A program made the translations under genes and the position numbers. From Salinivirgaceae bacterium (lineage in GTDB: Bacteria > Bacteroidota > Bacteroidia > Bacteroidales > SZUA-534): a DNA stretch of 64,000 nucleotides. This document shows, one piece after another, positions 1 to 64,000 of the stretch (position 1 is its first letter; each line of letters opens with the position of its first letter). The DNA is taken from positions 7,816-71,815 of the forward strand of contig JAGCNL010000053.1 in assembly GCA_017645945.1 (NCBI GenBank), read 5' to 3'. The notes below the pieces were generated by a model that ran no database searches, was not told the DNA's origin, and saw only the letters and a program-made list of their open reading frames with translations.

Positions 1-894
1 ATAGTTGAAATAACAAGCTTTGTCATAATTCTTACCATTTTCAATTAATTGTGGGGTAAATTGACATCCATCAATCAAATAGTAATGACCTCCATTTCTA
101 CGTTGAAAGGCTATAGGTATTATATCATTACATAGCGATTGGTAAATCAATCTTGCAGCTTCCTCATTAGAAGGTGAATCTAAAGGTTCTCTAAATTCTT
201 TAAAACCGAGGTTTTCTGCTGCTTGCTTTACAAAAATAGGAAGAACGGCTGTTCCTTTTTCTGTAAAAACAGAAACTGGAATAGCTTTACAGATTTTTTC
301 CATTATTTCTCTTACAATTGTAACATCAGTATTAATTAGTGGTTCGTAATCCTCCGTTTCTTTATTTTTCCTGCAGAATCTTCCAAAGTATTTACTATTT
401 TGATTAGTTTCAACATTATAATATTTATATAACCTGTTTAATGTTGGAAATCCTTTTTTTACAGAAGGAACATCCTTGTAATAGTACAATAATTGTAAGA
501 AAGCTATGGATAAACAACCTGCAGGCCTGTTCCCGTTCCATTCATCGATTGCAACTGGTGCTGATTCCTTCTTTTTTTTCCAAAATGATGTTATATATTT
601 CATTGTGGAGTTAATAACTTTAATTGGACTTACTCCACCCATCATAACATTAAAAGCACCATCTATATACTCTATAATATTATCATCTACATTTAGAAAG
701 TCTTCTGCAATAGAAGCTGGAGGAACGATTTGAGCGACAATAGATTGGATAGCCTCTTTTCTGTCATCAATATAACTATTGAAAGGCCAGGCTTGATGAT
801 AAAACGTTTCTGTACGATTTGTACAAGACCTGCCGTCACTTGGAATTTCATCCCAAGTTCTTTCTGCTTCTTTCGTAATAGGTATTACAGCCAT
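1..894 (-). CDS. papain-fold (clan CA, C10/C39-like) cysteine peptidase domain protein; 3' end runs off the window
   Basis: Absent from the ORF track because it has no stop in the window. Manual triplet check shows the minus frame is open from ATG (892-894) to nt 1, 298 codons. Translation starts MAVIPITKEAERTWDE. It contains WNGNRPAGCLSIAFLQLLYYY (Cys codon 505-507) and NGGHYYLIDGCQ (His codon 85-87), resembling the catalytic Cys and His blocks of streptopain/C39-type peptidases. No signal peptide. AT-rich. Confidence 0.55.
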   Translation of the reverse strand, partial: MAVIPITKEAERTWDEIPSDGRSCTNRTETFYHQAWPFNSYIDDRKEAIQSIVAQIVPPASIAEDFLNVDDNIIEYIDGAFNVMMGGVSPIKVINSTMKYITSFWKKKKESAPVAIDEWNGNRPAGCLSIAFLQLLYYYKDVPSVKKGFPTLNRLYKYYNVETNQNSKYFGRFCRKNKETEDYEPLINTDVTIVREIMEKICKAIPVSVFTEKGTAVLPIFVKQAAENLGFKEFREPLDSPSNEEAARLIYQSLCNDIIPIAFQRRNGGHYYLIDGCQFTPQLIENGKNYDKACYFNY

Positions 895-936
895 AGTTTA
901 TTTAATTAATATGTAAAACTTTTATAGTGTTGGGTG

Positions 937-1386
937 TCATTTATGTTTCTTATTTAGTTTGTAGTGCTCTGAAAAGCCAGAATAACTTACAGCAATACTA
1001 TCGCAATCAGACACTTTAATTGTTTCATATTCTAAGCGAGTATAAAAGGCGTAGTGTAGATCATTATTGACTAATAAAAGATGACGCAAATGCTCTGAAA
1101 GTGCCGAATCAATAAATGCAGATAGAACCCAATCACCAATATGTTTTTGATTTAATAGGTATTCTTTTGAAAAATAAAAGGTATCTGATGTGAAATTTGG
1201 TCTATATGCATCAATATCTAACTCAAAAATAGAAGAATCGTACAGTGTATCAATTGGATGATTTTTCTTAATTAATATTATTGTATTATTATATTGATAA
1301 TAACCTTTATCTGGATTATACCACCCACAAGCAGTAAATACTGCGATTATTGACATTATTACCAATGGTAAAATTATTCTTTTCAT
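937..1386 (-). CDS. small lipoprotein, unknown function (possible cognate inhibitor of the downstream peptidase)
   Basis: 149 aa ORF. N-terminus MKRIILPLVIMSIIAVFTAC is a lipoprotein signal with a lipobox Cys. Lies 42 nt upstream of the peptidase gene on the same strand. AT-rich like its neighbour. Confidence 0.6.
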   Translation of the reverse strand: MKRIILPLVIMSIIAVFTACGWYNPDKGYYQYNNTIILIKKNHPIDTLYDSSIFELDIDAYRPNFTSDTFYFSKEYLLNQKHIGDWVLSAFIDSALSEHLRHLLLVNNDLHYAFYTRLEYETIKVSDCDSIAVSYSGFSEHYKLNKKHK

Positions 1387-1466
1387 TTTTTAGATTTTAT
1401 TGTAATAATCACAAATTTTTTGTTTTCTAACCCCGTTAAACCCGTTAAACTTAAAACTTTACCCTC

Positions 1467-2753
1467 TCAACCTTCTAAACTTTTCAGCCTCACCGTCACG
1501 GCATTCTTGTGTCCGTCGAGCATTTCGGCGGCGGCCATTGTCTCAATCACGGGGCCCAAATGTCGGATTCCGTCGGCTGTAAGTTGCTGAAACGTAATCT
1601 TTTTCATAAAGCTGTCGATATTCACGCCGCTGTAGGCGCGGGCATAGCCGTTGGTGGGCAGCGTATGGTTGGTGCCCGACGCGTAGTCGCCAGCGCTCTC
1701 GCACGAGTAGTAGCCCATAAACACCGAGCCCGCCTGACGCACGCGCAGCGCCCAGTCGTCGGGGTTGCTCACCGACAGAATAAGGTGCTCGGGGGCGTAT
1801 GCGTTCACAAAATCCATTGCCGTGTCAATATCGTTGAAGCAGACAAACCGCGAGTTGGCCAGCGCCTTCTGCGCGAACTCACGGCGTGGCAGTTCGTCGA
1901 GTTGGCGCTGCGTCTCCTGCCAAACGTCCTCAATCTTGTGCTGCGAGAGCGACACCAGAACCACCTGACTGTCAGGGCCGTGCTCGGCTTGCGAGAGCAG
2001 GTCGGCGGCAGCGAACTGCACAGGCGTTTGGTCGTCCACCACCACCAGCACCTCCGACGGGCCAGCAGGCATATCAATAGCCACACCCATTGACGAAACG
2101 AGTTGCTTGGCGCACGTAACATATTGGTTGCCAGGACCGAAAATCTTGTCAACCTGCGGAATGGTCTCCGTGCCGAACGCCATAGCCGCAATGGCCTGCG
2201 AGCCGCCCACCTTGAACACCCGCCGAACGCCCGTCAGCCTTGCGGCGAACAGAATGGCGGGGTTGATTTTGCCCTCCTTGTTGGGCGGCGTGCAGAGCAC
2301 CACCTCGCCGCAGCCAGCAATCTGCGCGGGAATGGCCAGCATAAGAACCGTCGAGAAGAGTGGGGCCGAACCGCCAGGAACATAAAGCCCGATGCGGTTT
2401 ATCGGCGTTGCCTTCTGCCAGCAGCGCACCCCTTCGGCGGTCTCCACTTCAACCTGCTTGGGCATTTGCGCCTGATGGAATTTGGCAATGTTATCTTTCG
2501 CCGTGCGGATGGCATTTTTCAGATTATCAGACAGTTTGGCCTCGGCCTCGTTGAATTCCTGCTCGCTAGTGAGCCAACTTTCAGGCACCACCTTGTCGAA
2601 TTTCAGCGTCAGTTCGCGCAGAGCCTCGTCGCCGCGCTCGCGCACCTGCGTCAGCACGTCGTTCACCATTGGCGCCAGGCTCTGACGGTCAATCAGCGGC
2701 CGCGCCACAATATCTTTCCAGGCAATTCTTTCGGGGTTGATTATAATGTTCAT
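1467..2753 (-). CDS. hisD: histidinol dehydrogenase
   Basis: 428 aa ORF with typical HisD length and sequence (QAEHGPDSQ, GDYASGTNHTLPT). Directly downstream of hisG. Confidence 0.95.
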   Translation of the reverse strand: MNIIINPERIAWKDIVARPLIDRQSLAPMVNDVLTQVRERGDEALRELTLKFDKVVPESWLTSEQEFNEAEAKLSDNLKNAIRTAKDNIAKFHQAQMPKQVEVETAEGVRCWQKATPINRIGLYVPGGSAPLFSTVLMLAIPAQIAGCGEVVLCTPPNKEGKINPAILFAARLTGVRRVFKVGGSQAIAAMAFGTETIPQVDKIFGPGNQYVTCAKQLVSSMGVAIDMPAGPSEVLVVVDDQTPVQFAAADLLSQAEHGPDSQVVLVSLSQHKIEDVWQETQRQLDELPRREFAQKALANSRFVCFNDIDTAMDFVNAYAPEHLILSVSNPDDWALRVRQAGSVFMGYYSCESAGDYASGTNHTLPTNGYARAYSGVNIDSFMKKITFQQLTADGIRHLGPVIETMAAAEMLDGHKNAVTVRLKSLEG

Positions 2754-2763
2754 TGTTTTGAAT

Positions 2764-2910
2764 GTTTAGAGTTTAGGGGGAAGTGTTTAGAGTTTAGATA
2801 GTTGCAGCGCTGCGGTAGAGACGTAGCGCGCTACGTCTGTACAGTTTGCATTCGTTCGTAATTCGCAATTCATAATTCAAAAATCTCAACCCTTACCTCT
2901 TACCCCTTAC
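2764..2910. repeat. heptad-periodic word array in the hisG-hisD spacer (21 heptad slots in one register), with two GC palindromes in the middle
   Basis: Split from 2764: gtttaga gtttagg gggaagt gtttaga gtttaga ... ttcgtaa ttcgcaa ttcataa ttcaaaa atctcaa cccttac ctcttac cccttac. The left and right word blocks share the same 7-nt register (2855-2764=91=13x7). Embedded palindromes: GCAGCGCTGC (2804-2813) and AGACGTAGCGCGCTACGTCT (2819-2838). Confidence 0.8.
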
Positions 2911-2912
2911 CG

Positions 2913-3764
2913 TTAATAAATCATTTTCTCAATCGGCATTACCAGAATGCCTTCAGCGCCAAGGTTTTTCAGTTTGCCGATGATTTCCCAGAAGTGTTTC
3001 TCCTCAATCACCGAAGCCATTGACGACCAGCCGTCGGTCTCCAGTTTGGTGATGGTGGGGGCCTTCATACCAGGCAGCAGTTCGCTTGCGGCGGCAATCT
3101 TGTCGTTCGGGATGTTCAGCACGATGTATTTCTTGCCTTCGGCGTTCTTGTACGAGTCGAAGCGGAACAGCAGTTCGTTCAGAATCTCGCGCTTGTCGGC
3201 TGCAAGTTTCTTGTTTCCAATCAGAACGGCTTCCGATTTCATCACCACTTCAACCTCTTTCAGGTTGTTGCTCACCAGCGTGCTTCCCGAGCTTACAATG
3301 TCGAAAATGCTGTCGGCCAAGCCGATACCAGGTGCTATCTCAACTGAACCTGTAATCACATGGATTTCGGCCTTGATTCCGTTCTTGTCGAGGAAACGCT
3401 TCAGGATTCCCGGATACGAAGTGGCAATCTTCTTGCCGTTGAACCACTCAAGTCCCTTGTAGTCAATCTCTTTAGGGATGGCCAGCGACAGACGGCACTT
3501 GCTGAAGTCCAAGCGCTTGATAATCTCCGCGTCTTCCTGACGCTCTTCATACTCGTTCTCGCCAACAATGCCCACGTCGGCAATGCCGCTAGCCACGGCC
3601 TGCGGAATATCGTCGTCGCGCAGATAAAGAATCTCAACGGGGAAGTTCTTTGCGGGCACCAGCAGGGTGCGCTTTCCCGATTCCACCTTAATGCTCGACT
3701 CCGCAAGCATTGTCATTGTCTCGTCAAACAATCGGCCTTTGGCCTGTACTGCAATTCTTAACAT
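2913..3764 (-). CDS. hisG: ATP phosphoribosyltransferase
   Basis: The track ORF (2913..4169) is over-extended. The recognisable HisG sequence starts at MLRIAVQAKGRLFDETMTML (ATG at 3762-3764), giving 283 aa. The upstream part of the ORF covers the his leader region. Confidence 0.9.
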   Translation of the reverse strand: MLRIAVQAKGRLFDETMTMLAESSIKVESGKRTLLVPAKNFPVEILYLRDDDIPQAVASGIADVGIVGENEYEERQEDAEIIKRLDFSKCRLSLAIPKEIDYKGLEWFNGKKIATSYPGILKRFLDKNGIKAEIHVITGSVEIAPGIGLADSIFDIVSSGSTLVSNNLKEVEVVMKSEAVLIGNKKLAADKREILNELLFRFDSYKNAEGKKYIVLNIPNDKIAAASELLPGMKAPTITKLETDGWSSMASVIEEKHFWEIIGKLKNLGAEGILVMPIEKMIY

Positions 3765-3789
3765 ATTTTTATTCGTTTTAATAATTCCT

Positions 3790-3822
3790 AAACAAGAAAG
3801 GCTCGCATTGCTGCAAGCCTTT
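3790..3822 (-). terminator. his attenuator terminator hairpin
   Basis: Minus strand AAAGGCTTGC-AGCAAT-GCGAGCCTTT is a 10-bp stem including one G-U pair, followed by CTTGTTT. Located between the His-codon leader ORF and the hisG start. Confidence 0.6.
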
Positions 3823-3858
3823 GTATCATTTACATAGAACCAACCAGTCAATGCTCTG

Positions 3859-3903
3859 TTAGATTGAACCAAAGTAATGATGGTGGTGATGATGCTGTAA
3901 CAT
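3859..3903 (-). promoter_or_regulatory. his operon leader peptide ORF (MLQHHHHHHYFGSI) with six consecutive His codons
   Basis: Minus strand reads atg tta cag cat cat cac cac cat cat tac ttt ggt tca atc taa. 15 codons, about 95 nt upstream of the hisG ATG, followed by the hairpin at 3797-3822. Confidence 0.75.
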
Positions 3904-3926
3904 TTTCGTCTTAAATTTTTGTGCCA

Positions 3927-3934
3927 CAAAGGTA
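3927..3934 (-). promoter_or_regulatory. candidate Bacteroides -7 box (TACCTTTG) for the his leader/operon
   Basis: Minus-strand TACCTTTG matches the TAnnTTTG consensus, 24 nt upstream of the leader ATG. Confidence 0.45.
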
Positions 3935-4023
3935 AGTGCAGTTTTTTAATACGCAATAGCATATTGAAAAAAATCAAAAAAGAGCCGAGATGGCGAAAAT
4001 AGGCACACAACCAATCGATTTTA

Positions 4024-7005
4024 TTGCTACTTTTCAAAGTTCGTTCCCGAAACACTTTTGTTATGGATATGATTAACGACCACGAGGCTTTTGATTTGTT
4101 TTTCAAGAACAGCAACGATTTGATGCTTGTCTTGGACTCCGACTGCCATATCCTGAAAATCAACCCCACGTGTGTGAAAATCTTTGGTTATCAGCCCGAA
4201 GAGCTTATCGGGCGGCACATCATGGAGCTTGTGCACACTGATGATAAGGAGCGTGGCGAGCAGCAGATTAAGGAGATTTATAAGACAGAGGGCGTCAATT
4301 TTCCGTTCAAAAACAAGGCTTTGCACAAAGATGGCAGCACGCGCTGGCTCAGCTGGTCGTCGTGCGTCCTGGGCGGCATTTTGTATGCCACGGGTACCGA
4401 TGTGACAAGGCAGGAGGAGAGTCTGCGCAACATTGAGTACATCCGCCGCCGCTATATGAAACGCAGCGACTCGGGCATCGGCCTTTGGGAGGTCAATCTC
4501 GAAACCCGCGAATTCTCTGGCGATGAGCATGTTTATGAGATTTTCGGTTTGCCTTACCAAAGCAGCCAGACATTGCGCACGCTTGAGTTCGTGCTAACGC
4601 CCGAGGGCCGCGAGGTGGTCGTCTCGCACCTTAATAAGGTTATCTGCTCCAACATCTTCGAGAATTTCGACTGCGAGATTATCCGTCAGACCGACAAGCA
4701 GAAACGCACCATCAGTGTGACGGGAAACTTCATTTTCGACAAGGATTTCAGCGTCAAGTCGTTCTTTGGCACCATGCAGGACATCACTGAGCAGACGGAG
4801 ATTAAGCGCCAGTACGATGAGCTTTCAAAGCTTCAGCACACCATTCTCGATGCCATCGACTGCGGCGTGCTGCTGGTCAACAAGGGGCGTATCCAGTGGT
4901 TCAACAAGAAGGAGGCTTTCGGCTACACCGAAGATGATATGCGCGAACAGCGTTACGAGTTTGTTGATGTGTTCAAAGACCCCGCAATGGTTGCCAAACT
5001 GCGAGGCGACGGCTACAATCTGATGCGCATCGGCGTGACATATTCAACTGAGTTTGAGGTATATAAGAAAGACCGCACGCTGGCGTGGGTTCACGTCACG
5101 GGCAAAATGCTGTCCGACGAGAGCGTTGTCTGGACCATCACCGACATCACCGCGCAGAAGCAGGCGTCGCTGTCAATCGCCAAGAGCCACGCCCTGCTCA
5201 AGGACACCCAAAGAGCCGCCCATATTGGCAGCTGGGAGACCATCGGCAATGGCAAGTCAATCAAGCTTGACGATGTGGCCTGCCGCATTTTCGACATCAA
5301 GCGGAGCAACCACACCATGACGGTCAGCAGTCTCATGCGGCTGCTCGACCAGAAAGGGCGCGACAGTCTGCGGGCAAGCGTCAAATCGAACATTATCAAG
5401 GACGATACATTCATCAATTTCAACTGCCACATAACCACGCAGGCAGGTAACACACGGCACATATTTGTTACGGGCGACAACCTTAACTGGGGCACGGAGT
5501 CGGGGCGTATTGTCGGCATTGTTCAGGATGTTACGCGCATGGAGCAGCTTGAGCAGGAGCTGGAGGAGAAGCGAACCCGCATTGATGCCATCTATGCCAC
5601 CTCGCCAACAGCCATCGGTCTGATTCACGGTTACGACATTTTCGACTGCAACAAGGAGTTCTACAGAATTACAGGCTATCAGGCCGATGAGTTGAAGGAC
5701 AAAGGTCTGCTGAGGCTGATGTCGCCGAGCGAAATCGACCGTCTGAACCGCAAGGGCTTGCAGTCGAACGACAATGTGACTGTTCACTCGTTCGAGACCG
5801 TTTTTCTGCGCAAGACAGGCCGCAAAGTCAACGTGCTGCTGAATTTCTCAATCTTCGGACAGACCGACGGCAGCCCTCGAAGCAGCATTATATCCGTCAC
5901 CGACATCACAGCGCTCAAGATTGCCCAACAAACTAACTTTCAGCTTATTGAGTCAATCAACCAGTCGCAGAACGAGTTTATCATCTACGACAGCAACTGG
6001 ATTGCCGTCTATGCCAACGACAAGGTGTTTATGGCGCATAACTATGAATCAAAAGACATTATCGGCCAGCGTATCCGAGAATTTGATTTAGATAACAAGC
6101 AGCAAAACATTCTGTATCAAAAGCTTATGGAAACTGGCAGTGTCAACGGCGAATTCCAGGTGCGTAACGGCAACATGATAATATGGTATTCGGTCCGCAT
6201 ATCGCCAATCTACGACAAGAACAAGGTGATTACGGGTTATGTGTCAGTGAAAGAGGACATTACAACCCGTAAGAACATTGAGATGGAGCTGATGAAGGCA
6301 CTGAGCAAGGCCGAGCAGTCGGACCGCATGAAGGAGACGCTGCTGCAAAACCTGTCGCATGAGATACGCACGCCGCTCAACGCCATTTCGGGCTTTGCCG
6401 AAATCATCAGCGAGAGCTCTGGCCTGCCTGACGACACATTGAAATCATACACAAATATTATAAGCAACAGTTGCAACCAGCTCATGGGCATTGTGTCTGA
6501 CATGCTTGTGATGTCTGATATCCAGCTTGGGCGCACATCGGTTGCCGTCACACGCATCGTTCCTGACGAGATTCTCCGCAGGCTGCACCGAATCTTCCTT
6601 CAGCAGGCTCAGGCCAAAAACATCACGCTGGAATATGTCGAGCCAGCTGACAGCAGCGTGGTCATCTACACCGATGAGACCAAGCTTGTGCAGATTGTTT
6701 CGAATTTGCTCACAAACGCCATAAAATTCACTGATAAGGGAGGAGTGTGGTTCGGCTATTCAGCCAACGACAAGCAAATCGAATTTTACGTCAGAGACAC
6801 GGGAATCGGCATTTCGCAGGAGGACATGCGCCAGATTTTCGACCGCTTCTTCCAAGTCACCTCCAACAAGGCCAGCAGCTACGGCACTGGACTCGGACTT
6901 GCCATCTCGCAGTCGTTTGCCAAGATGCTTCACGGCGAGCTTAATGTGGAGTCGGAGCTTGGAAAGGGCACTGTTTTCCATCTGATAATCCCTATAAAAG
7001 TCTAA
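4024..7005 (+). CDS. multi-PAS sensor histidine kinase
   Basis: 993 aa ORF with several PAS-like repeats. H-box LSHEIRTPLNAISGF and ATPase motifs (DTGIGI, GTGLGLAI). The true start may be the internal Met at 4063 (MDMINDHEAF). Confidence 0.85.
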   Translation: MLLFKVRSRNTFVMDMINDHEAFDLFFKNSNDLMLVLDSDCHILKINPTCVKIFGYQPEELIGRHIMELVHTDDKERGEQQIKEIYKTEGVNFPFKNKALHKDGSTRWLSWSSCVLGGILYATGTDVTRQEESLRNIEYIRRRYMKRSDSGIGLWEVNLETREFSGDEHVYEIFGLPYQSSQTLRTLEFVLTPEGREVVVSHLNKVICSNIFENFDCEIIRQTDKQKRTISVTGNFIFDKDFSVKSFFGTMQDITEQTEIKRQYDELSKLQHTILDAIDCGVLLVNKGRIQWFNKKEAFGYTEDDMREQRYEFVDVFKDPAMVAKLRGDGYNLMRIGVTYSTEFEVYKKDRTLAWVHVTGKMLSDESVVWTITDITAQKQASLSIAKSHALLKDTQRAAHIGSWETIGNGKSIKLDDVACRIFDIKRSNHTMTVSSLMRLLDQKGRDSLRASVKSNIIKDDTFINFNCHITTQAGNTRHIFVTGDNLNWGTESGRIVGIVQDVTRMEQLEQELEEKRTRIDAIYATSPTAIGLIHGYDIFDCNKEFYRITGYQADELKDKGLLRLMSPSEIDRLNRKGLQSNDNVTVHSFETVFLRKTGRKVNVLLNFSIFGQTDGSPRSSIISVTDITALKIAQQTNFQLIESINQSQNEFIIYDSNWIAVYANDKVFMAHNYESKDIIGQRIREFDLDNKQQNILYQKLMETGSVNGEFQVRNGNMIIWYSVRISPIYDKNKVITGYVSVKEDITTRKNIEMELMKALSKAEQSDRMKETLLQNLSHEIRTPLNAISGFAEIISESSGLPDDTLKSYTNIISNSCNQLMGIVSDMLVMSDIQLGRTSVAVTRIVPDEILRRLHRIFLQQAQAKNITLEYVEPADSSVVIYTDETKLVQIVSNLLTNAIKFTDKGGVWFGYSANDKQIEFYVRDTGIGISQEDMRQIFDRFFQVTSNKASSYGTGLGLAISQSFAKMLHGELNVESELGKGTVFHLIIPIKV

Positions 7006-7082
7006 TTTTAAGCGATATAATTGTCGGAACAGATATTTTTAGAATCAATTCGATTTTCTGTTTGCAATAATTAAAAAATATT

Positions 7083-7090
7083 TACTTTTG
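7083..7090 (+). promoter_or_regulatory. candidate -7 box (TACTTTTG) for the tRNA-Leu pair
   Basis: Matches TAnnTTTG, 14 nt upstream of the tRNA 5' end. Confidence 0.45.
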
Positions 7091-7103
7091 CACCCGCTTG
7101 AAA

Positions 7104-7187
7104 GCCTAAGTGGCGGAATTGGTAGACGCGCTAGTTTCAGGGACTAGTGTTAGCAATAACGTGCAGGTTCGAGTCCTGTCTTAGGCA
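7104..7187 (+). tRNA. tRNA-Leu (anticodon CAG)
   Basis: Acceptor GCCTAAG/CTTAGGC. D-arm GTGGCGGAATTGGTAGACGC as in bacterial tRNA-Leu. Anticodon stem CTAGT/ACTAG with loop TTCAGGG. Long variable arm. T-arm GGTTCGAGTCC. Confidence 0.9.
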
Positions 7188-7210
7188 CTACAAAAAGTTC
7201 TTTATTTAAT

Positions 7211-7297
7211 GCCCAGATGGTGAAATTGGTAGACACGCTACTTTGAGGGGGTAGTGGCCGTTAGGCTGTGCAAGTTCGAGTCTTGTTCTGGGCACCA
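7211..7297 (+). tRNA. tRNA-Leu (anticodon GAG), CCA encoded
   Basis: Acceptor GCCCAGA/TCTGGGC. Anticodon stem CTACT/GGTAG (one G-U pair) with loop TTGAGGG. Long variable arm. T-arm AGTTCGAGTCT. Ends ACCA. Confidence 0.9.
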
Positions 7298-7300
7298 GAA

Positions 7301-7328
7301 GCTTCTGCAATGCAGAGGCTTTTTTTTT
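7301..7328 (+). terminator. intrinsic terminator after the tRNA-Leu pair
   Basis: GCTTCTG-CAATG-CAGAGGC hairpin followed by T9. Confidence 0.75.
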
Positions 7329-7380
7329 GCCCGATTTTGAGCGTTTACGGCGCTGTCGCGATGGTTGCGGGGGAACAACG

Positions 7381-7486
7381 AAAAAACGGCTCCGATGGGG
7401 AGTCGGGAGCCGTTTCTGATTGTTGCGGACGGGGAGTCCGCGTAAGCAACTAAAAACTATTATGAAGAAACATGTCTTTATCAGAC
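7381..7486 (-). ncRNA. candidate small RNA, copy 1 (two CUCCCC loops; paralog at 54268-54378)
   Basis: On the minus strand it is preceded by TACATTTG. It contains hairpin GCGGAC-UCCCC-GUCCGC (7425-7441) and terminator AACGGCUCC(C)GA-CUCCCCA-UCGGAGCCGUU plus U6 (7381-7414). About 80% identical by eye to the second copy. The boundaries are inferred. Confidence 0.6.
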
Positions 7487-7490
7487 GATG

Positions 7491-7498
7491 CAAATGTA
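7491..7498 (-). promoter_or_regulatory. -7 box TACATTTG of sRNA copy 1
   Basis: Minus-strand TACATTTG matches TAnnTTTG and is conserved in copy 2. Confidence 0.55.
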
Positions 7499-7520
7499 GG
7501 TGAGCAAATCGTTCGTGCTG

Positions 7521-7557
7521 GTTAAGAACAGGTTAAAAAGAGTTAATGAAAAGTTAA
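7521..7557 (-). promoter_or_regulatory. four phased TTAAC boxes upstream of sRNA copy 1 (candidate response-regulator site)
   Basis: GTTAA on the plus strand at 7521, 7532, 7542 and 7553 (spacing 11, 10, 11). Same arrangement and spacing in copy 2. Confidence 0.5.
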
Positions 7558-7679
7558 ACAGTCAGGAGTGTGCTGCGGAATGGTGGTTTTCTCCGCCAGT
7601 TCCGAAAGGTCGGCATACACATATTTTTAAGCAAAAAACGTAAAAAGCCGCAACGGTAGGAAAACTGCCCCATAATTGC

Positions 7680-7687
7680 TATCTTTG
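7680..7687 (+). promoter_or_regulatory. candidate -7 box (TATCTTTG) for the acnA-icd-citrate synthase operon
   Basis: Matches TAnnTTTG. Implies a 5' UTR of about 130 nt before the ATG at 7825. Confidence 0.4.
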
Positions 7688-7824
7688 CGATTTAAAAGCG
7701 GTGTCCGCACATTTATGCGGAAATGATGCATAAATATTTGGGCACCAGATTTTGAAAGGTTGTTTAAAACGTTGATTTTCAATAATCGGGGAGAGGCGTC
7801 TTCCCAAAAAACACATATAGAATA

Positions 7825-10089
7825 ATGCTTTTTGATTATGAGATGATTGCGCAATTCTACAACGAATTGCCCGCAAAAGTGGCCGAAGCCCGCAAGCTGT
7901 TAGGCCGACCATTGACTTTGAGTGAGAAAATCCTATACGCGCATCTGTCGCCTGAGGCCGAAGTCCGCAAATATACGCGGGGTGCCGACTACGCGCTGTT
8001 TGCGCCCAACCGCGTGGCTATGCAGGACGCTACCGCGCAAATGGCTCTTCTTCAGTTCATCAATGCTGGCAAAAGCCGCACAATGGTGCCTTCAACTGTG
8101 CACTGCGACCACTTGATTCAGGCCAACGTGGGAGCCGAGAAAGACCTTGCCGTGGCTAACGAACAGAACAAGGAGGTTTACAGCTTCCTGCACGACGTGG
8201 CCGCCAAATACGGCATCGGATTCTGGAAACCTGGAGCTGGCATCATCCATCAGGTGTTGCTTGAGAACTACGCTTTCCCTGGCGGAATGATGATTGGCAC
8301 CGACTCGCACACCGTCAACGCAGGCGGTTTGGGTATGGTGGCCATTGGTGTTGGCGGCGCCGACGCTGTCGACGTTATGGTTGGTCTGCCGTGGGAGCTG
8401 AAAATGCCGAAGCTTATCGGTATCAAACTCACTGGCAAACTCAACGGTTGGGCATCGCCGAAGGACATTATTCTGAAGGTGGCTGGACTGCTCACCGTCA
8501 AAGGCGGAACTGGCTGCATTGTTGAGTATTTCGGCGAGGGCGCGGCAACATTGTCGGCCACTGGCAAAGGCACCATTTGTAATATGGGCGCCGAAATCGG
8601 GGCAACCACTTCAATCTTCGCCTTCGACAAGAAAATGCACGAATACCTTTGCGCCACTGGCCGCGAGAAGATTGCCGCACTGGCCGAGAAGAACGCCGCC
8701 AATCTGGCAAGCGACCCCGAGGTTTACGCCAATCCCGAGAATTTCTACGACCAAATCATCGATATAAATCTTTCAGAAATAGAGCCTTACGTGAACGGAC
8801 CGTTCTCGCCCGACCTTGCAACGCCAATTTCGCAGTTTGCCGATTACATCCGCAAAAACAACTATCCCGAGAAAATGGAAGTTGGTTTGATTGGCTCGTG
8901 CACCAACTCGTCGTACGAGGATTTGGACCGCGCCGCATCGGTGGCTCGTCAGGCTAAAGAGAAGAATATCAAGGTAAAAGCGGAGTTTATTGTAAGTCCT
9001 GGTTCAACACAGGTGAAGAAAACCACCGACCGCGACGGTCAGATTGCCGCCTTCAAGGAGATTGGCGCGCTTGTTATGGCCAACGCCTGCGGCCCGTGCA
9101 TTGGTCAGTGGGCACGCCACACCGCCGACCCAACGGCCAAGAACAGTATCATCCACTCGTTCAACCGCAACTTTGCCAAACGTACCGACGGCAACCCCAA
9201 CACCCACGGGTTTGTGGCTTCGCCCGAGCTGGTTACGGCAATGGCAATTTCGGGTTCAATGCTGTTCAACCCGTTGAAAGACAAACTTATGACCGAAGAC
9301 GGCCGCGAGGTTATGCTTGACGCGCCTGTAGGTGACGAACTGCCTGCAAACGGCTTCGTTACCGACCCCGACGGCTTTATTGCACCGCCTGCCGACGGTT
9401 CGGGCATCGTTATTAAGGTGGACCCGAACAGCGAGCGTCTGCAACTGCTTGAGCCGTTTGCCGAGTGGGACGGCAAGGATTTTGATAACTTGCAACTGCT
9501 CATCAAGGCCAAAGGCAAATGCACAACCGACCATATCAGTATGGCTGGCAAGTGGCTGCGCTTTCGCGGACATCTCGACAACATCAGCAACAACCTTCTG
9601 ATTGGCGCCATCAACGCGTTCAACGGCGAGGCTAACAAGGTGCTCGACACCGCAAGCGGCAACTACACCGCCGTTCCCGACCTTGCTCGCTCGTACAAGG
9701 CACGCGGTCTGCGCAGCATCATCATCGGTGACGAGAACTACGGTGAGGGTTCGAGCCGTGAGCACGCTGCTATGGAGCCGCGTCATTTGGGTGTGAACGT
9801 GGTGCTGGCAAAATCGTTCGCTCGCATCCACGAGACCAACCTTAAGAAACAGGGTATGCTGGCGCTCACTTTCGCCGACAAGGCCGATTATGACCGCATC
9901 CGCGAGAACGACACCTTCGCCATCAGCGGCCTGACAACCTTCAGCGCGGGCGTGCCATTGAAAATGACCATCCGCCACGCCGACGGAACATCGGAGCAAA
10001 TAACTGTAAATCATACTTATAACGCTGCACAGATTGAGTGGTTCAAGTTGGGCGGCGCATTGAATCAAATTCGTAAACAATCAAAATAA
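7825..10089 (+). CDS. acnA: aconitate hydratase (mitochondrial-type aconitase)
   Basis: 754 aa ORF with aconitase Fe-S cluster motifs ([24 protein letters not shown]). Followed by icd and citrate synthase, as in the Bacteroides fragilis operon. Confidence 0.93.
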
Positions 10090-10099
10090 ATTGAATATT

Positions 10100-11362
10100 A
10101 TGGCAGAGAAAATCACAATCAGCAATGGTAAACTCAACGTTCCTAACAACCCCGTAATCCCCTTCATTGAGGGCGACGGAATCGGCCGCGACATCTGGCC
10201 TGCATCGCAAAAAGTAATGGACGCGGCTGTGGAGAAATACTACGGCGGCAAGCGCAAAATTGAGTGGAAAGAGGTTCTGGCTGGCGAGAAAGCCTTCAAC
10301 GCCACTGGCAGTTGGCTTCCCGACGAGACTCTGGACGCTTTCCGCGAATATCTGGTAGGCATCAAGGGCCCGCTGACAACCCCGATTGGCGGCGGCATCC
10401 GCTCGCTCAACGTGGCTCTGCGTCAGACTCTCGACCTTTACGTATGCCTGCGCCCCGTGCAGTATTACGAGGGCACGCCGTCGCCTGTGAAGCGCCCCGA
10501 GTTGGTTGATATGTGCATCTTCCGCGAGAACACCGAGGATATTTACGCTGGCATTGAATATATGAACGGCACGCCTGAAAACTTGAAAATCAAGAAGTTC
10601 CTGATTGAGGAAATGGGCGTTAAGAAGATTCGCTTCCCCGAGTCGTCGAGCATCGGCATCAAGCCTGTGAGTCAGGAAGGCACGGAGCGCCTTGTCCGCG
10701 CGGCCATTCAGTACGCCATCGACCACAAGAAACCGTCGGTTACGTTTGTGCACAAGGGCAACATTATGAAGTTCACCGAGGGCGCGTTCAAGATTTGGGG
10801 CTACGAACTGGCCGAGCGCGAGTTCGCCGACAAGGTTTACACCTGGAACCAATGGGAGGCTCGCAAGAAGGAAGTTGGCGAGGAGACAGCCAACGCCGAA
10901 ATGGACGCAGCCGCAAAATCGGGCAAAATCATCATAAAAGATTGTATTGCAGACGCTTTCCTGCAGCAAATTCTGACCCGTCCCGCCGAGTATTCGGTCA
11001 TCGCCACTCTGAACCTTAACGGCGATTACATTTCTGACGCTCTGGCAGCGTGCGTGGGAGGTATCGGCATCGCACCTGGCGCCAACATCAACTATCAGAG
11101 CGGTTTCGCCATTTTCGAGGCTACACACGGAACAGCGCCGAAATACACTGGCAAGAACGTGTCGAACCCTGGCTCGTTGCTGCTTTCGGGCGCAATGATG
11201 CTCGACTATATGGGCTGGACCGAGGCCGCCGACGGCATCCGCAAGGCTATGAGCAAAACCATCTCGCAGAAAACCGTAACCTACGACCTGCACCGAATGA
11301 TGGAAGGCGCCACAAAACTCTCGACATCGGAGTTCGCTGACGCCTTAATCAAGAATCTTTAG
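10100..11362 (+). CDS. icd: NADP-dependent isocitrate dehydrogenase
   Basis: The ORF track starts at a TTG at 10091. The ATG at 10100 ([12 protein letters not shown]) is more likely. Typical Icd sequence ([23 protein letters not shown]). Confidence 0.93.
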
Positions 11363-11505
11363 TTAGGATTTAGGATTTAGGAATTAGGAGGTAGGATTTA
11401 GGGGGATTGAATTACGAATTATGAATTACGACTACGGTCTGTTGTCTGAAGTCCGAAGTCCAAAAATCCGATTCACCGATTCAACAAAGGAATAAACGAT
11501 TAAAC
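11363..11505. repeat. heptad-periodic word array (icd-citrate synthase spacer)
   Basis: Starts immediately after the icd stop: ttaggat ttaggat ttaggaa ttaggag gtaggat ttagggg gattgaa ttacgaa ttatgaa ttacgac tacggtc tgttgtc tgaagtc cgaagtc. These 14 heptads are in register (11363-11460). Then ccgattca ccgattca and A-rich aaac words. Confidence 0.85.
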
Positions 11506-11516
11506 AAGAAAAAGTA

Positions 11517-12860
11517 ATGGAGAATTTCATATCTGACGTTTCAAGATTAGTAAACCAATCGTGCCAGATTGACAAGGATTTGTTCGACAAGTACAACGTT
11601 AAGCGTGGCCTGCGCAATTCCGACGGTTCGGGTGTGCTGGTTGGCTTGACAAGCATTGGCGACGTTGTAGGTTATCGCCGTGAGGGCGACACGCTGATTC
11701 CAACCGAAGGCGACCTGCGCTACCGCGGATTTCCAATCCGTGAGTTGGTGAGGGGCTTCCAGAGCGAAAACCGCCCGGGCTTTGAGGAGACAACCTTCCT
11801 GCTGCTTACCGGCAAACTGCCCACATCGCTGCAATTGGCCGAAATGACAACCCATCTGGCCAGCAAGCGCGATTTGGACGACTCGTTCATCAATATGATT
11901 CTTTCATTGCGTGGCCGCGATTTGATGAATATGCTGTCGCGTTCGGTGCTGATTCTCTACACGCTGGACGATACAGCCGAGGATTATTCGCTGCCGAGCC
12001 TTGTTAAGCAGTCGCTCAACCTGATTGCCAAGCTGCCGATTATCGTAGCTTACTCATATCAGGGAATGCGTCACGCGTTCTATCGCAAATCGCTGGTAAT
12101 CAGACACCCGCAGGCTAATCTGTCGGCGGCTGAGAACTTCCTGTATCTGCTTAAGGGCAACAAATACACGCCGCTTGAGGCCGAGATTCTCGACCTTATG
12201 ATGATTCTGCACGCAGAGCACGGCGGTGGTAACAACTCAACGTTCACAATGCGCCTTGTGTCGTCGGCAATGACCGACACTTATTCGGCCACAGCCGCAG
12301 CAATCGGCTCGCTGAAAGGCCGTCTGCACGGTGGCGCAAACCTTCAAGTGCTCGAGATGATGACTAACATCAAGAAGAACGTGAAGAACTGGAACGACAA
12401 GGAGGAGATTAAGTCATATCTGATGAAGATTCTGCGCAAAGAGGCTTACGACCGCTCAGGCAAGATTTACGGCATTGGACACGCCGTTTACACGCTGTCG
12501 GACCCGCGTGCTCAACTGCTGAAAACAAAAGCAATAGAGCTTGCTAAGGCGAAAGGGTTGGAGGCTGAGCTGCAGTTGTACCTGAACATTGAGGAGCTGG
12601 CGCCCAAAGCGCTTGCCGAATACAAGAACGGCAACGTTAAGCCAGTCTGCGCCAATGTGGATTTCTTCAGCGGCTTTGTTTACGAGGCCATCGAGATTCC
12701 GCACGAGCTGTTTACGCCAATGTTCGCCATCGCACGTATGTCGGGCTGGGCAGCGCACCGCCTTGAGGAGATGACCTTCACATCGCGCCGAATCATCCGT
12801 CCGGCTTACAAGAACATCCTGCAAAACGAGTACCATTACGTACCGCTGCAAGATAGATAA
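11517..12860 (+). CDS. gltA: citrate synthase
   Basis: 447 aa ORF with the citrate synthase signature HAEHGGGNNSTF and GHAVY. Third gene of the acn-icd operon. Confidence 0.9.
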   Translation: MENFISDVSRLVNQSCQIDKDLFDKYNVKRGLRNSDGSGVLVGLTSIGDVVGYRREGDTLIPTEGDLRYRGFPIRELVRGFQSENRPGFEETTFLLLTGKLPTSLQLAEMTTHLASKRDLDDSFINMILSLRGRDLMNMLSRSVLILYTLDDTAEDYSLPSLVKQSLNLIAKLPIIVAYSYQGMRHAFYRKSLVIRHPQANLSAAENFLYLLKGNKYTPLEAEILDLMMILHAEHGGGNNSTFTMRLVSSAMTDTYSATAAAIGSLKGRLHGGANLQVLEMMTNIKKNVKNWNDKEEIKSYLMKILRKEAYDRSGKIYGIGHAVYTLSDPRAQLLKTKAIELAKAKGLEAELQLYLNIEELAPKALAEYKNGNVKPVCANVDFFSGFVYEAIEIPHELFTPMFAIARMSGWAAHRLEEMTFTSRRIIRPAYKNILQNEYHYVPLQDR

Positions 12861-12926
12861 ATGATTGATTTACAGATAGATATGAATATTTTTGTAAATT
12901 ATTGATTTACAAGCAATTAGATAAAG

Positions 12927-12956
12927 AGCGAAGTCGGATAGGGGCTTCGCTTTTTT
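12927..12956 (+). terminator. intrinsic terminator after citrate synthase
   Basis: AGCGAAG-tcggatagggg-CTTCGCT followed by T6. Confidence 0.7.
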
Positions 12957-13647
12957 ATTTAGGTAAACTGATTGAAGCGGCTGACAATCAGGGGAGTATT
13001 TAATTCAGGAAATGGTGCCAGCATTAGCAACGATGCGTTAAGCGATTCAATTCTGTTGATTGTAATCATACAATGCAGCTGTCAATTCATTTTTCAGCTG
13101 AAATGTAGAATTTTCTTTGTGTGCCATAAATGCATGAGCCATTGGTCAGAATGCGGCGCGTAAATCGTCTGAGATTTTGATTTTTCGCATACATCAAGAC
13201 CATTGTACGATTCAGGCGCAAAATTCGAGGATTTCGGTGATTTGTGTGAGAAACGTATTTCCATAGAATTATCGTGCTCAATATGCGCCAGAATTCAATA
13301 TTTGCGAATTGTTCCGGTAATCTGTCCAGATATTTGATTCTTAGCGCGTTTTTTTGAATTTTTTCAGAGTTTTTTTGCTGGTGGGGAGTATTTTCATATA
13401 TCCTATTTAACATAATATAAATTATCAGACAAACATAATAATCCGAAAATTACCACGGAATTCATGAAAAACACGGAAATTTCATAATTACCACGGAACG
13501 CACGGAAAACACGGAAATTTTAAATTGTGGCTAACCGATTCTTGCTGATTTATGCCGAGATTACTGTTCAACCCAATCGGCGGTTTTGAGATTTTCAATG
13601 CGCGAAAAATATACTCAATTAGCGAACCGGCGCAAAAGATTAACGGC

Positions 13648-13676
13648 AAAAAAAAAGAGCTGCCAAGTGACAGCTC
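13648..13676 (-). terminator. intrinsic terminator after the 13720-14292 gene
   Basis: Minus strand GAGCTG-tcacttgg-CAGCTC followed by T9. Confidence 0.65.
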
Positions 13677-13719
13677 ATAAAAACAGAATATGTTTTTTAT
13701 ATAGTTGGTTTGGTTGGTT

Positions 13720-14292
13720 TTAGTCTTTTCGTCCGCCCCAATCAATCGAAACGCCGAAAGCGATTGACTGATAGTTGGTTATCTCGGTTTCCCTGTTGTG
13801 TACACGTTTGTCCTGCAATAGATTGTAGCCGCACCACATGTTGAAGTGAGCCAGACGGATTCCAACAGCCGGCAGCGCGTACAGGCCGTTGACATCGCCC
13901 ACAGCATAACCCAGTTTCAGGTCGGCAAACGGAGCGTATTTGCCCATCGGCATTTCGTATCTTGCATTGAAGAAGAACGGCATTGCAAAGTCGAAATCAT
14001 CGTTGCTGTAGCACTCATAGGTATTTGAGTTATCGTCGTAAGTATTGTAATAGAAGTCATCGTTGTTGGTCACAAACTGCATTGAGGCGCCCATGCCCAA
14101 GTACAGATTGTTCGATTGTATGCCGTGAACGGTTGTGATTGCAAACCGGTCGTACGGATGAGAACTTATGCCGGAGAAGATGTTCATGCCGGCAAAACCG
14201 CGGTAACCCTCGGTTGGTGCTGCAGTAAAATCGCCTGCAAACAAGCTCAGGCTCATTGAAACTGCGAAGATTGATAACATTAACTTTTTCAT
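13720..14292 (-). CDS. small outer-membrane beta-barrel protein (porin-family-like)
   Basis: 190 aa ORF with signal peptide MKKLMLSIFAVSMSLSLFA. Alternating aromatic/Gly-rich strands. C-terminal portion IAFGVSIDWGGRKD. Function inferred from composition only. Confidence 0.5.
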   Translation of the reverse strand: MKKLMLSIFAVSMSLSLFAGDFTAAPTEGYRGFAGMNIFSGISSHPYDRFAITTVHGIQSNNLYLGMGASMQFVTNNDDFYYNTYDDNSNTYECYSNDDFDFAMPFFFNARYEMPMGKYAPFADLKLGYAVGDVNGLYALPAVGIRLAHFNMWCGYNLLQDKRVHNRETEITNYQSIAFGVSIDWGGRKD

Positions 14293-14455
14293 AATTGCAC
14301 TTTTTATTTGTTTTTCATAATTGAACTGTCTTTTGGGGCAGTTCGTAAATAAGACAATTTTGTGGGCATCTACCCTACCTCTTTCGTTGTTTTTTTTGCG
14401 GCCAATCGGTTTTTCTGTTTGTGAAACCGATGGTCGGATTTGTTGTAACCAATTG

Positions 14456-14487
14456 AAAAAGAGACCGCTCGAAAACTCGGCGGTCTC
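14456..14487 (-). terminator. intrinsic terminator after the 14524-16530 gene
   Basis: Minus strand GAGACCGC-cgagttttcga-GCGGTCTC followed by TTTTT. Confidence 0.65.
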
Positions 14488-14523
14488 ATAAATGCGAATG
14501 ACGCATTTTAATGTGAAAACAAG

Positions 14524-16530
14524 TTATAATCCTAATTTGAACACCACAATGTCAGAATCGTTATAGGTGGCACTCACCCACACTGCGTTGTCGGCGGCAG
14601 CTGCCAGACCGTTGAACGACACTGTTTTCGAGCCATCGAAAGTCTTTGTGAAGACCACCTTGCCGCTGGCGTCAATCTTTACCAGAACCATGGCGTTGCC
14701 GAAGGTGCCGCCGCTCACAACCGAGCCGTCGGGCAGAATGCGGCTCTCTTTGAAGGCGCCGTCTGTCGGAAGGTCGAACTGAGCCTCCCAGAGCTTCTTG
14801 CCGGCTGCGTCGAAGGCCACAGCATAACCTTTCGACTCCTTGGTGCCTGTATAGACGGTTTTGCCGTTCTGTATGGCTGCCGATGAGAGTTTGCATCCGT
14901 CGAGCATGTTATCCCATTTGATGTAGCCCAGCTCGTCGATTTGAGCCACCCAGCTGTCGTTGAAGGCCATGCTGCACACGTTGCCTGTGACGTCGAGCGC
15001 AAGCGATGTAACCTTCTTGCCTGGTGCGTAGGTGCGAGTCCAGAGTTTGCGGCCCTGTGCGTTGAGCTTGGTGATGAGCGGTGTTGGCAGTGCGGTGTCG
15101 CCCTCCTGCACGTAGCCGCCAAGCAGCGATTTGCCATCAGCGTAAACCACCATCGAAAGAACCTCGTTGCCCTCAAATTTGGCGTTGATTTCGTTCTTGC
15201 CCTGCGGATTCATCTTGAAGAACCACGACTGGCCGGGAACGGTGTTTTTGATGGCGTTGGTGAGACCTGCGGCGTAGAGAGAGCCTGCATTGTCGATGTA
15301 GGCAGTGCTTACGCGGTCGTCGAAATCGTTGCCTAAGATGTCGTTTTTCTGCATTTTACCTTCGGCGTCGAGCTTAATCATCCAAACATCGTCCATGTCG
15401 TCGTTGAGCGATGGTGTGTTGGCGATGACCATCAGCGAGCCGTCGGCAAATGTGGCAATTGAGCCGCCAAAGTCGCGTGCAGCCTTGTTGTCGAAGCCGC
15501 GGATGACCTTGTAGTTCTCCATCGGCAGGTCGGCAGCGATTGACTGTCCGAGAGCAGCCGATTTCAGGTTGAAGATGTCAACAAACATCTCACCCTCAGG
15601 ATATTGCGACACAAACTTGTTGTAAGCCTCGATGCTGTTGACTGATTTTGCCCAGTCGAAGAGCAGCTGGCGTTTCAGCAGTTTGGCCTCGGGCATCTTG
15701 GGCGAGTTCGGATATTGCTCCATAAACTGCTCAATGGCGTCGAGAGTGTGCTTCTGTGCGGCCTCGTCGAATGCCAGAATGCCTAATTTCTTCTTGGCCT
15801 CCTCATACTGCACGGCATCAGGATAGTTGTCCACAAACTGCTTGTAGGCGGCGAACGTGTTGGCTTCAACTGTCTGCTTGTAAGCCAGTGCGTTACGCTC
15901 CTCTTTGGCGATTATTGTCTGTGCTGCGTCGGGATATTTGTTCAGGAAATAGTTGAACGCATCAACCGTGCCGGCATTCTCAGCCTTGCGGAACTCAATG
16001 TAGTTGCGGATATGCACCACATTGTTGTAGTATTTCGAGTCGGGGAACTCCTCGAGGAATTTTTCGGCATATTGCAGATTGTTCTCCTCGCGGACAAACT
16101 TTATCAGCTTCTCCTCCACCAAGTTACGCTCGATTTCCATGTTCTTGTCGATTGGCTTTCCGCGACGCTCGAGCTTCTGTGCCATGAAATATGTGTCGAG
16201 TACTTTCTTGTCGTCGGCTGTGAAAGTTGACACGCCTGCGTCGGCTTTCTTGAAGTGGTGCCAGCCGCGGAAATAGTCTTTCTGCGAGTAAGCGTCGTAC
16301 GAGAGCACGATGGCCATACCAAGGTTTGCCATGGCGTTGCTGGCGTCTTTGGCCAACACTTTCTCAAGCGTGGCGCGGGCTTTGTTCATATTTTCATCAA
16401 CGGCAGGCTGACGGTCTTTGGCCTTCACTCCGGCAACAATGTCCTCGAAAGCCTTTTCGGGCTTTTGCGCCATGGTCGGCAGCACCATTGCCACCGACAT
16501 CAGAAATGCGAATATAATATGCTTGTTCAT
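14524..16530 (-). CDS. secreted protein with N-terminal helical repeats and a C-terminal beta-propeller-like region
   Basis: 668 aa ORF with a signal peptide. Recurrent F(L/V/M)xxYP(D/N/E) helical repeat (FLNKYPDA, FVDNYPDA, FMEQYPNS, FVSQYPEG). The C-terminal half has repeated G(K/R)xLW motifs. Confidence 0.5.
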   Translation of the reverse strand: MNKHIIFAFLMSVAMVLPTMAQKPEKAFEDIVAGVKAKDRQPAVDENMNKARATLEKVLAKDASNAMANLGMAIVLSYDAYSQKDYFRGWHHFKKADAGVSTFTADDKKVLDTYFMAQKLERRGKPIDKNMEIERNLVEEKLIKFVREENNLQYAEKFLEEFPDSKYYNNVVHIRNYIEFRKAENAGTVDAFNYFLNKYPDAAQTIIAKEERNALAYKQTVEANTFAAYKQFVDNYPDAVQYEEAKKKLGILAFDEAAQKHTLDAIEQFMEQYPNSPKMPEAKLLKRQLLFDWAKSVNSIEAYNKFVSQYPEGEMFVDIFNLKSAALGQSIAADLPMENYKVIRGFDNKAARDFGGSIATFADGSLMVIANTPSLNDDMDDVWMIKLDAEGKMQKNDILGNDFDDRVSTAYIDNAGSLYAAGLTNAIKNTVPGQSWFFKMNPQGKNEINAKFEGNEVLSMVVYADGKSLLGGYVQEGDTALPTPLITKLNAQGRKLWTRTYAPGKKVTSLALDVTGNVCSMAFNDSWVAQIDELGYIKWDNMLDGCKLSSAAIQNGKTVYTGTKESKGYAVAFDAAGKKLWEAQFDLPTDGAFKESRILPDGSVVSGGTFGNAMVLVKIDASGKVVFTKTFDGSKTVSFNGLAAAADNAVWVSATYNDSDIVVFKLGL

Positions 16531-16541
16531 AACTATTTAGA

Positions 16542-17936
16542 TTACTTCTTTAAAACAAAAAATTCAACTCGGCGATTGTTGCTCTTGCCTTGGTCGGTCA
16601 GGTTGGTGTCGATTGGGCGGGTTTTGCCGTAGCCTTTTGCTTGCAGCATGTTGGGGCTTATCCCCTTCGATACCAAATAGTTGACAACGGCTTGTGCGCG
16701 TGCTTGACTCAGTTTCAGGTTCAGCTCGTCGGAGCCAACATTGTCAGTGTGACCGCTGATTTCAATCTGACTTACAGTGCCTTCGGCCAGGAATGCGGCA
16801 ATCTTGTCGAGCTCGGCATTCGACTGTGGCAGCAGCGTGCTCTTGCCAGTCTCGAAGAAGATGTTGTTCAGAATAAGCGCAGAGCCTTCCTCAATGTTGC
16901 GGAGGCCGTCAGTGAAGGGGTCTTCGGGGATTTCAGGCTGAACGAAAACAACCTTGCCGCTGTTGTGGCAGTTGTTCTTGTCGGAAACGGTGTAGGTGTA
17001 GGTTCCGGCCGGCAGATTGGTCAGCTTCTGCCCTGTCGCGCCATTCGACCATTTGATGCTGTATGGCGGTGTTCCGCCCGATATGCCCAGGCTGATGACG
17101 CCGTCGTCGATGATGCGCTGGATTTTGCCGGTCACAGGGTCGAGACCGCCAGTGTAGGCAGAGTCAACAATCACTGTTTCAAGACCTTTCGGCACGCAGG
17201 CGCACACCTCGCAGGTGGTCAGCGGACGAATCTCAAAATCGTCGAAGAAATAGTATGCGTATTTCTTGCCTTTCTTGTTCTGCACGTCCTTGCCGGTCAC
17301 CACGTAGTTGGTGTTCTCGTAGTTCTTGAAGTTGCCCACGGTGAAGAACATCTCGTTGCCCGATGCGGTGTAGAGCATGCAGTAGTGCTTCCACTCGTCG
17401 GTGTTGTCGAGGAACAGGCCCGACTCGTTGTTAAGCTGGCCGTTGTAGTTCAGGAAAGTGGTGTTGCCGTTGGCGATTTTCTCCTGCGAGAAGTATATGC
17501 TCAACTGGTCGACAGCGAACATTGAGCCGTTGGCCAGCTTGTACCAGAACGAAACGCAGTAAACCTCTCCCGCTTTCATCGGGCTTTTGAGCTCGCCCTG
17601 AATGTACTCGCGGTAGTCGCGGTCAGAGCCGGTCAGAATGGCGCCCATGTAGCCTTTTCCGCTGTGCGGCTGGCTGTAGCCGGCAAAGTTGTCGGGCACT
17701 TTCACGTCGCCCGTGCTGCATTTGTTGAAATAGTCGGGCGTGGTGAACGACGGGTATGTCCAGTGCGGTATCAGCCTGTGCGACTGGTCGTTGTAGATGT
17801 AGGTTTCAGGGCACTTCTCATACTGTTCGAAACTCGGGTTGTAAACCATATTGGTCTCATCTTCAACTTCTTGTGCCATAAGAAGTGCCGGACAGGCGCA
17901 CAAGATTCCGAGTAAATTGACAAATTTTTTGTTCAT
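16542..17936 (-). CDS. OmpA-family (OmpA/MotB C-terminal domain) protein with a SprB-like repeat
   Basis: C-terminus SGHTDNVGSDELNLKLSQARAQAVVNYLVSKG...NRRVEFFV is a classic OmpA_C peptidoglycan-binding domain. GGTPPYSIKWSNG resembles a SprB repeat. The probable start is MNKKFVNLLG (ATG 17934-17936), not the track start at 17963. Confidence 0.8.
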   Translation of the reverse strand: MNKKFVNLLGILCACPALLMAQEVEDETNMVYNPSFEQYEKCPETYIYNDQSHRLIPHWTYPSFTTPDYFNKCSTGDVKVPDNFAGYSQPHSGKGYMGAILTGSDRDYREYIQGELKSPMKAGEVYCVSFWYKLANGSMFAVDQLSIYFSQEKIANGNTTFLNYNGQLNNESGLFLDNTDEWKHYCMLYTASGNEMFFTVGNFKNYENTNYVVTGKDVQNKKGKKYAYYFFDDFEIRPLTTCEVCACVPKGLETVIVDSAYTGGLDPVTGKIQRIIDDGVISLGISGGTPPYSIKWSNGATGQKLTNLPAGTYTYTVSDKNNCHNSGKVVFVQPEIPEDPFTDGLRNIEEGSALILNNIFFETGKSTLLPQSNAELDKIAAFLAEGTVSQIEISGHTDNVGSDELNLKLSQARAQAVVNYLVSKGISPNMLQAKGYGKTRPIDTNLTDQGKSNNRRVEFFVLKK

Positions 17937-18065
17937 CGGTTTTTCTCTTTTATTTCGATTCAAAAATGTTCATTTCAATTCAAAAAAGTGGGGTTAAGAT
18001 ACGCAAAAAAACTATTGTGTGCTTCGCTCCCGTCCCATAAAAACTAACAATTTTGGAACAGTCAG

Positions 18066-18311
18066 TTAAAGCATTGCTTCAAGTGCGGCAACGGCAGAGG
18101 CTATGTCAGAAGAAAATGTGGAGTGCGAAAGAAGGAAATCTGTGCGGCCGTTGGCAAGCTGCGCATAAAGCTTGCTGTTCATGCTTTCCACATACGAGGC
18201 AATGGCATATTCTATCTCCTCCTTCTGCTGCGGGCTGTTGGAATACTGATAAACACGCCACTTCTGATGGAAGAAACAATAGGCCGATTCGATGCTGTGT
18301 GGGGAAAACAT
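18066..18311 (-). CDS. hypothetical small protein (81 aa)
   Basis: The track ORF starts at 18347, but its first 12 codons are read out of the heptad array. The probable start is MFSPHSIESAY (ATG 18309-18311). No family recognised. Confidence 0.45.
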   Translation of the reverse strand: MFSPHSIESAYCFFHQKWRVYQYSNSPQQKEEIEYAIASYVESMNSKLYAQLANGRTDFLLSHSTFSSDIASAVAALEAML

Positions 18312-18320
18312 TGTGAAGGC

Positions 18321-18530
18321 AGAATTTAGAATTAAGGCATTAGGCACTGGGCATTAGGCAATAGGTGTTTGGTATTGGGTGTTGGGTGTTGGGGAATTAC
18401 GAATTATGAATTACGAATTACGAATTACGAATTATTGCTTTTTTTGTCTGTTGTCTGTTGTCCGTAGTCTTAAGTCCTAAGTCTCAAGTCTTAAATCCTA
18501 AATCCTAAATCCTAAATATTAAATATTAAA
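18321..18530. repeat. heptad-periodic word array, 30 consecutive heptads in one register
   Basis: Verified base by base: agaattt agaatta aggcatt aggcact gggcatt aggcaat aggtgtt tggtatt gggtgtt gggtgtt ggggaat tacgaat tatgaat tacgaat tacgaat tacgaat tattgct ttttttg tctgttg tctgttg tccgtag tcttaag tcctaag tctcaag tcttaaa tcctaaa tcctaaa tcctaaa tattaaa tattaaa. The array fills the whole spacer and overlaps the stop codon of the 18526-18711 gene. Confidence 0.9.
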
Positions 18531-18711
18531 TAAACCTTTTGTGCTCTTCGGAGTATTGGAAACCTTCGGCGGCGAGGCGTTGCTCAAGCTCGTTGCGGTT
18601 GATGTTGAAATGGAAGCAAATCTCGTCGAGCGTGTCGAATTCCTCATCGCGCAGCAGGAAATTGATGGCCGACACAAGCATTGGTGTGTCGTTTAATGGC
18701 AAATGGTCCAT
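18526..18711 (-). CDS. small conserved protein, DUF4250-like
   Basis: 61 aa ORF, MDHLPLNDTPMLVSAINFLLRDEEFDTLDEICFHFNINRNELEQRLAAEGFQY. It resembles the short DUF4250 family as I remember it. Not verified. Confidence 0.5.
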   Translation of the reverse strand: MDHLPLNDTPMLVSAINFLLRDEEFDTLDEICFHFNINRNELEQRLAAEGFQYSEEHKRFI

Positions 18712-18816
18712 ATTGTTGATTTTTCGCGCAAAAGTAGCCTTTTTCTTGTTGTGTAGGCAAACAAAAACTGCCGAACAAAATGCCCGGCAGTTTCCTACAA
18801 ATGTATCACTTTAAAA

Positions 18817-19419
18817 CTATTTCTTCTGATTTGCCTCATATTCAGCGTTCAAGCCTTCAATGATGTCGTTTGTGATGTTGTACTTCTCGTTGGCGTACCA
18901 CATGCTGCCGCCGATGGTGCGTGTCAGCACGAATTTGTAGCGCTCCGGAGTGTTGTACTTGGTTACGTAAGCTGAAATCTTCTCGAACAGCTGGTTGTTC
19001 ATGTTCTGCTGCTCAACAGCCAACTGCTGCGAGTACTCGTCCTGAAGGCGCTGGAACTCCTGCTGGCGGACAAGCAGACGCTGCTGCTCTTCTTCGGCGC
19101 GCTGAGTGGTCAGGAAGATGCCCTTCTGAACCTTGTCCTGGAAAGTCTCGATGTCTTTTTGAAGTGCTTTTGCATCGCGCTCAAGCTTGCTCTGCATATT
19201 GGCGTACTTCTTCATGATGGCATCGTTCAGCTCAATCGAGAGTTTGTAGTTAACAAGGATTGAATCGACGTCGATAAATGCGATGTCGCACGCTCCGACA
19301 GCTGTCGAATCGTTGGCCGCAACGGCAGCCGGTGCCTGTGTCTGGTTTGCACAACTTGTTGAAAGGAAGCCCATTGCAACTACTGCAATTGCACAGGCAA
19401 AAATTGAATTAGTCTTCAT
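18817..19419 (-). CDS. OmpH/Skp-like periplasmic chaperone lipoprotein
   Basis: Probable start MKTNSIFACAIAVVAMGFLSTSC (lipobox). Q/E/K-rich coiled-coil body typical of the OmpH family. Confidence 0.6.
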   Translation of the reverse strand: MKTNSIFACAIAVVAMGFLSTSCANQTQAPAAVAANDSTAVGACDIAFIDVDSILVNYKLSIELNDAIMKKYANMQSKLERDAKALQKDIETFQDKVQKGIFLTTQRAEEEQQRLLVRQQEFQRLQDEYSQQLAVEQQNMNNQLFEKISAYVTKYNTPERYKFVLTRTIGGSMWYANEKYNITNDIIEGLNAEYEANQKK

Positions 19420-19505
19420 ATAAATCTGTTTTATTACTTTATTTTTTTGTTGCGCCAAATGTATTACAATTAGCGGGATTTAGCAGTTTTTGTCAATCTT
19501 TTTTT

Positions 19506-19584
19506 GGTGAATCGGTGAATCGTTTAATGTTTAACGGGTTTAACCACTTAATTCTGAATTCTGATTTCTAAATTCTGAATTTTC
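19506..19584. repeat. word array (two 8-mers, then nine heptads in register)
   Basis: ggtgaatc ggtgaatc, then gtttaat gtttaac gggttta accactt aattctg aattctg atttcta aattctg aattttc. The array ends at the cstA stop codon. Confidence 0.8.
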
Positions 19585-21000
19585 CTACTTCTTCTTGGTT
19601 ATATACCGAATGGCGATGAACGACAGCACAACTGTGAACACAAGGCCGATTGAGTAGCCCCACACGGGTGGCAGCGAGAATCCTTCGGGCGCCAATAATA
19701 TATATGTGCTGCAAACCGATGTCATAAAGATGGCAGGAATGAGCGTTATGATATAACGACGTCCGTGGCGGTACAGATAGGCTGTAATAGCCCACAGAGT
19801 GAAGATTGACAACGTTTGGTTGAACCATCCGAAGTAGCGCCAAAGCACGGCAAAATCGATGAGCATAAGCACTGCTGAAATGGCAAAAATTGGCACCGAA
19901 ACCGCCAGACGTTTTGGTATGGTGTTCTGCGGAAAATGCAGAAAATCAGCAGTTATCAGTCGTGCAGAGCGCAGAGCGGTGTCGCCCGATGTGATTGGCG
20001 CGGCCACAACACCCAGAATGGCCAGAATGGCACCAATGCGGCCCATCCAGTCGTTGCAGATGAAGTTGACAATGTTAGCCGGATTGCCGTTCATTTTGAG
20101 TGCAAGTCCTTCCGATGTACCGCCAGCGTATTTGATTGCGGCGGCAGCCCAAATCAAAGCCACAAAACCTTCTGTAATCATTGCGCCATAGAAGGCGATG
20201 CGGCCATAGCGCTCGTTTTTCAGGCATCGGGCCATCATCGGGCTTTGCGTGGCGTGGAATCCGCTGATTGCACCGCAGGCAATGGTTATGAACAGGAATG
20301 GGAAGATACTCAATCCTTTAGGATGATGAGTATGGAATGCTTCAGTTATCTCAGGCATCGAACCGCTGTGGGTGAAAATGCCAATGAACACGCCTGCCGC
20401 CATAATGAGCAGCGCCAGTCCGAACACGGGATAAATCTTGCCGATGAGCGTATCGATAGGCAGCAGAGTTGCCATCATATAATAGCAGAAGATGATGACG
20501 CACCAGAAGGTCTTGCTGCCGATGAAACCCGCTGTCGGTGTCAGTCCTTCGAGCAGACCTGCAGGCGTGGTTACAAACACGGCACCCACCATTACCATCA
20601 GCAAAAGCGAGAACACGCGCATAACCTGACGCACACCCAAGCCCAGCTCATCGCCCACAATCTCGGGCAGCGACGCGCCGTCTTTGCGCAGCGAAATCAT
20701 TCCCGACATAAAATCGTGAACCGCGCCGCCGAAAATGCAGCCCAGCACAATCCACAAGTAAGCCGCAGGGCCAAACAAAATGCCGCCGATGGCACCGAAG
20801 ATTGGTCCCGTGCCGGCGATATTCAAAAACTGAATCAGAAACACTTTCCAAAGCGGCATCGGAATGTAATCGACACCGTCCTGACGAGTGTAAGCTGGTG
20901 TCTGGCGGTTGGCATCAACCCCTAACACCTTCTCAACAAATGCACCATAGAATAAATAGCCCAAAATAAGGGCAAGAACTGAAACAATGAATGTTATCAT
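19585..21000 (-). CDS. cstA: carbon starvation protein A family transporter
   Basis: 471 aa polytopic membrane protein. The N-terminal region through FLNIAGTGPIFGAIGGILFGP is typical of CstA. Confidence 0.85.
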   Translation of the reverse strand: MITFIVSVLALILGYLFYGAFVEKVLGVDANRQTPAYTRQDGVDYIPMPLWKVFLIQFLNIAGTGPIFGAIGGILFGPAAYLWIVLGCIFGGAVHDFMSGMISLRKDGASLPEIVGDELGLGVRQVMRVFSLLLMVMVGAVFVTTPAGLLEGLTPTAGFIGSKTFWCVIIFCYYMMATLLPIDTLIGKIYPVFGLALLIMAAGVFIGIFTHSGSMPEITEAFHTHHPKGLSIFPFLFITIACGAISGFHATQSPMMARCLKNERYGRIAFYGAMITEGFVALIWAAAAIKYAGGTSEGLALKMNGNPANIVNFICNDWMGRIGAILAILGVVAAPITSGDTALRSARLITADFLHFPQNTIPKRLAVSVPIFAISAVLMLIDFAVLWRYFGWFNQTLSIFTLWAITAYLYRHGRRYIITLIPAIFMTSVCSTYILLAPEGFSLPPVWGYSIGLVFTVVLSFIAIRYITKKK

Positions 21001-21039
21001 AATTGTATTTTTTAATCGATGTGCGAAGGTATATAATTT

Positions 21040-21262
21040 GGTGAATAGGTGAATTGATTTTTTTGCTTGGATGGACTGCAGACTATAGACAACCGACTGT
21101 AGACAACAGACAACAGACTGCAGACAAAGCTAATGCCCAACCCCCAACACCTAACACCCAACACCTATTGCCTAATGCCTTAATTCTGAATTCTAACTTC
21201 TAAATTCTGAATTCAGATTTCTAACTCCTAACTCCTAACTCCTAACTCCTAAATCTACCTAA
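21040..21262. repeat. heptad-periodic word array, at least 26 heptads in one register (21074-21255)
   Basis: ggtgaata ggtgaatt, then gactgca gactata gacaacc gactgta gacaaca gacaaca gactgca gacaaag ctaatgc ccaaccc ccaacac ctaacac ccaacac ctattgc ctaatgc cttaatt ctgaatt ctaactt ctaaatt ctgaatt cagattt ctaactc x4 ctaaatc. The words are reverse complements of those at 18321-18530. Confidence 0.9.
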
Positions 21263-21274
21263 CACCCCTCCGTG

Positions 21275-22930
21275 CTACTCCTCTTCCACGCCCCATTCAA
21301 CCAGAATGTTGTCAGGGTTCCAATCGTCGCTCCAGCCGTCGGGTTGCGACATGGCACGGCAGCGGATTGTCAGGCTGTCGCATCCGGCAAACGCCTCATC
21401 TTCAATATTCTGAACCGATTCGGGGATGGTGACCATTTCAAGGCTGCTGCAGTCGGAGAACGCACATTCGTCGATTCTCACAACTGAGTTTGGAATATCA
21501 ACCGATGTCAGGCTGCTGCAATCCTCAAACGCGCTGCCGCCAATGCTCTTGACCGATTCGGGAATGGTCACTGCAGTCAGGTCGCGGCAACCGCGGAACG
21601 CATTGCTGTAAACAAAACGGCAGCCTTCGCTAATCTCGCAGGCAGTTATGTCGTCAGATTTGGCCTTAATCAGGCACAAATACGGATTTTTGGCGTTTCC
21701 TAAATATAATGCGTTGTCGAACTCATTGAATTTCAGGCATGTGCAATCCTCAAACGATTCCCAGCCGATGCTTGCTACCGAATCAGGAATCACAGCCGAC
21801 TCCATTTTGCGGCAGCTCTTGAACGCCCAATTGTCGATGCATGCAACCGAATCAGGCACTACCAGCGACAACAAGCTACCACAACCCGCAAATGCGCTTT
21901 TCTCGATGTCGGAAACCGAATCGGGAATGGTGACAGCCGTCAGGCCGTAGCAACCGCGGAACGCGCTGCTGCCAATGGTTTTGACGGTTTTCGGAATGCT
22001 ATAGGCGCCCATCTTTCCTGCCGGATAGCATATCAGGCGCGTTTTTTCCTTGTCGAACAGAACACCCTCGTCCGAAGTGTAGTTGGCATTCTTGCGCTCA
22101 ACGTTTATGGCTTTCAGAAGGCTGCAGACGCGGAACGCACCGCCGCCGATTGATGTCACTGAGTCGGGTATGTTGACTGATTTCAGCTGTGCGCAACCCT
22201 CAAACGCATAATCGCCAATGGTTGTCACTGAGCCTGGGATAGCAACCGATGTGAGGCCGCTGCCTGCAAATGCTTCGTTTCCAATGCTTTTGACAGATTT
22301 TCCGATGGTTGTCGATTGCAAACTACGGCAGTTCGAGAACACTCTGTGTCCGATGGCTGAGACCGAATCGGGAATAACAACCGACTCCAGGCTGCTGCAA
22401 TTGACAAACGCGCCATCGTCGATAACAGTCACAGTATTAGGAATATCGACCGATGTAAGGCCACGGCAGCCGTAGAAGGCATTGTCGCCGATGCTGGTGA
22501 CTGAACGCGGAATTTTTATCGATGTGAGGCCGATGCAGCACGAAAACATGTTGCTGCCGATGTGTTTGACTGAACTGGAGATGGTTACCTGCGTCAGTCC
22601 GCTGCAATTCTGAAACGCATAATCGCCAATTTTCAGAACTGAATCGGGAATCGTGACCGAAGTCAGGCTGCTGCAGCCCATGAACGCGCCATCGCCAATT
22701 TTGCGCACCGAACGCGGAATGGTGACCGATTTGAGACCGACGCAGTTCTCAAAAGCGCTGTCGCCGATGCTCGTCACCGCATATCCGACACCGTCCACAC
22801 AAAAATCATCAGGAATGGCAACCTCCTCATCTTCACCGTTATAACGGGTTATGGTCACTTCATGGTTAGCTTTGTCGGTGATTTCAAAAATCAATCCCTC
22901 TTCAGTGTTTTTGATTGAACAGGTTCCCAT
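21275..22930 (-). CDS. BspA-type leucine-rich repeat protein
   Basis: 551 aa ORF with about 20 tandem ~23-aa repeats of the form IPDSVTSIGDxAFxxCxxLxSV. No N-terminal signal peptide (MGTCSIKNTEEG). Confidence 0.8.
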   Translation of the reverse strand: MGTCSIKNTEEGLIFEITDKANHEVTITRYNGEDEEVAIPDDFCVDGVGYAVTSIGDSAFENCVGLKSVTIPRSVRKIGDGAFMGCSSLTSVTIPDSVLKIGDYAFQNCSGLTQVTISSSVKHIGSNMFSCCIGLTSIKIPRSVTSIGDNAFYGCRGLTSVDIPNTVTVIDDGAFVNCSSLESVVIPDSVSAIGHRVFSNCRSLQSTTIGKSVKSIGNEAFAGSGLTSVAIPGSVTTIGDYAFEGCAQLKSVNIPDSVTSIGGGAFRVCSLLKAINVERKNANYTSDEGVLFDKEKTRLICYPAGKMGAYSIPKTVKTIGSSAFRGCYGLTAVTIPDSVSDIEKSAFAGCGSLLSLVVPDSVACIDNWAFKSCRKMESAVIPDSVASIGWESFEDCTCLKFNEFDNALYLGNAKNPYLCLIKAKSDDITACEISEGCRFVYSNAFRGCRDLTAVTIPESVKSIGGSAFEDCSSLTSVDIPNSVVRIDECAFSDCSSLEMVTIPESVQNIEDEAFAGCDSLTIRCRAMSQPDGWSDDWNPDNILVEWGVEEE

Positions 22931-23101
22931 ATCTGCTTTGTTTTTAGTTTTTAGCTTTTAAAAATAGGAAAAATTTTAATCGAGAGTAGGTTTCCGCGTA
23001 AATATTTGCGAAAGTCACGTACAAATTCCGTCTTTGAAACGCACCTGGTCCATGTCTCATAATAGGTTGATAACTTATTCTATTGACTATCGATTTTTAG
23101 A

Positions 23102-23109
23102 TAATTTTG
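23102..23109 (+). promoter_or_regulatory. candidate -7 box (TAATTTTG)
   Basis: Matches TAnnTTTG, 23 nt upstream of the ATG at 23132. Confidence 0.4.
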
Positions 23110-23131
23110 GGGCATTAAATAAAACGAATCT

Positions 23132-24541
23132 ATGAGCGGATTTTTTGGGGCAGTCACCAATACCGACTGCGTTTCCGATGTTTTCTACGGTACCGACTAC
23201 CACTCTCATCTTGGGACAAAACGTGCGGGTATGTCGATTTATTCGACAAAATTAGGCTATCAGCGTGCTATCCACAGCCTTGAAGACGGTTATTTCCGAA
23301 ACAAGTTTGAAGGCGATATGGCAGGATTCAGTGGCGAGTCGGGAATCGGCTGCATCAGCGACAACGAGGCGCAGCCGTTGGTCATCTTCTCGCACCTGGG
23401 GCGCTTTGCCATCACCACAGTGGCCAAAATAAACAATGTTGATGAACTGGCCGACCGTTTCCTGCGCGAGGGAAAAACCTTCACAGAGACCAGCCAGGGC
23501 GGCATCAACCCCACCGAGCTGATTGCCATGCTCATCTGCGAGAAGCAGAGTTTCAAAGAAGGAATCGAGAACGTCTACAACAGCATAAAAGGCTCGTGCT
23601 CAATGCTGATTCTGAACAAGGACGAGATTATCGCCGGGCGCGACAAACTGGGCCGCACTCCTATCGTTATCGGTAAGAAAGAAGGTGCCTACTGCGCCGC
23701 TTCCGAGACTTCATCGTTCCTGAACCTTGATTACAAAGTTGAAAAATATATTGGTCCGGGCGAGATTGTGTCAATCCGCAACAATGGCTATTCTGTTCTG
23801 CGCGAGGCAAATAACGAGATGCAGATTTGCTCGTTCCTGTGGGTTTACTATGGTTATCCACCGGCATGCTACGAGGGCATCAACGTTGACCAGACTCGCT
23901 ACCGCTGCGGTCAGAAACTTGCCGCCAACGACGATGTGAAAGACGCAGATTTTGTGGCTGGTATCCCCGATTCGGGCGTTGGTCACGCAATGGGCTACAG
24001 TGCCGCTACAGGCATTCCGTACATGCGTCCTTACGCAAAATACACGCCGACATGGCCGCGCAGCTTCATGCCGCAAAACCAGAAACAGCGTGACTTGGTG
24101 GCAAAGATGAAGCTGATTCCGAACGCTTCGGTCATCAACGGGCGCAAGGGTATCTTCCTCGACGACTCGATTGTGCGCGGTACTCAGCTGAAAGACAATG
24201 TGAAAGACCTGATGGAGGCTGGTATCAAAGAGGTGCATATGCGCGTTGCCTGCCCGCCGCTCATCTACCCTTGCGAATATCTGAACTTCAGCCGTTCGCG
24301 CTCGTCGCTTGAGCTGGCTACACGCAAGGCCATTGTTAAACTTGAGGGCAAAGAGGATGTCGATTTCTCAAAATATGCCGACCCCGATTCGCAGGAATAC
24401 AAGGATATGGTTGAGCAGATGCGTAAGGATATGAATCTGACCACGCTTCGGTTCCAGCGCCTTGAGGACTTGATTGAGGCCATCGGTCTGCCGAAAGAGA
24501 AGCTCTGCACCCACTGCTGGGACTGCTCGAGCCGAGGATAG
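23132..24541 (+). CDS. amidophosphoribosyltransferase-like protein (PurF paralog lacking the N-terminal Cys nucleophile)
   Basis: 469 aa ORF with a class-II amidotransferase-like N-terminal half and a PRPP-binding motif (FLDDSIVRGTQ). The N-terminus is MSGFFG rather than MCG. Confidence 0.7.
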   Translation: MSGFFGAVTNTDCVSDVFYGTDYHSHLGTKRAGMSIYSTKLGYQRAIHSLEDGYFRNKFEGDMAGFSGESGIGCISDNEAQPLVIFSHLGRFAITTVAKINNVDELADRFLREGKTFTETSQGGINPTELIAMLICEKQSFKEGIENVYNSIKGSCSMLILNKDEIIAGRDKLGRTPIVIGKKEGAYCAASETSSFLNLDYKVEKYIGPGEIVSIRNNGYSVLREANNEMQICSFLWVYYGYPPACYEGINVDQTRYRCGQKLAANDDVKDADFVAGIPDSGVGHAMGYSAATGIPYMRPYAKYTPTWPRSFMPQNQKQRDLVAKMKLIPNASVINGRKGIFLDDSIVRGTQLKDNVKDLMEAGIKEVHMRVACPPLIYPCEYLNFSRSRSSLELATRKAIVKLEGKEDVDFSKYADPDSQEYKDMVEQMRKDMNLTTLRFQRLEDLIEAIGLPKEKLCTHCWDCSSRG

Positions 24542-24619
24542 TGTGAAGTCCCGATAGCTATCGGGATGAAGGATTGAAGTGATTTAAACCGAGAGTAATA
24601 ACCTTAAATACTTGAAATT

Positions 24620-24781
24620 ATGATTTTTAAGATTTTTATCGTAGCATTTATTTTTGCTTGCGGCCTGTATTATCTGGTATGTTTTCTTGAGATGTTCGGT
24701 ATTATCAAATTCACTCCGGAGAATCAAGAAGTCTCATTCCCCAAGATGCTGATACCCTTTTACTATTTCTTTAAGAAATGA
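24620..24781 (+). CDS. possible small membrane protein (53 aa)
   Basis: Below the track length cutoff. MIFKIFIVAFIFACGLYYLVCFLEMFGIIKFTPENQEVSFPKMLIPFYYFFKK has one hydrophobic helix. AT-rich and unverified. Confidence 0.3.
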   Translation: MIFKIFIVAFIFACGLYYLVCFLEMFGIIKFTPENQEVSFPKMLIPFYYFFKK

Positions 24782-24809
24782 TTGTTAATAACCTATAAAT
24801 CTTTTAGTT

Positions 24810-25991
24810 ATGCTGAATATTTCGAGAAAGCGAATCGTCGGCGGAGTTTGCGCCGTTTTCGCACTTGTGGTGCTCTCAATGCTTGGCCGAATTGGCGAAG
24901 ATGTTAAGAATGAGACAATTGTAGTGAACCAATTCCCCTTCACGGGAAAAATGGACTATTGGACAACGCCTGGTTGGCGCGGTCAGTGGTTTGGTAAGAC
25001 AACCGTTTATCACAAGACCGAGCAGCTGTGGTTTGGTGCCACTGACGAAGGAAACCGCGCGAACGGCACTCCTATTCCGGTCATCTTCAACGATGCTTCT
25101 GACGGCTTGATTTACGGCTCGTTGCGTGTGAAATTGCCGACTGACATTGAGCACCTGTCGCGCATCCAAACAGACTACAACGGTATGGACCGCTTGATGA
25201 ACGACCTCGTAAAACAGACTGTTACAAAAGTAATCTATGCTTCAGGCCCGCTGATGTCGGCGTTCGAGAGCTATGCTGAGAAGAAGAACGACCTGATTGA
25301 ATACATCACCGACCAGCTGAACAACGGTGTTTACAAAACTACTGTTAAAACAGAGGAGACTATCGACCCAATCACGGGTGAGAAGAAAACGACTAAAATC
25401 GCGGCTCTCGTTCCCGATGAGAACGCTCCCGGCGGCTTCAAACGTTCAGAGTCCTCTCCTTTCAAATATTACGGTATTGAGATTGGCCAAGTGTCTGTAA
25501 GTAAGATTGATTACAGCGACAAGGTTAAGCAGCAGATTTCGCAGCAACAGGAGGCCAACATGCTTATCCAGACTTCAAAGGCAAAGGCTGCAGCAGCCGT
25601 TCAGGAAGCCATCCGCGCCGAGGAAGAAGGTAAGGCTAAAGCCGCTCAAGCCAAGTGGGAACAAGAGCGTATAAAGGCTACTGAGGTTACCAAGGCCGAG
25701 CAGGAACGTGAGGTTTCGCGCCTGGCAGCTGAGAAAGCCGAATTCGACAAGAAGAAAATTATTGCTGAAGGTCAGGCTGAAGCCGAGGCCAACCGCTTGA
25801 AAGTTGCTGCAGGTCTGACACCGCAGGAGCGCGCCGAGTGGGATTACAAGACCAAAGTTGGTGTGGCTGAAGCAATTAGCAAAGTACAGCTGCCCCGCAT
25901 TGTGACGGCAGGTGGAGCCGGCAATTCAAACGCAATGGATGCCATGGGCTTGAAAATGCTTCTTGATGTGAGCGAGAAACTGAGTAAGTAA
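24810..25991 (+). CDS. SPFH/band-7-like membrane protein with a coiled-coil C-terminus
   Basis: 393 aa ORF with an N-terminal TM segment and an A/E/K-rich coiled coil (AKAAAAVQEAIRAEEEGKAKAAQAKWEQER). Family assignment is from general resemblance only. Confidence 0.5.
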   Translation: MLNISRKRIVGGVCAVFALVVLSMLGRIGEDVKNETIVVNQFPFTGKMDYWTTPGWRGQWFGKTTVYHKTEQLWFGATDEGNRANGTPIPVIFNDASDGLIYGSLRVKLPTDIEHLSRIQTDYNGMDRLMNDLVKQTVTKVIYASGPLMSAFESYAEKKNDLIEYITDQLNNGVYKTTVKTEETIDPITGEKKTTKIAALVPDENAPGGFKRSESSPFKYYGIEIGQVSVSKIDYSDKVKQQISQQQEANMLIQTSKAKAAAAVQEAIRAEEEGKAKAAQAKWEQERIKATEVTKAEQEREVSRLAAEKAEFDKKKIIAEGQAEAEANRLKVAAGLTPQERAEWDYKTKVGVAEAISKVQLPRIVTAGGAGNSNAMDAMGLKMLLDVSEKLSK

Positions 25992-26062
25992 CTTGAACTT
26001 TATGTATGAAACGACAAGGATTCCGGTTGGAATCCTTTCGTTTTGATATAGAACCAAGAAAA

Positions 26063-28375
26063 ATGTCGATTCGGAGTTTATTTGCCGCATTGCTTATTCC
26101 GCTAATTATCAGCGGTTCGGCTGCTGGAGCTGAAAGTGAAGCTTCAAGTCAGTCGAAGCGCCCCAAAGTGGGACTTGTGCTGTCCGGAGGCGGTGCGAAA
26201 GGTATGGCGCACATTGGCGTTCTGAAAAAGCTTGAGTCGGTCGGGCTTTACCCCGATTACATCACCGGCACAAGTATGGGTAGTATTGTAGGCGCCTTAT
26301 ACTCAATAGGTTATTCGGTTGAAGAACTTGAAGATTTTGCCCGTAACTCCAATTGGCTCGAGCTGATGTCGAACACACTCGACACACGCTTTATATCAAT
26401 AAATCAGAAAGATGACCTTGGCTGCTATCCTGTGGAGTTCACTTTTGAAGGTGGCAAGCTGATACGTTCGTCAGGCGTGATTGAGGGACAGAACCTTTCG
26501 CAGTTTTTCTCGCGCCAGACGTGGTGCACTGCAGGCATAAACAGTTTCGACGACTACCCCATTCCGTTCCGCTGCTATGGCGTTGATATTCTGAAAGGAA
26601 GACTGGTTGAATTCAAGGACGGCGACCTTGCGCAAGCCATTCGCAGCAGCATGGCCATTCCGTTGGTTTTCTCGCCCGTATTGATTGAGACTCTGGCCGA
26701 TACGATGCTTATTGTCGATGGCGGCGTGATGCACAATTTCCCGGTTGAAGATGTGCGCAATATGGGCGCTGACATTGTGATTGGCTCCTACACTGGTTAT
26801 GATGAGTCAGTTACAGCTGCCGAAATGAACTCAATCGCAAAAATTACTGGCCGTGTGCTGATGTTTGGCGGTGTGAAAGATTCGAGAGACCAGGCGAAAA
26901 TGATTGACCCGAAATACCTGATAACGCCCAATGTAAAAGGCGTGCAACCATCTGATTTCTTGCAGGCTGATCTCATCATCAAACGCGGCGAGGATGCAGC
27001 CGAACTTCATATTGCCGACCTGAAACATCTTGCCGATTCGCTCAACGCCATTGAGCCGCGCAAACGCCCTGCTCCGCTTGTCAGGCGTGACTCGATAAAG
27101 GTCAGCCGCGTAGTAATCTGCGGTATTGAAAATACCGACAAGGAAAACGCCTACGGCATCATCGGTATCAGTGAGAATCAGTATGTTTCGGTGGCTATGA
27201 TTGAAGAGGGAATCACCCGTTTGTATTCAACACTGCTCTATAAATCAATCAATTACTGTATTGAATCGACACCCGACGGAAAAATCGCATTGGTTTTCAC
27301 AGTCAAGGAGAAAGGTCCTGCGCAACTCGATTTGGGAATCTACTACGACGAGACTTACAACATCGGTTTTACTGTGAAATACAGCCGCCGCAACTTTTTG
27401 AACAAAAAGTACGATGCGTTTGTTTTTGCCAACATCAACCGCTATCCGGGCATGCAGGCGCAGATTAGCCGAAACATCAGCAAAAACAACACGTTGAGCC
27501 TCAGCTCGCAGGTGGAGTATTTCTTCGATTTTAAAAAACTATACGACAATAACTATAAGCTCGGCGAGATAAAATTCAACCATTTCAACTGGGATGTCAT
27601 TGGTATCAACAAAGCCTTTGGAAGTCATACAAAATTGTGTGCATCAACATTTTATGAAACGTTATACACAAAAGTTGACCGTAATGTCTATTCGGCTCTG
27701 CCCGACACCAACTCAAACATATACTTCCAGTACGGCATGCGCTTGAAAATGAAGCACAACTCACTCGACCACAACATCTATCCAAAGACGGGCGCACGCT
27801 GGGACATTGAGGCTAAGGGCGTGCTGGGCTCGCACAAGAGAGTTGAGCTTTATGGACGAGAAGACTCGGTTTGTGACCGCACCAGTTACTTGAAATTCAA
27901 CACTAATTTCCAGTATGCGTTCACGGTTATGAAAGACCATATCACGCTACTTCCTTCGGCAAGTATCGGCATAGGCACTGACAATATGAATTTTGCTGAT
28001 GAGTTCTTTATTGGAGGCTATCGTTACAACAATCGATATGGCCAGATACCGTTTGCCGGATTGAAGCTGAATCAGTACAGCACGCATAATTACTTCATGA
28101 CGGGTATCTCACTCCGTTTACAGGATTATACCCCATTTGGCATCGAGCTTTTAAAATACGTGAATGGCATTGTCGGTGTGAACGTTATGGCAGCCTATGA
28201 CGCACTTTCCAACATTGATTTATTGAACCCTGCGTATATCAACGGAGCCATCCATGAAGGTTTCTTAATTCGTACGCCCATTGGCCCAATCACATTTGTT
28301 TGTGCCAATGACTATAAGACGGAAAAGAGAAGCTTGTATTTCAGCGTGGGATTTAATCTGCCGTATATCAAATAG
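26063..28375 (+). CDS. patatin-like phospholipase fused to an Omp85/surface-antigen-like beta-barrel
   Basis: GLVLSGGGAKGMAHIGV and GTSMGSIVG (GxSxG) patatin motifs plus a DGG catalytic Asp region. The C-terminal ~350 aa are beta-barrel-like and end in aromatic residues. Probable start is MSIRSLFAALL (26063); the track ORF starts at 26006. Confidence 0.8.
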   Translation: MSIRSLFAALLIPLIISGSAAGAESEASSQSKRPKVGLVLSGGGAKGMAHIGVLKKLESVGLYPDYITGTSMGSIVGALYSIGYSVEELEDFARNSNWLELMSNTLDTRFISINQKDDLGCYPVEFTFEGGKLIRSSGVIEGQNLSQFFSRQTWCTAGINSFDDYPIPFRCYGVDILKGRLVEFKDGDLAQAIRSSMAIPLVFSPVLIETLADTMLIVDGGVMHNFPVEDVRNMGADIVIGSYTGYDESVTAAEMNSIAKITGRVLMFGGVKDSRDQAKMIDPKYLITPNVKGVQPSDFLQADLIIKRGEDAAELHIADLKHLADSLNAIEPRKRPAPLVRRDSIKVSRVVICGIENTDKENAYGIIGISENQYVSVAMIEEGITRLYSTLLYKSINYCIESTPDGKIALVFTVKEKGPAQLDLGIYYDETYNIGFTVKYSRRNFLNKKYDAFVFANINRYPGMQAQISRNISKNNTLSLSSQVEYFFDFKKLYDNNYKLGEIKFNHFNWDVIGINKAFGSHTKLCASTFYETLYTKVDRNVYSALPDTNSNIYFQYGMRLKMKHNSLDHNIYPKTGARWDIEAKGVLGSHKRVELYGREDSVCDRTSYLKFNTNFQYAFTVMKDHITLLPSASIGIGTDNMNFADEFFIGGYRYNNRYGQIPFAGLKLNQYSTHNYFMTGISLRLQDYTPFGIELLKYVNGIVGVNVMAAYDALSNIDLLNPAYINGAIHEGFLIRTPIGPITFVCANDYKTEKRSLYFSVGFNLPYIK

Positions 28376-28397
28376 TTAGTTGATATTCAGTGCGATA

Positions 28398-29339
28398 TTA
28401 TCGTAAGTCCCCGCATTTTTTGTATCTGTCTGCCAGATATTCCTGCTCCCATTGGCCTTTGGTTGGGAAAAGGATGGCTCGGCGGCCGATGCGGTGCAAA
28501 TCCATTATGGTTGTGTAGCCCGACCGAGCAATCACATGCGGTGCCAACATGAGTAAACTGTTCAATTCTTGTGTTGATAGATGGTTGACAACGAGTGCGT
28601 TGCCATTGGTTACTTGATATTTTAGATTAGGTTCCGCTCCCACCACAAGAATACGTTTGGCAACACCATTCAGACGGCGCAGCACGCATTTTGTAAACAG
28701 CTTTTTCTGCCTTCCTGGTCCCGACAGCACAACCAGCACTTGCGGCACAGGCAGCGAAGGCTCGTGCATGCAATCAGCACTGAACCTTGAGAGCGGCCCG
28801 ATGTACTCAACCTCAGCATCGAGCGCTCCACCGTGCGATAACGCGCCTGAGAGCGACTTTGGGGCATCGGCATAGTCCGGTACACATATTTTGCCAAAAC
28901 GACGCAGCAGACGGGCTGTAAATGCGTGCAGCGGCTTTTTGAACAGTCGCAGGCATGGCAGCAACTGAATGTAGAGCTGGTGCGTGATGATGGTGCAGTT
29001 GGCTTTGCGGCTCCAAAGGCCGTATCTGTTGTCAGAAATGACTCGGCTCACTCCCATCTGCTTTATAATCCGTTGCAAACGCCAGTGCTCCAGCAAGATA
29101 CTTGCGCCGAAAAACGGTATTTGCAGCGCAAGTGCCAGCGGCAGCGGCCAAAAATAGCGCATCCGCCAGCCTTTCAGCCTGATATGCGTAAGGTTTGGGA
29201 ATTCTTGTTTAAGAAACGCGGCAGCCGCTCCGTCAGCAGCAATTATGACCTTCTCTCCTTTTGCCAGACACTCGTTTATTATTGGCACACAACGTGTTGC
29301 GTGACCTAATCCCCAATCGAGTGGCGCAACGAGAGTCAT
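28398..29339 (-). CDS. glycosyltransferase (GT28/MurG-like fold)
   Basis: 313 aa ORF. N-terminus APLDWGLGHATRCVPII resembles the G-loop of the GT1/GT28 family. The C-terminal region has SGYTTIMD. Confidence 0.55.
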   Translation of the reverse strand: MTLVAPLDWGLGHATRCVPIINECLAKGEKVIIAADGAAAAFLKQEFPNLTHIRLKGWRMRYFWPLPLALALQIPFFGASILLEHWRLQRIIKQMGVSRVISDNRYGLWSRKANCTIITHQLYIQLLPCLRLFKKPLHAFTARLLRRFGKICVPDYADAPKSLSGALSHGGALDAEVEYIGPLSRFSADCMHEPSLPVPQVLVVLSGPGRQKKLFTKCVLRRLNGVAKRILVVGAEPNLKYQVTNGNALVVNHLSTQELNSLLMLAPHVIARSGYTTIMDLHRIGRRAILFPTKGQWEQEYLADRYKKCGDLR

Positions 29340-29344
29340 TGATA

Positions 29345-29442
29345 GTAGGATTTAGAAGTTAGGATTTATGAGTTGGAAGTTAGTAATTAGTAGTAATCTG
29401 CGATTAAATCTTAATTCCTACATCCTAAATCCTAAATATCTT
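29345..29442. repeat. heptad-periodic word array whose two halves are reverse complements
   Basis: gtaggat ttagaag ttaggat ttatgag ttggaag ttagtaa ttagtag taatctg cgattaa atcttaa ttcctac atcctaa atcctaa atatctt. All 14 heptads are in one register. TTAGGAT on the left and ATCCTAA on the right are reverse complements. Confidence 0.85.
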
Positions 29443-29942
29443 TATACCAGTCGTTTAGACAGCGTGTCGTGGCGCATTTTGCTGTTGACAAAATCGAACG
29501 GATAGAGCAAAACCACGCCCGGTTTGATGCCTTTCTTGAAGCAGCCGTATTCGTTGTCGATTCCCAAAACGCGCGCCGCACCGATTGTGGCGTTTGCCAG
29601 AGCATCGTCGAACGAAGCGCCATCAGTTTGCAAGCCAAACATTTGGTTTACAACAGGTTCCTTTGCGTTGTACGAGAGCTGGTTGGGGTCTGTAACATCG
29701 ATTTGAACGCCAGAAAGACAGCGGATACGCACGCCTTTTTCGGTCATATCGGCGCTGGTAGAGTTGATGATAAAGCCAGGAACCAGAACGCCGTTGTGGT
29801 ATTCAAGTCCCTCTTCCTCAATCAGTTTGCCGCCTGTATCGACAATGTCGAGAATTGTTCCGTCGTCGTCAACCACCAAATGTCCGAATTTGATAGGCTT
29901 TTCGATGCACGGATAAACCACGTTTGCTGCTATCTTTCTCAT
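29442..29942 (-). CDS. short amidohydrolase-like protein lacking the catalytic barrel
   Basis: 166 aa ORF. The N-terminus (GHLVVDDDGTILDIV...GVLVPGFIIN) and the C-terminus (ANATIGAARVLGIDNEYGCFKKGIKPGVVL) resemble the two ends of metal-dependent amidohydrolases. There is no HxH motif and no central region. Confidence 0.45.
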   Translation of the reverse strand: MRKIAANVVYPCIEKPIKFGHLVVDDDGTILDIVDTGGKLIEEEGLEYHNGVLVPGFIINSTSADMTEKGVRIRCLSGVQIDVTDPNQLSYNAKEPVVNQMFGLQTDGASFDDALANATIGAARVLGIDNEYGCFKKGIKPGVVLLYPFDFVNSKMRHDTLSKRLV

Positions 29943-29969
29943 ACTGTTGCTAATAAATTCAATAGTTTG

Positions 29970-30566
29970 TTAAATGTTTTCAGGTGTAAATTTATTATTT
30001 CGCTCTTTCGTTGGATTCAACGGCGGCAATTTTATTCCACAATTTTGACAAATTTCAGTGGAATCCGTACTGCGCGGCGTGCCGCAAGCAGGACAAATGC
30101 CAGGATTCGACATCCAAACCATCTGATTATGTTGCACTTGCGCCTCGCCTTCGAAAGTAGGAAGACAAATGGCATTGGCTATCGCCTTGCGAATGAATGA
30201 GTTCTGAATCGATGCAGTGCCGAAACCAACGGCAACAGCGGCCGCAATCAGTATGTATGTGACTGTTTTGTAATTGTTCACACCTACAATCACGGCGGCA
30301 ATGGCTATCATCACTGCCAGGAAAAGCGCGTTTTTCAGGCTGAAACCGTAACTGACAACAGCTTTCGACGGCTCGGTGCGCACGCTGACGCTGATGGGCG
30401 TCGGGACAAGGAAAAGTCGGCGCCAATTGTGGATAAATAGCTGATTGCCTTCGGTTTTAAGGTCGAGCGTCTCACCTATTGCACATTCGGCATCGGGCAG
30501 CTGAAGGTCGGCTGAGTTGTAGAACTCAACGTTGTCAGAATACCAGAATGGCTGACGGGAAGGCAT
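29970..30566 (-). CDS. membrane protein with a C-terminal zinc-ribbon (CPACG...CQNCG)
   Basis: 198 aa ORF with two predicted TM helices in the middle and a CxxC...CxxC motif near the C-terminus. Confidence 0.5.
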   Translation of the reverse strand: MPSRQPFWYSDNVEFYNSADLQLPDAECAIGETLDLKTEGNQLFIHNWRRLFLVPTPISVSVRTEPSKAVVSYGFSLKNALFLAVMIAIAAVIVGVNNYKTVTYILIAAAVAVGFGTASIQNSFIRKAIANAICLPTFEGEAQVQHNQMVWMSNPGICPACGTPRSTDSTEICQNCGIKLPPLNPTKERNNKFTPENI

Positions 30567-31154
30567 TTATTTGTTGATAAAATAATGGCGCAGCTCTTTC
30601 TGCACCACGCAGCCCAGCGTGTCGTGTGGGTTATTCACTTCAACCTTGACAAGCCCGATGTTTTTGGCGTAGTACTCGCGAGTGTTCCAATGGTCGACAT
30701 TGTCCAGACTTTCAATGAATTCAGTGACGCAATAAATGTTTTTGTAAACCGAATCGCCCACTACAAGCGAATCGATGGCAACCTCGGAGCGTTTCAGCTT
30801 GTCGCCGTTGTTTTCATCGACAATCCAAACCGCACTGCCCTTGGCGCGGAGCAGTTCCTTCATCGGATAGAGCGGCGAAGGCTGGTAGATGCTGTATTTG
30901 TAGAGGTAATGGCCGTCCCACACGGGCACGTAGCACTCGTCGGTGTAGTCGGTCGATGTGGTTGACGGACGGTAGCTGTGGAGCTCGTAGCTGGTGGCGC
31001 GTACGCGGGTGCCGTCGGTATAGTCCCAATATGAGCCTGGAAAAGCAGGCAGATAGGCGTCCGGGGTGATGTATTGAGGGTCAGAGCCGTCGCCGCAAGC
31101 CGCAAAAACGGCCAGTCCGGCAGCCACAATAAACGAAAGTCTAAACGTTCGCAT
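30567..31154 (-). CDS. lipoprotein, unknown function
   Basis: 195 aa ORF. MRTFRLSFIVAAGLAVFAAC is a lipobox signal. Abuts the next gene and overlaps the lgt 3' end by 14 nt. Confidence 0.6.
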   Translation of the reverse strand: MRTFRLSFIVAAGLAVFAACGDGSDPQYITPDAYLPAFPGSYWDYTDGTRVRATSYELHSYRPSTTSTDYTDECYVPVWDGHYLYKYSIYQPSPLYPMKELLRAKGSAVWIVDENNGDKLKRSEVAIDSLVVGDSVYKNIYCVTEFIESLDNVDHWNTREYYAKNIGLVKVEVNNPHDTLGCVVQKELRHYFINK

Positions 31155-31941
31155 TTTTATCTCTTTTTAATGATAACACAATGAATATCAAGCCTAAAAT
31201 CACAAACGGAATGCTCAGCCACTGCCCCATGTCGAGCGTCATCGACTTCTCAAAATCGACCTGAGTCTCTTTGGTGAACTCGATGAAGAACCGGAACGAG
31301 AAGATGAGCGCCATTGTCAGGCCGAAAATCAGTCCTTTTCGCTTCGGCGCATTGGTCTTGAAGTACATCCAGAGCAGCGTGAGCCCCATTGTAAGATAGC
31401 CCAGCGCCTCGTATAGCTGCGACGGGTGGCGCGGGAAATCCTCGCCGTTGTTCTCGAAGATGAAGCCCCACGGCTGCGTTGTCGGGCAGCCTACAATCTC
31501 AGAGTTCATCAGGTTTCCCATCCGGATGAAGAATCCCGAAAGGGCAATCATTATGGCCAGACGGTCGAAGAGCCAGAGCGTATCGACCTTGTATTTCTTT
31601 ACAAAGATGCCCAGCGCGATGAACAATCCGATGCCGGCGCCGTGACTGGCCAAGCCTCCCTCCCATATTTTCAGTATCTGCAGCGGGTGGCGCAGATAGA
31701 TGTCGGGCTCGTAGAACAGGCAGTGCCCCAGTCGTGCTCCGACAATGGTGCCTATGAAGAAATATAACAGCAAGGTGTCGATGTAGTCGAGCTTCACACC
31801 TTCGCGCTTGAAGATGTGCTTCATAAGGTAGTAACCCACCACGAAAGCTGTGGCGAAAAGCACGCCGTACCAGCGCGGCCCGAAGGCGCCAATGCTGAAG
31901 ATTTCAGGCGACGGATGCCAATGAATGTATGCAAGGTCCAT
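31141..31941 (-). CDS. lgt: prolipoprotein diacylglyceryl transferase
   Basis: 266 aa polytopic protein. IHWHPSPEIFSIGAFGPRWYGVLFATAF and GGLASHGA are typical of Lgt. Confidence 0.85.
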   Translation of the reverse strand: MDLAYIHWHPSPEIFSIGAFGPRWYGVLFATAFVVGYYLMKHIFKREGVKLDYIDTLLLYFFIGTIVGARLGHCLFYEPDIYLRHPLQILKIWEGGLASHGAGIGLFIALGIFVKKYKVDTLWLFDRLAIMIALSGFFIRMGNLMNSEIVGCPTTQPWGFIFENNGEDFPRHPSQLYEALGYLTMGLTLLWMYFKTNAPKRKGLIFGLTMALIFSFRFFIEFTKETQVDFEKSMTLDMGQWLSIPFVILGLIFIVLSLKRDKNANV

Positions 31942-32043
31942 TTTGAACGATTTTGCGCAAAGTAAAGCAGAAAAGAGTGAAGTTACAAGGTTTCTAGCAC
32001 GGATGACACGGACGGCACGGATTTTTTGTCGCTGCCCACTGAG

Positions 32044-32499
32044 TTAAAACCCGATTTTCGGCGACACCATATCTTCTATGAGCACGCCGATGCAGCCCTT
32101 GGTTTCGCTGTCAACATCCAGACGGTTTGGTGCGGTGATAATCAGCTCAACGCTGTTGTGCTTGCGGCATGAAAACTCAATGTCGGTCAGAAAATCATCC
32201 TGTGAGTTGTCATAAAGAATGCGGCCGTCAGTGTTTTTGATTACGAACGATACAACGCCGTTATAAAGCGAATCGGAGCAAATTGTCATTCTATAGTCCT
32301 TACCTTCAAGCAAATCCATATAGACGCATTTGCTCTCACCAGGCTTGAAAGCGAAGCTCACAGATGCCTCGTTGACCGAATACGCAAAAGCCCCTTTCTT
32401 GGGGCAGCAGTTTTGTTTGTGGAAATTGAAGCAGTCCTGCGCCTTCAGATTGCAGCAGACTCCTAAGAGCAGCAACGATAGCAGGATGCGTGAAGCCAT
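32044..32499 (-). CDS. secreted Cys-containing protein, paralog B of a tandem pair
   Basis: 151 aa ORF with a signal peptide. Shares blocks with the upstream gene (GKDYRMTICSD/GRDYRISFCHD, ILYDNSQDDF/VLYDNSEDAF, C-terminal GCIGVLIEDMVSPKIGF/GCIGILIEHMITPVKGF). The start overlaps the upstream stop (TGATG). Confidence 0.6.
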   Translation of the reverse strand: MASRILLSLLLLGVCCNLKAQDCFNFHKQNCCPKKGAFAYSVNEASVSFAFKPGESKCVYMDLLEGKDYRMTICSDSLYNGVVSFVIKNTDGRILYDNSQDDFLTDIEFSCRKHNSVELIITAPNRLDVDSETKGCIGVLIEDMVSPKIGF

Positions 32500-33020
32500 C
32501 AGAATCCTTTGACAGGTGTAATCATGTGTTCAATCAAAATTCCGATGCAGCCCATTTCTGTGTCTTTCCTGACAAAAATCAAGTCGCTCTGACCTTCTGC
32601 CTCCGACATGCGGCTGCTGCCCGGAACTTCAATCTCGATGTATATTTCACTTGTTTGTGTGACAGTGAATTCAAAAGCTGAAGCGAAAGCGTCTTCCGAG
32701 TTGTCGTACAATACGTTCTCGGTTGCCACATCAATGATTCTCATTATTATTCCTTCGCCAAGAATTTCGTCGTGGCAGAACGAAATGCGGTAGTCGCGTC
32801 CGTTGTAGATAATTGATTTAATGCGAGATACCTGACCTTTAACAAACAATGCGCTGCGCGAATCGTCAACAACACGATAATAGATATTCTTACTTGTCGG
32901 GCAACTGTCCTTGTGATAGCCCCAGCAACGGCGCATCGAATAATCGTTGGTTTGTGACATACCTGCAAACGGGAGCAGAATAATAAACAGCAAAAGGATT
33001 TTTATCGATTTTCTATTCAT
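32499..33020 (-). CDS. secreted Cys-containing protein, paralog A of a tandem pair
   Basis: Probable start MNRKSIKILLLFIILLPFAGMSQ (ATG 33018-33020); the track ORF extends to 33086. Paralogous to 32044-32499. Confidence 0.6.
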   Translation of the reverse strand: MNRKSIKILLLFIILLPFAGMSQTNDYSMRRCWGYHKDSCPTSKNIYYRVVDDSRSALFVKGQVSRIKSIIYNGRDYRISFCHDEILGEGIIMRIIDVATENVLYDNSEDAFASAFEFTVTQTSEIYIEIEVPGSSRMSEAEGQSDLIFVRKDTEMGCIGILIEHMITPVKGF

Positions 33021-33140
33021 CGTGTTCAATCTGTGAATGTTAATAACATATTGGCGAGAAAGTTTCCCTTCTATCCAACACCGCAAAATTATATCTTTTA
33101 ACTTAAAAAAATAAAATTGGTTTCATTATTTGTTATCGTA

Positions 33141-33833
33141 CTATCCGAACTCGCTCAAACTTTCGAGCAGCTGCTTGCTCAAAATCTTGACATTCTTTCC
33201 TTCGATGTTGATAATCTTATCGTTATGAAACTCTTTCAGAATTCTGATGGCGCTCTCGGTTGACATTCCGCAGAAATCGGCCATATCGCGGCGGGTAATC
33301 TGCATGTTGAACTCGTCGGAGCCGTAGATGTTGCGTGAGAAATGCAGCAGTGCGTCGGCCATACGTCCGTTCAGCTGCTTTTGCGTGAGGCTGATAATCC
33401 TGTCGATGGTGTTGGAGTATTCCTTATTTAGCTGGATTATAGACTTTTCCGCAAAATCAGGATATTCTCTAATCTGGTTTTTAATGATATTGACGTTGAC
33501 AGAGAAAACCGTCGTCGGCATTACGGTTGCTACGGAAAAGAGGTTTGTCTCGTTGTTGTAAATCGATGACAACCCGAACACCTCGCCCTTGCGGACGAAA
33601 CTCATTATAAGATTCTCGCCTTTGTACTCTCTGTAAACCTTCAGCATGCCGCTGACCACAAAACTGACGTTAGTCGCAAAAGAGCCCTGCTTGCAGACAA
33701 TCTCATTCTTGTTGTAATCGAGACAAACGCTGTTTTTCAATACTATAGCCCAATGTTCGTCAGTCAGCTGATCAAACCAAATGGGGAAATCTTCTTTTTT
33801 TATCTGCATATCTTTCCATGTTTTTAGTTGCAA
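33141..33833 (-). CDS. Crp/Fnr family transcriptional regulator
   Basis: 230 aa ORF with a cNMP-binding-like beta-roll (GEVFGLSS) and a C-terminal HTH (RRDMADFCGMSTESAIRILKEF). Confidence 0.8.
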   Translation of the reverse strand: MQLKTWKDMQIKKEDFPIWFDQLTDEHWAIVLKNSVCLDYNKNEIVCKQGSFATNVSFVVSGMLKVYREYKGENLIMSFVRKGEVFGLSSIYNNETNLFSVATVMPTTVFSVNVNIIKNQIREYPDFAEKSIIQLNKEYSNTIDRIISLTQKQLNGRMADALLHFSRNIYGSDEFNMQITRRDMADFCGMSTESAIRILKEFHNDKIINIEGKNVKILSKQLLESLSEFG

Positions 33834-34010
33834 AATAATCGGAGGCTTTCTCCTCCATAAATTTTATGTGAATATATGAAGTGCGATTGTGATTCACAAA
33901 TTTTTCTGACGTAAATCATAAAAATAACCTTTTTCGGCAAACGGCGGCTGGTGTTTGACTTTCACATCAAGACTGACTATATTCGCCGCGCAGTTAATAA
34001 TTACTACACA

Positions 34011-35876
34011 ATGAACTACCTGCAAGCCGAAAACATCGCCAAATCGTACGGCGACCTTGTGCTTTACAGCAACATAAGTTTGAGCGTCGAACGTGAGCAG
34101 CACGTGGCCATCATTGCCAACAATGGTGCAGGAAAGACTTCGCTGCTGCGGATTTTGGCTGGCGCCGACACTCCCGACAGCGGCAGTGTCACTATTCGCA
34201 ACGACCTGCGGCTGGGCTATCTTGAGCAAAGTCCCAAGCTTAACCCGGAACTTACTGTCATTGAGGAAGTTTTCGAATCGTCGGATGTGACGCTGCAAAC
34301 CATCAAAGAGTATGAGATGGCTTGCCTCGACACTAATGCCGAACGGCTGGCCAACGCCACAAGTGCGATGGACGCTTCCAAAGCCTGGAACTATGAGGCT
34401 CGCATCAAACAGATTCTCTCACAGCTGAATATCAACAATTTTGAGCAGAAAGTCGGGCAACTGTCTGGCGGACAGAAAAAGCGCCTTGCGCTGGCAAAAA
34501 CGTTGATCGACGACCCTGACATTCTGATTCTCGACGAGCCAACGAACCACTTGGACCTGAATATGATAGAGTGGCTCGAAGCGTTCCTTAACTCATCGAA
34601 ATCGACATTGATAATGGTCACTCACGACCGTTATTTTCTCGACCGCGTGTGCGACATCATTTACGAAATCGACGACAAGCAAATATTCAAATATCGCGGC
34701 AACTACTCTTACTTCCTGGCCAAACGCGAAGAGCGTATCTACAATCAGAACAGCGAGATAGAGAAAGCCCGCCAACTCTACAAAAAGGAACTTGACTGGA
34801 TTCGGCGAATGCCGCAAGCGCGCGGAACAAAGGCCAAATACCGCATCGACGCATTCGAAGACATCAAGGCAACAGCCTTCAAAAGCACCAAAAGCGAGTC
34901 AATGCAAATCGACATTAAAGGTGCACGGTTAGGCACAAAAATCATCGACCTTTTCAGCATCGACAAGCGGTTTGGCGACAAGGTGCTCCTCGACGATTTT
35001 ACCTATCAGTTCCGTCGCGGTGAGAAGATTGGCGTGGTTGGCTCGAATGGCGCAGGTAAGACCACGCTGCTGAACATCATCACTGGCAACGAGCCTTGCG
35101 ACCGCGGCCGAATTGAAATCGGCACAACCATCAAAATCGGCTACTATAGGCAGGAAGAAGTGTCGTTCGACGAGAACAAGCGCGTGATTGAAGTGATTCA
35201 GGATGTGGCCGAAGACATTGCCGTTGGCGAAGGCACAAGGCTGTCGCCCACGCAGTTTCTGAACTATTTCCTGTTTCCGCATCAGATGCACTACGCCTAC
35301 GTGAGCAAGTTGAGCGGCGGCGAGCGCAAACGTCTTTATCTGATGACGGTGCTGATGCGCAACCCAAATTTCCTCATTCTCGATGAGCCTACCAACGACC
35401 TTGATATTGTGACACTTAACGTGTTGGAAGATTATCTGTCGAAGTACGACGGCTGCGTGCTGATTGTGTCGCACGACCGCTTTTTTATGGACAAGGTGGT
35501 TGACCATCTGTTTGTGTTTGAAGGAGATGGAAAGATTAAGGACTATCCTGGCAACTACACTCAATACCGCGACTGGAAAAACAGTCAGGCGAAAGCCGAA
35601 ACGGCCGCCGCCAAGCCCGAGCAATCGCAGCAGAAGCCGCGCGAGCGCGCCGACGCCAAACGCCGAATGACCTTCAAGGAGAAGAAGGAATTTGAGCAGC
35701 TAGAGGCTGAAATAGAGCAACTTGAGACCGAAAAAAGCGAGATTGAAGCTGCATTGTCGGGTGGTGAGAGCGACGCAAAGCGAATCACCGAACTCTCAAC
35801 CCGATTCGACGAAGTGAGCCGCCTTCTCGATGAAAAAAGTGACAGGTGGATTGAGTTGAGCGAGATTGAGAGTTAG
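34011..35876 (+). CDS. ABC-F family ATPase (Uup/YheS-like)
   Basis: Two ABC cassettes (ANNGAGKTS / LSGGQKKR / ILILDEPTNHLD and GSNGAGKTT / LSGGERKR / FLILDEPTNDLD), with a charged coiled-coil C-terminus and no TM domain. Probable start MNYLQAENIAKSYG at 34011. Confidence 0.9.
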   Translation: MNYLQAENIAKSYGDLVLYSNISLSVEREQHVAIIANNGAGKTSLLRILAGADTPDSGSVTIRNDLRLGYLEQSPKLNPELTVIEEVFESSDVTLQTIKEYEMACLDTNAERLANATSAMDASKAWNYEARIKQILSQLNINNFEQKVGQLSGGQKKRLALAKTLIDDPDILILDEPTNHLDLNMIEWLEAFLNSSKSTLIMVTHDRYFLDRVCDIIYEIDDKQIFKYRGNYSYFLAKREERIYNQNSEIEKARQLYKKELDWIRRMPQARGTKAKYRIDAFEDIKATAFKSTKSESMQIDIKGARLGTKIIDLFSIDKRFGDKVLLDDFTYQFRRGEKIGVVGSNGAGKTTLLNIITGNEPCDRGRIEIGTTIKIGYYRQEEVSFDENKRVIEVIQDVAEDIAVGEGTRLSPTQFLNYFLFPHQMHYAYVSKLSGGERKRLYLMTVLMRNPNFLILDEPTNDLDIVTLNVLEDYLSKYDGCVLIVSHDRFFMDKVVDHLFVFEGDGKIKDYPGNYTQYRDWKNSQAKAETAAAKPEQSQQKPRERADAKRRMTFKEKKEFEQLEAEIEQLETEKSEIEAALSGGESDAKRITELSTRFDEVSRLLDEKSDRWIELSEIES

Positions 35877-35995
35877 GTGTTAGGCACTAGGCATTAGGCA
35901 TTAGAAAATTACGAATTATGAATTACGAATTACGATTAACCAATTCACCGATTATCCAAAATTCTGTAGTCTGTTGTCCATAGTCTGAAGTCCCC
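35877..35995. repeat. heptad-periodic word array (17 heptads in register)
   Basis: gtgttag gcactag gcattag gcattag aaaatta cgaatta tgaatta cgaatta cgattaa ccaattc accgatt atccaaa attctgt agtctgt tgtccat agtctga agtcccc. Starts directly after the ABC-F stop (agTTAG). Confidence 0.85.
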
Positions 35996-36015
35996 AAAAG
36001 CGATTCATCAAAAAA

Positions 36016-37191
36016 ATGAACCATTTCACTCATCTGCAAGATTTTATCCGCACCACAGAAAACTGGAAGGATGTGATTCACCACAAGCCTTACTGCGTGC
36101 GAATATCGCCATGCCCGTTCAACGACAGGTGGAACTTGCTGATGTACAATATGCACCATTGCGATTTCAGTCTGGATGTGGTGCGTGAGTGCCGCGGCAC
36201 GGTGGTCGACGACGACGGCAACATCATCTGCGCCCCGTACACCAAATTTTTCAATTTCGATGATGAACACGCCGACGCAATTGATTGGCAATCAGCCGTA
36301 GTGCGCGAGAAAATCGACGGCGTGCTAATCAAGATGTTCAAGCACGAAGGCCGCGCCTACTGGCTCTCGAACGGCGGTTGGGACATCTGTCATATCGACC
36401 TTACGGGAACGCCTTTCAATAATGCTGAAGAGATGCTCAATTCGCTTCTCGACGCTGCTGACCGCCAATGGATTGACCGTATTCCCGATGGCTATACGCT
36501 TATGTTTGAGATGGTTAGCCCGTTTAGCCGCATCATCTGCTTCTACAACGAGACCAAACTTTGGTTTCACGGCATCCGCGACAACAACGGCGACGAAATG
36601 ACGCCCGAAGCGGCCAAAGAGCAATTCGGCATTCCGTTCGACATTCCGCGGCAGTATCCGTTCCACTCGCTTGAAGAAGTTCATGCCGCCATCGGCAGTT
36701 GGCAGAGTTACTCGCAGGAAGGCGTGGTGGCATGTGATAAGGATTTCAAACGCTTGAAAATCAAGTGCGAAGACTACATCAACAAGAAGTTCGGCAACGA
36801 TGCCAACTCGCTTCGGCAACTCTGGCACATTTGGGCCGACGGCAGTTTCGACGACCTGCCCGAAGGCGAGCAGCGCTGGCGCGTGATGCTGATGAAGGAT
36901 GTTATTGACAATCAGCAATATCGGTTTGAACAGATTTGGAACGCCGCCAACCGCCTGCTGACAGAATGTGGCAACGATTACAAGCAGTGCGCCTGCAAAA
37001 TCAGCGAAAGCGAAGAGTCGCCCCTGCGCAAAAATCTGCTGTACACGGCCGCCCGCAACACAAAAGACGATTTTCTGCAAACCGTCGAGACCAACCTGAA
37101 GCAGAACTACGGTCATTTTCTGAACATTATGGCCGAATGTGGTGCAAACTTGACACCCGTTCTTTCGCGGAAATACGAATCCTATTTTTAA
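36016..37191 (+). CDS. ATP-dependent RNA ligase, T4 Rnl1 (RnlA)-like
   Basis: 391 aa ORF. ECRGTVV...APYTKFFN, then motif I REKIDG (Lys99, codon 36310-36312), MFEMVSP, EGVVA and RLKIK. The order and spacing parallel T4 Rnl1 (ECRGIMF, PMEKFFN, KEDG, NFEFVAP, EGYVA, FKIK) as I recall that sequence. Confidence 0.7.
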   Translation: MNHFTHLQDFIRTTENWKDVIHHKPYCVRISPCPFNDRWNLLMYNMHHCDFSLDVVRECRGTVVDDDGNIICAPYTKFFNFDDEHADAIDWQSAVVREKIDGVLIKMFKHEGRAYWLSNGGWDICHIDLTGTPFNNAEEMLNSLLDAADRQWIDRIPDGYTLMFEMVSPFSRIICFYNETKLWFHGIRDNNGDEMTPEAAKEQFGIPFDIPRQYPFHSLEEVHAAIGSWQSYSQEGVVACDKDFKRLKIKCEDYINKKFGNDANSLRQLWHIWADGSFDDLPEGEQRWRVMLMKDVIDNQQYRFEQIWNAANRLLTECGNDYKQCACKISESEESPLRKNLLYTAARNTKDDFLQTVETNLKQNYGHFLNIMAECGANLTPVLSRKYESYF

Positions 37192-37196
37192 AAATT

Positions 37197-37841
37197 ATGA
37201 CTCTCACCGAACGCTACCGAAACGTTATTGACTGGTTCAGCCGCAATATGCCGACAGCGCAGACCGAACTGCACTACTCGAACGCCTATGAGTTGCTGGT
37301 GGCGGTCATTCTTTCGGCACAGTGCACCGACAAGCGCGTGAATCAGGTCACCCCTGCCCTTTTCCGCCGTTTCCCCGATGCAAAGGCAATGGCACAAGGC
37401 TCGGTTGACGAGATTTTTGAGTTGATAAAAAGTTGCTCGTTTCCCAACAATAAAGCCGCACACCTGCTAGGAATGGCGCAGATGCTGACCTACAGATTCG
37501 ACGGCAAGGTTCCCGATAACATTGAACAACTGCAGCAAATGCCTGGCGTCGGCCGCAAAACCGCCAATGTGATTCTGTCGGTCATCTACAACAAGCCTGC
37601 GCTGGCCGTAGATACGCATGTGTTCCGCGTCTCGGCACGCATCGGCCTGACCGTGAACGCCAAACGCCCCATCGACACAGAACGGCAATTAGTCGAAAAC
37701 ATCGCGCCCGAACTATTGCCGATTGCGCATCATTGGCTAATTTTGCACGGACGCTACGTCTGCACCGCACGCAAGCCGAAGTGCGAAAGTTGTGGATTGT
37801 CAGGCTGTTGCGCCCATTTTGAAACCGAAGTCAAAAAGTGA
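37197..37841 (+). CDS. nth: endonuclease III
   Basis: Start MTLTERYRNV; the track ORF is over-extended from 36936. HhH-GPD motif (LQQMPGVGRKTANVIL, VDTHVFRV) and a 4Fe-4S cluster motif C-x6-C-x2-C-x5-C at the C-terminus. Confidence 0.92.
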   Translation: MTLTERYRNVIDWFSRNMPTAQTELHYSNAYELLVAVILSAQCTDKRVNQVTPALFRRFPDAKAMAQGSVDEIFELIKSCSFPNNKAAHLLGMAQMLTYRFDGKVPDNIEQLQQMPGVGRKTANVILSVIYNKPALAVDTHVFRVSARIGLTVNAKRPIDTERQLVENIAPELLPIAHHWLILHGRYVCTARKPKCESCGLSGCCAHFETEVKK

Positions 37842-37975
37842 TGAAACATCGTCTGCCGAAACTGTCAATCGTAACCTGCTTTTTGCTGATTTTGTGTCTG
37901 CTGGCCTCATCGTGCGCCACACAGAAGAAACGCTATAAAGGCTACGCTCCCTGCCCGTGCGAGAAAAATCATTAA
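37841..37975 (+). CDS. possible mini-lipoprotein (44 aa)
   Basis: Below the track cutoff. MKHRLPKLSIVTCFLLILCLLASSCATQKKRYKGYAPCPCEKNH has lipobox LASSC. The ATG overlaps the nth stop (TGATG). Confidence 0.45.
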   Translation: MKHRLPKLSIVTCFLLILCLLASSCATQKKRYKGYAPCPCEKNH

Positions 37976-38050
37976 TTCCGTTTTAAAACAAAAAAGGCTT
38001 CACCCCCATTCTGGTTGCAAAGCCTTTGATATATAACAACTTGCCGCTTG

Positions 38051-38602
38051 TTAGCAGCAACCGCTGCATCCGCCTTCCTTGCCTTTGTCGCCGCAGTTGC
38101 AACCGCCACCGCAGCCACCGCCGCAGTTGCGCTCAAGTTCGGCCATTGTGGGATTGCGCACTTCAATAACCTTGCCTTTGAAGTGCAGGTCGGCACCTGC
38201 AAGCGGGTGGTTGAAATCCATTTTCACCGCTTCGGCAGTCGACGACACAACAACGCCGTGCAGACGGTTGCCGTGAGCGTCCATCATTGGAATGGTGTTG
38301 CCAACGGTTATCAGTTCCTTGTTCACCTTGCCGCTTTCATCCTGAAAGACATTGATTGGCACATCGACAATGGCTTCTTCGGTGACCTGGCCGTAAGCCT
38401 GGTCAGCTGTCAGCACAAAGTCGAACAACGAGCCGCACTCAAGGCCGTCAAGGTTTTTCTCGAAATGCGGCAGCATCATGCCTGCGCCAAAAAGGAATGT
38501 CAGCGGATGGTCTTTCTCGCACACTTCTATCAGTTTTGCGTCAGCGTCGTCGTACTTCAGTTCGTAAGTCACTGACACCATTTTTCCGTTCTCAATTTTC
38601 AT
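38051..38602 (-). CDS. slyD: FKBP-type peptidyl-prolyl isomerase, SlyD-like, with a Cys/Gly-rich C-terminal tail
   Basis: 183 aa ORF. MVSVTYELKYDD, an IF-domain-like insert and MDFNHPLAGADLHFKGKVIEVR are typical of SlyD. The tail is NCGGGCGGGCNCGDKGKEGGCSGCC. Confidence 0.8.
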   Translation of the reverse strand: MKIENGKMVSVTYELKYDDADAKLIEVCEKDHPLTFLFGAGMMLPHFEKNLDGLECGSLFDFVLTADQAYGQVTEEAIVDVPINVFQDESGKVNKELITVGNTIPMMDAHGNRLHGVVVSSTAEAVKMDFNHPLAGADLHFKGKVIEVRNPTMAELERNCGGGCGGGCNCGDKGKEGGCSGCC

Positions 38603-38664
38603 TTTATTATGTTTTTAATTCGATGGCAAAGGAAATAAGATTTTTCCGAAAAACAGCATACCCG

Positions 38665-39207
38665 TCAATCGTCACCGTTTTTGAAAAAACTGAAATTCAC
38701 CGCGCCGTAATGCTTGTGCATGTAGAATTGCGGCATCTGGTCGAACTTGTTTTTCTCAGAATGCTCCATAATGAACAATCCGCCGTCGGCTAGTATCTTG
38801 CTGTCAATCACCATTTGTGGGATTTCAGGCAGCTGCGGCAAATCGTATGGTGGATCGGCAAAGATGATGTCGAATTTTTCGGCACATGCAGGAACGTATT
38901 TCAGAACATTGGCGCGAATCACCTTCAGTCCTTTCATTGACAATTCTGCGGCCGTCTTGCGGATGAAACTGAAATGATTGTAATTCAGTTCTACGCAAGT
39001 TATGTCTGTGCATCCACGCGATGCGAATTCGTACGATATTCCGCCCGTTCCGCCAAACAGGTCGAGCACTTTAACAGATTCAAAATCAATCGAATTCTCA
39101 AGGATATTGAAAAGACTCTCTTTGGCAAGATCGGTGGTCGGCCGTGCCTTGAAGTTCGACGGCGGCGTTATCAGCCTGTGCTTGTATTGTCCGCTGATTA
39201 TCCGCAT
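38665..39207 (-). CDS. rsmD: 16S rRNA (guanine966-N2)-methyltransferase
   Basis: 180 aa ORF. MRIISGQYKHRLITPPSNFKARPTTDLAKESLFNIL, LDLFGGTGG and the DPPY motif. Confidence 0.85.
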   Translation of the reverse strand: MRIISGQYKHRLITPPSNFKARPTTDLAKESLFNILENSIDFESVKVLDLFGGTGGISYEFASRGCTDITCVELNYNHFSFIRKTAAELSMKGLKVIRANVLKYVPACAEKFDIIFADPPYDLPQLPEIPQMVIDSKILADGGLFIMEHSEKNKFDQMPQFYMHKHYGAVNFSFFKNGDD

Positions 39208-40115
39208 TGGTATAGGTTTATCATGTTTGTGAAATAATGCGACGGCATGTCGTTGAAGCCGTAGGCGTACTCAAAATGCGACGGCATGGCAAAATAGCCG
39301 ATATTCCGCACGTATTTCTTCATCGATTCCAGTATCGGACTGTTGGCGGGCAGAACGCCGCAAACATTCACAGGAACGGTTGTAGGCGACAATCGAAGGC
39401 TGTCGATGGCGTTCAGAAAGAAATAGTTGAAATCGTCAGTCGATTTGTAGCTGAACGTGTTGTAAAGTGTGATTTCGCCGTTGTCAACAAGCACAAAGTC
39501 GAAAAACGCAGGCATCAGGTTGATATACACGCGCTTATCACCACTTTCGAGTTTGCTTCGCAGTGTCAGGTCTTCAATCATCGGCACCGACTGGTGATAG
39601 AACCTCACTGACTCGAACCGAGCACGGAAAATGTCAGCCAGCACTGTCGGTATGCTGAAAACCACATACGATGAGTTGCCGAAAATATAGTTCGACATCA
39701 ACTCGTGGCCACGCTGTAATTCCTGATTGAAACGGAACCATACTTCTTTTTCGTTTTCATCAAAATAGGCGGCTGGCACAAAGGTGTAGCTTGTTGTGGC
39801 AAAGAGCAGCTTGACGTGGCTGAATCGGCATTGCAGCAGCGGCTCGCTGTCAAAAACAGCATCAATCTGCTTTGCGAGTGTACGGAACGCCGTCACCCTA
39901 TTGAATTGATAATGAGCCAGTGCGACATATTTGTTTCGTTCACGGTCGAGCACGGAAAACGAAAATCCCTTCAGGAAAACCTGAAGGGACAGATGGTATT
40001 TGTCGACATTGACGTAGTCGAACGATTTGTCTATGAAATGAATGTTCTGCAACAAATCTGTATGGTTTTTATTCCCAGTTTCCAGCGCCGTTGTTGACTT
40101 CGGTAACCGAACCAA
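39198..40115 (-). CDS. conserved hypothetical protein (DUF3822-like)
   Basis: 305 aa ORF immediately upstream of rsmD and overlapping it. Family name is from memory of Bacteroidetes synteny and is unverified. The start codon is uncertain; the ORF overlaps the upstream gene by 47 nt. Confidence 0.45.
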   Translation of the reverse strand: MVRLPKSTTALETGNKNHTDLLQNIHFIDKSFDYVNVDKYHLSLQVFLKGFSFSVLDRERNKYVALAHYQFNRVTAFRTLAKQIDAVFDSEPLLQCRFSHVKLLFATTSYTFVPAAYFDENEKEVWFRFNQELQRGHELMSNYIFGNSSYVVFSIPTVLADIFRARFESVRFYHQSVPMIEDLTLRSKLESGDKRVYINLMPAFFDFVLVDNGEITLYNTFSYKSTDDFNYFFLNAIDSLRLSPTTVPVNVCGVLPANSPILESMKKYVRNIGYFAMPSHFEYAYGFNDMPSHYFTNMINLYQCG

Positions 40116-40683
40116 CTTTCAGGCCTTTGTAGTCGAGACCATCGTTAAGATTGATAATCTCCTGCTCGTCAAGACCTTTCAGGATGTATTTCGATGGTGC
40201 TGATGCTTCAAACACCTTCACCTTCAGTTTCGATTGTGTCTCAATAACGCCTTTCTTCAAAGTGAACTCACGGCCACCAGCATAAGGAATAAAGCGCAGC
40301 GAGTCGATTTTGTAGTTGGCTGGATAGAGAGAGTCGAGCACCGATACTTTAGTGGTGTCACGGATAATCATACCCTTCTGAATGGCCTCTTTCTCAGAAA
40401 TTTGACCGAGCAAATCTTCAGGAATTTCACCAATCTTACGAACGATTGAGAACTCGCCGGTCTTAACAAAGTCAATCAGAGTGTCGAAACTTGCAGTGTA
40501 GTCGCCGTTCACTTCCTTGAAGGCGCCTTCAGCGGTTCTGATGTCTTTCAACCTCTGAATGGTTTCAGCGTAGCGTTTCTGCTGTTCTTTCTGAAATTCA
40601 ATAGGTTTGACAATGCTTTGAACTGTGGCGTAAGCCAAAAAAACAATCAATCCTGCTAACAATACGTGGATAAGTGCTTTCAT
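40069..40683 (-). CDS. membrane-anchored hypothetical protein
   Basis: 204 aa ORF with a single N-terminal TM helix (MKALIHVLLAGLIVFLAYATV). No family recognised. Confidence 0.5.
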   Translation of the reverse strand: MKALIHVLLAGLIVFLAYATVQSIVKPIEFQKEQQKRYAETIQRLKDIRTAEGAFKEVNGDYTASFDTLIDFVKTGEFSIVRKIGEIPEDLLGQISEKEAIQKGMIIRDTTKVSVLDSLYPANYKIDSLRFIPYAGGREFTLKKGVIETQSKLKVKVFEASAPSKYILKGLDEQEIINLNDGLDYKGLKVGSVTEVNNGAGNWE

Positions 40684-40884
40684 TACAATATAAATGTTTA
40701 ATTATTAACTATTAAAAGCAAAACCGCAAAAACTATCGGCGCAAGCCCCGACTGCAATGCATGCTCTGCAAACGAGTGCAAATATAAAGGTTTGTTCCAA
40801 AAATCAGCCGATTGTAACCGTTTTTCGTCATAAAATTATTTACCCAATGGTAAATTGCAGATAACCAAAGGATTAATATTTTAT

Positions 40885-40975
40885 ATTCAGAATTTAGAAT
40901 GTAGAATTCAGAATAAAAATAGAATTTTAACATGATCAACTTGAAATCCAACCAATCCCCAAATACCTATTGCCT
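40885..40975. repeat. heptad-periodic word array in a divergent intergenic region
   Basis: attcaga atttaga atgtaga attcaga ataaaaa tagaatt ttaacat gatcaac ttgaaat ccaacca atcccca aatacct attgcct. The vocabulary overlaps with 21179-21220 and 21130-21178. Confidence 0.7.
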
Positions 40976-41029
40976 AAAGCCCGTCATCAAACTTTTCTCT
41001 TGTCAAATCCGTTTGTTTTGTTTTAGTTC

Positions 41030-42469
41030 GTGGGCATGAATCAGAGTGTTTCGGAACGGATAAAAGACGCATTGGGCTACATGCCGACAATCGACCAGCA
41101 GGAGTTGATTTCGCGCATCAGCACGTTCATCGGCAACTATTACTCGCCCGACCACCGCGACGACACACTTATAATAAAAGGATACGCCGGCACAGGAAAA
41201 ACATCGATGGTGGCGGCTCTTGTCAAGATTCTGCCGAAAATCGGGATGAAAGCCGTGCTGCTCGCTCCCACCGGACGCGCCGCTAAAGTGCTGGCTGGAT
41301 ATTCGGGACACCAGGCATTCACTATCCACAAGAAAATCTACCGTCAGAAATCGGCTTCAGCCAATGGCTTGGGCAATTTCGTGCTCGACAACAACAAGCA
41401 CCAGCGCACCATATTTATAGTTGACGAGGCTTCGATGATTTCGAACGACCAGTCGGAAAATTCCATTTTTGGCAGCGGTCGCCTGCTCGACGACCTTTTT
41501 GAATATGTTTATCGCGGCGAGATGTGTAAGCTGATTCTTGTCGGCGATACCGCGCAGTTACCGCCCGTTGGGCTTGCCATCAGTCCTGCGCTCGACGTGA
41601 AAGTGATTGGCGAGATGGGCTTCAGCGTCAGTGAATTCGAGATGAAGCAGGTGGTGCGGCAGACGCGCGAATCGGGCATTCTGCACAACGCCACTCTCCT
41701 GCGCCAGTCGCTTGCCGAGAATCTGCAAGGCTATCCGCATCTGACAACCACCGATTTTGCTGATGTGCGCCGAATTACGGGCGGCGAACTGATTGAAGAG
41801 ATTGAGAACTGTTACGACGAGTTCGGCATTGGCAACACAATGGTGCTCTGCCGTTCGAACAAGCGAGCGAACAAATACAACGAAGGCATCCGCCGCACCA
41901 TTCTGTGGCGCGACGAGGAGATTGCCAAAGGCGACCTGCTGATGGTTGTGAAGAACAACTATTTCTGGCTTGGCGACGAAGAGAAGGAAATAACGCCTTT
42001 CATCGCCAACGGCGACATTGCCGAAATAACACGCATTGGCAAGTACCGCGAGCTGTACGGGTTCCGCTTTGCCGACGTTGATTTGAAGCTGGCAGACTAT
42101 CCCGAAATCGAGATTCAGACAAAGATTATGCTCGACACGCTCACGTCGGAATCACCATCGCTCACCTGGGACGAGAACCAGCGGCTGTTTGAGGCTGTAA
42201 TGGCCGACTACGCCGACATTGGCAACAAGCGCGACCGTATTAAAAAGGTGAAGGAGAATCCCTACTTCAACGCTCTGCAGATTAAGTTCAGCTACGCCAT
42301 CACCTGCCACAAGGCACAAGGCGGCCAGTGGAAGGCAGTTTTCATCGACCAGGGCTGGCTCACTGACGACATGCTCAACACCGAGTTTCTGCGTTGGCTC
42401 TACACAGCCTTCACACGCCCGACGGTTAGGCTCTATCTGGTCAATTTCAAAGACGAATTCTTCAAGTAA
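41030..42469 (+). CDS. RecD/TraA-like superfamily-1 DNA helicase
   Basis: 479 aa ORF. Walker A GYAGTGKTS, Walker B IFIVDEASM, VGDTAQLPPV, and C-terminal AITCHKAQGGQW (UvrD_C-like). Confidence 0.8.
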   Translation: MGMNQSVSERIKDALGYMPTIDQQELISRISTFIGNYYSPDHRDDTLIIKGYAGTGKTSMVAALVKILPKIGMKAVLLAPTGRAAKVLAGYSGHQAFTIHKKIYRQKSASANGLGNFVLDNNKHQRTIFIVDEASMISNDQSENSIFGSGRLLDDLFEYVYRGEMCKLILVGDTAQLPPVGLAISPALDVKVIGEMGFSVSEFEMKQVVRQTRESGILHNATLLRQSLAENLQGYPHLTTTDFADVRRITGGELIEEIENCYDEFGIGNTMVLCRSNKRANKYNEGIRRTILWRDEEIAKGDLLMVVKNNYFWLGDEEKEITPFIANGDIAEITRIGKYRELYGFRFADVDLKLADYPEIEIQTKIMLDTLTSESPSLTWDENQRLFEAVMADYADIGNKRDRIKKVKENPYFNALQIKFSYAITCHKAQGGQWKAVFIDQGWLTDDMLNTEFLRWLYTAFTRPTVRLYLVNFKDEFFK

Positions 42470-42472
42470 CCG

Positions 42473-42886
42473 ATGACCGACAACATGCAGAAACAGCCTG
42501 AAATTCTGATTGTTGACGATATTCTCATCAACCGCATGCTGCTGACCGACATTCTGACATCGCTTGGCTGCCGATGCACTAAGGCGCATAATGGCGAGGA
42601 AGCCTTGTCTATGTTGCGCGACCGTCCTTTTGACATGATTCTGATGGACCTGGAAATGCCAGTGATGAACGGCTTTGAGACAACCGCCGCCATCCGCGCG
42701 ATGGAGGGCGAAAAATCGCAAACGCCAATCATAGCCATCACCGCCCACAACGCCGACGAGATTGCAGACGGACTCGCCGCCTCGGGTTTCACTGGTGTGA
42801 TTACCAAACCTTTTCTCATCAGCAATATCGAAAAATTGGTGGATGAATACTGCCGCTGGAGCCAAAAACCGCTCCGTGGCAATTGA
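42473..42886 (+). CDS. stand-alone response regulator receiver domain protein
   Basis: 137 aa ORF. ILIVDD, phospho-acceptor context MILMDLEMP, and conserved T (AITA) and K (TKPF). No output domain. Confidence 0.85.
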   Translation: MTDNMQKQPEILIVDDILINRMLLTDILTSLGCRCTKAHNGEEALSMLRDRPFDMILMDLEMPVMNGFETTAAIRAMEGEKSQTPIIAITAHNADEIADGLAASGFTGVITKPFLISNIEKLVDEYCRWSQKPLRGN

Positions 42887-42996
42887 TTTCCTTTAGGTTA
42901 ATTTCAACTGCCGAATATGCATTTAACTATAAATCAGCTACATGCGATTATTTAAAAAAAGAACGAATTTTTGTTTTTCAGTAATAATTATTCCTC

Positions 42997-43004
42997 TATA
43001 TTTG
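42997..43004 (+). promoter_or_regulatory. candidate -7 box (TATATTTG), with TTTG at 42970-42973 as a possible -33
   Basis: Matches TAnnTTTG upstream of the HU gene. Confidence 0.5.
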
Positions 43005-43055
43005 CAGACACAACGAAAGAGAATTTAATTAGTTGATTATAAAATATTTTAAGCT

Positions 43056-43340
43056 ATGACAAAAGCAGACATCGTAAGTGAAATCTCAAAAAACACAGGT
43101 ATTGAGAAAGTATCAGTTCAGAAAATTGTTGAAGCCGTTATGGATAACATCCAGAACTCAGTTTCAGCTGGTGACAATGTTTATCTGAGAGGTTTTGGTA
43201 GTTTTATTACCAAGAAAAGAGCTAAGAAGACTGCTCGCAACATCTCAAAGAACACCACACTGGTGATTCCGGAGCACTTCATCCCAGCTTTCAAACCTGC
43301 TAAAGGATTCATGAATAAGGTGAAAACTAATGTAAAATAA
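43056..43340 (+). CDS. hup: HU family DNA-binding protein
   Basis: 94 aa ORF. MTKADIVSEISKNTGIEK...LRGFGSF...ARNISKNTTLVIPEHFIPAFKPAK is typical of HU/IHF. Confidence 0.9.
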   Translation: MTKADIVSEISKNTGIEKVSVQKIVEAVMDNIQNSVSAGDNVYLRGFGSFITKKRAKKTARNISKNTTLVIPEHFIPAFKPAKGFMNKVKTNVK

Positions 43341-43355
43341 TAAATTGTTACGGTT

Positions 43356-43445
43356 ATGCCAAACGGAAAAAAGCACAAAAGGCACAAAATGGCTACGCAC
43401 AAGCGTAAAAAACGCCTTCGTAAGAATCGTCATAAGAAGAAATAA
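43356..43445 (+). CDS. highly basic 29-aa micro-protein (possibly bS22-like ribosomal protein)
   Basis: Below the track cutoff. MPNGKKHKRHKMATHKRKKRLRKNRHKKK, followed by a strong terminator. The ribosomal assignment is from memory of similar Bacteroidetes peptides and is unverified. Confidence 0.45.
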   Translation: MPNGKKHKRHKMATHKRKKRLRKNRHKKK

Positions 43446-43465
43446 TCTCTTTTAGATGATAATAC

Positions 43466-43506
43466 AATAAACCTTAAGAGCCTGCTCTCAAGGTTTATTG
43501 TTTTTT
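43466..43506 (+). terminator. intrinsic terminator after HU and the micro-ORF
   Basis: AATAAACCTTAAGAG-cctg-CTCTCAAGGTTTATT (one mismatch) followed by GTTTTTT. Confidence 0.75.
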
Positions 43507-43682
43507 AGGGATACTGACACGGAATTATTGAGGTGCAATACCCCGAAACATGGCCCTATCCCACTCTTTTCGGCATTTTAATTGATTGCCCCCGATTACG
43601 TGCGGGGTAGAAAATTCATTGTTTTAAAACAACGATGGCTGCATTGCATGCTTAAAACCATCGGAACAAAACATTTCGAAAC

Positions 43683-45230
43683 GTGAATAAGGAACTGGTT
43701 ATCAGTGCAACACCGTCAGAGGTTGTCATTGCGCTGGTTGAAGACAAAATACTGGTTGAACTGAACAGAGAAAAGACCAACACCAATTTTTCTGTCGGCG
43801 ACATCTATTTGGGCAAGGTGAAGAAAATCATGCCGGGACTGAACGCCGCCTTTGTTGATGTTGGCTACGAGAAAGACGCTTTTCTGCACTATCTTGACTT
43901 AGGACCGCAATTCCGTTCAATCAACAAGTTTGTGCAAAGCTCCATTGAGAACAAGAATCCGCTGAAATCGATTGCCAATTTCGACATGGAAGAGGAAATC
44001 GACAAGCACGGAAGAATTAATCAGGTGCTACGCGACGGACAGACCATTCTGGTGCAGATTGCCAAAGAGCCCATCTCGACAAAAGGTCCGCGTTTGACGT
44101 CGGAAATATCGATTGCCGGGCGTAATCTGGTGCTCATCCCCTTCTCTGACAAGGTTTCAGTGTCGCAGAAAATACAATCGCAGGCAGAGCGCGAGCGGCT
44201 GCGCAAGATGGTGCAGAGCGTGAAGCCGAAGAATTTCGGTGTAATTGTGCGCACCGTGGCTGAAAACGCCCGTCTTGAAGATCTTGACGCTGAAATCCGC
44301 GAACTTGCTGAAAAATGGCAGTCTGCCTTTGCGAACATCAAAAGCCAGCCGCCGAAACTTCTCATTGGCGAACTTGATCGCACAACAGCCATGCTCCGCG
44401 ATATGTTCACGCCCGAGTACAACAACATCTACGTGAACAATGCCAAGTTGTACGAGGAGACAAAGGAATACATCCGCAACATTGCCCCCGACTGCGAAAA
44501 AATCGTAAAACTCTATGATGGCACTCGCCCGATTTTTGAGCATTTCGGACTCGAAAAGCAGATAAAATCGCTGTTCGGCAAGACTGTGGCAATGCAAAAA
44601 GGCGCCTATCTGGTCATTGAACGTACTGAGGCACTGCATGTTATCGATGTGAATTCGGGCAACCGCACACAAAATAACACCAATCAGGAGGAGAACGCCA
44701 TAGATGTGAATATGGTGGCTGCCGCCGAAATTGCACGCCAGCTGCGCCTTCGCGATATGGGCGGAATCATTGTCATCGACTTCATTGACATGCACACAGC
44801 CGAAAACCGCAACAAACTGTATGAGTACATGAAAGAGTGCATGCAGAACGACCGTGCGCGCCACCATGTGCTGCCACTCAGCAAATTCGGTCTGATGCAG
44901 ATTACGCGCCAAAGGGTTCGCCCGGAGACAACAGTCCGCACGCTTGAGAAATGCCCGTCGTGCAATGGCACAGGCGAGGTCACTCCCACTTTCCTGCTGA
45001 TTGACGAATTGGAGAACATTATCTGCTGGGGGCTTAAAGCATACAAAAACAAACGGATAACGCTGGCCGTTCACCCGTTCATTGCCGCCTATCTGAACAA
45101 AGGTCTATTCTCAATCAAACACCATTGGAGGCGCAAGTACCTGCATCGTCTGAAGGTTGTAGCTACAAGCTCATACGCGTTCCTTGAGTATGCGTTCCTT
45201 GACAAGGACAACGAGAAGATTTATTTGTAG
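43683..45230 (+). CDS. rng: ribonuclease E/G family (RNase G)
   Basis: 515 aa ORF with a GTG start. S1-like N-terminus (GDIYLGKVKKIMPGLNAAFVDVG), ALHVIDVNSG, and a CPSCNGTG zinc link. Confidence 0.88.
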   Translation: MNKELVISATPSEVVIALVEDKILVELNREKTNTNFSVGDIYLGKVKKIMPGLNAAFVDVGYEKDAFLHYLDLGPQFRSINKFVQSSIENKNPLKSIANFDMEEEIDKHGRINQVLRDGQTILVQIAKEPISTKGPRLTSEISIAGRNLVLIPFSDKVSVSQKIQSQAERERLRKMVQSVKPKNFGVIVRTVAENARLEDLDAEIRELAEKWQSAFANIKSQPPKLLIGELDRTTAMLRDMFTPEYNNIYVNNAKLYEETKEYIRNIAPDCEKIVKLYDGTRPIFEHFGLEKQIKSLFGKTVAMQKGAYLVIERTEALHVIDVNSGNRTQNNTNQEENAIDVNMVAAAEIARQLRLRDMGGIIVIDFIDMHTAENRNKLYEYMKECMQNDRARHHVLPLSKFGLMQITRQRVRPETTVRTLEKCPSCNGTGEVTPTFLLIDELENIICWGLKAYKNKRITLAVHPFIAAYLNKGLFSIKHHWRRKYLHRLKVVATSSYAFLEYAFLDKDNEKIYL

Positions 45231-45250
45231 ATAACGATAGAACGACAAAA

Positions 45251-45277
45251 AGCACGGAAGTTATCCGTGCTTTTTTT
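45251..45277. terminator. bidirectional intrinsic terminator between convergent genes
   Basis: AGCACGGA-agtta-TCCGTGCT flanked by A5 upstream and T7 downstream. Confidence 0.75.
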
Positions 45278-45311
45278 ATGTTTCACGCATAGCGCTTCGC
45301 TCTCGCTTTTT

Positions 45312-46517
45312 TCAATCCTTCAATTTGATTTTCAGCAAAATACTGGCAGCGTCGCGCTCCTCAGGCTCCAAACTTTTGATATAATCGGCATTCTGCTCCA
45401 GATAGGCGCGATATTCGGCCCGGGTTTTCTGCAAACGGGCGTCCAAAAGGTCGTCGTGGCCATCGAGAATGTTGGCAATATCGGAGTTTTTGCATTTTGC
45501 GTAGAGATATTTTCCGTCGGTTTGGAAAACTTCAGCCTTCTTGAAAAGATTGAGCAAAAGACCAGTGGCCGACTCCTCAAAATCTTCGTCTATCTTGATT
45601 GACACAACGTTGTTTGTGCGCTTGTCGAGCAGCAGGCGGTATCGTGATTTGTCGTAGCTGTAGATGAAAGTCACAAACTTGCCCGATTCGCCCAGACCGT
45701 TAAAATTTCCATCGTATTCATACAGGTTGAAAAAATTGTCGTTATCAATCATTTCTTTAACAATTTTCAGCGTCATCGGGTTGGGTAGCACAAATTCGAT
45801 GCTTTGCTCCGTTTCGCCGTAAACTGTGAATAAATGGTTGTCGTACATAACAAAGAAACGAACGGTGTCACCGTTGGCATAGTAGTCCGGCGCAGGACCA
45901 AACGAAATAAAGAAGTTGCTCTGCGGAACCGTAAAATGCTTCGACTTGACGTTGAACTGACTGTCTGTCAGATATAAAGCAGGGGTGGTGTCCGACGCAA
46001 AACTGAACGGAGTAACCAATGCGTAACCGCCGTTGCTCAACCTCAGTATGATGTAATTCATAAACGACTCGTCTAGCTCGAACTTTCTGCCCAAAAAGGC
46101 GCATTTCTGATTGTATTGGCCGATGACGCGCTTGTGGTCGCAAACGCAGAGTGTATCGCCAATGCAAAATATTGAGCTCAAATAGTTTATTTCGCCTGGG
46201 CCGTTGCCTTTGATTGTGCGGCCCGATATTTTCTCACCCGTTTTGTTGTCGAAACACAGCAATTCTAATCCTCTGTTTTCCACCATATAAGTGTAGTTGT
46301 CGGCAAATGCCAAATGTTGATAACCGGCAAGCGACCATTTGTCGTCCATTTGCAGATTCATTACCGAGATTGACTCGATGTTTGCGGCAAATGCCTCTTT
46401 GTCAACTGTTCCAGGAAGTTCAACGCTTGTGGGAACTACAGTTGAGTTATTTTTGCTGTTGCAGGCGGTCATAAGAGCCGCCAGCGCAATGGCGGTAAAG
46501 GTGAGTTTGTTCCTCAT
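45312..46517 (-). CDS. lipoprotein, probably of the 6-bladed beta-propeller family common in Bacteroides
   Basis: Probable start MRNKLTFTAIALAALMTAC (ATG 46515-46517); the track ORF extends to 46676. Family assignment is from general resemblance only. Confidence 0.45.
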   Translation of the reverse strand: MRNKLTFTAIALAALMTACNSKNNSTVVPTSVELPGTVDKEAFAANIESISVMNLQMDDKWSLAGYQHLAFADNYTYMVENRGLELLCFDNKTGEKISGRTIKGNGPGEINYLSSIFCIGDTLCVCDHKRVIGQYNQKCAFLGRKFELDESFMNYIILRLSNGGYALVTPFSFASDTTPALYLTDSQFNVKSKHFTVPQSNFFISFGPAPDYYANGDTVRFFVMYDNHLFTVYGETEQSIEFVLPNPMTLKIVKEMIDNDNFFNLYEYDGNFNGLGESGKFVTFIYSYDKSRYRLLLDKRTNNVVSIKIDEDFEESATGLLLNLFKKAEVFQTDGKYLYAKCKNSDIANILDGHDDLLDARLQKTRAEYRAYLEQNADYIKSLEPEERDAASILLKIKLKD

Positions 46518-46707
46518 AATTGAAAGTTTTTGAATGTTTATGTTATTTGTTGATTGTAAACACACAACAAATTTATTGATATCTACTAAAAAAACAATAG
46601 TTGGTTGGCTATAATTGGCAGTTGGGATTGATTGGATGAAAAAGGCTACCTCATAAAAATAGGAAAACCCCTGCAAACAATTGTCTGACAGAGGTTTGAA
46701 AAACTTG

Positions 46708-46781
46708 TGACCCCGGCGGGATTCTAACCCACAACCTTTTGATCCGTAGTCAAATGCTCTATACAGTTGAGCTACGGGGCC
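46708..46781 (-). tRNA. tRNA-Arg (anticodon ACG)
   Basis: Minus strand GGCCCCGTAGCTCAACTGTATAGAGCATTTGACTACGGATCAAAAGGTTGTGGGTTAGAATCCCGCCGGGGTCA. Anticodon stem TTTGA/TCAAA with loop CTACGGA. Confidence 0.88.
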
Positions 46782-46793
46782 CTAAAGCGGTTG

Positions 46794-46801
46794 CAAATAT
46801 A
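46794..46801 (-). promoter_or_regulatory. candidate -7 box (TATATTTG) for tRNA-Arg
   Basis: Minus-strand TATATTTG lies 13 nt upstream of the tRNA 5' end. Confidence 0.5.
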
Positions 46802-46871
46802 GATGTTTTTTCAATTGGTGCAATTATCGAAATATCTTTTTTAAAATATTTTTTAATTCATTGCAGCACAA

Positions 46872-47756
46872 TTATTTAACTGCATCATTCAAGGCTTTTA
46901 TCTTCGCATAAAGCGTGTCACTCACCGTTGCAAGCGGCAGACGAACGATATTTTTTGCTTTGCCTTGCAGTTCAAGATAGGCTTTTACGCCCGACGGACT
47001 GCCTTCGGCAAACAGTGTGTCGATTATCGGCAGGAACTTCAGATGTTGCTCACGAGCCTCGCTGAAACGGCCTTCCAAAGCCAAATTGACAACTTTGCTG
47101 AACTGAGCTGGGAATGCGTTCTGAAGCACCGAAATCACGCCCGAGAATCCGCACGCGATAAGCGGCAGAGTCAGCGCATCGTCACCCGAAATCAGGATGA
47201 AATCCTTCGGGCATCGTCTGGCAAGCTGCATACACTGAGCCACGTTGCCTGAAGCCTCCTTCACTCCCACAATGTTGCGGCAGTCGTTAGCAAGGCTCAC
47301 AACCACATCGGGCGAGATGTTGATGCCCGTGCGGCTTGGCACGTTATATAGAATTATCGGTTTATCAACATTGTCGGCCAAAGCCTTGAAATGGGCGTAC
47401 ACGCCGCGCTGGTTGGGCTTGTTGTAGAACGGCGCAACCGAAAGCAGAGCCGCGATTTTGTCGTTTTTGGCATATTCCTTGGCCTGTGCAATCACGTCGG
47501 CAGTGTTGTTGCCGCCACAGCCCACCACAATCGGAATGCGTCCGTCAACCTTGCTGATAATGAAATCGAGCAGCTCGTCTTTTTCTGATTTTGAGAGAGT
47601 TGCTGGTTCGCCTGTCGTGCCCAACGCCACAATATAGCTTGTGCCGCCCGCCACTTGCGACTCAATAAGGTTTTCGAGAGCCTGATAATCTATTTTTCCA
47701 TCGGAACCGAATGGTGTGACCAATGCCACGCCCGTTCCTCGCAATTGTTGCATCAT
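46872..47756 (-). CDS. dapA: 4-hydroxy-tetrahydrodipicolinate synthase
   Basis: 294 aa ORF. GTGVALVTPF, GTTGE, and the active-site Lys context VGVKEASGN. Confidence 0.92.
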   Translation of the reverse strand: MMQQLRGTGVALVTPFGSDGKIDYQALENLIESQVAGGTSYIVALGTTGEPATLSKSEKDELLDFIISKVDGRIPIVVGCGGNNTADVIAQAKEYAKNDKIAALLSVAPFYNKPNQRGVYAHFKALADNVDKPIILYNVPSRTGINISPDVVVSLANDCRNIVGVKEASGNVAQCMQLARRCPKDFILISGDDALTLPLIACGFSGVISVLQNAFPAQFSKVVNLALEGRFSEAREQHLKFLPIIDTLFAEGSPSGVKAYLELQGKAKNIVRLPLATVSDTLYAKIKALNDAVK

Positions 47757-47764
47757 ATTGATAA

Positions 47765-48301
47765 TCAGTTAAATTTCTTTAGATAAAATTGTATCTGTTC
47801 AAAATAGTATTTCGCGTCTTTTGTGTCGTCGATGCTCAACATCAGATCGAACGGCTGACGGTCGGCAAAGTGGCCGATGCGGAACTTCGCGGCTGTCCGA
47901 TGCAGCATCAGCCTTGTCGGATAGTAATCGGCCGAATTCAAGTCGATGAGAATGTCGAACGCTGTTGCCTCGAAATCGGCCACCATACTGCTTTTGGAGC
48001 GGTACATAAAGTCAAGGTCGGCATCGGTGAACAGGTTGAAATGGCACTGCTGCTGATAGGCCGAAAGTTCCTTGCGGTTTGGCACGTAGCCCAAAGCCGT
48101 CACACCCGCCTTGAAAGCCGAGAGCTGGCTGTAGGCGTAGTTGGCGTCGGCAATGTCGGAATCTGACGAAACGGCAAACAATAACCCCACTCTTGCGGCC
48201 TTCTCGAGCGGGCAAGGCACGGCCACACGATTTTGTACATCGTGCTCACCAACAAAGAGTTGGCTCAATTTCAGCCGAATAGGATTGTACCGTTTCTGCA
48301 T
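47765..48301 (-). CDS. conserved hypothetical protein
   Basis: 178 aa ORF between secA and dapA on the same strand. No family recognised. Confidence 0.5.
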   Translation of the reverse strand: MQKRYNPIRLKLSQLFVGEHDVQNRVAVPCPLEKAARVGLLFAVSSDSDIADANYAYSQLSAFKAGVTALGYVPNRKELSAYQQQCHFNLFTDADLDFMYRSKSSMVADFEATAFDILIDLNSADYYPTRLMLHRTAAKFRIGHFADRQPFDLMLSIDDTKDAKYYFEQIQFYLKKFN

Positions 48302-48308
48302 AATGCTG

Positions 48309-51300
48309 TTATTCAGGCAGATTCATTCCGTGGCAGTTTTTGAACTTCTTGCCGCTGCCGCAGGGGCACGGGTCGTTGCGGCCAACCTTCTTGTCCACTC
48401 TCACGGGCTGTACTTTGCGGTCCTCGGGGCGTTGGCCCTGTCCTTGCTCGGTGCGGCCTGTGTTGAATCGGCTCATATCGAGTTGGCGGCGCTGCTCAAC
48501 CTGACGAACCTGCTCGGGGTCCTGATTTGGCAGATTGCCCTTCATAATTATCGAAACAAGTTCGGAATTTATCTTCTCAATCATCGCCTTGAACAGGTTG
48601 AACGACTCGAATTTGTAAATCAAAAGCGGGTCTTTCTGCTCGTAGGTGGCGTTCTGAACCGATTGCTTCAGGTCGTCCATCTCACGCAAGTGCTCGCGCC
48701 AAGCGTCATCAATAGTCAAAAGGCTGATACTCTTTTCGATAGATGTTACCAAATCTTTGCCTTCCGACTCGTAGGCGCGTTTCAGATTGGTGACGATGTT
48801 GTAGGTCTTGCGGCCGTCGGTAATCGGAATCACAATGTTGGTATATGTCTGACCTTGAGTCTCATACACGTTCTTGATGACAGGCCAAACGCGCTGCTGT
48901 ATCTGCTGCGATTTGCGTTTGTATGCGTCGATGGCAGCCTGATAGAGTTGGTTGGCCAGTTCGGCGGCACTCTCGCGGTTGAAGGTTTCCTCATCAAACG
49001 GCGTGTCAATTGAGAGCGTGCGCACGTTCGAGAGTTTCAGTTCCTCGTAGTCGTTGGCGTCCTTGTACTCGTTGGCCATCTGCTCGCACACATCGTAGAT
49101 GTTGTTCACGATGTCCACCTGCAGGCGGTCGCCGAACAGAGCGTGGCGGCGGCGCTTGTAGATAACCTCGCGTTGGTTGTTCATCACGTCGTCGTACTCG
49201 AGCAGGCGCTTACGGATGCCGAAGTTGTTCTCTTCCACCTTCTTCTGCGCGCGTTCGATTGATTTCGAAATCATTGAGTGCTGAATAACCTCGCCTTCCT
49301 CAAGTCCCATCTTGTCCATCAGGCCTGCAATGCGGTCAGAGCCGAAGAGTCGCATCAGATTGTCCTCGAGCGAAACGAAGAACTGCGACGAACCAGGGTC
49401 GCCCTGACGACCTGCACGGCCACGCAACTGACGGTCGACGCGGCGCGACTCGTGGCGCTCGGTGCCCAGAATGGCCAGACCGCCCGCCTCACGCACTTCA
49501 GGCGTCAGTTTGATGTCGGTACCACGGCCCGCCATATTGGTGGCGATGGTCACCGTGCCGCGTTTACCAGCCTCGGCCACAATCTCGGCCTCACGTTGGT
49601 GCTGCTTGGCATTCAGCACGTTATGCTTGATGCCGCGCATTTTCAGCATTCGGCTCAAAAGTTCTGAAATCTCGACCGATGTGGTACCCACAAGCACAGG
49701 GCGGCCTGCCTCGTTGAGTTTCACAATCTCGTTGATGACGGCGTTGTACTTCTCACGGGCCGTTTTGTAAACCAAATCGTCGTAGTCGATACGCTGCACG
49801 GGGCGGTTGGTCGGGATGACCACAACATCGAGTTTGTAGATGTTCCAGAACTCACCAGCCTCGGTCTCTGCGGTACCAGTCATACCCGCAAGTTTCTTAT
49901 ACATACGGAAATAGTTCTGCAGCGTAATGGTTGCGTAGGTCTGCGTTGCGGCCTCGACCTTCACGTTTTCCTTGGCCTCGATGGCTTGGTGCAAACCGTC
50001 GGAATAGCGGCGGCCTTCCATAATACGGCCCGTCTGCTCGTCAACAATCTTCACCTTGTTGTCCACAACCACATACTCAACGTCGCGCTCAAACATCGCG
50101 TAAGCCTTAAGCAACTGATTTATAGTGTGGATACGCTCGGTTTTTATCGAGTAATCCTGCAGAAGTTTGTCTTTTTTCTCAACAAGTTCGGCTGTTGGCA
50201 GATTCTGATGCTCAAGTTCGGCAATCTCGGCGCCGACATCGGGCATCACAAAGAAATTCTTATCTTCCAAATCGCTCGAAATCAAATCGATACCTTTATC
50301 TGTAAGTTCGATGGCGTTCTGCTTCTCTTCAATGATGAAGTAAAGGTCATCGGTGATAAGGTACATATTCTTGCTGTTGTCCTGCATATAGAAGTTCTCG
50401 GTCTTCTGCATCATCACCTTCACGCCAGGCTCGCTCAAATAGCGGATGAGCGGCTTGTGCTTCGGCAGACCTTTGTTTGCGCGCAGTAGCAGTTTTCCGC
50501 CCTCTTCCTCGTTGCCTTCGGCGATGAGTTTCTTGGCGTCGGCCAGAAGTTTCGTAACCAGGTCGCGCTGAGCCTGATAGAGTTTCATCACCTGCGGCTT
50601 GAATTGGTCGAACAGTTGGTTGTCGCCCTTTGGCACGGGGCCCGATATAATAAGTGGTGTACGGGCGTCGTCAATCAACACCGAGTCCACCTCATCGACG
50701 ATGGCGTAGTTGTGGCGGCGCTGCACAAGGTCGTCGGGGCTGATGGCCATATTGTCGCGCAAATAGTCGAAACCGAACTCGTTGTTGGTTCCGAAGGTCA
50801 CATCGGCCTGATAAGCCTTGCGGCGCGGCTCGCTGTTGGGCTCGTGCTTGTCGATGCAGTCCACGCGAAGACCGTGGAATTCGTAGAGCGTGCCCATCCA
50901 TTCGGCGTCACGTTTTGCCAGATAGTCGTTCACTGTGACCATATGCACGCCTCTGTGTGTCAGCGCGTTAAGGAACACGGGCAGAGTGGCCACAAGTGTT
51001 TTACCCTCGCCAGTGGCCATCTCGGCAATCTTGCCTTTGTGCAGAGCCACACCGCCGATAAGTTGCACGTCGTAGTGCACCATATCCCACGTGATGGGCG
51101 AGCCGCCAGCGGTCCAGGTGTTGAACCAGATGGCCTTGTCGCCGCGGATTTCAACGCTGTCGCGGACGGCGGCAATGTCGCGGTCGAACTGCGTTGCGGT
51201 AACCTCGACCTCTGTGTGCTCTTTGAACCTGCGCGCGGTGTCCTTGATAATGGCAAAGGCGCGCGGCAGCAGTTCGTCGAGCACAACGGCTATTTTCTCA

Positions 51301-51593
51301 TCAATGGCCTCTTCGAGTTTATCTATCTGATTGTAAAGACCTTCCTTCTTCTCGATGTCTTCCTCTTGCTCAATCTGTTGGCGCAAATCGGCAATCTGCT
51401 TGTTCTCATCGCTTATGCGGTCTTGTATAATCTGCTGAAGTTCAATGCTTTGCTGGCGCAACTCATCGTTCGAGAGATTAGCCAGTTTGGCGTACTCCTC
51501 GTTGGCTGCGATAACGTATGGCATTATCTCTTTGATGTCCCGGTCGGATTTGTTCCCGAACAATTTTGTCAGGAACCCGTCAATTATTCCCAT
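48309..51593 (-). CDS. secA: preprotein translocase ATPase SecA
   Basis: 1094 aa [27 protein letters not shown], and the C-terminal zinc-binding motif [14 protein letters not shown]. Confidence 0.97.
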
Positions 51594-51837
51594 ATATTAT
51601 TTTGTAATTATTTGTTTATCAAATGATTAATTATTAAATACATATTTTTTGCAAATACGGCAAAAGTAAAAGATTTTTGGCACGAAAATCCGTTTTTAGA
51701 AAATAGTAAGCATATATTTCATATGTATGGATTTTGAACGCCAAATAAAGCGTTGGCACACGAAAGGTTTAATCCGTTTTCCTCGCATGCAAATAATAAA
51801 ATAGTGTCGCTTTGTGCGAATCCGTTGGGGCAATGCT

Positions 51838-52536
51838 CTACCCTTTCACCCCAAGAATATACCCCGTTCCGTGCACGTTGGTAATCTCAATGTTCGGGTC
51901 GGATTTCAGGTATTTGCGCAGTTTGGTGATGAAAACGTCCATACTGCGGGCGGTGAAATAGCCAGTCTCGCCCCAGATTTTCTCAAGCGTCAGATTGCGG
52001 TCCACCACGTTGTTGACGTTCTGATTCAGGAAGTAAAGCAGGTCGGCCTCTTTGGGCGAGAGTTTGGTTTGCGAACCATCTTCAAACGTCAGGGTGCGGT
52101 TCTTCACGTTGAACACATAGCGGCCAATCGTCAGTTCTTCGACGGAATTATCGAGCTGCGGGCTTGCAGGCGTGCGCTTCAGAATGGCTTTTATCTTATA
52201 GATAAGCAGTTCAGAATCAAATGGTTTGGTGATATAATCGTCGGCACCAATCTTGTAGCCTTTAATCATATCTTCCTTCATATTCTTGGCTGTCAGATAG
52301 ATAATCGGTATGGCAGGTTTCAACTGCTTGATTTCGGCACCAATGGTGAAGCCGTCGACGTGGGGCAGCATCACATCCAAAATGCAAAGGTCGAACTGCC
52401 CTGCCTTGAAGGTGGACACTGCGTTCAGGCCATCATCGACAAGCGTAACGTCCAATTCGTTCATTTCCAGGAACGAACGCAGCACCGAGCCGAAATTCAC
52501 ATCGTCCTCAACCAAAAGAATCTGTTGCTTTGACAT
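51838..52536 (-). CDS. OmpR/PhoB-family response regulator (RprY-like)
   Basis: 232 aa ORF. Receiver domain (ILLVEDD, LDVMLP, KPF) plus a winged-helix C-terminus. Downstream of its kinase. Confidence 0.9.
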   Translation of the reverse strand: MSKQQILLVEDDVNFGSVLRSFLEMNELDVTLVDDGLNAVSTFKAGQFDLCILDVMLPHVDGFTIGAEIKQLKPAIPIIYLTAKNMKEDMIKGYKIGADDYITKPFDSELLIYKIKAILKRTPASPQLDNSVEELTIGRYVFNVKNRTLTFEDGSQTKLSPKEADLLYFLNQNVNNVVDRNLTLEKIWGETGYFTARSMDVFITKLRKYLKSDPNIEITNVHGTGYILGVKG

Positions 52537-52548
52537 ATCTATAAGTAT

Positions 52549-54123
52549 TTATGATTCAACGTTTTCATCGATTGTCGGCAGCCAGATTTCGAAGGTGCTC
52601 CCCTCGCCTTTCTGACTCGACACTTTGATTTCGCCCTTGCACGAGAGCACAATGGCCTTCACGTAACTCAATCCGAGCCCGAACCCTTTGACAGTGTGCA
52701 CGTTACCCGTCGGGTGGCGGTAGAACTTCTCGAACACCTTCTCCTGCGTCTCCTTGTCCATACCTATTCCCTTGTCGCTCACCGAGATAAGCAGGTCGGT
52801 GCCAATGTTGCGGGTGGTGACGGTTATGTCGGGCGGCGTATCGATTGAGTATTTATTGGCATTATCCAACAGGTTGTAAATCACATTGATAAAGTGCGAT
52901 TGGTCGACGCGGGCAAAATCGTTTTTGGCATTGTTGACAAGTTTGATTGTGCCGCCACGGTGCTCAACCTGAAGGCTGATATTGCTCACCGCCTTCTCAA
53001 TAAACGGCTGAACGTGAGTGGGTTGCAAGTTCAGATTAAAATCTTTCTTGTCGAGCATCGACATTTGCAGCACCGTCTCCACCTGACGGTTCATTCGGCG
53101 GTTCTCCTCCTTGATAATGCTTGTGAAACGCTGAATTTTCTCGGGGTCACCAATCACCGACGGCGACGTGATTGAATCGGCAGCCAACTGAATTGTGGCC
53201 AGCGGCGTCTTAAACTCGTGCGTCATATTGTTCACAAAATCGGTCTTCACCTCCGACGTGCGTTTTTGATCAACCATTGTGCGGATTGTCACCCAAAATG
53301 TTATCAATATGATAGTTGTGAACAAAACCGAGCCCCATATTGGCAGCATCACCGAACTGTAAATCACGTTGCGGCGGTCGGGAAAATAGACCGAGAGTTT
53401 CTCGTCGTGCTGCGCGAAATCGTTGGGAAACAGGCTTGTTTTGAATGTCCGCTTCTGACTTTTGTAGCCCTTCGATTTCAGATTCTCATACGGCACACCC
53501 TTGCTGTCGGTGACGGCGAACTCAAACGGAAGGTCGATGCCCGCGTTGCGGAACTCAAAGGCCAGCGTGGGCTTGATGGTTGTGAAATCGACGCGCTCGC
53601 TGATTGGGCGGTCCTTGATGTTGAACTCGAAAAGCATCTGCTCCATCAGTTGCTCCATCCCCGCGCGCCCCCATCCGCCTCGGCCCTCGGGCTGAGTAAC
53701 CGACGAGTAGGCTTGGAACGACACATTTCCGCCATCGACAACGGTATCAATCTGATAACTAATGGTTTCCGTATTGCCATTCCTCTCCTTTTTCATCTTC
53801 GAAAGGTCGATGACGTGCTCCTTGCTGCGGTTGCCGAAATCGCTCAGCGTCATAATGAGCGATTCCTCCTGACGGTTGCGAGCCTTGCCTGCCATTCCCG
53901 ACATAAAGTTCGATATGAAAAATGCATTCTGATTGCGCTCGATGCGGAAAGCCGCATTCTGCAAGGCAAAGTTGACGTGCTGCGCAAACTGCTCGTCGCG
54001 CACCGAGATGGCCTTGCGAACCCAGAAAATCTGCACGGCGATGATGCCAAAAAGCGACACTATCATCAGTGCCAGAATGCCCGAAAAACGTTGTCGTTTC
54101 ACTGCTTTAGAATTTTGATTCAA
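52549..54123 (-). CDS. sensor histidine kinase (RprX-like)
   Basis: 524 aa ORF with two TM segments. H-box MTHEFKTPLATI and ATPase motifs (DKGIGM, GFGLGLS). Confidence 0.9.
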   Translation of the reverse strand: MNQNSKAVKRQRFSGILALMIVSLFGIIAVQIFWVRKAISVRDEQFAQHVNFALQNAAFRIERNQNAFFISNFMSGMAGKARNRQEESLIMTLSDFGNRSKEHVIDLSKMKKERNGNTETISYQIDTVVDGGNVSFQAYSSVTQPEGRGGWGRAGMEQLMEQMLFEFNIKDRPISERVDFTTIKPTLAFEFRNAGIDLPFEFAVTDSKGVPYENLKSKGYKSQKRTFKTSLFPNDFAQHDEKLSVYFPDRRNVIYSSVMLPIWGSVLFTTIILITFWVTIRTMVDQKRTSEVKTDFVNNMTHEFKTPLATIQLAADSITSPSVIGDPEKIQRFTSIIKEENRRMNRQVETVLQMSMLDKKDFNLNLQPTHVQPFIEKAVSNISLQVEHRGGTIKLVNNAKNDFARVDQSHFINVIYNLLDNANKYSIDTPPDITVTTRNIGTDLLISVSDKGIGMDKETQEKVFEKFYRHPTGNVHTVKGFGLGLSYVKAIVLSCKGEIKVSSQKGEGSTFEIWLPTIDENVES

Positions 54124-54159
54124 ATTTAGTCAAAAGCCGGTTTGTTCCAGTTGACTTTG

Positions 54160-54167
54160 CAAATTTA
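54160..54167 (-). promoter_or_regulatory. candidate -7 box (TAAATTTG) for the kinase-regulator operon
   Basis: Minus-strand TAAATTTG lies 37 nt upstream of the ATG at 54123. Confidence 0.45.
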
Positions 54168-54194
54168 TCGTTCCTGCTCCACTTTCCGCGTGGT

Positions 54195-54231
54195 TTAACG
54201 TTTCGTTAACTCTTTTTAACAGCGCCTTAAC
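54195..54231 (+). promoter_or_regulatory. four phased TTAAC boxes between divergent promoters (candidate response-regulator site)
   Basis: TTAAC at 54195, 54206, 54216 and 54227 (spacing 11, 10, 11). Same as at 7521-7557. Confidence 0.5.
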
Positions 54232-54253
54232 CAGCGCGAGCCGTTTGCCAACA

Positions 54254-54261
54254 TACATTTG
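54254..54261 (+). promoter_or_regulatory. -7 box TACATTTG of sRNA copy 2
   Basis: Identical octamer to copy 1. The flanking TTTGC-N5-TACATTTGCA is conserved. Confidence 0.55.
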
Positions 54262-54267
54262 CAACGT

Positions 54268-54378
54268 CTGATTAGGACAATATTTTCTTCATAATAGGTT
54301 TTTAGTTGCTATGCGGACTCCCCGTCCGCCAAAATCAGAAACGGCTTCCGACTCCCCATCGGTGGCCGTTTCACTTTT
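54268..54378 (+). ncRNA. candidate small RNA, copy 2 (paralog of 7381-7486)
   Basis: Contains GCGGAC-UCCCC-GUCCGC (54312-54328) and a terminator-like hairpin AACGGCUUCCGA-CUCCCCA-UCGGUGGCCGUU (54340-54370), followed by UCACUUUU. The boundaries are inferred. Confidence 0.55.
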
Positions 54379-54382
54379 ATCC

Positions 54383-54420
54383 AAAAAAAGAAGACACAAA
54401 CCAATGCAGCTTGTGTCTTC
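54383..54420 (-). terminator. intrinsic terminator after the 54443-55210 gene
   Basis: Minus strand GAAGACACAA-gctgcattggt-TTGTGTCTTC (10-bp perfect stem) followed by T7. Confidence 0.8.
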
Positions 54421-54442
54421 TGTAGTGGAGAACAATCTCACT

Positions 54443-55210
54443 TTATTTTTTCTGGTTATTACCCATTATCATATTGTATTGCACGGTGATGTAACCGTCG
54501 CTCGGGAAAATCTTGTTAGCCAGCGTGATAACGGCTTCGGCATCTTTCTTGCGCTTGTCTGCCACCAAATCCTGAGTATATTTCATAATGCCGTCAACAA
54601 TCATGCTTTTTACAATTGGGTCGGGCTTGATTGTGCCGCCATTGACAATCTGCTCGGTGAGTTTGGTGCGGGCCTCGCTCATTTCGTGCTCACCTTGCGT
54701 GACATTGTTCGACATGCATTTGAGAATGCCTGAATAGTACATGAACAGATAGTCGGTTTTCTGGTTCAGTTTCTCGTAGTTCTTGGCCGCTGCTGCCGCC
54801 TTTGTGTAGTTTCCTTTGTCGAAATTCGTCTTAATCTCAGCTTTAACGTGTTTCTTCAGCTCGTTGATGAAATCGAGATTCTGCGCGTAGAGCTCGCCTT
54901 CAACATCCTTGCGGATGAATTTCTGCGTGTATTTGATGGCTTGACGCATGCCGTCTTTGTAATCAGCGGCAACTTCAGCGTCGGGTGACTCATAAAGTTT
55001 CACCATGCACATGGCTGCATAAAGGTGCGGCTCAGCCTCGCGGCTTGCAGCGGGGTCTTCACACATATCTTCGGCTTTGAACAGGCAAATCTCATATTTG
55101 CCCGAATTGTAAAGCTTTGCAAGCTTCTGATTATGCCCGCCTTTCACTTGCGCAAACGAGCTTGCGCAAACAAGCAGGCTTATTGCCGTATAAACAAGAC
55201 GTAAATTCAT
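54443..55210 (-). CDS. secreted helical-repeat protein, unknown function
   Basis: Probable start MNLRLVYTAISLLVCASSFAQ (ATG 55208-55210); the track ORF extends to 55291. Composition is alpha-helical and TPR-like. Confidence 0.5.
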   Translation of the reverse strand: MNLRLVYTAISLLVCASSFAQVKGGHNQKLAKLYNSGKYEICLFKAEDMCEDPAASREAEPHLYAAMCMVKLYESPDAEVAADYKDGMRQAIKYTQKFIRKDVEGELYAQNLDFINELKKHVKAEIKTNFDKGNYTKAAAAAKNYEKLNQKTDYLFMYYSGILKCMSNNVTQGEHEMSEARTKLTEQIVNGGTIKPDPIVKSMIVDGIMKYTQDLVADKRKKDAEAVITLANKIFPSDGYITVQYNMIMGNNQKK

Positions 55211-55403
55211 CGGTGTATAATTTATTCCACAAAAAAAATCAAATGTTGCTAAATAAACAATTTTTTTAAGCCTAATATTATGCCGAAACACGCTAAATAA
55301 TCAACAACAAATACACACAGATGCTTGAAAAACCAGCATCCATACATGTTTTCAAACCATCTCATTTATTCAACTTTCTGAACTTCAAATTTCAAAATTC
55401 TAA

Positions 55404-55411
55404 TAATTTTG
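55404..55411 (+). promoter_or_regulatory. candidate -7 box (TAATTTTG)
   Basis: Matches TAnnTTTG, 21 nt upstream of the ATG at 55432. Confidence 0.4.
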
Positions 55412-55431
55412 TCGCAACTAATTGAACTAAT

Positions 55432-56778
55432 ATGCAGAAACCAATACAAGACTTCTCGATAGGCTACACAATGCTGAAGCACTATTCGAGGTTCTACGTC
55501 CGCAAATTCTTCAAGACGACAACCATTGTCGGGCTCGACAATATTCCGAAAAATACGCCGGTGATTATCACCCCCAACCACCAGGACACGCTGATGGACG
55601 CCCTGTGCATTATCTACAATGTGCACGGCCGTGCGGTTTTTATGGCTCGTGCCGATATTTTCGGTAAATCGAAGCTGATTGCCAACACTTTGCGCTTCCT
55701 GAAGATTCTTCCGCTATACCGCATTCGCGACGGCGTGAAGGAGCTTAAAAACAACGATGCGTCGTTTGAGGAGGCTGTGGGCGTTTTGGAAGCCCGTCAG
55801 AAATTGGTTGTTCTGCCTGAAGGCAGTCACGTTGGCGAGCGCCGTCTGCGCCAGTTGAAGAAAGGCGTGGCACGCATTGCCTTTATGGCCGAGGAACGCA
55901 ACAATTTCGAGTTAGGGATTCAGATTGTGCCCGCCGGACTCGACTACACGCACTATATCAACGTTGGCGCGCGGTTTATGGTTCAGTACGGCAAGCCGAT
56001 ACCTGTGGCCAAATACAAGGATTTGTACCAAGAGAATCCGCAGAAGGCAATGGCCGCGCTGATGGACGACATTCGCGCCGGAATGCTGCCGCTGATGCTC
56101 AATCTCGACAACGAAGCCGAATACAAAACGCTTGAAACACTCGACGATATCTATATCAACGACCTGTACAAAGGTCACCAGAGCCGTCGTCGCGTGAAGC
56201 ACACCGAGATACTTGCAAAGAAACAGCAGATGGGCGAGAAACTACTTGCTTTCGCGCAGTCGCAATCGGCTGAATATGAGAATACTAAACAGTTGGCCAC
56301 CGAGTTCCGTACGCTGTTGGAGAAACTCAATCTGCGCCTGTGGGCGGTTGCCAAAGACAGCTATTCGGTGCTTGGAATCTTCTTCAACCGATTGCTGCAG
56401 TTGCTCTTTCTGCCTGTTTTTCTGCTCGGCTTTATCCCGAACATTCTGCCATTCTATCTGCCTGTGCGTTTCACTCGCGGCATTAAAGACCCGCAGTTCC
56501 TGAGTTCGGTGCGGTTTGTGATTGCAGTGGTGGTCTTCACTCTGTTCTATCTTATCTACCTGATACCGTTAATGATATTCCTTCCGAAATGGTGGATGGC
56601 GATTCTGTTGGAGGTGGCGTTGCTGTATCTTGCCGAATTGGCAGTCCGCTACACCACTTGGTTCCGTAAGACAACGGCCCGTGCACGCGTCAACCGCTAC
56701 CGTCGCCGCAAAAACGCCGATTGGCTGCGCCTGACCGAGTGCCGCGATGGAATTTTGAACGTTCTGAAGAAGTTGTAA
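55432..56778 (+). CDS. lysophospholipid/glycerol-phosphate acyltransferase family protein with a C-terminal membrane domain
   Basis: 448 aa ORF. Acyltransferase block ITPNHQDTLMDAL and VVLPEGSH. C-terminal TM helices. Confidence 0.7.
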   Translation: MQKPIQDFSIGYTMLKHYSRFYVRKFFKTTTIVGLDNIPKNTPVIITPNHQDTLMDALCIIYNVHGRAVFMARADIFGKSKLIANTLRFLKILPLYRIRDGVKELKNNDASFEEAVGVLEARQKLVVLPEGSHVGERRLRQLKKGVARIAFMAEERNNFELGIQIVPAGLDYTHYINVGARFMVQYGKPIPVAKYKDLYQENPQKAMAALMDDIRAGMLPLMLNLDNEAEYKTLETLDDIYINDLYKGHQSRRRVKHTEILAKKQQMGEKLLAFAQSQSAEYENTKQLATEFRTLLEKLNLRLWAVAKDSYSVLGIFFNRLLQLLFLPVFLLGFIPNILPFYLPVRFTRGIKDPQFLSSVRFVIAVVVFTLFYLIYLIPLMIFLPKWWMAILLEVALLYLAELAVRYTTWFRKTTARARVNRYRRRKNADWLRLTECRDGILNVLKKL

Positions 56779-56788
56779 TACTAAAGCG

Positions 56789-56959
56789 ATGGCAGATAAC
56801 TATTTAGAACGGCATTACGAGGAGTATGAAGCCAAAAAGGCTGCTTGGGAGAAGGCGAAAAAACTTGGCAAATACAGGTCGAAACGGGCTGTAAGTGCGC
56901 CACAACAACCTTCGGGCACTGCTTCTAAGAGCGCTGACGGTTCAAGCCAACAGAATTAA
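56789..56959 (+). CDS. possible small protein (56 aa)
   Basis: Below the track cutoff. MADNYLERHYEEYEAKKAAWEKAKKLGKYRSKRAV... The N-terminal DNYLE motif recalls short conserved Bacteroides peptides. Unverified. Confidence 0.4.
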   Translation: MADNYLERHYEEYEAKKAAWEKAKKLGKYRSKRAVSAPQQPSGTASKSADGSSQQN

Positions 56960-56996
56960 ACTTTTGCTTTAAATAACATTTTTAAAACCATAATAA

Positions 56997-58271
56997 ATGA
57001 ATAACTTAGGTCTGAAGATTCGGCTTATTGCAATGAACCTGATGATATACGCCGTTTGGGGCGCGTATCTGAGTTCGCTCGGTATCTATTTAGGCAATAT
57101 CGGTATGGGCACAAGCATTGGCGCCTTTTTCGCCGTGCAGGGCATTGTGTCGCTCTTTATGCCAGCACTGATGGGCATTGTGGCCGACAAATGGATTCCT
57201 GCGCAACGGTTGCTTGGTATGTGCCAGGGACTGGCCGCAATCTTTATGGCTTTGGCCGGACTGATGGGAATGCGTTACGGCGCTGATGTCACTTTTGCTC
57301 AGATATTTCCGTTCTATGCCGCCAGCGTTGCGTTCTTCATGCCGACAGTTGCACTGGGTATCTCGGTGTCGTACAATGCGTTGGAGCGCGGCGGACTCGA
57401 CACCATGAGCGCCTACCCGCCCATTCGTGTTTTCGGTACCATCGGTTTCATTGTGTCGATGTGGATTGTGGATTTGACTGATTTCAAGTCGGATTACCGT
57501 CAGTTGTTCATTTCTGCGGCATGGTCGCTTGTGCTGGCCGTGTACGCTTTCACGCTGCCAAATTGCCCCACAAGTGGCGGCAAACGCTCAGCGTCGATAG
57601 TTGAAGCGCTCGGGCTGCGGGCGTTCACGCTCTTCGGCAACCGCCAGATGCGGCAGTTCTTCATCTTCTCGTTTATGCTTGGAATGTGCCTTCAGGTGAC
57701 GTTCGGTTTTGCGGGCACTTTTATGAGCGACTTCGGCCAAAATCCCGACTATGCGGACGCCTTCGCAGTTCGTCACAACATAATGTTGAGCTCGCTCTCG
57801 CAGGTTTCCGAAACGCTTTGCATTCTTCTTATTCCTTTCTTTTTGAAGCGGTTAGGTATTAAGAAGGTGATGCTTATTTCGATGCTGGCGTGGGTTTGCC
57901 GCTTCGGATTCTTCGGTTTGGGTGACCCCGAAGGCGGCGTTTGGCTTTTCGTCCTTTCGATGATTGTTTACGGTGTTGCGTTCGACTTTTTCAACATCAG
58001 CGGCTCGCTGTTTGTGGACCAAAACACCACGGATGACATCCGATCAAGCGCGCAGGGCGTGTTCATGATGATGACCAATGGTCTCGGTGCAACGGTTGGC
58101 TCGCTGCTTTCGCAAATGGTGGTTAACAAATTCGTTTACAACCGATTGGGCGAACCATCGTTCGATATGATGCAAGGCTGGGCAATGGCTTGGTACGTCT
58201 TTGCCGCTTTCGCATTGGTGATGGCCATTGCGTTTGCTATCATCTTCAAATACAAACACGTAAGGAGTTAG
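56997..58271 (+). CDS. nupG: nucleoside:H+ symporter (NupG/XapB family MFS transporter)
   Basis: 424 aa, 12-TM-like protein. The N-terminus LKIRLIAMNLMIYAVWGAYLSSLGIYL is typical of the NupG family. Confidence 0.75.
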   Translation: MNNLGLKIRLIAMNLMIYAVWGAYLSSLGIYLGNIGMGTSIGAFFAVQGIVSLFMPALMGIVADKWIPAQRLLGMCQGLAAIFMALAGLMGMRYGADVTFAQIFPFYAASVAFFMPTVALGISVSYNALERGGLDTMSAYPPIRVFGTIGFIVSMWIVDLTDFKSDYRQLFISAAWSLVLAVYAFTLPNCPTSGGKRSASIVEALGLRAFTLFGNRQMRQFFIFSFMLGMCLQVTFGFAGTFMSDFGQNPDYADAFAVRHNIMLSSLSQVSETLCILLIPFFLKRLGIKKVMLISMLAWVCRFGFFGLGDPEGGVWLFVLSMIVYGVAFDFFNISGSLFVDQNTTDDIRSSAQGVFMMMTNGLGATVGSLLSQMVVNKFVYNRLGEPSFDMMQGWAMAWYVFAAFALVMAIAFAIIFKYKHVRS

Positions 58272-58462
58272 GATTTAGGAGTTAGAAATTGAGGAAGTGG
58301 TAAGGCATAAGTAATTGGATGGTTTTGAATTAAACTTGTTATCCCGATAGCTATCGGGGCCGTAAAACTTTAAACGAAACGATAAACTTCTAAACTGCGA
58401 AGTGACTAAACTTAAACTTTAAATACTAAACTCTAAACATCTCAACACTAAACGTTTAAAAT
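58267..58462. repeat. word array with a central 16-nt palindrome (two heptad blocks in different registers)
   Basis: The left block incorporates the nupG stop: gttagga tttagga gttagaa attgagg aagtggt aaggcat aagtaat. Centre: CCCGATAGCTATCGGG (58343-58358). Right block: gactaaa cttaaac tttaaat actaaac tctaaac atctcaa cactaaa cgtttaa, running into the next ATG. Confidence 0.8.
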
Positions 58463-59407
58463 ATGAAACTATCTGCTGGAATAGATATAGGTGGCACCAA
58501 CTCAGCTTTCGGACTCGTTGACGATAACGGAAAGATTGTGGCGCGAGGCAACATCAGCACACGCAATAACTCTGATTTTCAGGATTATGCAAATCAAGTT
58601 TCTGACGGAATCCGTCAGTTGCTTGGTCAAATCAATGGCGCCGAACTGTCGGGAATCGGCATTGGGGCAGCCAACGGCAACTACTTCAGCGGCTGTATTG
58701 AGAATGCCGCCAATCTGCCGTGGAAGGGTCTTGTGAAGATTGTGGAAGCCTTTAAGAATCAATTCGGTGTGCCCGTGTTCCTGACCAACGACGCCAACGC
58801 CGCCGCCATTGGCGAGATGGTGTACGGCGGTGCAAAGGAAATGACCGATTTCATTGAGATTACCCTTGGAACTGGCCTTGGCAGCGGCATTGTGACTGGC
58901 GGCAAGATGCTTTACGGCCACGACGGATTTGCAGGCGAGTGCGGTCACGTGATTGTAGAGCGTGGCGGGCGCGACTGCGGCTGCGGACGCAAAGGCTGCC
59001 TTGAGACCTACGTATCGGCCACTGGCGTGGTGCGCACAGCAACTGAATTACTGGCTAAACGCAATATTGACAGTGAGTTACGCTCTATTCCAAACACAGA
59101 GCTGACAGCTTTGAAAGTGTCGCAAGCGGCTAATCGTGGCGATGCCATTGCCAAAGAAGTTTTTGAGTTTACGGGCGAAATGCTAGGGCGCGCATTGGCT
59201 GATTTTGTGGCAATTACAAGTCCGCAAGCAATATTTTTGTTTGGCGGTTTGGCAAAGGCTGGCGAGATTCTGTTTGAGCCTGTCCGCCACTCAATGGAAG
59301 CCAATATGCTGAATATCTTCAAGAACAAGACGCAGGTGCTGCCGTCGCAGTTGGGCGACGATGCGGCAATTCTCGGTTCGGCCGCGCTGGTTTCGTTTAA
59401 TCAGTGA
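58463..59407 (+). CDS. ROK family sugar kinase (glucokinase-like)
   Basis: 314 aa ORF. DIGGTN, the ROK signature with CGCGRKGCLE zinc motif, and GGLA. Confidence 0.85.
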   Translation: MKLSAGIDIGGTNSAFGLVDDNGKIVARGNISTRNNSDFQDYANQVSDGIRQLLGQINGAELSGIGIGAANGNYFSGCIENAANLPWKGLVKIVEAFKNQFGVPVFLTNDANAAAIGEMVYGGAKEMTDFIEITLGTGLGSGIVTGGKMLYGHDGFAGECGHVIVERGGRDCGCGRKGCLETYVSATGVVRTATELLAKRNIDSELRSIPNTELTALKVSQAANRGDAIAKEVFEFTGEMLGRALADFVAITSPQAIFLFGGLAKAGEILFEPVRHSMEANMLNIFKNKTQVLPSQLGDDAAILGSAALVSFNQ

Positions 59408-59411
59408 CGCT

Positions 59412-60050
59412 ATGTCCGCTACCAGCACTTGTCTATTAAGCACCGCCTATTGGGCGCCAGTTCAATGGTTTACAAAGATTGTCAGCCACAGCCAGGTGCT
59501 GATTGAGCAGTTCGAGACCTTTCCCAAACAGAGTTACCGCAACCGCTGCGCACTCTACGGCCCCAACTGTGTGCAGACGCTGCAAGTGCCTATCCTTAAG
59601 AGCGATACGCACAACCCAATGACGCGCGACATACGCATTGCATACCAAACACCGTGGCAGAAGAACCATTTCAACACCATTCGGTCGCTCTACAAGTCGT
59701 CGCCGTTTTTCGATTATTATGCCGATGACATTCTGCCGTTCTATGAGCGCCGTTTCGATTTTCTGCTTGACTATAACCGTGCAATACTCGAAGTGTGCTT
59801 AAAATGGCTGAAAATGCCCAATAACACGATTCTGACCACCGATTACGCGCACACGCCCGATTGCCCCGATTATCGCAACACAATCCACCCGAAGCAGTCG
59901 CACCAATCGGCCGACCCACATTTCGAGCCGCAGCCATACACACAGGTATTCAGCGAGCGTTTCGGATTCATCCCGAATCTCTCAATCATTGACCTTGTGA
60001 TGAACTGCGGTCCCGATGCCAAATCGGTGTTGATGGACGGAGTTAAATAA
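59412..60050 (+). CDS. WbqC family protein
   Basis: Probable start MSATSTCLLSTAYWAPVQWF. QSYRNRCALYGPNCVQTLQVP is typical of WbqC-like proteins. Confidence 0.7.
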   Translation: MSATSTCLLSTAYWAPVQWFTKIVSHSQVLIEQFETFPKQSYRNRCALYGPNCVQTLQVPILKSDTHNPMTRDIRIAYQTPWQKNHFNTIRSLYKSSPFFDYYADDILPFYERRFDFLLDYNRAILEVCLKWLKMPNNTILTTDYAHTPDCPDYRNTIHPKQSHQSADPHFEPQPYTQVFSERFGFIPNLSIIDLVMNCGPDAKSVLMDGVK

Positions 60051-60094
60051 TTAGATTGTACTATCTGATTATCAGTTAATTATAAACGACAAAA

Positions 60095-62278
60095 CTATCC
60101 CAGATACTTTTCAAGCAGCGACAGCATCTTCTTTAATTTTATCGGCTTGGCAATGAAGTCGTTGCAACCTGCATCAAGAGCCTTGACAACATCGGCATAC
60201 ATGGCATAGGCTGTCTGAGCGATAATCGGCACAGTGGTATTGAATGTACGAATCTGCCGTGTAACCTCATAACCGTTTATGTCTGGCAGTTGTATATCCA
60301 TGAGTATCAAGTCGGTATCAGGATTTTTGCGGATGAAGTCGAGTGCCTGCGCCCCATCAACGGAACGTGACATAACCGGTGGCCCCTGCATCTTGAGCAT
60401 GGCCTCAATCAGCATGTAATTGGCGTCGTTGTCCTCTACCACATGGATTTTCTTGGTCACCCATTTCTTGGTATCGACATTCGACGGGCGCACATTCGGC
60501 TGATGAACGCCTATCGGCAGCGTGAAGAAGAACTGCGAGCCCTCGTTGGCCGACGAGTAGCACCAGATGCGGCCTTTAAGGTGCTCAACGCATCGGCGGG
60601 CGATGCTAAGCCCAAGTCCGGTGTGCTTCTCCTTGCCTTCTGTATAGAATGGCTCGAAAATCTTCTCTTGCAACTCGGCAGGAATGCCCTTGCCCGAGTC
60701 TTTCACAAAGAAGACAATCTCGTCGTTGTCGGTGGTGCCGTACCCCATGTCGACTGACGTCACATCGCTTTCCTCAAGTGCGTTATTTACCAGAGCGTCA
60801 AGCACTTTGGTCACAATTTTGGCATCGGTGTAAATTTTGACTGATGTCTGCGGAATCTCCAGCCTCAGGGCGATGTTGCGCGCAAGTGCCGTGTTTTGCC
60901 AGCGTGCGTGATATTCGGTCAGGAAGGTGCAAACATCAATGGTTGACGGCTCAAGTTTAAGCAGCTGTCCGCTGATGCCCGTCCATTCGGCAATCCCGTT
61001 CAGGGCATCCAGAAACGCTGAATCCTTCAGCTCGGCGCACGATTCTTTCAGCTTGACACCCAGCAATTTAATGTTGGATGCTATTTTGTTGTTGTTCTCG
61101 ATTATGCGCTGTTTCTCGTTGTTGAGCTCGTACTCGTAATTCTTAATCTGTGTAATGTCGCGCGACACGTTGAGCACGGTGTTCACGGTGCCGTCTTTCG
61201 ACATTTCAGGCACCATGCTGGCCTGGAAAATGCGCTGCTGCCCCTCCACATTCATTTTGAATTCGAACTTCAGGTTGCGCCCGGTGCGGAAAACTTCGAG
61301 GTGCATCTCTTCAAGGAATGATGCGGTATTCTGGTCGAAATCAATGTCCATGGTGTTCCGCCCGATGAATTTTGCGGCAGGGATTTTGGTTATCTCCTCC
61401 ACGGCGCGGTTCACGTAGGCGTAAGTCAGGTTGCGGCCGTAGCGCGATATCATGTCGGGACTGTTGTCGGCCAGCATTCTGAACTCCTCCTGGCTCTTGA
61501 GCAGGGCCTTCTCGGTGATTTTCTGCGCTGTGATATCGGTGATGACATTGTACGAGATTGTTTCGTTGTTCTGCGTTTTTGTCTTGCTGAAAACACATTT
61601 TATGCACTTCTCCTGTCCTGCCCGATTCAGAATCCACACCTCGGCGCTGAAGAAATTCGGATTGATTTTCTGCTGCTCGGCCATCAGTTTTCCCAACCGT
61701 TCACGCTCATAATCGCAGATGAGTGACAGCGGCGAGGCCGATTTAAGCTGCTCCTTGGTGAAGCCTGTAATTTTGGTGCTGGCGCTGTTGGCGAACATCA
61801 GCTTGCCGTTCTCATAAATCATTATGCCGTCGGTGATGTTCTCCGCCATCATCAGGAAGCGGAACTCGCTGTGGCGCAGCGCGGTAAGTATTTTTGTCAG
61901 ATTGCCGGCGTTCTGCTGGAAGGCCGTCAGATAGGTCTGCCCGTCGGGCGCGTGCATCTTGTAGAGAGTTATCTCCGATGAGATTGCAGGCTCGATGAGA
62001 GGAATAATCTGCGTTGCGTACGATACGCCTTCAGGGCCGATTTCGGCATCAATAAACTGCTGAATATCAGCCTCAGACTTAAACAAGCCAATTCCAACCG
62101 GCGTCAGCGATTGGTAGTTTTCTTCAGTGCATTTAAGCAGCTCGCAGGCGCTGCGGTTGATTTTGTGCAGCACCAGGCTTTGTCCATCGACCCGCATGAT
62201 AAAAATCGGCTGCGGACTCCGCGCAAACCAATTATTGCAGTCAATGGCATGGATAATATCAAAATTGTTGTCAATCAT
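60095..62278 (-). CDS. hybrid PAS sensor kinase-like protein with a C-terminal receiver; no recognisable H-box
   Basis: 727 aa ORF with PAS repeats, an HATPase_c domain (VKDSGKGIP, HTGLGLSIA) and a receiver (VVEDND, LILMDIQLP, AKPI). The region where HExxTP is expected reads NKIASNIKLLGVKLKE. Confidence 0.8.
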   Translation of the reverse strand: MIDNNFDIIHAIDCNNWFARSPQPIFIMRVDGQSLVLHKINRSACELLKCTEENYQSLTPVGIGLFKSEADIQQFIDAEIGPEGVSYATQIIPLIEPAISSEITLYKMHAPDGQTYLTAFQQNAGNLTKILTALRHSEFRFLMMAENITDGIMIYENGKLMFANSASTKITGFTKEQLKSASPLSLICDYERERLGKLMAEQQKINPNFFSAEVWILNRAGQEKCIKCVFSKTKTQNNETISYNVITDITAQKITEKALLKSQEEFRMLADNSPDMISRYGRNLTYAYVNRAVEEITKIPAAKFIGRNTMDIDFDQNTASFLEEMHLEVFRTGRNLKFEFKMNVEGQQRIFQASMVPEMSKDGTVNTVLNVSRDITQIKNYEYELNNEKQRIIENNNKIASNIKLLGVKLKESCAELKDSAFLDALNGIAEWTGISGQLLKLEPSTIDVCTFLTEYHARWQNTALARNIALRLEIPQTSVKIYTDAKIVTKVLDALVNNALEESDVTSVDMGYGTTDNDEIVFFVKDSGKGIPAELQEKIFEPFYTEGKEKHTGLGLSIARRCVEHLKGRIWCYSSANEGSQFFFTLPIGVHQPNVRPSNVDTKKWVTKKIHVVEDNDANYMLIEAMLKMQGPPVMSRSVDGAQALDFIRKNPDTDLILMDIQLPDINGYEVTRQIRTFNTTVPIIAQTAYAMYADVVKALDAGCNDFIAKPIKLKKMLSLLEKYLG

Positions 62279-62420
62279 GACAATTCATTGTTTGTAAAAC
62301 AAATGCTTTCGAATGATTTTAATAGTGGGTTAAATATATTGAAAATTCCTTTTGCTCCAAATAAAATTTCTTTTGTTATTTTGCCGTCAACATCCGAAGG
62401 GAGAAAAACTGAATTTTGAC

Positions 62421-64000
62421 ATGCTTCCGCGACTTTACACCATCATCAGATATTACTTGTTTTGGATAGCGTTTTTTGTGGCTGTCCGTGTGTTTTTTGA
62501 GCTTTACAACATCAGGCTGACGGCTGGTTTGTCGTTTGGCACGGTGCTTGGCACTTTTGTCCATGGATTGAAGCTCGACCTCTCGATGGGCGGCTATCTG
62601 ACTGCATTTGTGACACTTGTGATGGCCGCCACCTTCAGATGCAAAGGTCGCTTGACGGCAAAAATAGTTGGCGCCGCAACCATCATTTTCATCATAATCT
62701 TCTCGATTATAGGCATTTGCGACTGCGAACTTTACCGCAACTGGGGCTTCCGCATGGACAGCACCGTGCTCATGTATCTGAAAACGCCCAAAGAGGCCGC
62801 CGCCTCCACTCCTGTCTGGCTCACAGCCATTTTTCTGGTCTGGATTGCTATTTTCTGCTGGCTCAGCATCAAGGCTTACCGCAAGTTTGTCAGTGAGCGG
62901 ATGCAGAAGCTCGAGCCTGAATCGTGGAAGGTGCTGCCAGCAATGGTGTTTGTCTGCGCGCTTTTGGTGATACCCATCCGCGGCGGCTTTGGAATGCCTA
63001 TTCGTGCAGGTTCAGTCTATTTCAGCGACCAGCAGTTTGCCAACCATGCGGCCGTGAACGTGCAGTGGAATTTCTGCAACTCGCTGCGTTACACCAACGT
63101 TCAGCAAACCGACAATTATATGCCTCAGGCTCAAGCCGATAGCATTGTGGCTGAAATGCTGCGCCGCGACACATTGCAATATCATCTGCTCAATACAAAG
63201 CGTCCTAACATACTGATAATGTTGATGGAAAGCTTCACGGCGAAACTTGTTGGCTGTGTGGGCGGCACCAAGGGCGTCACGCCAAATCTCGACAGCCTTG
63301 CCCGTACTGGTGTGCTGTTCAGCAACTGCTACTCCAACGCCGACCGCTCCGACAAGGGCATTGTGAGCATTTTGAGCGGCTATCCGGCACAGCCAACCAC
63401 ATCAATCATGAAATTCACCGACAAGGCCGCCAAACTGCCGCATTTGAGCCATAAGCTGAACGCCGAGGGCTACTCATCGTCGTTCTACTACGGCGGCGAC
63501 ATCGGCTTTGCCAACATGAACTCGTATTTTATTGCAGGTCAATACAATCCGATAGTCTCGAAAGATGCGTTCCAGCACAGCGACATGAACTCGAAATGGG
63601 GGGCGCACGACCACGTTGTTCTCGGTCGCTGGCTCAATGACCTCGGCAACAGCAGCGCACCGTTTTTCAGCGTGCTGTTCACTTTGAGCAGCCATGAGCC
63701 ATTCGAGGTGCCGCACACAAGCCGCTTCCTCGACAAAACCGAAGGCGGAATGTTCACAAACACAGTCCATTACTCCGACAGCTGCATTGGCGATTTTGTG
63801 CGTCGTGCATCAAAAGAGCCCTGGTGGGATAACACGCTGCTGGTGCTTGTTGCCGACCACGGAAGCCGCCTGCCCGACCATTCGACAAACTATGCGCTCC
63901 GTCGCTTCCACATTCCGATGATTTGGCTTGGCGGCGCTCTTACAAAGACCGACACTGTGATTGATAACTATTTGTCGCAAAACGATATACCGCTGTTACT
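62421..64000 (+). CDS. LTA synthase / sulfatase-family membrane protein; 3' end runs off the window
   Basis: Absent from the ORF track because it has no stop in the window. Manual triplet check shows an open frame from the ATG at 62421 to the window end. N-terminal TM helices, then sulfatase-fold motifs (ILIMLMESFTA, RSDKGIVSILSGY, SSHEPF, VADHGS). Confidence 0.75.
   Translation, partial: MLPRLYTIIRYYLFWIAFFVAVRVFFELYNIRLTAGLSFGTVLGTFVHGLKLDLSMGGYLTAFVTLVMAATFRCKGRLTAKIVGAATIIFIIIFSIIGICDCELYRNWGFRMDSTVLMYLKTPKEAAASTPVWLTAIFLVWIAIFCWLSIKAYRKFVSERMQKLEPESWKVLPAMVFVCALLVIPIRGGFGMPIRAGSVYFSDQQFANHAAVNVQWNFCNSLRYTNVQQTDNYMPQAQADSIVAEMLRRDTLQYHLLNTKRPNILIMLMESFTAKLVGCVGGTKGVTPNLDSLARTGVLFSNCYSNADRSDKGIVSILSGYPAQPTTSIMKFTDKAAKLPHLSHKLNAEGYSSSFYYGGDIGFANMNSYFIAGQYNPIVSKDAFQHSDMNSKWGAHDHVVLGRWLNDLGNSSAPFFSVLFTLSSHEPFEVPHTSRFLDKTEGGMFTNTVHYSDSCIGDFVRRASKEPWWDNTLLVLVADHGSRLPDHSTNYALRRFHIPMIWLGGALTKTDTVIDNYLSQNDIPLL

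Follow-up and report, generated by a model that had tools for sequence, protein, structure and literature searches.

In Calothrix PCC 7601, the STRR sequences comprise several distinct intergenic tandem heptamers per genome and have no known role; neither a multi-word grammar with a fixed order nor transcription-coupled polarity is known to have been reported for STRR. The BIMEs/REP of Escherichia coli and the pneumococcal BOX elements (A-Bn-C) consist of mainly palindromic modules of 30 to 60 nt in transcribed intergenic regions, and among contingency loci a parallel is found in Haemophilus, where 7-bp repeats precede hmw1A. Prokaryotic long simple sequence repeats (LSSRs) with heptanucleotide units were described by Mrazek et al. 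(2007, as cited in PMC4679880 and PMC4692102), the examples given there being GGGAATC in Xanthomonas and GGGGAYT in Nostoc; heptanucleotides of Calothrix are also cited in PMC4692102. Heptamer repeats of the TAACTGA type occur in Beggiatoaceae, Cyanobacteria, and some Bacteroidetes (MacGregor 2015, PMC4679880), and the same paper mentions “larger assemblages of heptamer repeats” in the intergenic DNA of Gramella, Aequorivita, and Elizabethkingia, whose close relatives have short repeat-free spacers. Finally, BrickBuilt, a MITE of Porphyromonas gingivalis, is built from one 23-nt unit, has a leader and a tail with small inverted-repeat ends, and shows promoter activity (PMC4596501).

The window (the whole 64,000-nt stretch analyzed here) belongs to a clade of rumen Bacteroidales MAGs that carry the NCBI label “Salinivirgaceae bacterium.” As with STRR, several distinct intergenic heptamers are found in one genome, but the source is a rumen Bacteroidales MAG and the vocabulary is unlike the STRR consensus words of (heterocystous) cyanobacteria, which places the arrays outside STRR. 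With BIME/REP and BOX, they share the ordered mosaics of short modules, recurrent hairpins, transcription-related orientation, and variable module number, but the window elements are mostly tandem heptads for whose RNA no structure is predicted. They resemble the LSSRs, as these are summarized in the two citing papers, in being intergenic 7-nt tandem arrays far above chance, with some inverted pairs, with widely variable length and sequence between the same gene pairs of related species, and with no known function for either; the differences are that the window arrays are ordered multi-word compounds, with modules common to loci and species and with non-G-quadruplex words. TAACTGA repeats are likewise direct intergenic heptamers, lying near the start codon of the downstream gene and sharing its orientation, but they have one dominant word, which is outside the window vocabulary, and neither module order nor higher-order dispersal of modules is described for them (PMC4679880). 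BrickBuilt is also found in Bacteroidales and is strictly intergenic, multicopy, noncoding, and modular, with a variable repeat number (PMC4596501), whereas in the window elements many heptad blocks are strung together, inverted ends were not detected, and promoter motifs are mostly missing.

Period 7 is the sole strong periodicity of the window. In 42-nt sliding windows compared at lags of 1 to 15, self-identity of at least 0.75 was reached by 137 windows at lag 7, by 21 windows at lag 14, and by none at any other of these lags. The 7.0 kb of intergenic DNA contain 341 adjacent heptads with at most one mismatch versus 16.5 ± 6.7 in shuffles, an approximately 20-fold excess that bears out, within the window, the intergenic enrichment expected from the original prediction. 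The density of heptad matches is 49.8/kb in intergenic DNA versus 1.7/kb, which is the chance level, in coding DNA (~30-fold). Tandem Repeats Finder reported about 35 period-7 rows in the window, nearly all of them intergenic (the three exceptions, at 19964, 42308, and 57460, are short and have two copies each), with a longest perfect run of 4.6 units. Neighboring heptads are 1 to 3 substitutions apart and stay in register, with lag-7 identity of at least 0.70 unbroken over 18335 to 18543 and 21129 to 21270, just as had been predicted. Tandem 7-nt units above chance, mostly intergenic and changing in length by whole units between relatives, agree with the LSSR class. CRISPR arrays have identical 24- to 48-nt repeats and unique spacers of similar length; here, the units are 7 nt, contiguous, and spacerless. 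The individual sites are as follows, with modules denoted by letters and seven spacers marked as strong arrays.

1421 to 1466, minus strand: spacer downstream of hisD, weak member; 9-nt GTTAAACCC and TTAAAC words (H) ahead of a 149-aa ORF.
2754 to 2912, minus strand: hisG/hisD spacer, strong; in gene direction, GGTAAGG three times (I), GAATTAT/GAATTGC/GAATTAC (C), palindrome GTAGAGACGTAGCGCGCTACGTCT (2811 to 2838), CTAAACT words (H).
11363 to 11516, plus strand: icd/gltA spacer, strong; TTAGGAT six times (A), GAATTAC three times (C), GTCTGTT (D), GAAGTCC (E), CGATTCAC twice (F), A-rich leader, ATG.
18312 to 18525, reading on the plus strand: longest array, strong, and the one that runs opposite to its genes, which are on the minus strand; GAATTTA (G), TTAGGCA (A'), GGTGTTG (B), GAATTAC six times (C), GTCTGTT (D), AAGTCTT (E), AAATCCT three times (reverse complement of A), AATATTA.
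19420 to 19584, minus strand: cstA/ompH spacer, strong; in gene direction, CAGAATT words (G), GTTAAACCC (H), GATTCACC twice (F), A-run, and a Bacteroidetes -7-like TACATTTG about 36 nt upstream of the ompH start.
21001 to 21274, minus strand: LRR/cstA spacer, strong; in gene direction, GAGTTAG five times (A), CAGAATT (G), TTAGGCA (A'), GGTGTTG (B), GTCTGTT/GTCTGCA seven times (D), ATTCACC twice (F), leader.
24549 to 24567, no strand assigned: palindrome TCCCGATAGCTATCGGGA, the hairpin module that is also present at 58341 to 58358, in a nonheptadic spacer.
29340 to 29441, minus strand: 166-aa gene/glycosyltransferase (GT) spacer, strong; TTAGGAT three times, then the complement-type words CTAACTT and AAATCCT.
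30564 to 30569, minus strand: empty site between genes for 195 and 198 aa; the stop codon adjoins the ATG (TAAATG).
35877 to 36015, plus strand: ABC-F/RNA-ligase spacer, strong; TTAGGCA four times (A'), GAATTAC four times (C), ATTCACC-like (F), GTCTGTA-GTCTGTT-GTCCATA-GTCTGAA-GTCC (D/E), GCGATTCATCAAAAAA, ATG.
40885 to 40982, plus strand: divergent spacer, partial member; words of the ATTCAGA/ATTTAGA type (G), followed by reverse-complemented B and A' words (CCAATCCCCAAATACCTATTGCCTAAAGCC).
58272 to 58462, plus strand: nucleoside symporter/ROK kinase spacer; GATTTAGGAGTTAG (A), GGTAAGG-like (I), palindrome TCCCGATAGCTATCGGGG (58341 to 58358), then CTAAAC, TTAAAC, and GCGAAGTGACTAAAC words (H, J).

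Where at least nine array spacers had been claimed, 7 to 8 are robust, 40885 to 40980 is partial, and 58272 to 58462 is mainly nonheptadic, with 6- to 9-nt TTAAAC-type words, a palindrome, and only 3 tandem pairs. As for the two weaker examples, 1421 to 1466 is an array of a 9-mer (GTTAAACCC), and 24541 to 24619 has a hairpin but no heptad signal.

The word vocabulary is indeed common to the arrays in both orientations and is also present in outgroups at 57 to 75% protein identity. Each element is a chain of short degenerate 7-nt tandem blocks; some units of 8, 9, and 24 nt also occur, as do GC palindromes, and a single array can combine as many as seven or eight distinct word blocks. The predicted word order is real as well: in a set of 12 independent elements that represent 6 genomes, with module definitions and gene calls that were partly manual, 81 module pairs were concordant and 11 discordant (permutation mean, 46 ± 5.6; P < 5e-5). 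The preferred order is TTAGGAK, CAGAATT, TTAGGCA/TTGGGTG, GAATTAY, GTCTGTT, GAAGTCC, TTAAAC/CAGCGAAGCGACTAAAC, GATTCACC, A-run, and ATG, and the opposite polarity noted for the array at 18321 to 18530 was confirmed.

Beyond single words, entire series of variants recur. GAATTAC-GAATTAT-GAATTAC is found at 11409, 18394, and 35907 and, reverse-complemented, in the related genome L328; GTCTGTA-GTCTGTT-GTCCGTA-GTCTGAA-GTCC is found at 18447, 35963, and 11437 of the window, at 9850 of L324, and at 15850 of L007; and GGCATTAGGCAATAGGTGTT is found at 18350 and, reverse-complemented, at 21179 and 40982. Positions 21136 to 21194 are homologous to 18321 to 18393, inverted, and the spacer at 1421 to 1466 matches 19522 to 19544 with 91% identity over 23 nt. 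Such internal series, repeated at different loci and in different species, together with the fixed order of the word blocks, argue that the arrays are dispersed copies of one element family and not independent products of slippage. No description of an ordered family of heptad modules was found in the literature, and Rfam searches of the window yielded only 3 tRNAs at gathering thresholds and nothing at an E value of ≤1 within 18000 to 21400. The suggestion that the repeats do not belong to a described family holds to that extent: the ordered modular form appears to be undescribed, but intergenic heptanucleotide arrays as a class have long been known (LSSR, STRR, and TAACTGA).

Comparison with related genomes supplies both filled and empty sites. 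The 195-aa and 198-aa genes abut directly (0 nt) in the window, as they do in outgroups L328 and L330; in L006, L324, and L326, a composite of 237 to 258 nt in the canonical order is inserted exactly between the stop codon and the next ATG. At this one site, the empty AATAAATAG followed by ATG corresponds to AATAAGTAG, element, and ATG, with no target-site duplication; no terminal inverted repeats were found at this one clean insertion, just a 4-nt GGTG/CACC complementarity. The icd/gltA spacer is 12 nt long in outgroups L011 and L012 and 122 to 198 nt long, with different words, in L005 to L010. At the 166-aa/GT site, the outgroups have 25 to 34 nt and no array, L326 has the window type, and L006 and L324 carry a second, unrelated “allele” (GGGTGTG, a GC hairpin, and CAACACC). 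The L005 ortholog of the array at 18312 to 18525 comprises 109 nt of other words, and the nucleoside symporter/ROK kinase junction of outgroup L330 contains AAATCCT five times. At orthologous sites, the words themselves are not kept; the same junctions are repeatedly occupied, and housekeeping operons show presence/absence polymorphism. These comparisons show that modules and entire composites have evidently been copied into, or replaced at, gene junctions. The elements resemble MITEs in being small (100 to 270 nt), noncoding (no long open frame), intergenic, and multicopy (at least 9 copies in 64 kb); a MITE with terminal inverted repeats is ruled against by the ends, which are TTAGGnn words on the left and GATTCACC plus the A-run on the right.

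Between L324 and L326, genes are mostly 94 to 97% identical (range, 84 to 98%) and nonarray spacers are 92.5 to 97% identical, versus 80, 69, and 52% for array spacers, which shows a much quicker turnover of internal array sequence than of genes or promoter-bearing spacers. Among the orthologous spacers of L007, L008, and L009, indels of 14, 7, 8, and 23 nt show that blocks gain and lose whole units, a sign of slippage or unequal recombination. Pure in situ replication slippage, with each array independent, a lineage-specific 7-nt bias, and the shared words convergent, is an improbable account. It agrees with the unit-multiple indels among close relatives, with the 1 to 3 substitutions between in-register neighbors, with heptamer arrays of other words at other Bacteroidota loci, with the 51 to 56 stretches that each of three arbitrary control heptamers matches in IMG/VR, and with the polymerase-slippage hypothesis of Mrazek, as cited in PMC4679880 and PMC4692102. 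However, identical 20- to 45-nt series of differing heptads at separate loci and species, the significant common module order, and the ordered composite of ~240 nt at a 0-nt junction largely refute it. The original suggestion of neutral slippage products is therefore tenable for one component of the process, as the indels illustrate, and fails as the whole of it, given the shared series and the composite whose site is vacant in outgroups.

Metagenome-assembled repeats are difficult to assemble, and an assembly or chimera artefact from low-complexity DNA was a concern for this window. Its probability is negligible: four contigs, assembled independently from four samples and named in two assembly styles, carry the arrays without a single base difference, and MAGs of several other species from other studies carry homologous arrays at the same junctions. 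The same identity among four independent assemblies of one species bears on contingency loci, or “tuning knobs,” in which hypermutable repeat numbers would switch or grade downstream expression. The arrays do lie upstream of the start of the next gene and differ in length between species, but their perfect runs are short, none exceeding 4.6 units, and the flanking genes are not surface or contingency genes but housekeeping ones (his, icd, gltA, ompH, cstA, and ROK kinase), so that phase-variable contingency repeats are ruled against and the idea is very hard to credit.

The elements are oriented and compositionally polarized with respect to transcription. Ten of 11 read canonically forward along the gene direction, and in 12 of 13 co-directional array spacers the G-C skew of the first third exceeds that of the last third (Wilcoxon P = 5e-4), as at 2754 to 2912 (+0.30 and -0.30); the DNA is C-poor past the stop codon and G-poor ahead of the start codon. 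In the first 42 nt past the stop codon, 2.72 of the 3 reading frames are closed, compared to 2.17 in shuffles, whereas sense-strand stops over the whole arrays show no enrichment (109 observed versus ~103 expected). The predicted stops in all three frames are thus seen as a slight excess next to the stop codon and not array-wide, and it is this local closure that lends a little weight to a frame-independent insulator role. The Bacteroidetes -7 motif TAnnTTTG is missing from 6 of 8 array spacers, and no terminator-like site was found in the seven array spacers within positions 1 to 40000, which rules against intrinsic terminator or promoter regions. Predicted folding energies on both strands equal those of shuffles in the array spacers other than 29340 to 29441, being indicative of neither structured nor unusually unstructured RNA.

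On balance, we favor the view that the arrays represent a clade-specific, modular, slippage-prone family of noncoding intergenic elements that would spread by copy-and-paste and be filtered by mRNA constraints. Because no terminator-like sites were found and six of eight spacers lack the -7 motif, the elements are probably co-transcribed inside operons (among their neighbors are hisG/hisD, icd/gltA, cstA, ompH, and the genes for the ABC-F protein and ROK kinase). Only orientations and compositions compatible with the mRNA would survive: words poor in C and rich in stops next to the upstream stop codon, and words poor in G and rich in A/C, plus an A-run, ahead of the start codon, which in Bacteroidetes is Shine-Dalgarno independent. 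The elements would act mainly by parting cistrons that once abutted and by providing a new leader, with no sequence-specific signal. Candidate routes of copying include ectopic recombination or gene conversion, template switching, and some transposase.

The orientation bias, long-lived vocabulary, and repeated junction occupancy could instead reflect a positive function. One such possibility, which we consider less likely than the favored view, is a functional cis-acting RNA, in which word blocks would serve as platforms for single-strand RNA-binding proteins such as ribosomal protein S1 and cold-shock-domain proteins (~7 nt each), or as ribosome standby/insulator segments that set downstream translation without Shine-Dalgarno pairing. 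In its favor are the transcription-tied orientation and polarized composition, a grammar kept across species and outgroups, the conserved last ~20 nt ahead of the ATG at icd/gltA (CGATTAAACAAnAAnAAA), the right end GATTCAC(C)ATCAAAAAA repeated at nonorthologous sites, the slightly elevated frame closure, and the binding of S1, Csp, or CsrA proposed for TAACTGA repeats (PMC4679880). It is opposed by the differing words at orthologous sites, by the presence or absence of arrays among relatives in housekeeping operons, by the array spacers being the fastest-evolving DNA of their loci, and by the shuffle-like folding energies and lack of an overall stop-codon excess. More speculatively still, and in our opinion unlikely, the heptad blocks might be the “letters” of a transcription-oriented mobile cassette that inserts precisely between stop and start in a family of rumen Bacteroidales by a copy-and-paste route new to bacteria, its words being read by single-strand RNA-binding proteins that set downstream translation or stability in this lineage, which does not depend on Shine-Dalgarno pairing. 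If this were so, bacterial heptamer repeats, unexplained since 1990, would gain a mechanism and a function.

Imperfect palindromes of ~20 to 40 nt, as in REP/BIME, are also present, although they form a minor fraction of the elements. A significant hairpin (z = -3.6) is predicted in just one array spacer, that at 29340 to 29441. Three palindromes recur: GTAGAGACG..CGTCTCTAC at 2811 to 2838 of the window and at the 166-aa/GT site of L006 and L324, GGACGCGATnnATCGCGTCC at icd/gltA of L007 to L009 and at position 4531 of L324, and TCCCGATAGCTATCGGGA at 24549 and 58341 of the window.

In the window, Tandem Repeats Finder reported approximately 35 period-7 rows, nearly all of them in the gaps between ORFs. 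When a 42-nt window was slid along the sequence, 137 windows had a self-identity of 0.75 or more at lag 7 and 21 at lag 14, and none had it at any other lag from 1 to 15. On a gene map drawn from ORFs, Pfam matches, and the genes called on identical public contigs, the 7.0 kb of intergenic DNA contains 341 adjacent heptads with no more than one mismatch, versus 16.5 ± 6.7 in shuffled sequences; this corresponds to 49.8 per kb, whereas coding DNA stays at the chance level, 1.7 per kb. The intergenic excess is small at periods 8 and 9 and nil at period 6. For the 64 kb of the source MAG covered here, autocorrelation and shuffle controls thus bear out the predicted period-7 arrays in spacers, which are as follows.

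Heptad arrays in the window (window positions)
2754-2912, strong array, hisG/hisD spacer
11363-11516, strong array, icd/gltA spacer
18312-18525, strong array
19420-19584, strong array, cstA/ompH spacer
21001-21274, strong array
29340-29441, strong array
35877-36015, strong array
40885-40980, partial array
58272-58462, family member by vocabulary, mostly 6-9 nt words
1421-1466, family member by vocabulary, mostly 6-9 nt words

The original prediction of at least nine array spacers stands for the seven strong arrays and the partial one, with the last two assigned by vocabulary, but the adjacent-heptad count in the window detected no heptad signal at 24541-24619. The genes beside the arrays are ordinary housekeeping genes. 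Because the arrays are base-for-base the same in four contigs of independent metagenome assemblies, they are real, and an assembly or chimera artefact is ruled out.

The words listed in the original prediction are likewise real and recur on both strands. They were coded as the following modules.

Modules of the array vocabulary
A, TTAGGAK
G, CAGAATT
A', TTAGGCA
B, TTGGGTG
C, GAATTAY
D, GTCTGTT
E, GAAGTCC
H, TTAAAC-type words
J, a 24-nt unit containing CAGCGAAGCGACTAAAC
F, GATTCACC
I, GGTAAGG

The predicted sharing of word order was confirmed: in 12 independent elements, drawn from the window and from five relatives, 81 module pairs are concordant and 11 discordant, compared with 46 ± 5.6 concordant pairs after permutation of the order within elements, and none of 20,000 permutations reached 81. 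Specific series of heptads are shared as well. GAATTAC-GAATTAT-GAATTAC is identical at window positions 11409, 18394, and 35907 and is found, reverse-complemented, in the outgroup contig L328; the five-heptad series GTCTGTA-GTCTGTT-GTCCGTA-GTCTGAA-GTCC aligns among window positions 18447, 35963, and 11437 and two contigs of relatives (L324, position 9850, and L007, position 15850); and the junction GGCATTAGGCAATAGGTGTT is common to 18350 and the reverse complements at 21179 and 40982. Independent slippage cannot generate one and the same succession of unlike heptads at separate loci; the arrays are therefore dispersed copies of common modules. Slippage, one of the origins suggested earlier, accounts for unit changes between relatives but not, by itself, for identical multiheptad series at separate loci.

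Module J, a tandem unit TTCTCACCAGCGAAGCGACTAAAC in 2 to 4 copies, is found at 9880-9975 of L326, at the same site in L324 and L006, at 11330-11390 of L005, and in L334; its 24-nt length means that the family is not purely heptadic. Two GC-rich palindromes, GTAGAGACG..CGTCTCTAC and GGACGCGATnnATCGCGTCC, recur at nonorthologous junctions of different species (window 2811-2838; the 166aa/glycosyltransferase site of L006 and L324; icd/gltA of L007 to L009; and L324 4531-4550). They are REP-like, lack a T-tract, and usually lie between the G-rich and C-rich halves of the spacer.

The icd protein matches rumen MAGs of sheep, buffalo, and yak, labeled “Salinivirgaceae bacterium” or Bacteroidales; additional relatives were gathered through homologues of a 198-aa protein. 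DNA identity to the window is approximately 90% for contigs L005 to L009, 82% for L010, and approximately 80% for the outgroups L011 and L012. The icd/gltA spacer is 12 nt long in these two outgroups and 122 to 198 nt throughout the closer clade, where its word content varies between species with flanking genes approximately 90% identical and only the last ~20 nt before the ATG are conserved. The 12-nt ancestral-type spacer AAAACACCGATA holds CACCGAT, which is also the core of the F repeat lying ahead of gltA in clade members with arrays; it may be the seed of the F block or a coincidence. At the 195-aa/198-aa junction, the stop codon abuts the ATG in the window (TAAATG) and in outgroups L328 and L330 (TAGATG), and L006, L324, and L326 carry a composite of 237 to 258 nt exactly between TAG and ATG. 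It runs from TTAGGTG/TTAGGCA through a GAATTAT-like block, GTCTGTA..GAAGTCC, TTAAACC, and two to four J units to CGATTCACCGATTCACCATCAAAAAAA; in the L326 copy, repeated TTAGGCA-type words take the place of the GTCTGTA..GAAGTCC block. The composite is a derived insertion of an ordered element; MITE hallmarks were absent at this single clean insertion. At the 166aa/glycosyltransferase junction, two unrelated contents alternate among close species, and the outgroup spacers are array-free and 25 to 34 nt long.

The elements thus change by unit slippage, with indels of 14, 7, 8, and 23 nt in the icd/gltA array among L007, L008, and L009; gene junctions gain copies of them or have one content replaced by another; and their divergence outpaces that of the surrounding DNA. 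In the comparison of L324 with L326, most genes are 94 to 97% identical (range, 84 to 98%) and three nonarray spacers 92.5 to 97%, with 80, 69, and 52% for array spacers. The family itself is older than the close clade, as the outgroups carry arrays of the same words at other junctions, including symporter/ROK, which is also occupied in the window. Gene order is strongly rearranged between L005 and the window (for example, 13647-18753 is inverted and 23052-28164 relocated), with shared genes approximately 90% identical; this may reflect MAG misassembly. An inverted array pair (18321-18393 and 21136-21194) flanks the DUF4250-ompH-cstA segment, and inverted array copies could mediate rearrangements.

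The canonical module order follows gene direction in 10 of the 11 elements with known flanking genes, the sole exception being 18312-18525, whose opposite polarity had been predicted. In gene direction, G falls from 27% in the first third of array spacers to 9% in the last third, and C rises from 6% to 24%; nonarray spacers display the same trend, only weaker. In a wider set of 13 spacers, 12 have a lower G-C skew in the last third than in the first (p = 5e-4). This G-rich-to-C-rich polarity survives inversion of the element, so the inverted copy at 18312 obeys it as well. The G-poor, A-rich sequence before start codons fits the Shine-Dalgarno-independent initiation of Bacteroidetes. The Bacteroidetes -7 promoter motif TAnnTTTG, present in most nonarray spacers, is missing from 6 of 8 array spacers, and no hairpin with a T-tract resembling a terminator occurs in the 7 array spacers within 1-40000, which points to a location of the arrays inside transcription units. 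Strict confinement to codirectional junctions holds in the window, but crude ORF calls in the wider set give some “divergent” or “convergent” cases, for most of which missed small genes are the explanation; the arrays are predominantly, not exclusively, codirectional. We infer that the elements would be cotranscribed filler, of which only mRNA-compatible orientation and composition are tolerated.

A sequence-specific RNA function would be an interesting alternative to cotranscribed filler. As for RNA structure, minimum-free-energy folds pair 5' words with 3' words, but the z-scores for either strand, taken against dinucleotide, mononucleotide, and four-segment shuffles, stay between -1.7 and +1.3 and reject structure as the organizing principle and equally rule out unusually unstructured arrays; only 29340-29441, with an inverted TTAGGAT/ATCCTAA pair, departs from shuffles. 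The suggestion that the arrays act as frame-independent translational insulators gains a modest excess of stops in the first 42 nt after the stop codon (4.7 versus 3.85 expected, closing 2.72 frames versus 2.17) but no excess over whole arrays on the sense strand (109 versus ~103 expected); they are not clearly stop-codon insulators. The arrays are not contingency loci, given the lack of variation in four assemblies, perfect runs of at most 4.6 units, and the housekeeping neighbors. No strain-level copy-number variation was seen, the divergence of L003 lying outside the arrays, which makes that locus uninformative. Phage carriage was also rejected, as module J occurs in a true family element in a single short IMG/VR contig, L334 (4.4 kb, three copies preceding an ATG), and the remaining IMG/VR matches to J and F are unrelated to the family.

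The arrays had not been recognized as a described repeat family. They are not of the CRISPR type, have no Rfam match even at relaxed thresholds, and our literature search found no description of an ordered, multiword heptad element family; however, bacterial heptanucleotide repeats are a known class, and the arrays fall within it. Such repeats are over-represented in many bacterial genomes, with no established role, and at a given gene pair they differ from one close relative to the next (PMC4692102). TAACTGA repeats are found ahead of start codons, and “larger assemblages of heptamer repeats” occur in some Bacteroidetes and are missing in relatives (PMC4679880). The BrickBuilt MITE of P. gingivalis consists of a leader, 23-nt tandem repeats, and a tail (PMC4596501). 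Other Bacteroidota loci found through icd carry heptad arrays with different words. Three consecutive GAATTAY units were found in >120 metagenome and >119 IMG/VR stretches with GC contents of 29 to 67%, but two arbitrary control heptamers matched in composition gave 51 and 56 IMG/VR stretches (TTAGGAK, 52), so heptamer arrays are common, no single word is special, and GAATTAC is not a universal one. The clade vocabulary was not found around the foreign GAATTAY arrays (L085-L204 and L205-L323). These are usually embedded in other morphing heptad arrays; a reverse-complement array (ATAATTC/GTAATTC) follows in ~15 of 139 cases, and TAACTGA-type and CAACAGT-type heptads adjoin some of them.

Within this class, the arrays represent a modular variant that is new: a family of ordered mosaic elements specific to the clade. 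Intergenic heptanucleotide arrays have been reported for decades from cyanobacteria, xanthomonads, sulfur bacteria, and some Bacteroidetes, and this clade is unusually tractable for questions of their origin and function: it offers many elements per genome, ordered shared modules that make homology traceable, junctions cleanly filled in one close relative and empty in another, indels of unit length, and transcription-linked compositional polarity, which make the question “slippage noise or functional RNA?” testable. For annotation, the elements stretch operon junctions from 0-12 nt to 100-270 nt, probably abolishing translational coupling, and are hotspots of divergence.

The window also contains two other intergenic repeats. 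A nonheptadic repeat of 171 nt, with inverted, 84% identical copies at 7392-7559 and 54193-54362, carries the GC hairpins GCGGACTCCCCGTCCGC and CCGACTCCCCATCGG. Each copy precedes a gene (aconitase at 7825 and a histidine kinase ending at 54066), with the same relative orientation in both cases, and the repeat may be a small RNA or a regulatory region that the two loci share. A 38-nt tandem repeat at 13448-13520 (1.9 copies, 88% match), in the spacer near 13414-13719, has CACGGAA-type subunits unrelated to the heptad vocabulary.

Follow-up and report, generated by a model that had tools for sequence, protein, structure and literature searches.

Two intergenic segments in a 64,000-nt stretch of DNA from a Salinivirgaceae bacterium (GCA_017645945.1 JAGCNL010000053.1:7816-71815; the whole stretch is called the window here) resemble each other and lie in opposite orientations. 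The question was whether they are genes for a small RNA (sRNA), what would control these genes and which part of the RNA would act. The original prediction, made from the sequence alone, had described them as paralogous sRNA genes that act through exposed C-rich loops.

Copy 1 (7381-7560, minus strand) and copy 2 (54192-54378, plus strand) share 155 matches over the 188 columns of a global alignment, which is 82.4% and agrees with the identity of about 80% that had been estimated by eye. The following parts were located in the two copies:

7498-7491, minus strand: -7 box of copy 1, TACATTTG, of the Bacteroidota TAnnTTTG type
7381-7486, minus strand: sRNA copy 1, predicted transcript of ~105 nt, its start placed a few nt past the -7 box
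7444-7470, minus strand: invariant block of copy 1, UUUCUUCAUAAUAGUUUUUAGUUGCUU, predicted to be single-stranded, the proposed seed
7441-7425, minus strand: hairpin 1 of copy 1, GCGGAC-UCCCC-GUCCGC
7381-7416, minus strand: intrinsic terminator of copy 1, with the loop CUCCCCA at 7402-7396, followed by UUUUUU
7386-7381, minus strand: U-tract that forms the 3' end of copy 1
7377-7490: covariance-model match of copy 1, 100.7 bits
54254-54261, plus strand: -7 box of copy 2, TACATTTG
54266-54378, plus strand: sRNA copy 2, transcript of ~113 nt predicted from sequence and fold
54283-54311, plus strand: invariant block of copy 2, UUUUCUUCAUAAUAGGUUUUUAGUUGCUA, predicted to be single-stranded
54313-54329, plus strand: hairpin 1 of copy 2, GCGGAC-UCCCC-GUCCGC
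54338-54378, plus strand: terminator hairpin of copy 2, with the loop CUCCCCA at 54352-54358
54262-54378: covariance-model match of copy 2, 125 bits
54389-54421, no strand: strong hairpin of 15 pairs between copy 2 and the convergent 282-aa gene

The promoter box, the internal hairpin and the CUCCCCA terminator loop could thus be found in both copies where they had been predicted. The terminator stem of copy 1 has 13 pairs and one bulged C, and that of copy 2 contains, as had been described, one mismatch (U/U) and one U-G pair. Since the U-tract of copy 2 is interrupted (UUUCACUUUU), transcription may in part continue to the next terminator; the hairpin at 54389-54421 is called as the terminator of the 282-aa gene and might also serve as a back-stop for copy 2. 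Compared with shuffled sequences, the folds of copies 1 and 2 had z values of -5.3 and -4.7, respectively, and of -5.5 and -3.6 in a second run. The motif GACUCCCC is common to both loops of both copies, and GACTCCCC occurs at four sites in the window, all of which are the four sRNA loops (0.87 sites expected; none of 100 shuffles reached four). An ORF common to both copies was not found, in line with the original prediction, and a 7-codon ATG ORF of copy 1 is missing from copy 2.

One structural claim held only in part. The 5' TCTGAT and the ATCAGA just before the terminator are present and complementary, but the helix that they were supposed to form does not appear in the MFE or centroid folds, in which UCUGAU and AUCAGA are unpaired with each other, and both motifs are confined to the window and its closest relatives, the contigs L001 and L002. 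This long-range helix was rejected because it is neither predicted nor conserved. A small local 5' hairpin (GUCU/AGAC, UUCC/GGAA, GUUC/GAAC) is possible, as judged by eye only.

To neither of the two loci did Rfam 15 assign a family at gathering score, where only three tRNAs were recognized in the window. When cmscan was run at E ≤ 10, both loci gave unrelated families only (E 0.57-7.3, far below their gathering scores) and the RsaE covariance model matched neither of them, so that the statement that this is no named sRNA is borne out by Rfam. A loop-anchored, stem-agnostic pattern scan of one genome per species returned 14 contigs, the genome of the window not among them. Three of the contigs were inspected: L001 and L002, both from ‘Salinivirgaceae’ rumen MAGs, carry the sRNA, and L007 was a chance match. 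The other eleven contigs were from unrelated phyla. With further loci, which were fetched by synteny with homologues of the kinase encoded beside copy 2 and by a metagenome scan, 12 distinct homologues were obtained in total. All 12 keep the -7 box, the 3' hairpin and the U-tract, and most keep two hairpins. The kinases beside homologous sRNAs are 60-99% identical to the window kinase, and where this identity is 60-80%, the invariant block, the hairpins and the U-tract persist while the flanks of the sRNA diverge.

A covariance model, R1, was built from eight homologues. In the window it recovered exactly the two copies and no further one, the next match having 15 bits and E = 0.9. In the model alignment 94.8% of the cells are paired and 10 of the 18 pairs changed on both sides, values that must be read with the alignment leaning towards the model's own structure because it was fitted to the model; none of 500 shuffles reached them, and sliding the pairing partner by 1-3 columns reduced pairing to 35-56%. 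The terminator stem supplies most of the covariation signal (7 of its 13 pairs changed on both sides). For hairpin 1, it is largely the two most divergent members, which may be mis-aligned, that contribute covariation. All members with C-rich loops have the identical stem, GCGGA/UCCGC, which therefore says little on pairing either way, and in L154 this stem is replaced by GGAUUC/GAAUCC.

Inspection of homologous regions, which had been proposed as a check, thus showed the promoter box and one or both hairpins to be kept in relatives, with compensatory changes in the terminator. A TAnnTTTG promoter of its own, an intrinsic terminator, homologues and the lack of a conserved or shared ORF all speak for the view that the two copies are paralogous, non-coding sRNA genes, as originally proposed. 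Among the loci examined, the sRNA was found only in a rumen clade that comprises the window, L001, L002, L015, L016, L038/L053, L143, L144-L147 and L154-L156. In L038 and L053 the sRNA is located away from any kinase, which fits a second, unlinked copy comparable to copy 1. On these sequence comparisons, the loci are best described as a new sRNA family of an uncultured rumen Bacteroidales clade, represented in the window by two inverted paralogues.

Upstream of both promoters, and divergent from copy 2, the window contains the following elements:

7521-7557, minus strand: operator of copy 1, an array of four direct TTAAC repeats that are 6, 5 and 6 nt apart (11-10-11 bp phasing)
54195-54231, plus strand: operator of copy 2, again four direct TTAAC repeats, with the divergently transcribed kinase gene on one side and the promoter of the sRNA on the other
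52549-54102, minus strand: sensor histidine kinase with HisKA and HATPase_c domains, divergent from copy 2
54128-54121 and 54167-54160, minus strand: candidate -7 boxes of the kinase gene, TAAATTTG, read from the sequence
51838-52536, minus strand: OmpR/PhoB-family response regulator (Pfam Response_reg and Trans_reg_C) with an output domain of the winged-helix type

The TTAAC array occurs in the window only at the two sRNA loci (0 expected by chance), and the distance from the last TTAAC to the -7 box is 22 nt in both copies. In relatives the TTAAC repeats are invariant and the spacers variable. Neither this four-repeat operator, nor the link to a two-component system, nor the invariant single-stranded block was part of the original prediction. 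A metagenome scan with the bare TTAAC array yielded at least 120 contigs. Among the matches listed and the other loci examined, at least 85 instances of the array have TAnnTTTG 21-25 nt downstream, and about 50 of those 85 have, among the matches listed, divergent homologues of the window kinase and/or regulator; in most cases 40-90 nt separate the start of the gene from the array. Again among the matches listed, identities to the window proteins were 31-53% for full-length kinases and 46-64% for regulators. From 82 unique arrays the consensus T-TTAAC-tTTTCn-TTAAC-nnttT-TTAAC-CnnnCn-TTAAC was derived, and the box follows after another 21-23 nt.

The best NCBIfam match of the window regulator is RprY, with 263.9 bits, which is below the equivalog cut-off of 370 bits; the next family scores 158.9. 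For ten array-adjacent regulators from elsewhere RprY was also the best match in every case, with 239-298 bits and likewise below the 370-bit cut-off. Members of the OmpR/PhoB family bind direct repeats that are ~11 bp apart, and the array looks like two tandem PhoB-box-like sites that would take the place of the upstream promoter element. Based on this family behavior and on the co-occurrence of array and system, the RprY-like regulator beside copy 2 is most likely the protein that binds the TTAAC arrays. The arrangement resembles RprXY of Bacteroides fragilis and Porphyromonas gingivalis in that RprY is the best match and a kinase partner adjoins it, as the RprX kinase adjoins RprY in most Bacteroidetes (PMC6032018). 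It differs in the score below the equivalog cut-off, and in the literature searched neither a TTAAC operator, an RprY binding motif nor an sRNA target or other RprXY-sRNA link could be found. The array is a candidate DNA motif for this regulator family, which is common across the phylum.

Within the RNA, UCAUAA and AGUUGCU, which are joined by a U-run, are the sole blocks that are invariant in all homologues (11 distinct homologues in alignment A5, and also the twelfth, L154). The U-rich core, UCAUAAU..GGUUUUU..AGUUGCUA, stays single-stranded in two predicted folds, the MFE fold for copy 1 and the centroid fold for copy 2, and forms weak, non-conserved A-U pairs in several other homologues. 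In every homologue the complement of the block is UAGCAACU-(A-rich)-ACC-N-AUUAUGA(A/G)(A/G)AAA, which reads as a plausible short Bacteroidota leader, followed by AUG AAG AAA for copy 1, and by Met-Lys/Arg-Lys/Arg generally. A small gene on the opposite strand was considered and dismissed. The ORFs there have 6-22 codons (more in L016) and share nothing past M-K/R-K/R, and the opposite strand of the block has neither a TAnnTTTG promoter box nor a U-tract. For these reasons the block is read as an antisense seed and not as a gene, and since its complement resembles a leader with AUG-Lys-Lys, the sRNA is proposed to pair with translation initiation regions. The mRNAs of Bacteroidetes have A-rich initiation regions without Shine-Dalgarno sequences, with which the single-stranded seed of the sRNA GibS pairs to repress its targets (PMC7366714).

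The hairpin loops of the family are as follows:

Window copies, L001 and L002: CUCCCCG and CUCCCCA
L015: CUCCCAA and CUCCCAA
L144-L147 and L038: CUCCCAA and CCCCCAA
L053: CUCCCCG and CCCCCAA
L143: UCCCU, in a single hairpin
L154: UGA and UUGUAGG
L016: AACUGC, in a single hairpin

Both window copies and 9 of the 12 homologues thus have unpaired C-rich motifs, which are reduced in L143 and absent from L154 and L016. Judged by this comparison, the twin C-rich loops are a lineage-specific feature and not the conserved core, which corrects the obvious reading of these eye-catching motifs. They may act as a second seed or as a protein contact.

Possible targets were compared for both parts of the RNA. 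At 7787-7793, 40 nt before the ATG and within a local hairpin, the leader of the aconitase gene beside copy 1 has the sequence CGGGGAG, which complements loop 1 perfectly over 7 nt. GGGGAG is found at four sites in the window outside the sRNA antisense, and only the aconitase site is in an intergenic leader near a start codon. Neither GGGGAG nor UUGGGAG was present in the aconitase leaders of relatives with 90% (L153) and 82% (L149-L152) protein identity, and the aconitase was dismissed as a target of the C-rich loops on this basis. The invariant block was compared with 48 initiation regions of the window. Its best duplex energy was matched by 2.7% and its second-best by 0.3% of 300 dinucleotide shuffles (48 genes only). 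The top matches were a Crp/Fnr-family regulator gene (33141-33809), an RNase E/G gene and an acyltransferase gene (55432-56778), the best one being that to the Crp/Fnr-family gene, in which 12 nt, GCAACUAAAAAC, match perfectly and directly precede an AUG. The acyltransferase match is strong in the window, was kept in L002 and was lost in the 82% relatives L149-L152, and this gene was discarded as a target. Among the matches followed into relatives, no conserved target of the block was found.

Taken together, the reading that we consider reasonably probable as a whole combines a paralogous non-coding RNA pair, control by the RprY-like regulator through the TTAAC arrays and the U-rich block as a seed that acts in trans. 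Each gene would be transcribed from its Bacteroidota-type promoter with the -7 box TACATTTG and end at the intrinsic terminator, giving an RNA of ~105-115 nt. The RprY-like regulator beside copy 2 would bind the array and activate the sRNA, which would make the sRNA a direct output of the adjoining two-component system. By base pairing in trans through UCAUAAU..GGUUUUU..AGUUGCUA, the RNA would then make the initiation region of at least one mRNA inaccessible to translation, in the way that GibS does in Bacteroides. Both the transcript with its ends and its control by the regulator are predictions from the sequences compared here.

The original prediction had instead placed the seeds in the loops, by analogy to RsaE/RoxS of Firmicutes, so that the exposed CUCCCC loops would pair with G-rich translation initiation regions. 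On such a model, TCA-cycle genes would be examples of targets. One motif is shown in both loops of both copies, a UCCC core is found in hairpin loops of 10 of the 12 homologues, and the rare GGGGAG in the aconitase leader complements loop 1. Also, RoxS and RsaE are short sRNAs with repeated C-rich loop motifs and an intrinsic terminator, which are controlled by OmpR-family regulators (ResD, SrrA) and target TCA-cycle genes, and the window RNA, too, appears to be under a two-component regulator of this family, with one copy beside TCA-cycle genes. The window RNA, however, belongs to another phylum and has no sequence or structure match to them. Homologues that keep the remainder of the RNA have changed loops or, in the case of L154 and L016, no C-rich loops at all, and the host has A-rich initiation regions without the Shine-Dalgarno sequences that RoxS and RsaE target. 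The aconitase complement is missing from relatives, including assembly GCA_024500545.1, which records both the kinase of the L015-type sRNA (P0005) and the L149/L150-type aconitase (P0128), and no sRNA is found upstream of the L153 aconitase. Loop seeds are therefore the weaker model compared with the invariant block, and we regard them as doubtful. That the two loops titrate an RNA-binding protein of the KH or RRM type, as CsrB and RsmZ titrate CsrA, seems unlikely. Identical motifs are displayed in two hairpin loops, the stem and loop of hairpin 1 are nearly invariant in nine homologues, as would suit a protein recognition site, and KH domains often prefer C-rich tetrads; KhpA/B are major sRNA binders in bacteria without Hfq and ProQ. 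Yet there are only two sites, C-rich ones, and not the many GGA loops of a CsrB/RsmZ-type sponge, L154 has lost both of them but retains the RNA, and the element with the highest conservation lies outside the loops.

Two further explanations dispense with a free sRNA. If the loci were decaying remnants of an effector gene, or regions that matter at the DNA level, the hairpins would be the terminators of neighboring genes. The opposite strand, with its leader, ATG-Lys-Lys and the unconserved, signal-peptide-like ORFs of 6-22 codons, is compatible with this, as is L137, where a truncated effector ORF follows the same promoter in another lineage. This is nevertheless very unlikely in view of the elements that outlast their diverging flanks, the compensatory substitutions in the terminator stem, the maintenance of two copies, and a U-tract that is found on the sRNA strand only, with no TAnnTTTG box before the opposite-strand ORF. 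A cis-acting leader or attenuator of a same-strand gene downstream is suggested by L144-L147, in which a gene for a 252-aa secreted protein follows ~280 nt downstream, by L038/L053, in which a tsaB-like gene (recognized by eye from its first residues) starts ~40 nt past the terminator, and by L020/L021, in which a long terminated leader precedes a 428-aa gene. In the window no co-oriented gene follows either copy. Copy 1 is flanked by two convergent tRNA-Leu genes, into which it runs, and by the divergent genes for aconitase, isocitrate dehydrogenase and citrate synthase, and copy 2, flanked by the divergent kinase and regulator genes, runs into the convergent 282-aa gene. In addition, the neighboring 252/282-aa gene flips its orientation among close relatives while the sRNA stays, and the 252-aa gene of L144 has its own TAnnTTTG box, so that a leader function is the most improbable of the explanations considered.

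The proposed trans-acting RNA shares with GibS and other trans-acting sRNAs of Bacteroides thetaiotaomicron the intergenic location, the phylum and a single-stranded stretch that is proposed to act on initiation regions without Shine-Dalgarno sequences. Unlike GibS, to which no homology was detected, its proposed seed is internal and not at the 5' end, and a classical two-component system would regulate it via an operator with four repeats. sRNAs are well known as outputs of two-component systems, such as OmrA/B, MgrR and RoxS; for Bacteroidota, no report of an sRNA under classical two-component control was found in the literature searched. As with OmrA/OmrB (EnvZ-OmpR) and MgrR (PhoQP), the regulator repeats appear to replace the upstream promoter element, the duplication into paralogous sRNAs is known from OmrA/B, and a strongly regulated gene that is transcribed divergently from the two-component operon is known from cpxP/CpxQ and cpxRA. 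These proteobacterial sRNAs are unrelated in sequence and come from another phylum. In the present system the divergent output itself switches between a secreted protein and an sRNA among lineages.

Indeed, among the matches listed, the array promoter is followed at nearly all metagenome loci, after 20-60 nt, by an ORF with a signal peptide. Many of these proteins, again among the matches listed, share a KIKVIxDDGSGxKxVIDT-like motif, and no Pfam family matched the canonical array-driven secreted proteins. L142, whose kinase fragment covers 71% of the window kinase at 66% identity, carries a protein gene and no sRNA at this position. A different short terminated transcript, with a common GGCUUUCAUUGACAACCCCUG and a terminator, is predicted at the array promoter of L066 and L069, and another short terminated unit is predicted at that of L020/L021. 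With either a protein or differing short RNAs at one promoter, the output of the system appears evolutionarily labile. The comparison points to a sensor that acts in the rumen clade through RNA where related bacteria use a small secreted protein. A more far-reaching scenario, which we consider speculative and rather improbable, is that the conserved two-component system exchanged its secreted protein for the sRNA when the 5' end of the effector gene was inverted, that the resulting antisense of a leader and start codon silences mRNAs, and that the sRNA copies became the recombination sites of a 46.6-kb inversion. Given the short RNAs of L066/L069 and L020/L021, such a switch would be recurrent.

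A regulator or a mechanism is known for very few sRNAs of Bacteroidota, and the locus offers a circuit that can be tested, with a sensor kinase, an RprY-like regulator, a TTAAC operator and an sRNA. It also allows a natural comparison between lineages in which one regulated promoter drives a protein and lineages in which it drives an RNA. The hosts are uncultured rumen bacteria, so that the practical impact will be modest until the circuit is studied in a tractable relative.

The two copies also mark a rearrangement of the window. L001 is collinear with positions 1483-7561 at 88% identity and then runs into positions 54371-52579, reversed, at 92.7%, with the junction within the sRNA gene. Compared with L001, the window has the 46.6 kb between the inverted copies in the opposite orientation. 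The sRNA of L001 is, by eye, a mosaic of copy-1-like and copy-2-like segments, which fits recombination or gene conversion between the copies. Judged from these alignments, the two inverted copies are the breakpoints and probably the recombination sites of the 46.6-kb inversion. In relatives the aconitase operon is directly followed by the acyltransferase gene, which adjoins copy 2 in the window, and from this difference in position the region has evidently been rearranged.

In Bacteroidota, a module that combines an array of four TTAAC repeats and a TAnnTTTG box with an RprY-like kinase-regulator pair and a divergent gene was widespread among the matches listed. In the metagenome loci among these matches, the array was separated from the TAnnTTTG box by 21-23 nt and the divergent gene encoded a small secreted protein, for which no Pfam family was matched. 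The TTAAC-array module appears to represent a previously undescribed operator and the core of a regulon. Examples from the metagenome loci L022-L141 are:

L035, 5080-5117: module
L042: module
L060: module

In other lineages, the array promoter is predicted to be followed by different short terminated transcripts:

L066, about 9084-9200 (+): short terminated predicted transcript
L069 (-): short terminated predicted transcript
L020, 3600-3790 (-): short terminated predicted transcript

GGCUUUCAUUGACAACCCCUG and a terminator were common to L066 and L069, and an anti-AUGAAA stretch was present again in both predicted transcripts. In L137, a truncated effector ORF was found at the array promoter.

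Among the loci compared, a gene for a conserved 252-282-aa secreted protein, for which Pfam gave no match, always adjoined the sRNA and two-component locus:

window, 54443-55210 (-): secreted-protein gene
L015, 2902-3660: secreted-protein gene
L144, 1676-2434: secreted-protein gene

The orientation of this gene switches among close relatives: in the window, L015 and L154 the gene and the sRNA are convergent; in L144-L147 the gene lies downstream of the sRNA and is co-oriented.

On two metagenome contigs the sRNA and array were found without an adjacent kinase (L038 3566-3768 and L053 6199-6400), and the downstream gene resembles tsaB, as judged by eye from the first residues. This fits the view that sRNA copies without linkage to the two-component genes, such as copy 1 of the window, recur. 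Directly upstream of a tRNA-Leu pair and copy 1 lies the gene for a large cytoplasmic multi-PAS histidine kinase (4024-7005, +) without adjacent regulator, an arrangement that is kept in the comparison locus L001.

Sequence comparison places the breakpoints of a 46.6-kb inversion at both inverted sRNA copies (7381-7560 and 54192-54378). L001 is collinear with window 1483-7561 and continues with window 54371-52579 reversed. The junction of both segments falls within the sRNA gene (L001 6206-6385), which by eye is a mosaic of copy 1-like and copy 2-like segments.

With respect to possible targets, the aconitase 5' leader contains the hairpin GGGGAG-aggcgu-CUUCCC (7787-7805, +), about 20-40 nt upstream of the ATG, the 5' arm of which is complementary to the C-rich sRNA loops. 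This motif was not conserved in the leaders of relatives at 90% and 82% protein identity. A candidate target is the Crp/Fnr-family regulator gene, in the leader of which (33810-33835, -) a 12-nt stretch, GCAACUAAAAAC, is perfectly complementary to the invariant block of the sRNA and abuts the 5' side of an AUG.

window, 7680-7687: aconitase promoter box TATCTTTG
window, 33141-33809: Crp/Fnr-family regulator gene

Follow-up and report, generated by a model that had tools for sequence, protein, structure and literature searches.

The 210-nt tract at positions 18321-18530 is the longest member of a family of mosaic heptanucleotide arrays specific to one genus. It is a compound heptanucleotide microsatellite, built of two repeat arms and a 15-nt A-rich junction, that fills the spacer between the genes for a DUF4250 protein and a small protein of 81 amino acids (p81), and comparison of natural alleles shows that it grows and shrinks mainly by whole 7-nt units. 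The tract belongs to a known, functionally unexplained class, the intergenic heptanucleotide tandem repeats, with which it has in common head-to-tail 7-nt units, intergenic placement at multiple loci and polymorphism in whole units. On balance, we favor the view that it is tolerated, fast-evolving filler inside a bicistronic transcript. Below, "the window" refers to the whole 64-kb stretch of DNA that was analysed.

Heptad structure of the tract

Positions 18321-18530 form 30 consecutive 7-mers without an indel, and their words are exactly those listed in the initial annotation. On the plus strand, the tract opens with AGAATTT and AGAATTA (18321-18334), which on the minus, mRNA-sense strand read TAATTCT AAATTCT and lie 9 nt before the p81 ATG; this block has 2-4 units in other alleles. 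It is followed by four units of the AGGCATT family (18335-18362), which have in common with the array upstream of CstA an inverted segment of 44 nt at 91% identity, by four units of the GGGTGTT family with the junction word GGGGAAT (18363-18397), and by five units of the TACGAAT family (18398-18432). A non-repeat junction, TTATTGCTTTTTTTG (CAAAAAAAGCAATAA on the sense strand; 18432-18446), covers the heptads TATTGCT and TTTTTTG and separates this arm from the stop-proximal one (18447-18530), which consists of two TCTGTTG units, TCCGTAG, seven units of the TC(C/T)TAA(G/A) type and two TATTAAA units and contains the DUF4250 stop codon. On the sense strand the stop-proximal arm reads TTTAATA, TTTAGGA and so on, and it is heavily substituted among alleles.

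The periodicity is strong and confined to the tract. Self-identity was 0.764 at lag 7, 0.658 at lag 14, 0.561 at lag 21 and 0.50 at lag 28, with values of 0.17-0.36 at every lag that is not a multiple of 7, and the flanks gave no period-7 signal (lag-7 identity 0.22). Adjacent heptads differ on average by 1.66 bases, compared with 4.33 over all pairs; when the heptad order was permuted 10,000 times, the neighbor difference never came out as low. The same repeat blocks were recovered by TRF. The longest perfect runs are three units (TACGAAT and TCCTAAA).

The proposal that three heptads make up a 21-bp super-period of two helical turns found no support, as lag 21 shows no excess identity and the values only fall between lag 7 and lag 28. 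On geometric grounds, identical bends placed every 7 bp would be rotated by about 240 degrees and would cancel over three units.

Length variation among natural alleles

Looking up the exact p81 and OmpH proteins led to conspecific contigs. Relative to the window, about 1% of the positions in their flanks are changed (8-17 of 894 nt and 5-8 of 650 nt), the upstream flank being free of indels, and the spacer in between differs by 8-15% substitutions plus gaps of 16-63 nt. Spacer lengths are 214 nt in the window, 230 nt in L181/L184, 185 nt in L182, 151 nt in L180 and 207 nt in L002. A naive pairwise alignment of orthologous arrays was too noisy, with only 23 of 162 gaps being multiples of 7, though with peaks at 7, 8 and 14. 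In its place, the alleles were split into blocks at conserved anchors and the block lengths compared.

The stop-proximal arm measures 82 nt in the window, 89 nt in L181/L184, 40 nt in L182, 36 nt in L180 and 89 nt in L002, which leaves 5, 5, 5, 1 and 5 modulo 7. The block of ATTCRTA units, the sense-strand form of the TACGAAT family, is 37 nt long in the window, L181/L184 and L182 and 30 nt long in L180 and L002. The CCCC..CCTAATGCCTTA block, which comprises the GGGTGTT and AGGCATT families, is 62 nt long in the same first three allele types and 55 nt long in the latter two. The lengths of these three repeat blocks are thus congruent modulo 7 in 14 of the 15 block-by-allele cells, the exception being the 36-nt arm of L180. 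This congruence among the five alleles demonstrates change by whole units, as the initial annotation had proposed, and it is the pattern expected of replication slippage or unequal exchange.

The expectation that strain lengths would differ in multiples of seven holds within the repeat blocks and fails at the junction, which changes by ±1 nt: it is 15 nt long in the window and L180, 16 nt in L181/L184 and L002, and 14 nt in L182. Since the junction varies between 14 and 16 nt, the halves of the tract lose their common register. They stand in one register in only two allele types and are off by ±1 in the other three (L002, L181/L184 and L182), so that tract-wide selection for a 7-nt spacing, the other explanation offered at the outset, is not supported. 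The single 210-nt register is incidental, an accident of the allele type of the window.

An assembly artefact was ruled out, because the identical 214-nt spacer is present in independent assemblies from two other samples (L163/L177 and L164/L178). Other arrays of the window (see below) are also identical in other samples; such identity between independent samples indicates that the arrays are heritable and not noise.

Outside the species, the sister species L083 (DUF4250 92% identical) has an orthologous spacer of 90 nt that is almost aperiodic (lag-7 identity 0.37). It reads GACNACN, AATTC, AACACC/AATACC/TAATCCC, so that both the words and their order are kept, each word in one or two copies; this suggests that the array expanded in place. 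The more distant L084 (DUF4250 82% identical) has a GGGAATT array past the stop codon.

Flanking genes and transcription context

Both flanking genes lie on the minus strand. Upstream of the tract in the sense of transcription is the DUF4250 gene (18526-18711; 61 amino acids; Pfam PF14056, E 2e-17), and downstream is the p81 gene (18066-18311; 81 amino acids; no Pfam family), whose homologue follows DUF4250 in L083 and L084 too. The tract starts 9 nt from the p81 ATG and reaches into the DUF4250 stop codon, as first described: the last heptad (18524-18530) holds the TAA (18526-18528) together with two nucleotides of the last sense codon. This stop codon changes from TAA to TAG in alleles, together with the first heptad of the sense strand. 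The N-terminal extension that the array lends to the downstream gene is indeed spurious; the 93-residue, GTG-started open reading frame at 18066-18347 is too long, and the gene callers and the homologues in L083 and L084 use the ATG at 18311.

A promoter box of the Bacteroidetes type, TACTTTTG (18729-18736, minus strand), ends about 18 nt upstream of the DUF4250 ATG; it was called with TAnnTTTG, which we take to be the definition of the Bacteroidetes -7 box. Further upstream, an intrinsic terminator with a hairpin and a T-run (18765-18797, minus strand) follows the OmpH gene (18817-19419, minus strand) and marks the start of the probable DUF4250-p81 transcription unit. The 214-nt spacer (18312-18525) contained no TAnnTTTG box on either strand, and a scan of it for sigma-70 promoters and terminators found neither. 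From the box and terminator upstream of DUF4250, the lack of either in the spacer, and the same gene order in L083 and L084, we infer a bicistronic DUF4250-p81 unit, which would carry the array inside its mRNA.

Related arrays in the window

In the initial annotation the tract figured as a flagship; it is better described as the longest of at least ten arrays of the same family in the window. A sliding scan detected 10 period-7 arrays totalling 758 nt, or about 1.2% of the 64 kb. The same scan returned none for periods 5, 6, 9 and 10 and one each for periods 8 and 11, and no period-7 array was found in 20 shuffles of the window. With a more sensitive setting, 12 arrays were found, all 12 of them intergenic in a window that is 82% coding and 18% non-coding.

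The arrays draw on a shared vocabulary of TTAGGAx, AGAATTy, AGGCATT, GGGTGTT, TACGAAT, TCTGTTG/TCYNAAG and CTAAACT or CGATTCAC, in which words differ by one or two substitutions. Word families tend toward a common order that recurs at different loci and in different species. A paralogous array upstream of CstA (21074-21262, minus strand) has the order TTAGGAG, AGAATTy, AGGCATT, GGGTGTT, TTGTCTG; an array after the CstA stop codon (19506-19586, minus strand) has AGAATTy heptads followed by CGATTCAC octamers. On the plus strand, the array at 11353-11483 runs through TTAGGAT, GAATTAC and TCTGTTG/TCCGAAG into CCGATTCA octamers, and that at 35865-35993 is composed of AGGTGTT/AGGCATT, TACGAAT and GTAGTCTGTTGTCC. 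The latter has in common with our tract 31 nt at 90% identity and 29 nt at 100%, the 29 nt being a part of the TACGAAT block that recurs at 35907-35935, and another segment of 31 nt, at 93.5%, recurs between loci.

Some spacers carry paired arms. At 2764-2911 (minus strand) two arrays, GGTAAGG.., GAATTAT.. and CTAAACT, surround a central palindrome, and at 29346-29440 (minus strand) a TTTAGGA arm is accompanied by a complementary TCCTAAA arm. The array at 58255-58453 (plus strand), whose TTAGGAG arm overlaps a stop codon and whose CTAAACT arm precedes the start codon that comes next, is identical in four other samples. A divergent spacer holds an AGAATTy array (40872-40920, plus strand), followed by a CCTATTGCCTAAAGCCC segment (about 40960-40990). 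Across 58272-58462 and across 21001-21274 the array sequence has no difference from that of other samples; when the exact CstA and ROK kinase proteins were looked up, every spacer that came back at these other arrays was identical.

Polarity, word order and placement

Array-bearing spacers have a marked strand polarity relative to the flanking genes. In the 60 nt past a stop codon, the sense strand of array spacers has a mean of 15.8 G and 4.0 C, with G exceeding C in all eight cases; the means in array-free spacers are 11.9 G and 10.8 C. In the 60 nt before a start codon the bias is reversed, with 3.2 G and 14.5 C in array spacers (four of four) and 8.6 G and 10.4 C in array-free ones. GC skew on the top strand is higher in the left half than in the right half of nine out of ten array spacers (mean difference 0.66), compared with 18 of 25 other spacers (mean difference 0.14). 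Further spacers in related loci mostly match this polarity, L004 being the one clear exception.

The tract itself obeys the polarity despite having its "canonical" words on the antisense strand. Its sense strand has TTTAGGA-type units past the DUF4250 stop codon and AACACCC/AATGCCT units before the p81 start, and over the 107 nt beside the p81 ATG it contains 35 C and 8 G.

Arrays occupy 8 of 32 co-directional, 2 of 5 divergent and 0 of 5 convergent spacers, which are small numbers. All three reading frames are closed within 45 nt in every one of the eight post-stop array regions versus 7 of 28 array-free regions, because a stop triplet in an array recurs every 7 nt and 7 is coprime to 3. Strand polarity and recurring word order are not predicted by pure neutral slippage; the same is true of the closure of all frames, of the restriction to co-directional and divergent spacers, small as its numbers are, and of the complementarity at the ends of the tract (see below).

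RNA structure and motif searches

Both strands of the DUF4250-p81 spacer fold like their dinucleotide shuffles (z -0.32 and -0.17), and Rfam gave no match in the tract at E up to 1, the only matches above gathering threshold in the window being tRNAs; on these two grounds a structured RNA was rejected. An intrinsic terminator was likewise rejected, given that positions 18312-18525 contain no GC-rich hairpin with a U-tract. Among the array spacers of the window, seven of eight have folding z-scores above -1.7. The exception is 29340-29441, the sole window spacer with a significant hairpin (z -3.1 and -4.1). In the tract the outermost 21 nt are 81% complementary (18324-18344 against 18497-18517).

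No canonical G-quadruplex motif (G3+N1-7 x4) was present in the window, and TAACTGA had no match there on either strand. Tandem copies of the cyanobacterial STRR1-3 units (CCCCAGT, TTGGTCA or CAACAGT, from heterocystous cyanobacteria) and of GGGAATC and GGGGATT were absent from the window; the host is a member of the Bacteroidales.

Several unrelated IMG/VR contigs (GC 0.34-0.68) contain inverted-pair arrays that form long hairpins with z-scores of -5 to -10. The arrays of the GC-rich L193, L197 and L258 use words also present here, and the hairpins of L193 and L197 often precede a T-run. These inverted-pair hairpins echo the dyad polarity seen in the window, though the tract itself does not fold.

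Host and distribution

The neighboring carbon-starvation gene CstA places the window among uncultured Bacteroidales genomes assembled from ruminant-gut metagenomes, which carry the NCBI label "Salinivirgaceae bacterium". At loci with a CstA 96-99% identical, arrays occur at 160-410 nt per 10 kb, and several contigs terminate within them; at loci with a CstA of 83% identity or less, arrays are almost absent. By these comparisons, the array family belongs to a single genus of ruminant-gut Bacteroidales. Among other Bacteroidales loci, 940 kb in all, period 7 still prevails: we counted 31 period-7 arrays, versus at most 7 for any other period from 4 to 12. Their density is about sevenfold lower, and their units are short AT-rich words beside start and stop codons.

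Exact searches of IMG/VR with three tandem copies matched more than 119 loci for GAATTAY, 19 for TTAGGCAYT and 18 for GGGTGTT, on contigs spanning 22% to 68% GC, and the two scrambled controls matched 49 and 47 loci. Because the controls also match often and tandem AT-rich heptads are common, words in common with distant genomes say little about relatedness. The same counts led us to reject both a universal heptad vocabulary and horizontal transfer.

Comparison with known repeats

In many prokaryotes, long simple repeats have been described as most often built of heptanucleotide units, with polymerase slippage as the proposed origin (Mrazek et al. 2007, as relayed in PMC4679880 and PMC4692102), and a survey of 7,006 genomes ranked tandem heptamers first in abundance among intergenic periodic repeats, "with no clear clue" as to what they do (Mori et al. 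2019, PMC6344855). Like these, the present arrays are tandem, strongly intergenic, found at many loci per genome and variable in unit steps between close strains. They are distinguished by their high density (about 1.2% of 64 kb), by being mosaics of 5-8 word families in a recurring order, by their G-to-C polarity along transcription, and by their host, an uncultured rumen Bacteroidales genus outside those surveys. We found no paper on such arrays in rumen Bacteroidales.

TAACTGA repeats are known from Beggiatoaceae, Cyanobacteria and five Bacteroidetes, where strains differ in them by indels of 7 nt (MacGregor 2015, PMC4679880), and spacers of Elizabethkingia, Gramella and Aequorivita contain mixed heptamers (PMC4679880). 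The resemblance lies in heptamers between genes, often beside start codons, and in contigs that break inside arrays; the word set differs, and the arrays described here also extend from, or from within, the stop codon of the upstream gene. Xanthomonas and Nostoc have intergenic arrays, of GGGAATC and GGGGA(T/C)T respectively, whose length and sequence are not constant among related genomes (Rehm et al. 2015, PMC4692102). Our arrays resemble such STRR and G-rich repeats in being dispersed between genes, variable between related genomes and now and then arranged as inverted pairs. Unlike them, they have no tandem copies of those units, and most of their words are not G-rich; GGGGAAT and GGGGATT occur only as single junction words, while the relative L084 has GGGAATT in five copies.

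In Haemophilus influenzae, 7-nt units upstream of hmw1A and hmw2A differ in number between strains, and they set an example of expression that is graded by the number of units (PMC8262952, PMC12721329). Those tracts are long perfect runs of a single unit at a few surface-protein genes. The present units, by comparison, are degenerate, with at most 3-4 identical units in a row, and the arrays are genome-wide. A phase-variable contingency repeat of the hmw1A type was rejected, since the tract is not homogeneous and its longest perfect runs comprise three units.

Three features of the arrays, namely dispersed intergenic mosaics, a recurring motif order and a place mostly in co-directional spacers past a stop codon, are also those of enterobacterial REP/BIME elements. 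Each REP unit is a hairpin, palindromic and some 35-40 nt long. Unlike these units, our arrays consist of tandem heptads, and the tract shows no significant folding. An identity with REP/BIME was thus rejected, since there is no palindromic unit with a stable hairpin, in the tract or in most other array spacers of the window.

Discussion

Point mutations would create new variants of a unit and local duplication would spread each variant into a short block, and together the two would produce the gradual drift between word families. The tract would be transcribed within a bicistronic DUF4250-p81 mRNA and would have no sequence-specific function of its own, being tolerated as filler of variable length. 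On the sense strand it offers stops in all frames and no structure, and it is G-poor and C-rich beside the p81 start. With these properties, changes in its length could tune p81 expression, through distance or Rho-dependent polarity, without being required for it. We regard this account of a tolerated, fast-evolving filler inside a bicistronic transcript as the probable one. Owing to the polarity and the recurring word order, regulatory readings, including Rho-related or insulating ones, and that of a decayed hairpin nevertheless keep some weight.

The strongest of these, which we consider possible and still rather unlikely, is that the arrays are cis-regulatory, either as 7-nt-spaced sites in DNA or mRNA for a lineage-specific protein or as a rheostat in which the number of units sets the output of the downstream gene. 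Their polarity relative to transcription, their occurrence only in spacers that precede a start codon and the word order that recurs between loci would fit such a role. So would the composition beside the p81 ATG, C-rich and G-poor as is typical of a Rho loading site. Functional heptads are not without precedent, in the form of the repeats of hmw1A and hmw2A and the TTTTGAT heptads of Vibrio cholerae (PMC8262952, PMC12721329 and bioRxiv 10.1101/2021.05.14.444153). Against this, the words, the unit numbers and the spacer length (151-230 nt) vary among strains with near-identical flanks, the sister species makes do with an almost aperiodic 90 nt, the longest perfect run is only 3-4 units, and the arrays flank housekeeping genes of unrelated function.

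Somewhat less probable in our estimation is a distinct, dyad-polar intergenic element, whose 7-nt step and word order would stem from a dedicated process or function and not from passive slippage. Its G-rich arm would lead from the upstream gene into the spacer, with a C-rich arm of complementary type beside the downstream gene. Such elements could, for example, be expandable hairpin or Rho-loading insulators between transcription units, or could be read by a lineage-specific factor that recognizes TTAGGNN-type heptads. GC-rich genomes would then show the same architecture as near-perfect heptad hairpins, and here the element would be the dominant intergenic filler.

We think it improbable that the tract is a decayed inverted heptad array, whose G-rich and complementary C-rich arms once formed an RNA hairpin or DNA cruciform acting as a terminator or as a REP-like stabilizer of RNA. 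The 81% complementarity of its outermost 21 nt and the dyad G-to-C polarity are in line with such an origin, as are the folding of the spacer at 29340-29441 and the inverted-pair arrays of unrelated IMG/VR contigs, some of which contain words found here. Yet the spacer folds like shuffles on both strands and most array spacers of the window do not fold significantly either, a U-tract is absent and the terminator scan was negative, unit changes in one arm are unmatched in the other, and the tract lies within a probable operon.

The least plausible view is that a mobile mosaic element resembling a MITE or a BIME entered many spacers and that its copies, the arrays, diversified afterwards: the multi-word segments common to several loci (of 44, 31 and 29 nt), the module order common to many arrays, the imperfect inverted repeats at the ends and the changes of gene order beside arrays might be read in this way, but neither defined ends nor target-site duplications were seen at the arrays, array boundaries slide with unit number, no transposase is linked to them, the orthologous spacer of L083 already has the same words at low copy and so provides no empty site, and short shared segments are to be expected among low-complexity arrays with a small vocabulary.

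In practical terms, the arrays break metagenome contigs and produce false N-terminal extensions of open reading frames, and they could serve as strain markers. The DUF4250-p81 spacer constitutes a natural allele series, with five lengths on nearly identical backgrounds, in which blocks are seen directly to change in steps of 7 nt while the global register is not kept. The polarity and the word order of the arrays, in turn, offer a concrete way into the question of whether the repeats act as insulators between transcription units or adjust expression.

Gene boundaries at the heptad arrays

Several arrays take in the upstream gene's stop codon as a piece of their first heptads, which read TTAGGAx or TTTAATA; in the window, such stop codons lie at 11360-11362, 35874-35876, 58269-58271, and 18526-18528. 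The last of these, which belongs to the 30-heptad array between the DUF4250 gene and p81 (18321-18530), alternates between TAA and TAG among alleles.

Gene order differs beside the arrays (positions 1-1396 of the conspecific strain L002 versus window 18753, and loci L003-L011). In L002, a different gene precedes DUF4250 and the breakpoint lies about 40 nt 5' of the DUF4250 ATG; in other species of the genus the DUF4250-p81 pair is not downstream of OmpH. Within the window, the OmpH gene is followed on the minus strand by a strong hairpin with a T-run (AAACTGCCGGGCATTTTGTTCGGCAGTTTTTG, 18765-18797, ΔG about -20) and then by a -7 box for DUF4250 (TACTTTTG, 18729-18736, minus strand). In Rfam, this hairpin has a weak, partial match to SorX.

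Inverted heptad arms

In one strain, L171, the spacer orthologous to window 29340-29441 (L171 1992-2316) measures 312 nt versus about 102 nt. It runs from the stop codon through a GGGTGTT-type arm, a 66-aa ORF, and a complementary AACACCC-type arm to the next start, a layout that amounts to an insert between inverted heptad arms. Inverted pairs of heptad arrays also form near-perfect long hairpins (folding z-scores against shuffles of -5 to -10) in L193, L197, L258, L239, and L201, unrelated IMG/VR contigs with a GC content of 0.34-0.68, where the array words include TAGGCAG/CTGCCTA, GAATTAC/GTAATTC, and TGAGTTA/ACTCATA. A T-run is often found 3' of the pairs in L193 and L197.

Other repeats

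A module of period 8, (CGATTCAC)n, is regularly placed after heptad arrays and is followed downstream by an A-run and then the next promoter (window 11468-11483 and 19506-19522; approximately 5560-5600 in L008, L009, L011, and L019). Its length differs between species by 8-nt steps, so that the repeat step size is a property of each block and not universally 7.

A different repeat, based on CACGGAA and with periods of 38 and 18-20, occupies 13448-13520 in the spacer between genes 13087-13413 and 13720-14292. Strong internal repeats were also found in the product of the gene at 21275-22930, upstream of the carbon-starvation gene CstA; it is a leucine-rich-repeat protein of the BspA type (PF13306, E 2e-127).

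Heptads in human-gut Bacteroidales

In loci L087-L146 from human-gut Bacteroidales, in which DUF4250 identity is 68-70%, short AT-rich heptad runs (ATTATAA, ATTGTAA, AACATTT) surround DUF4250, directly 5' of start codons or 3' of stop codons. Heptads are thus an order-wide habit, with words that are lineage-specific.
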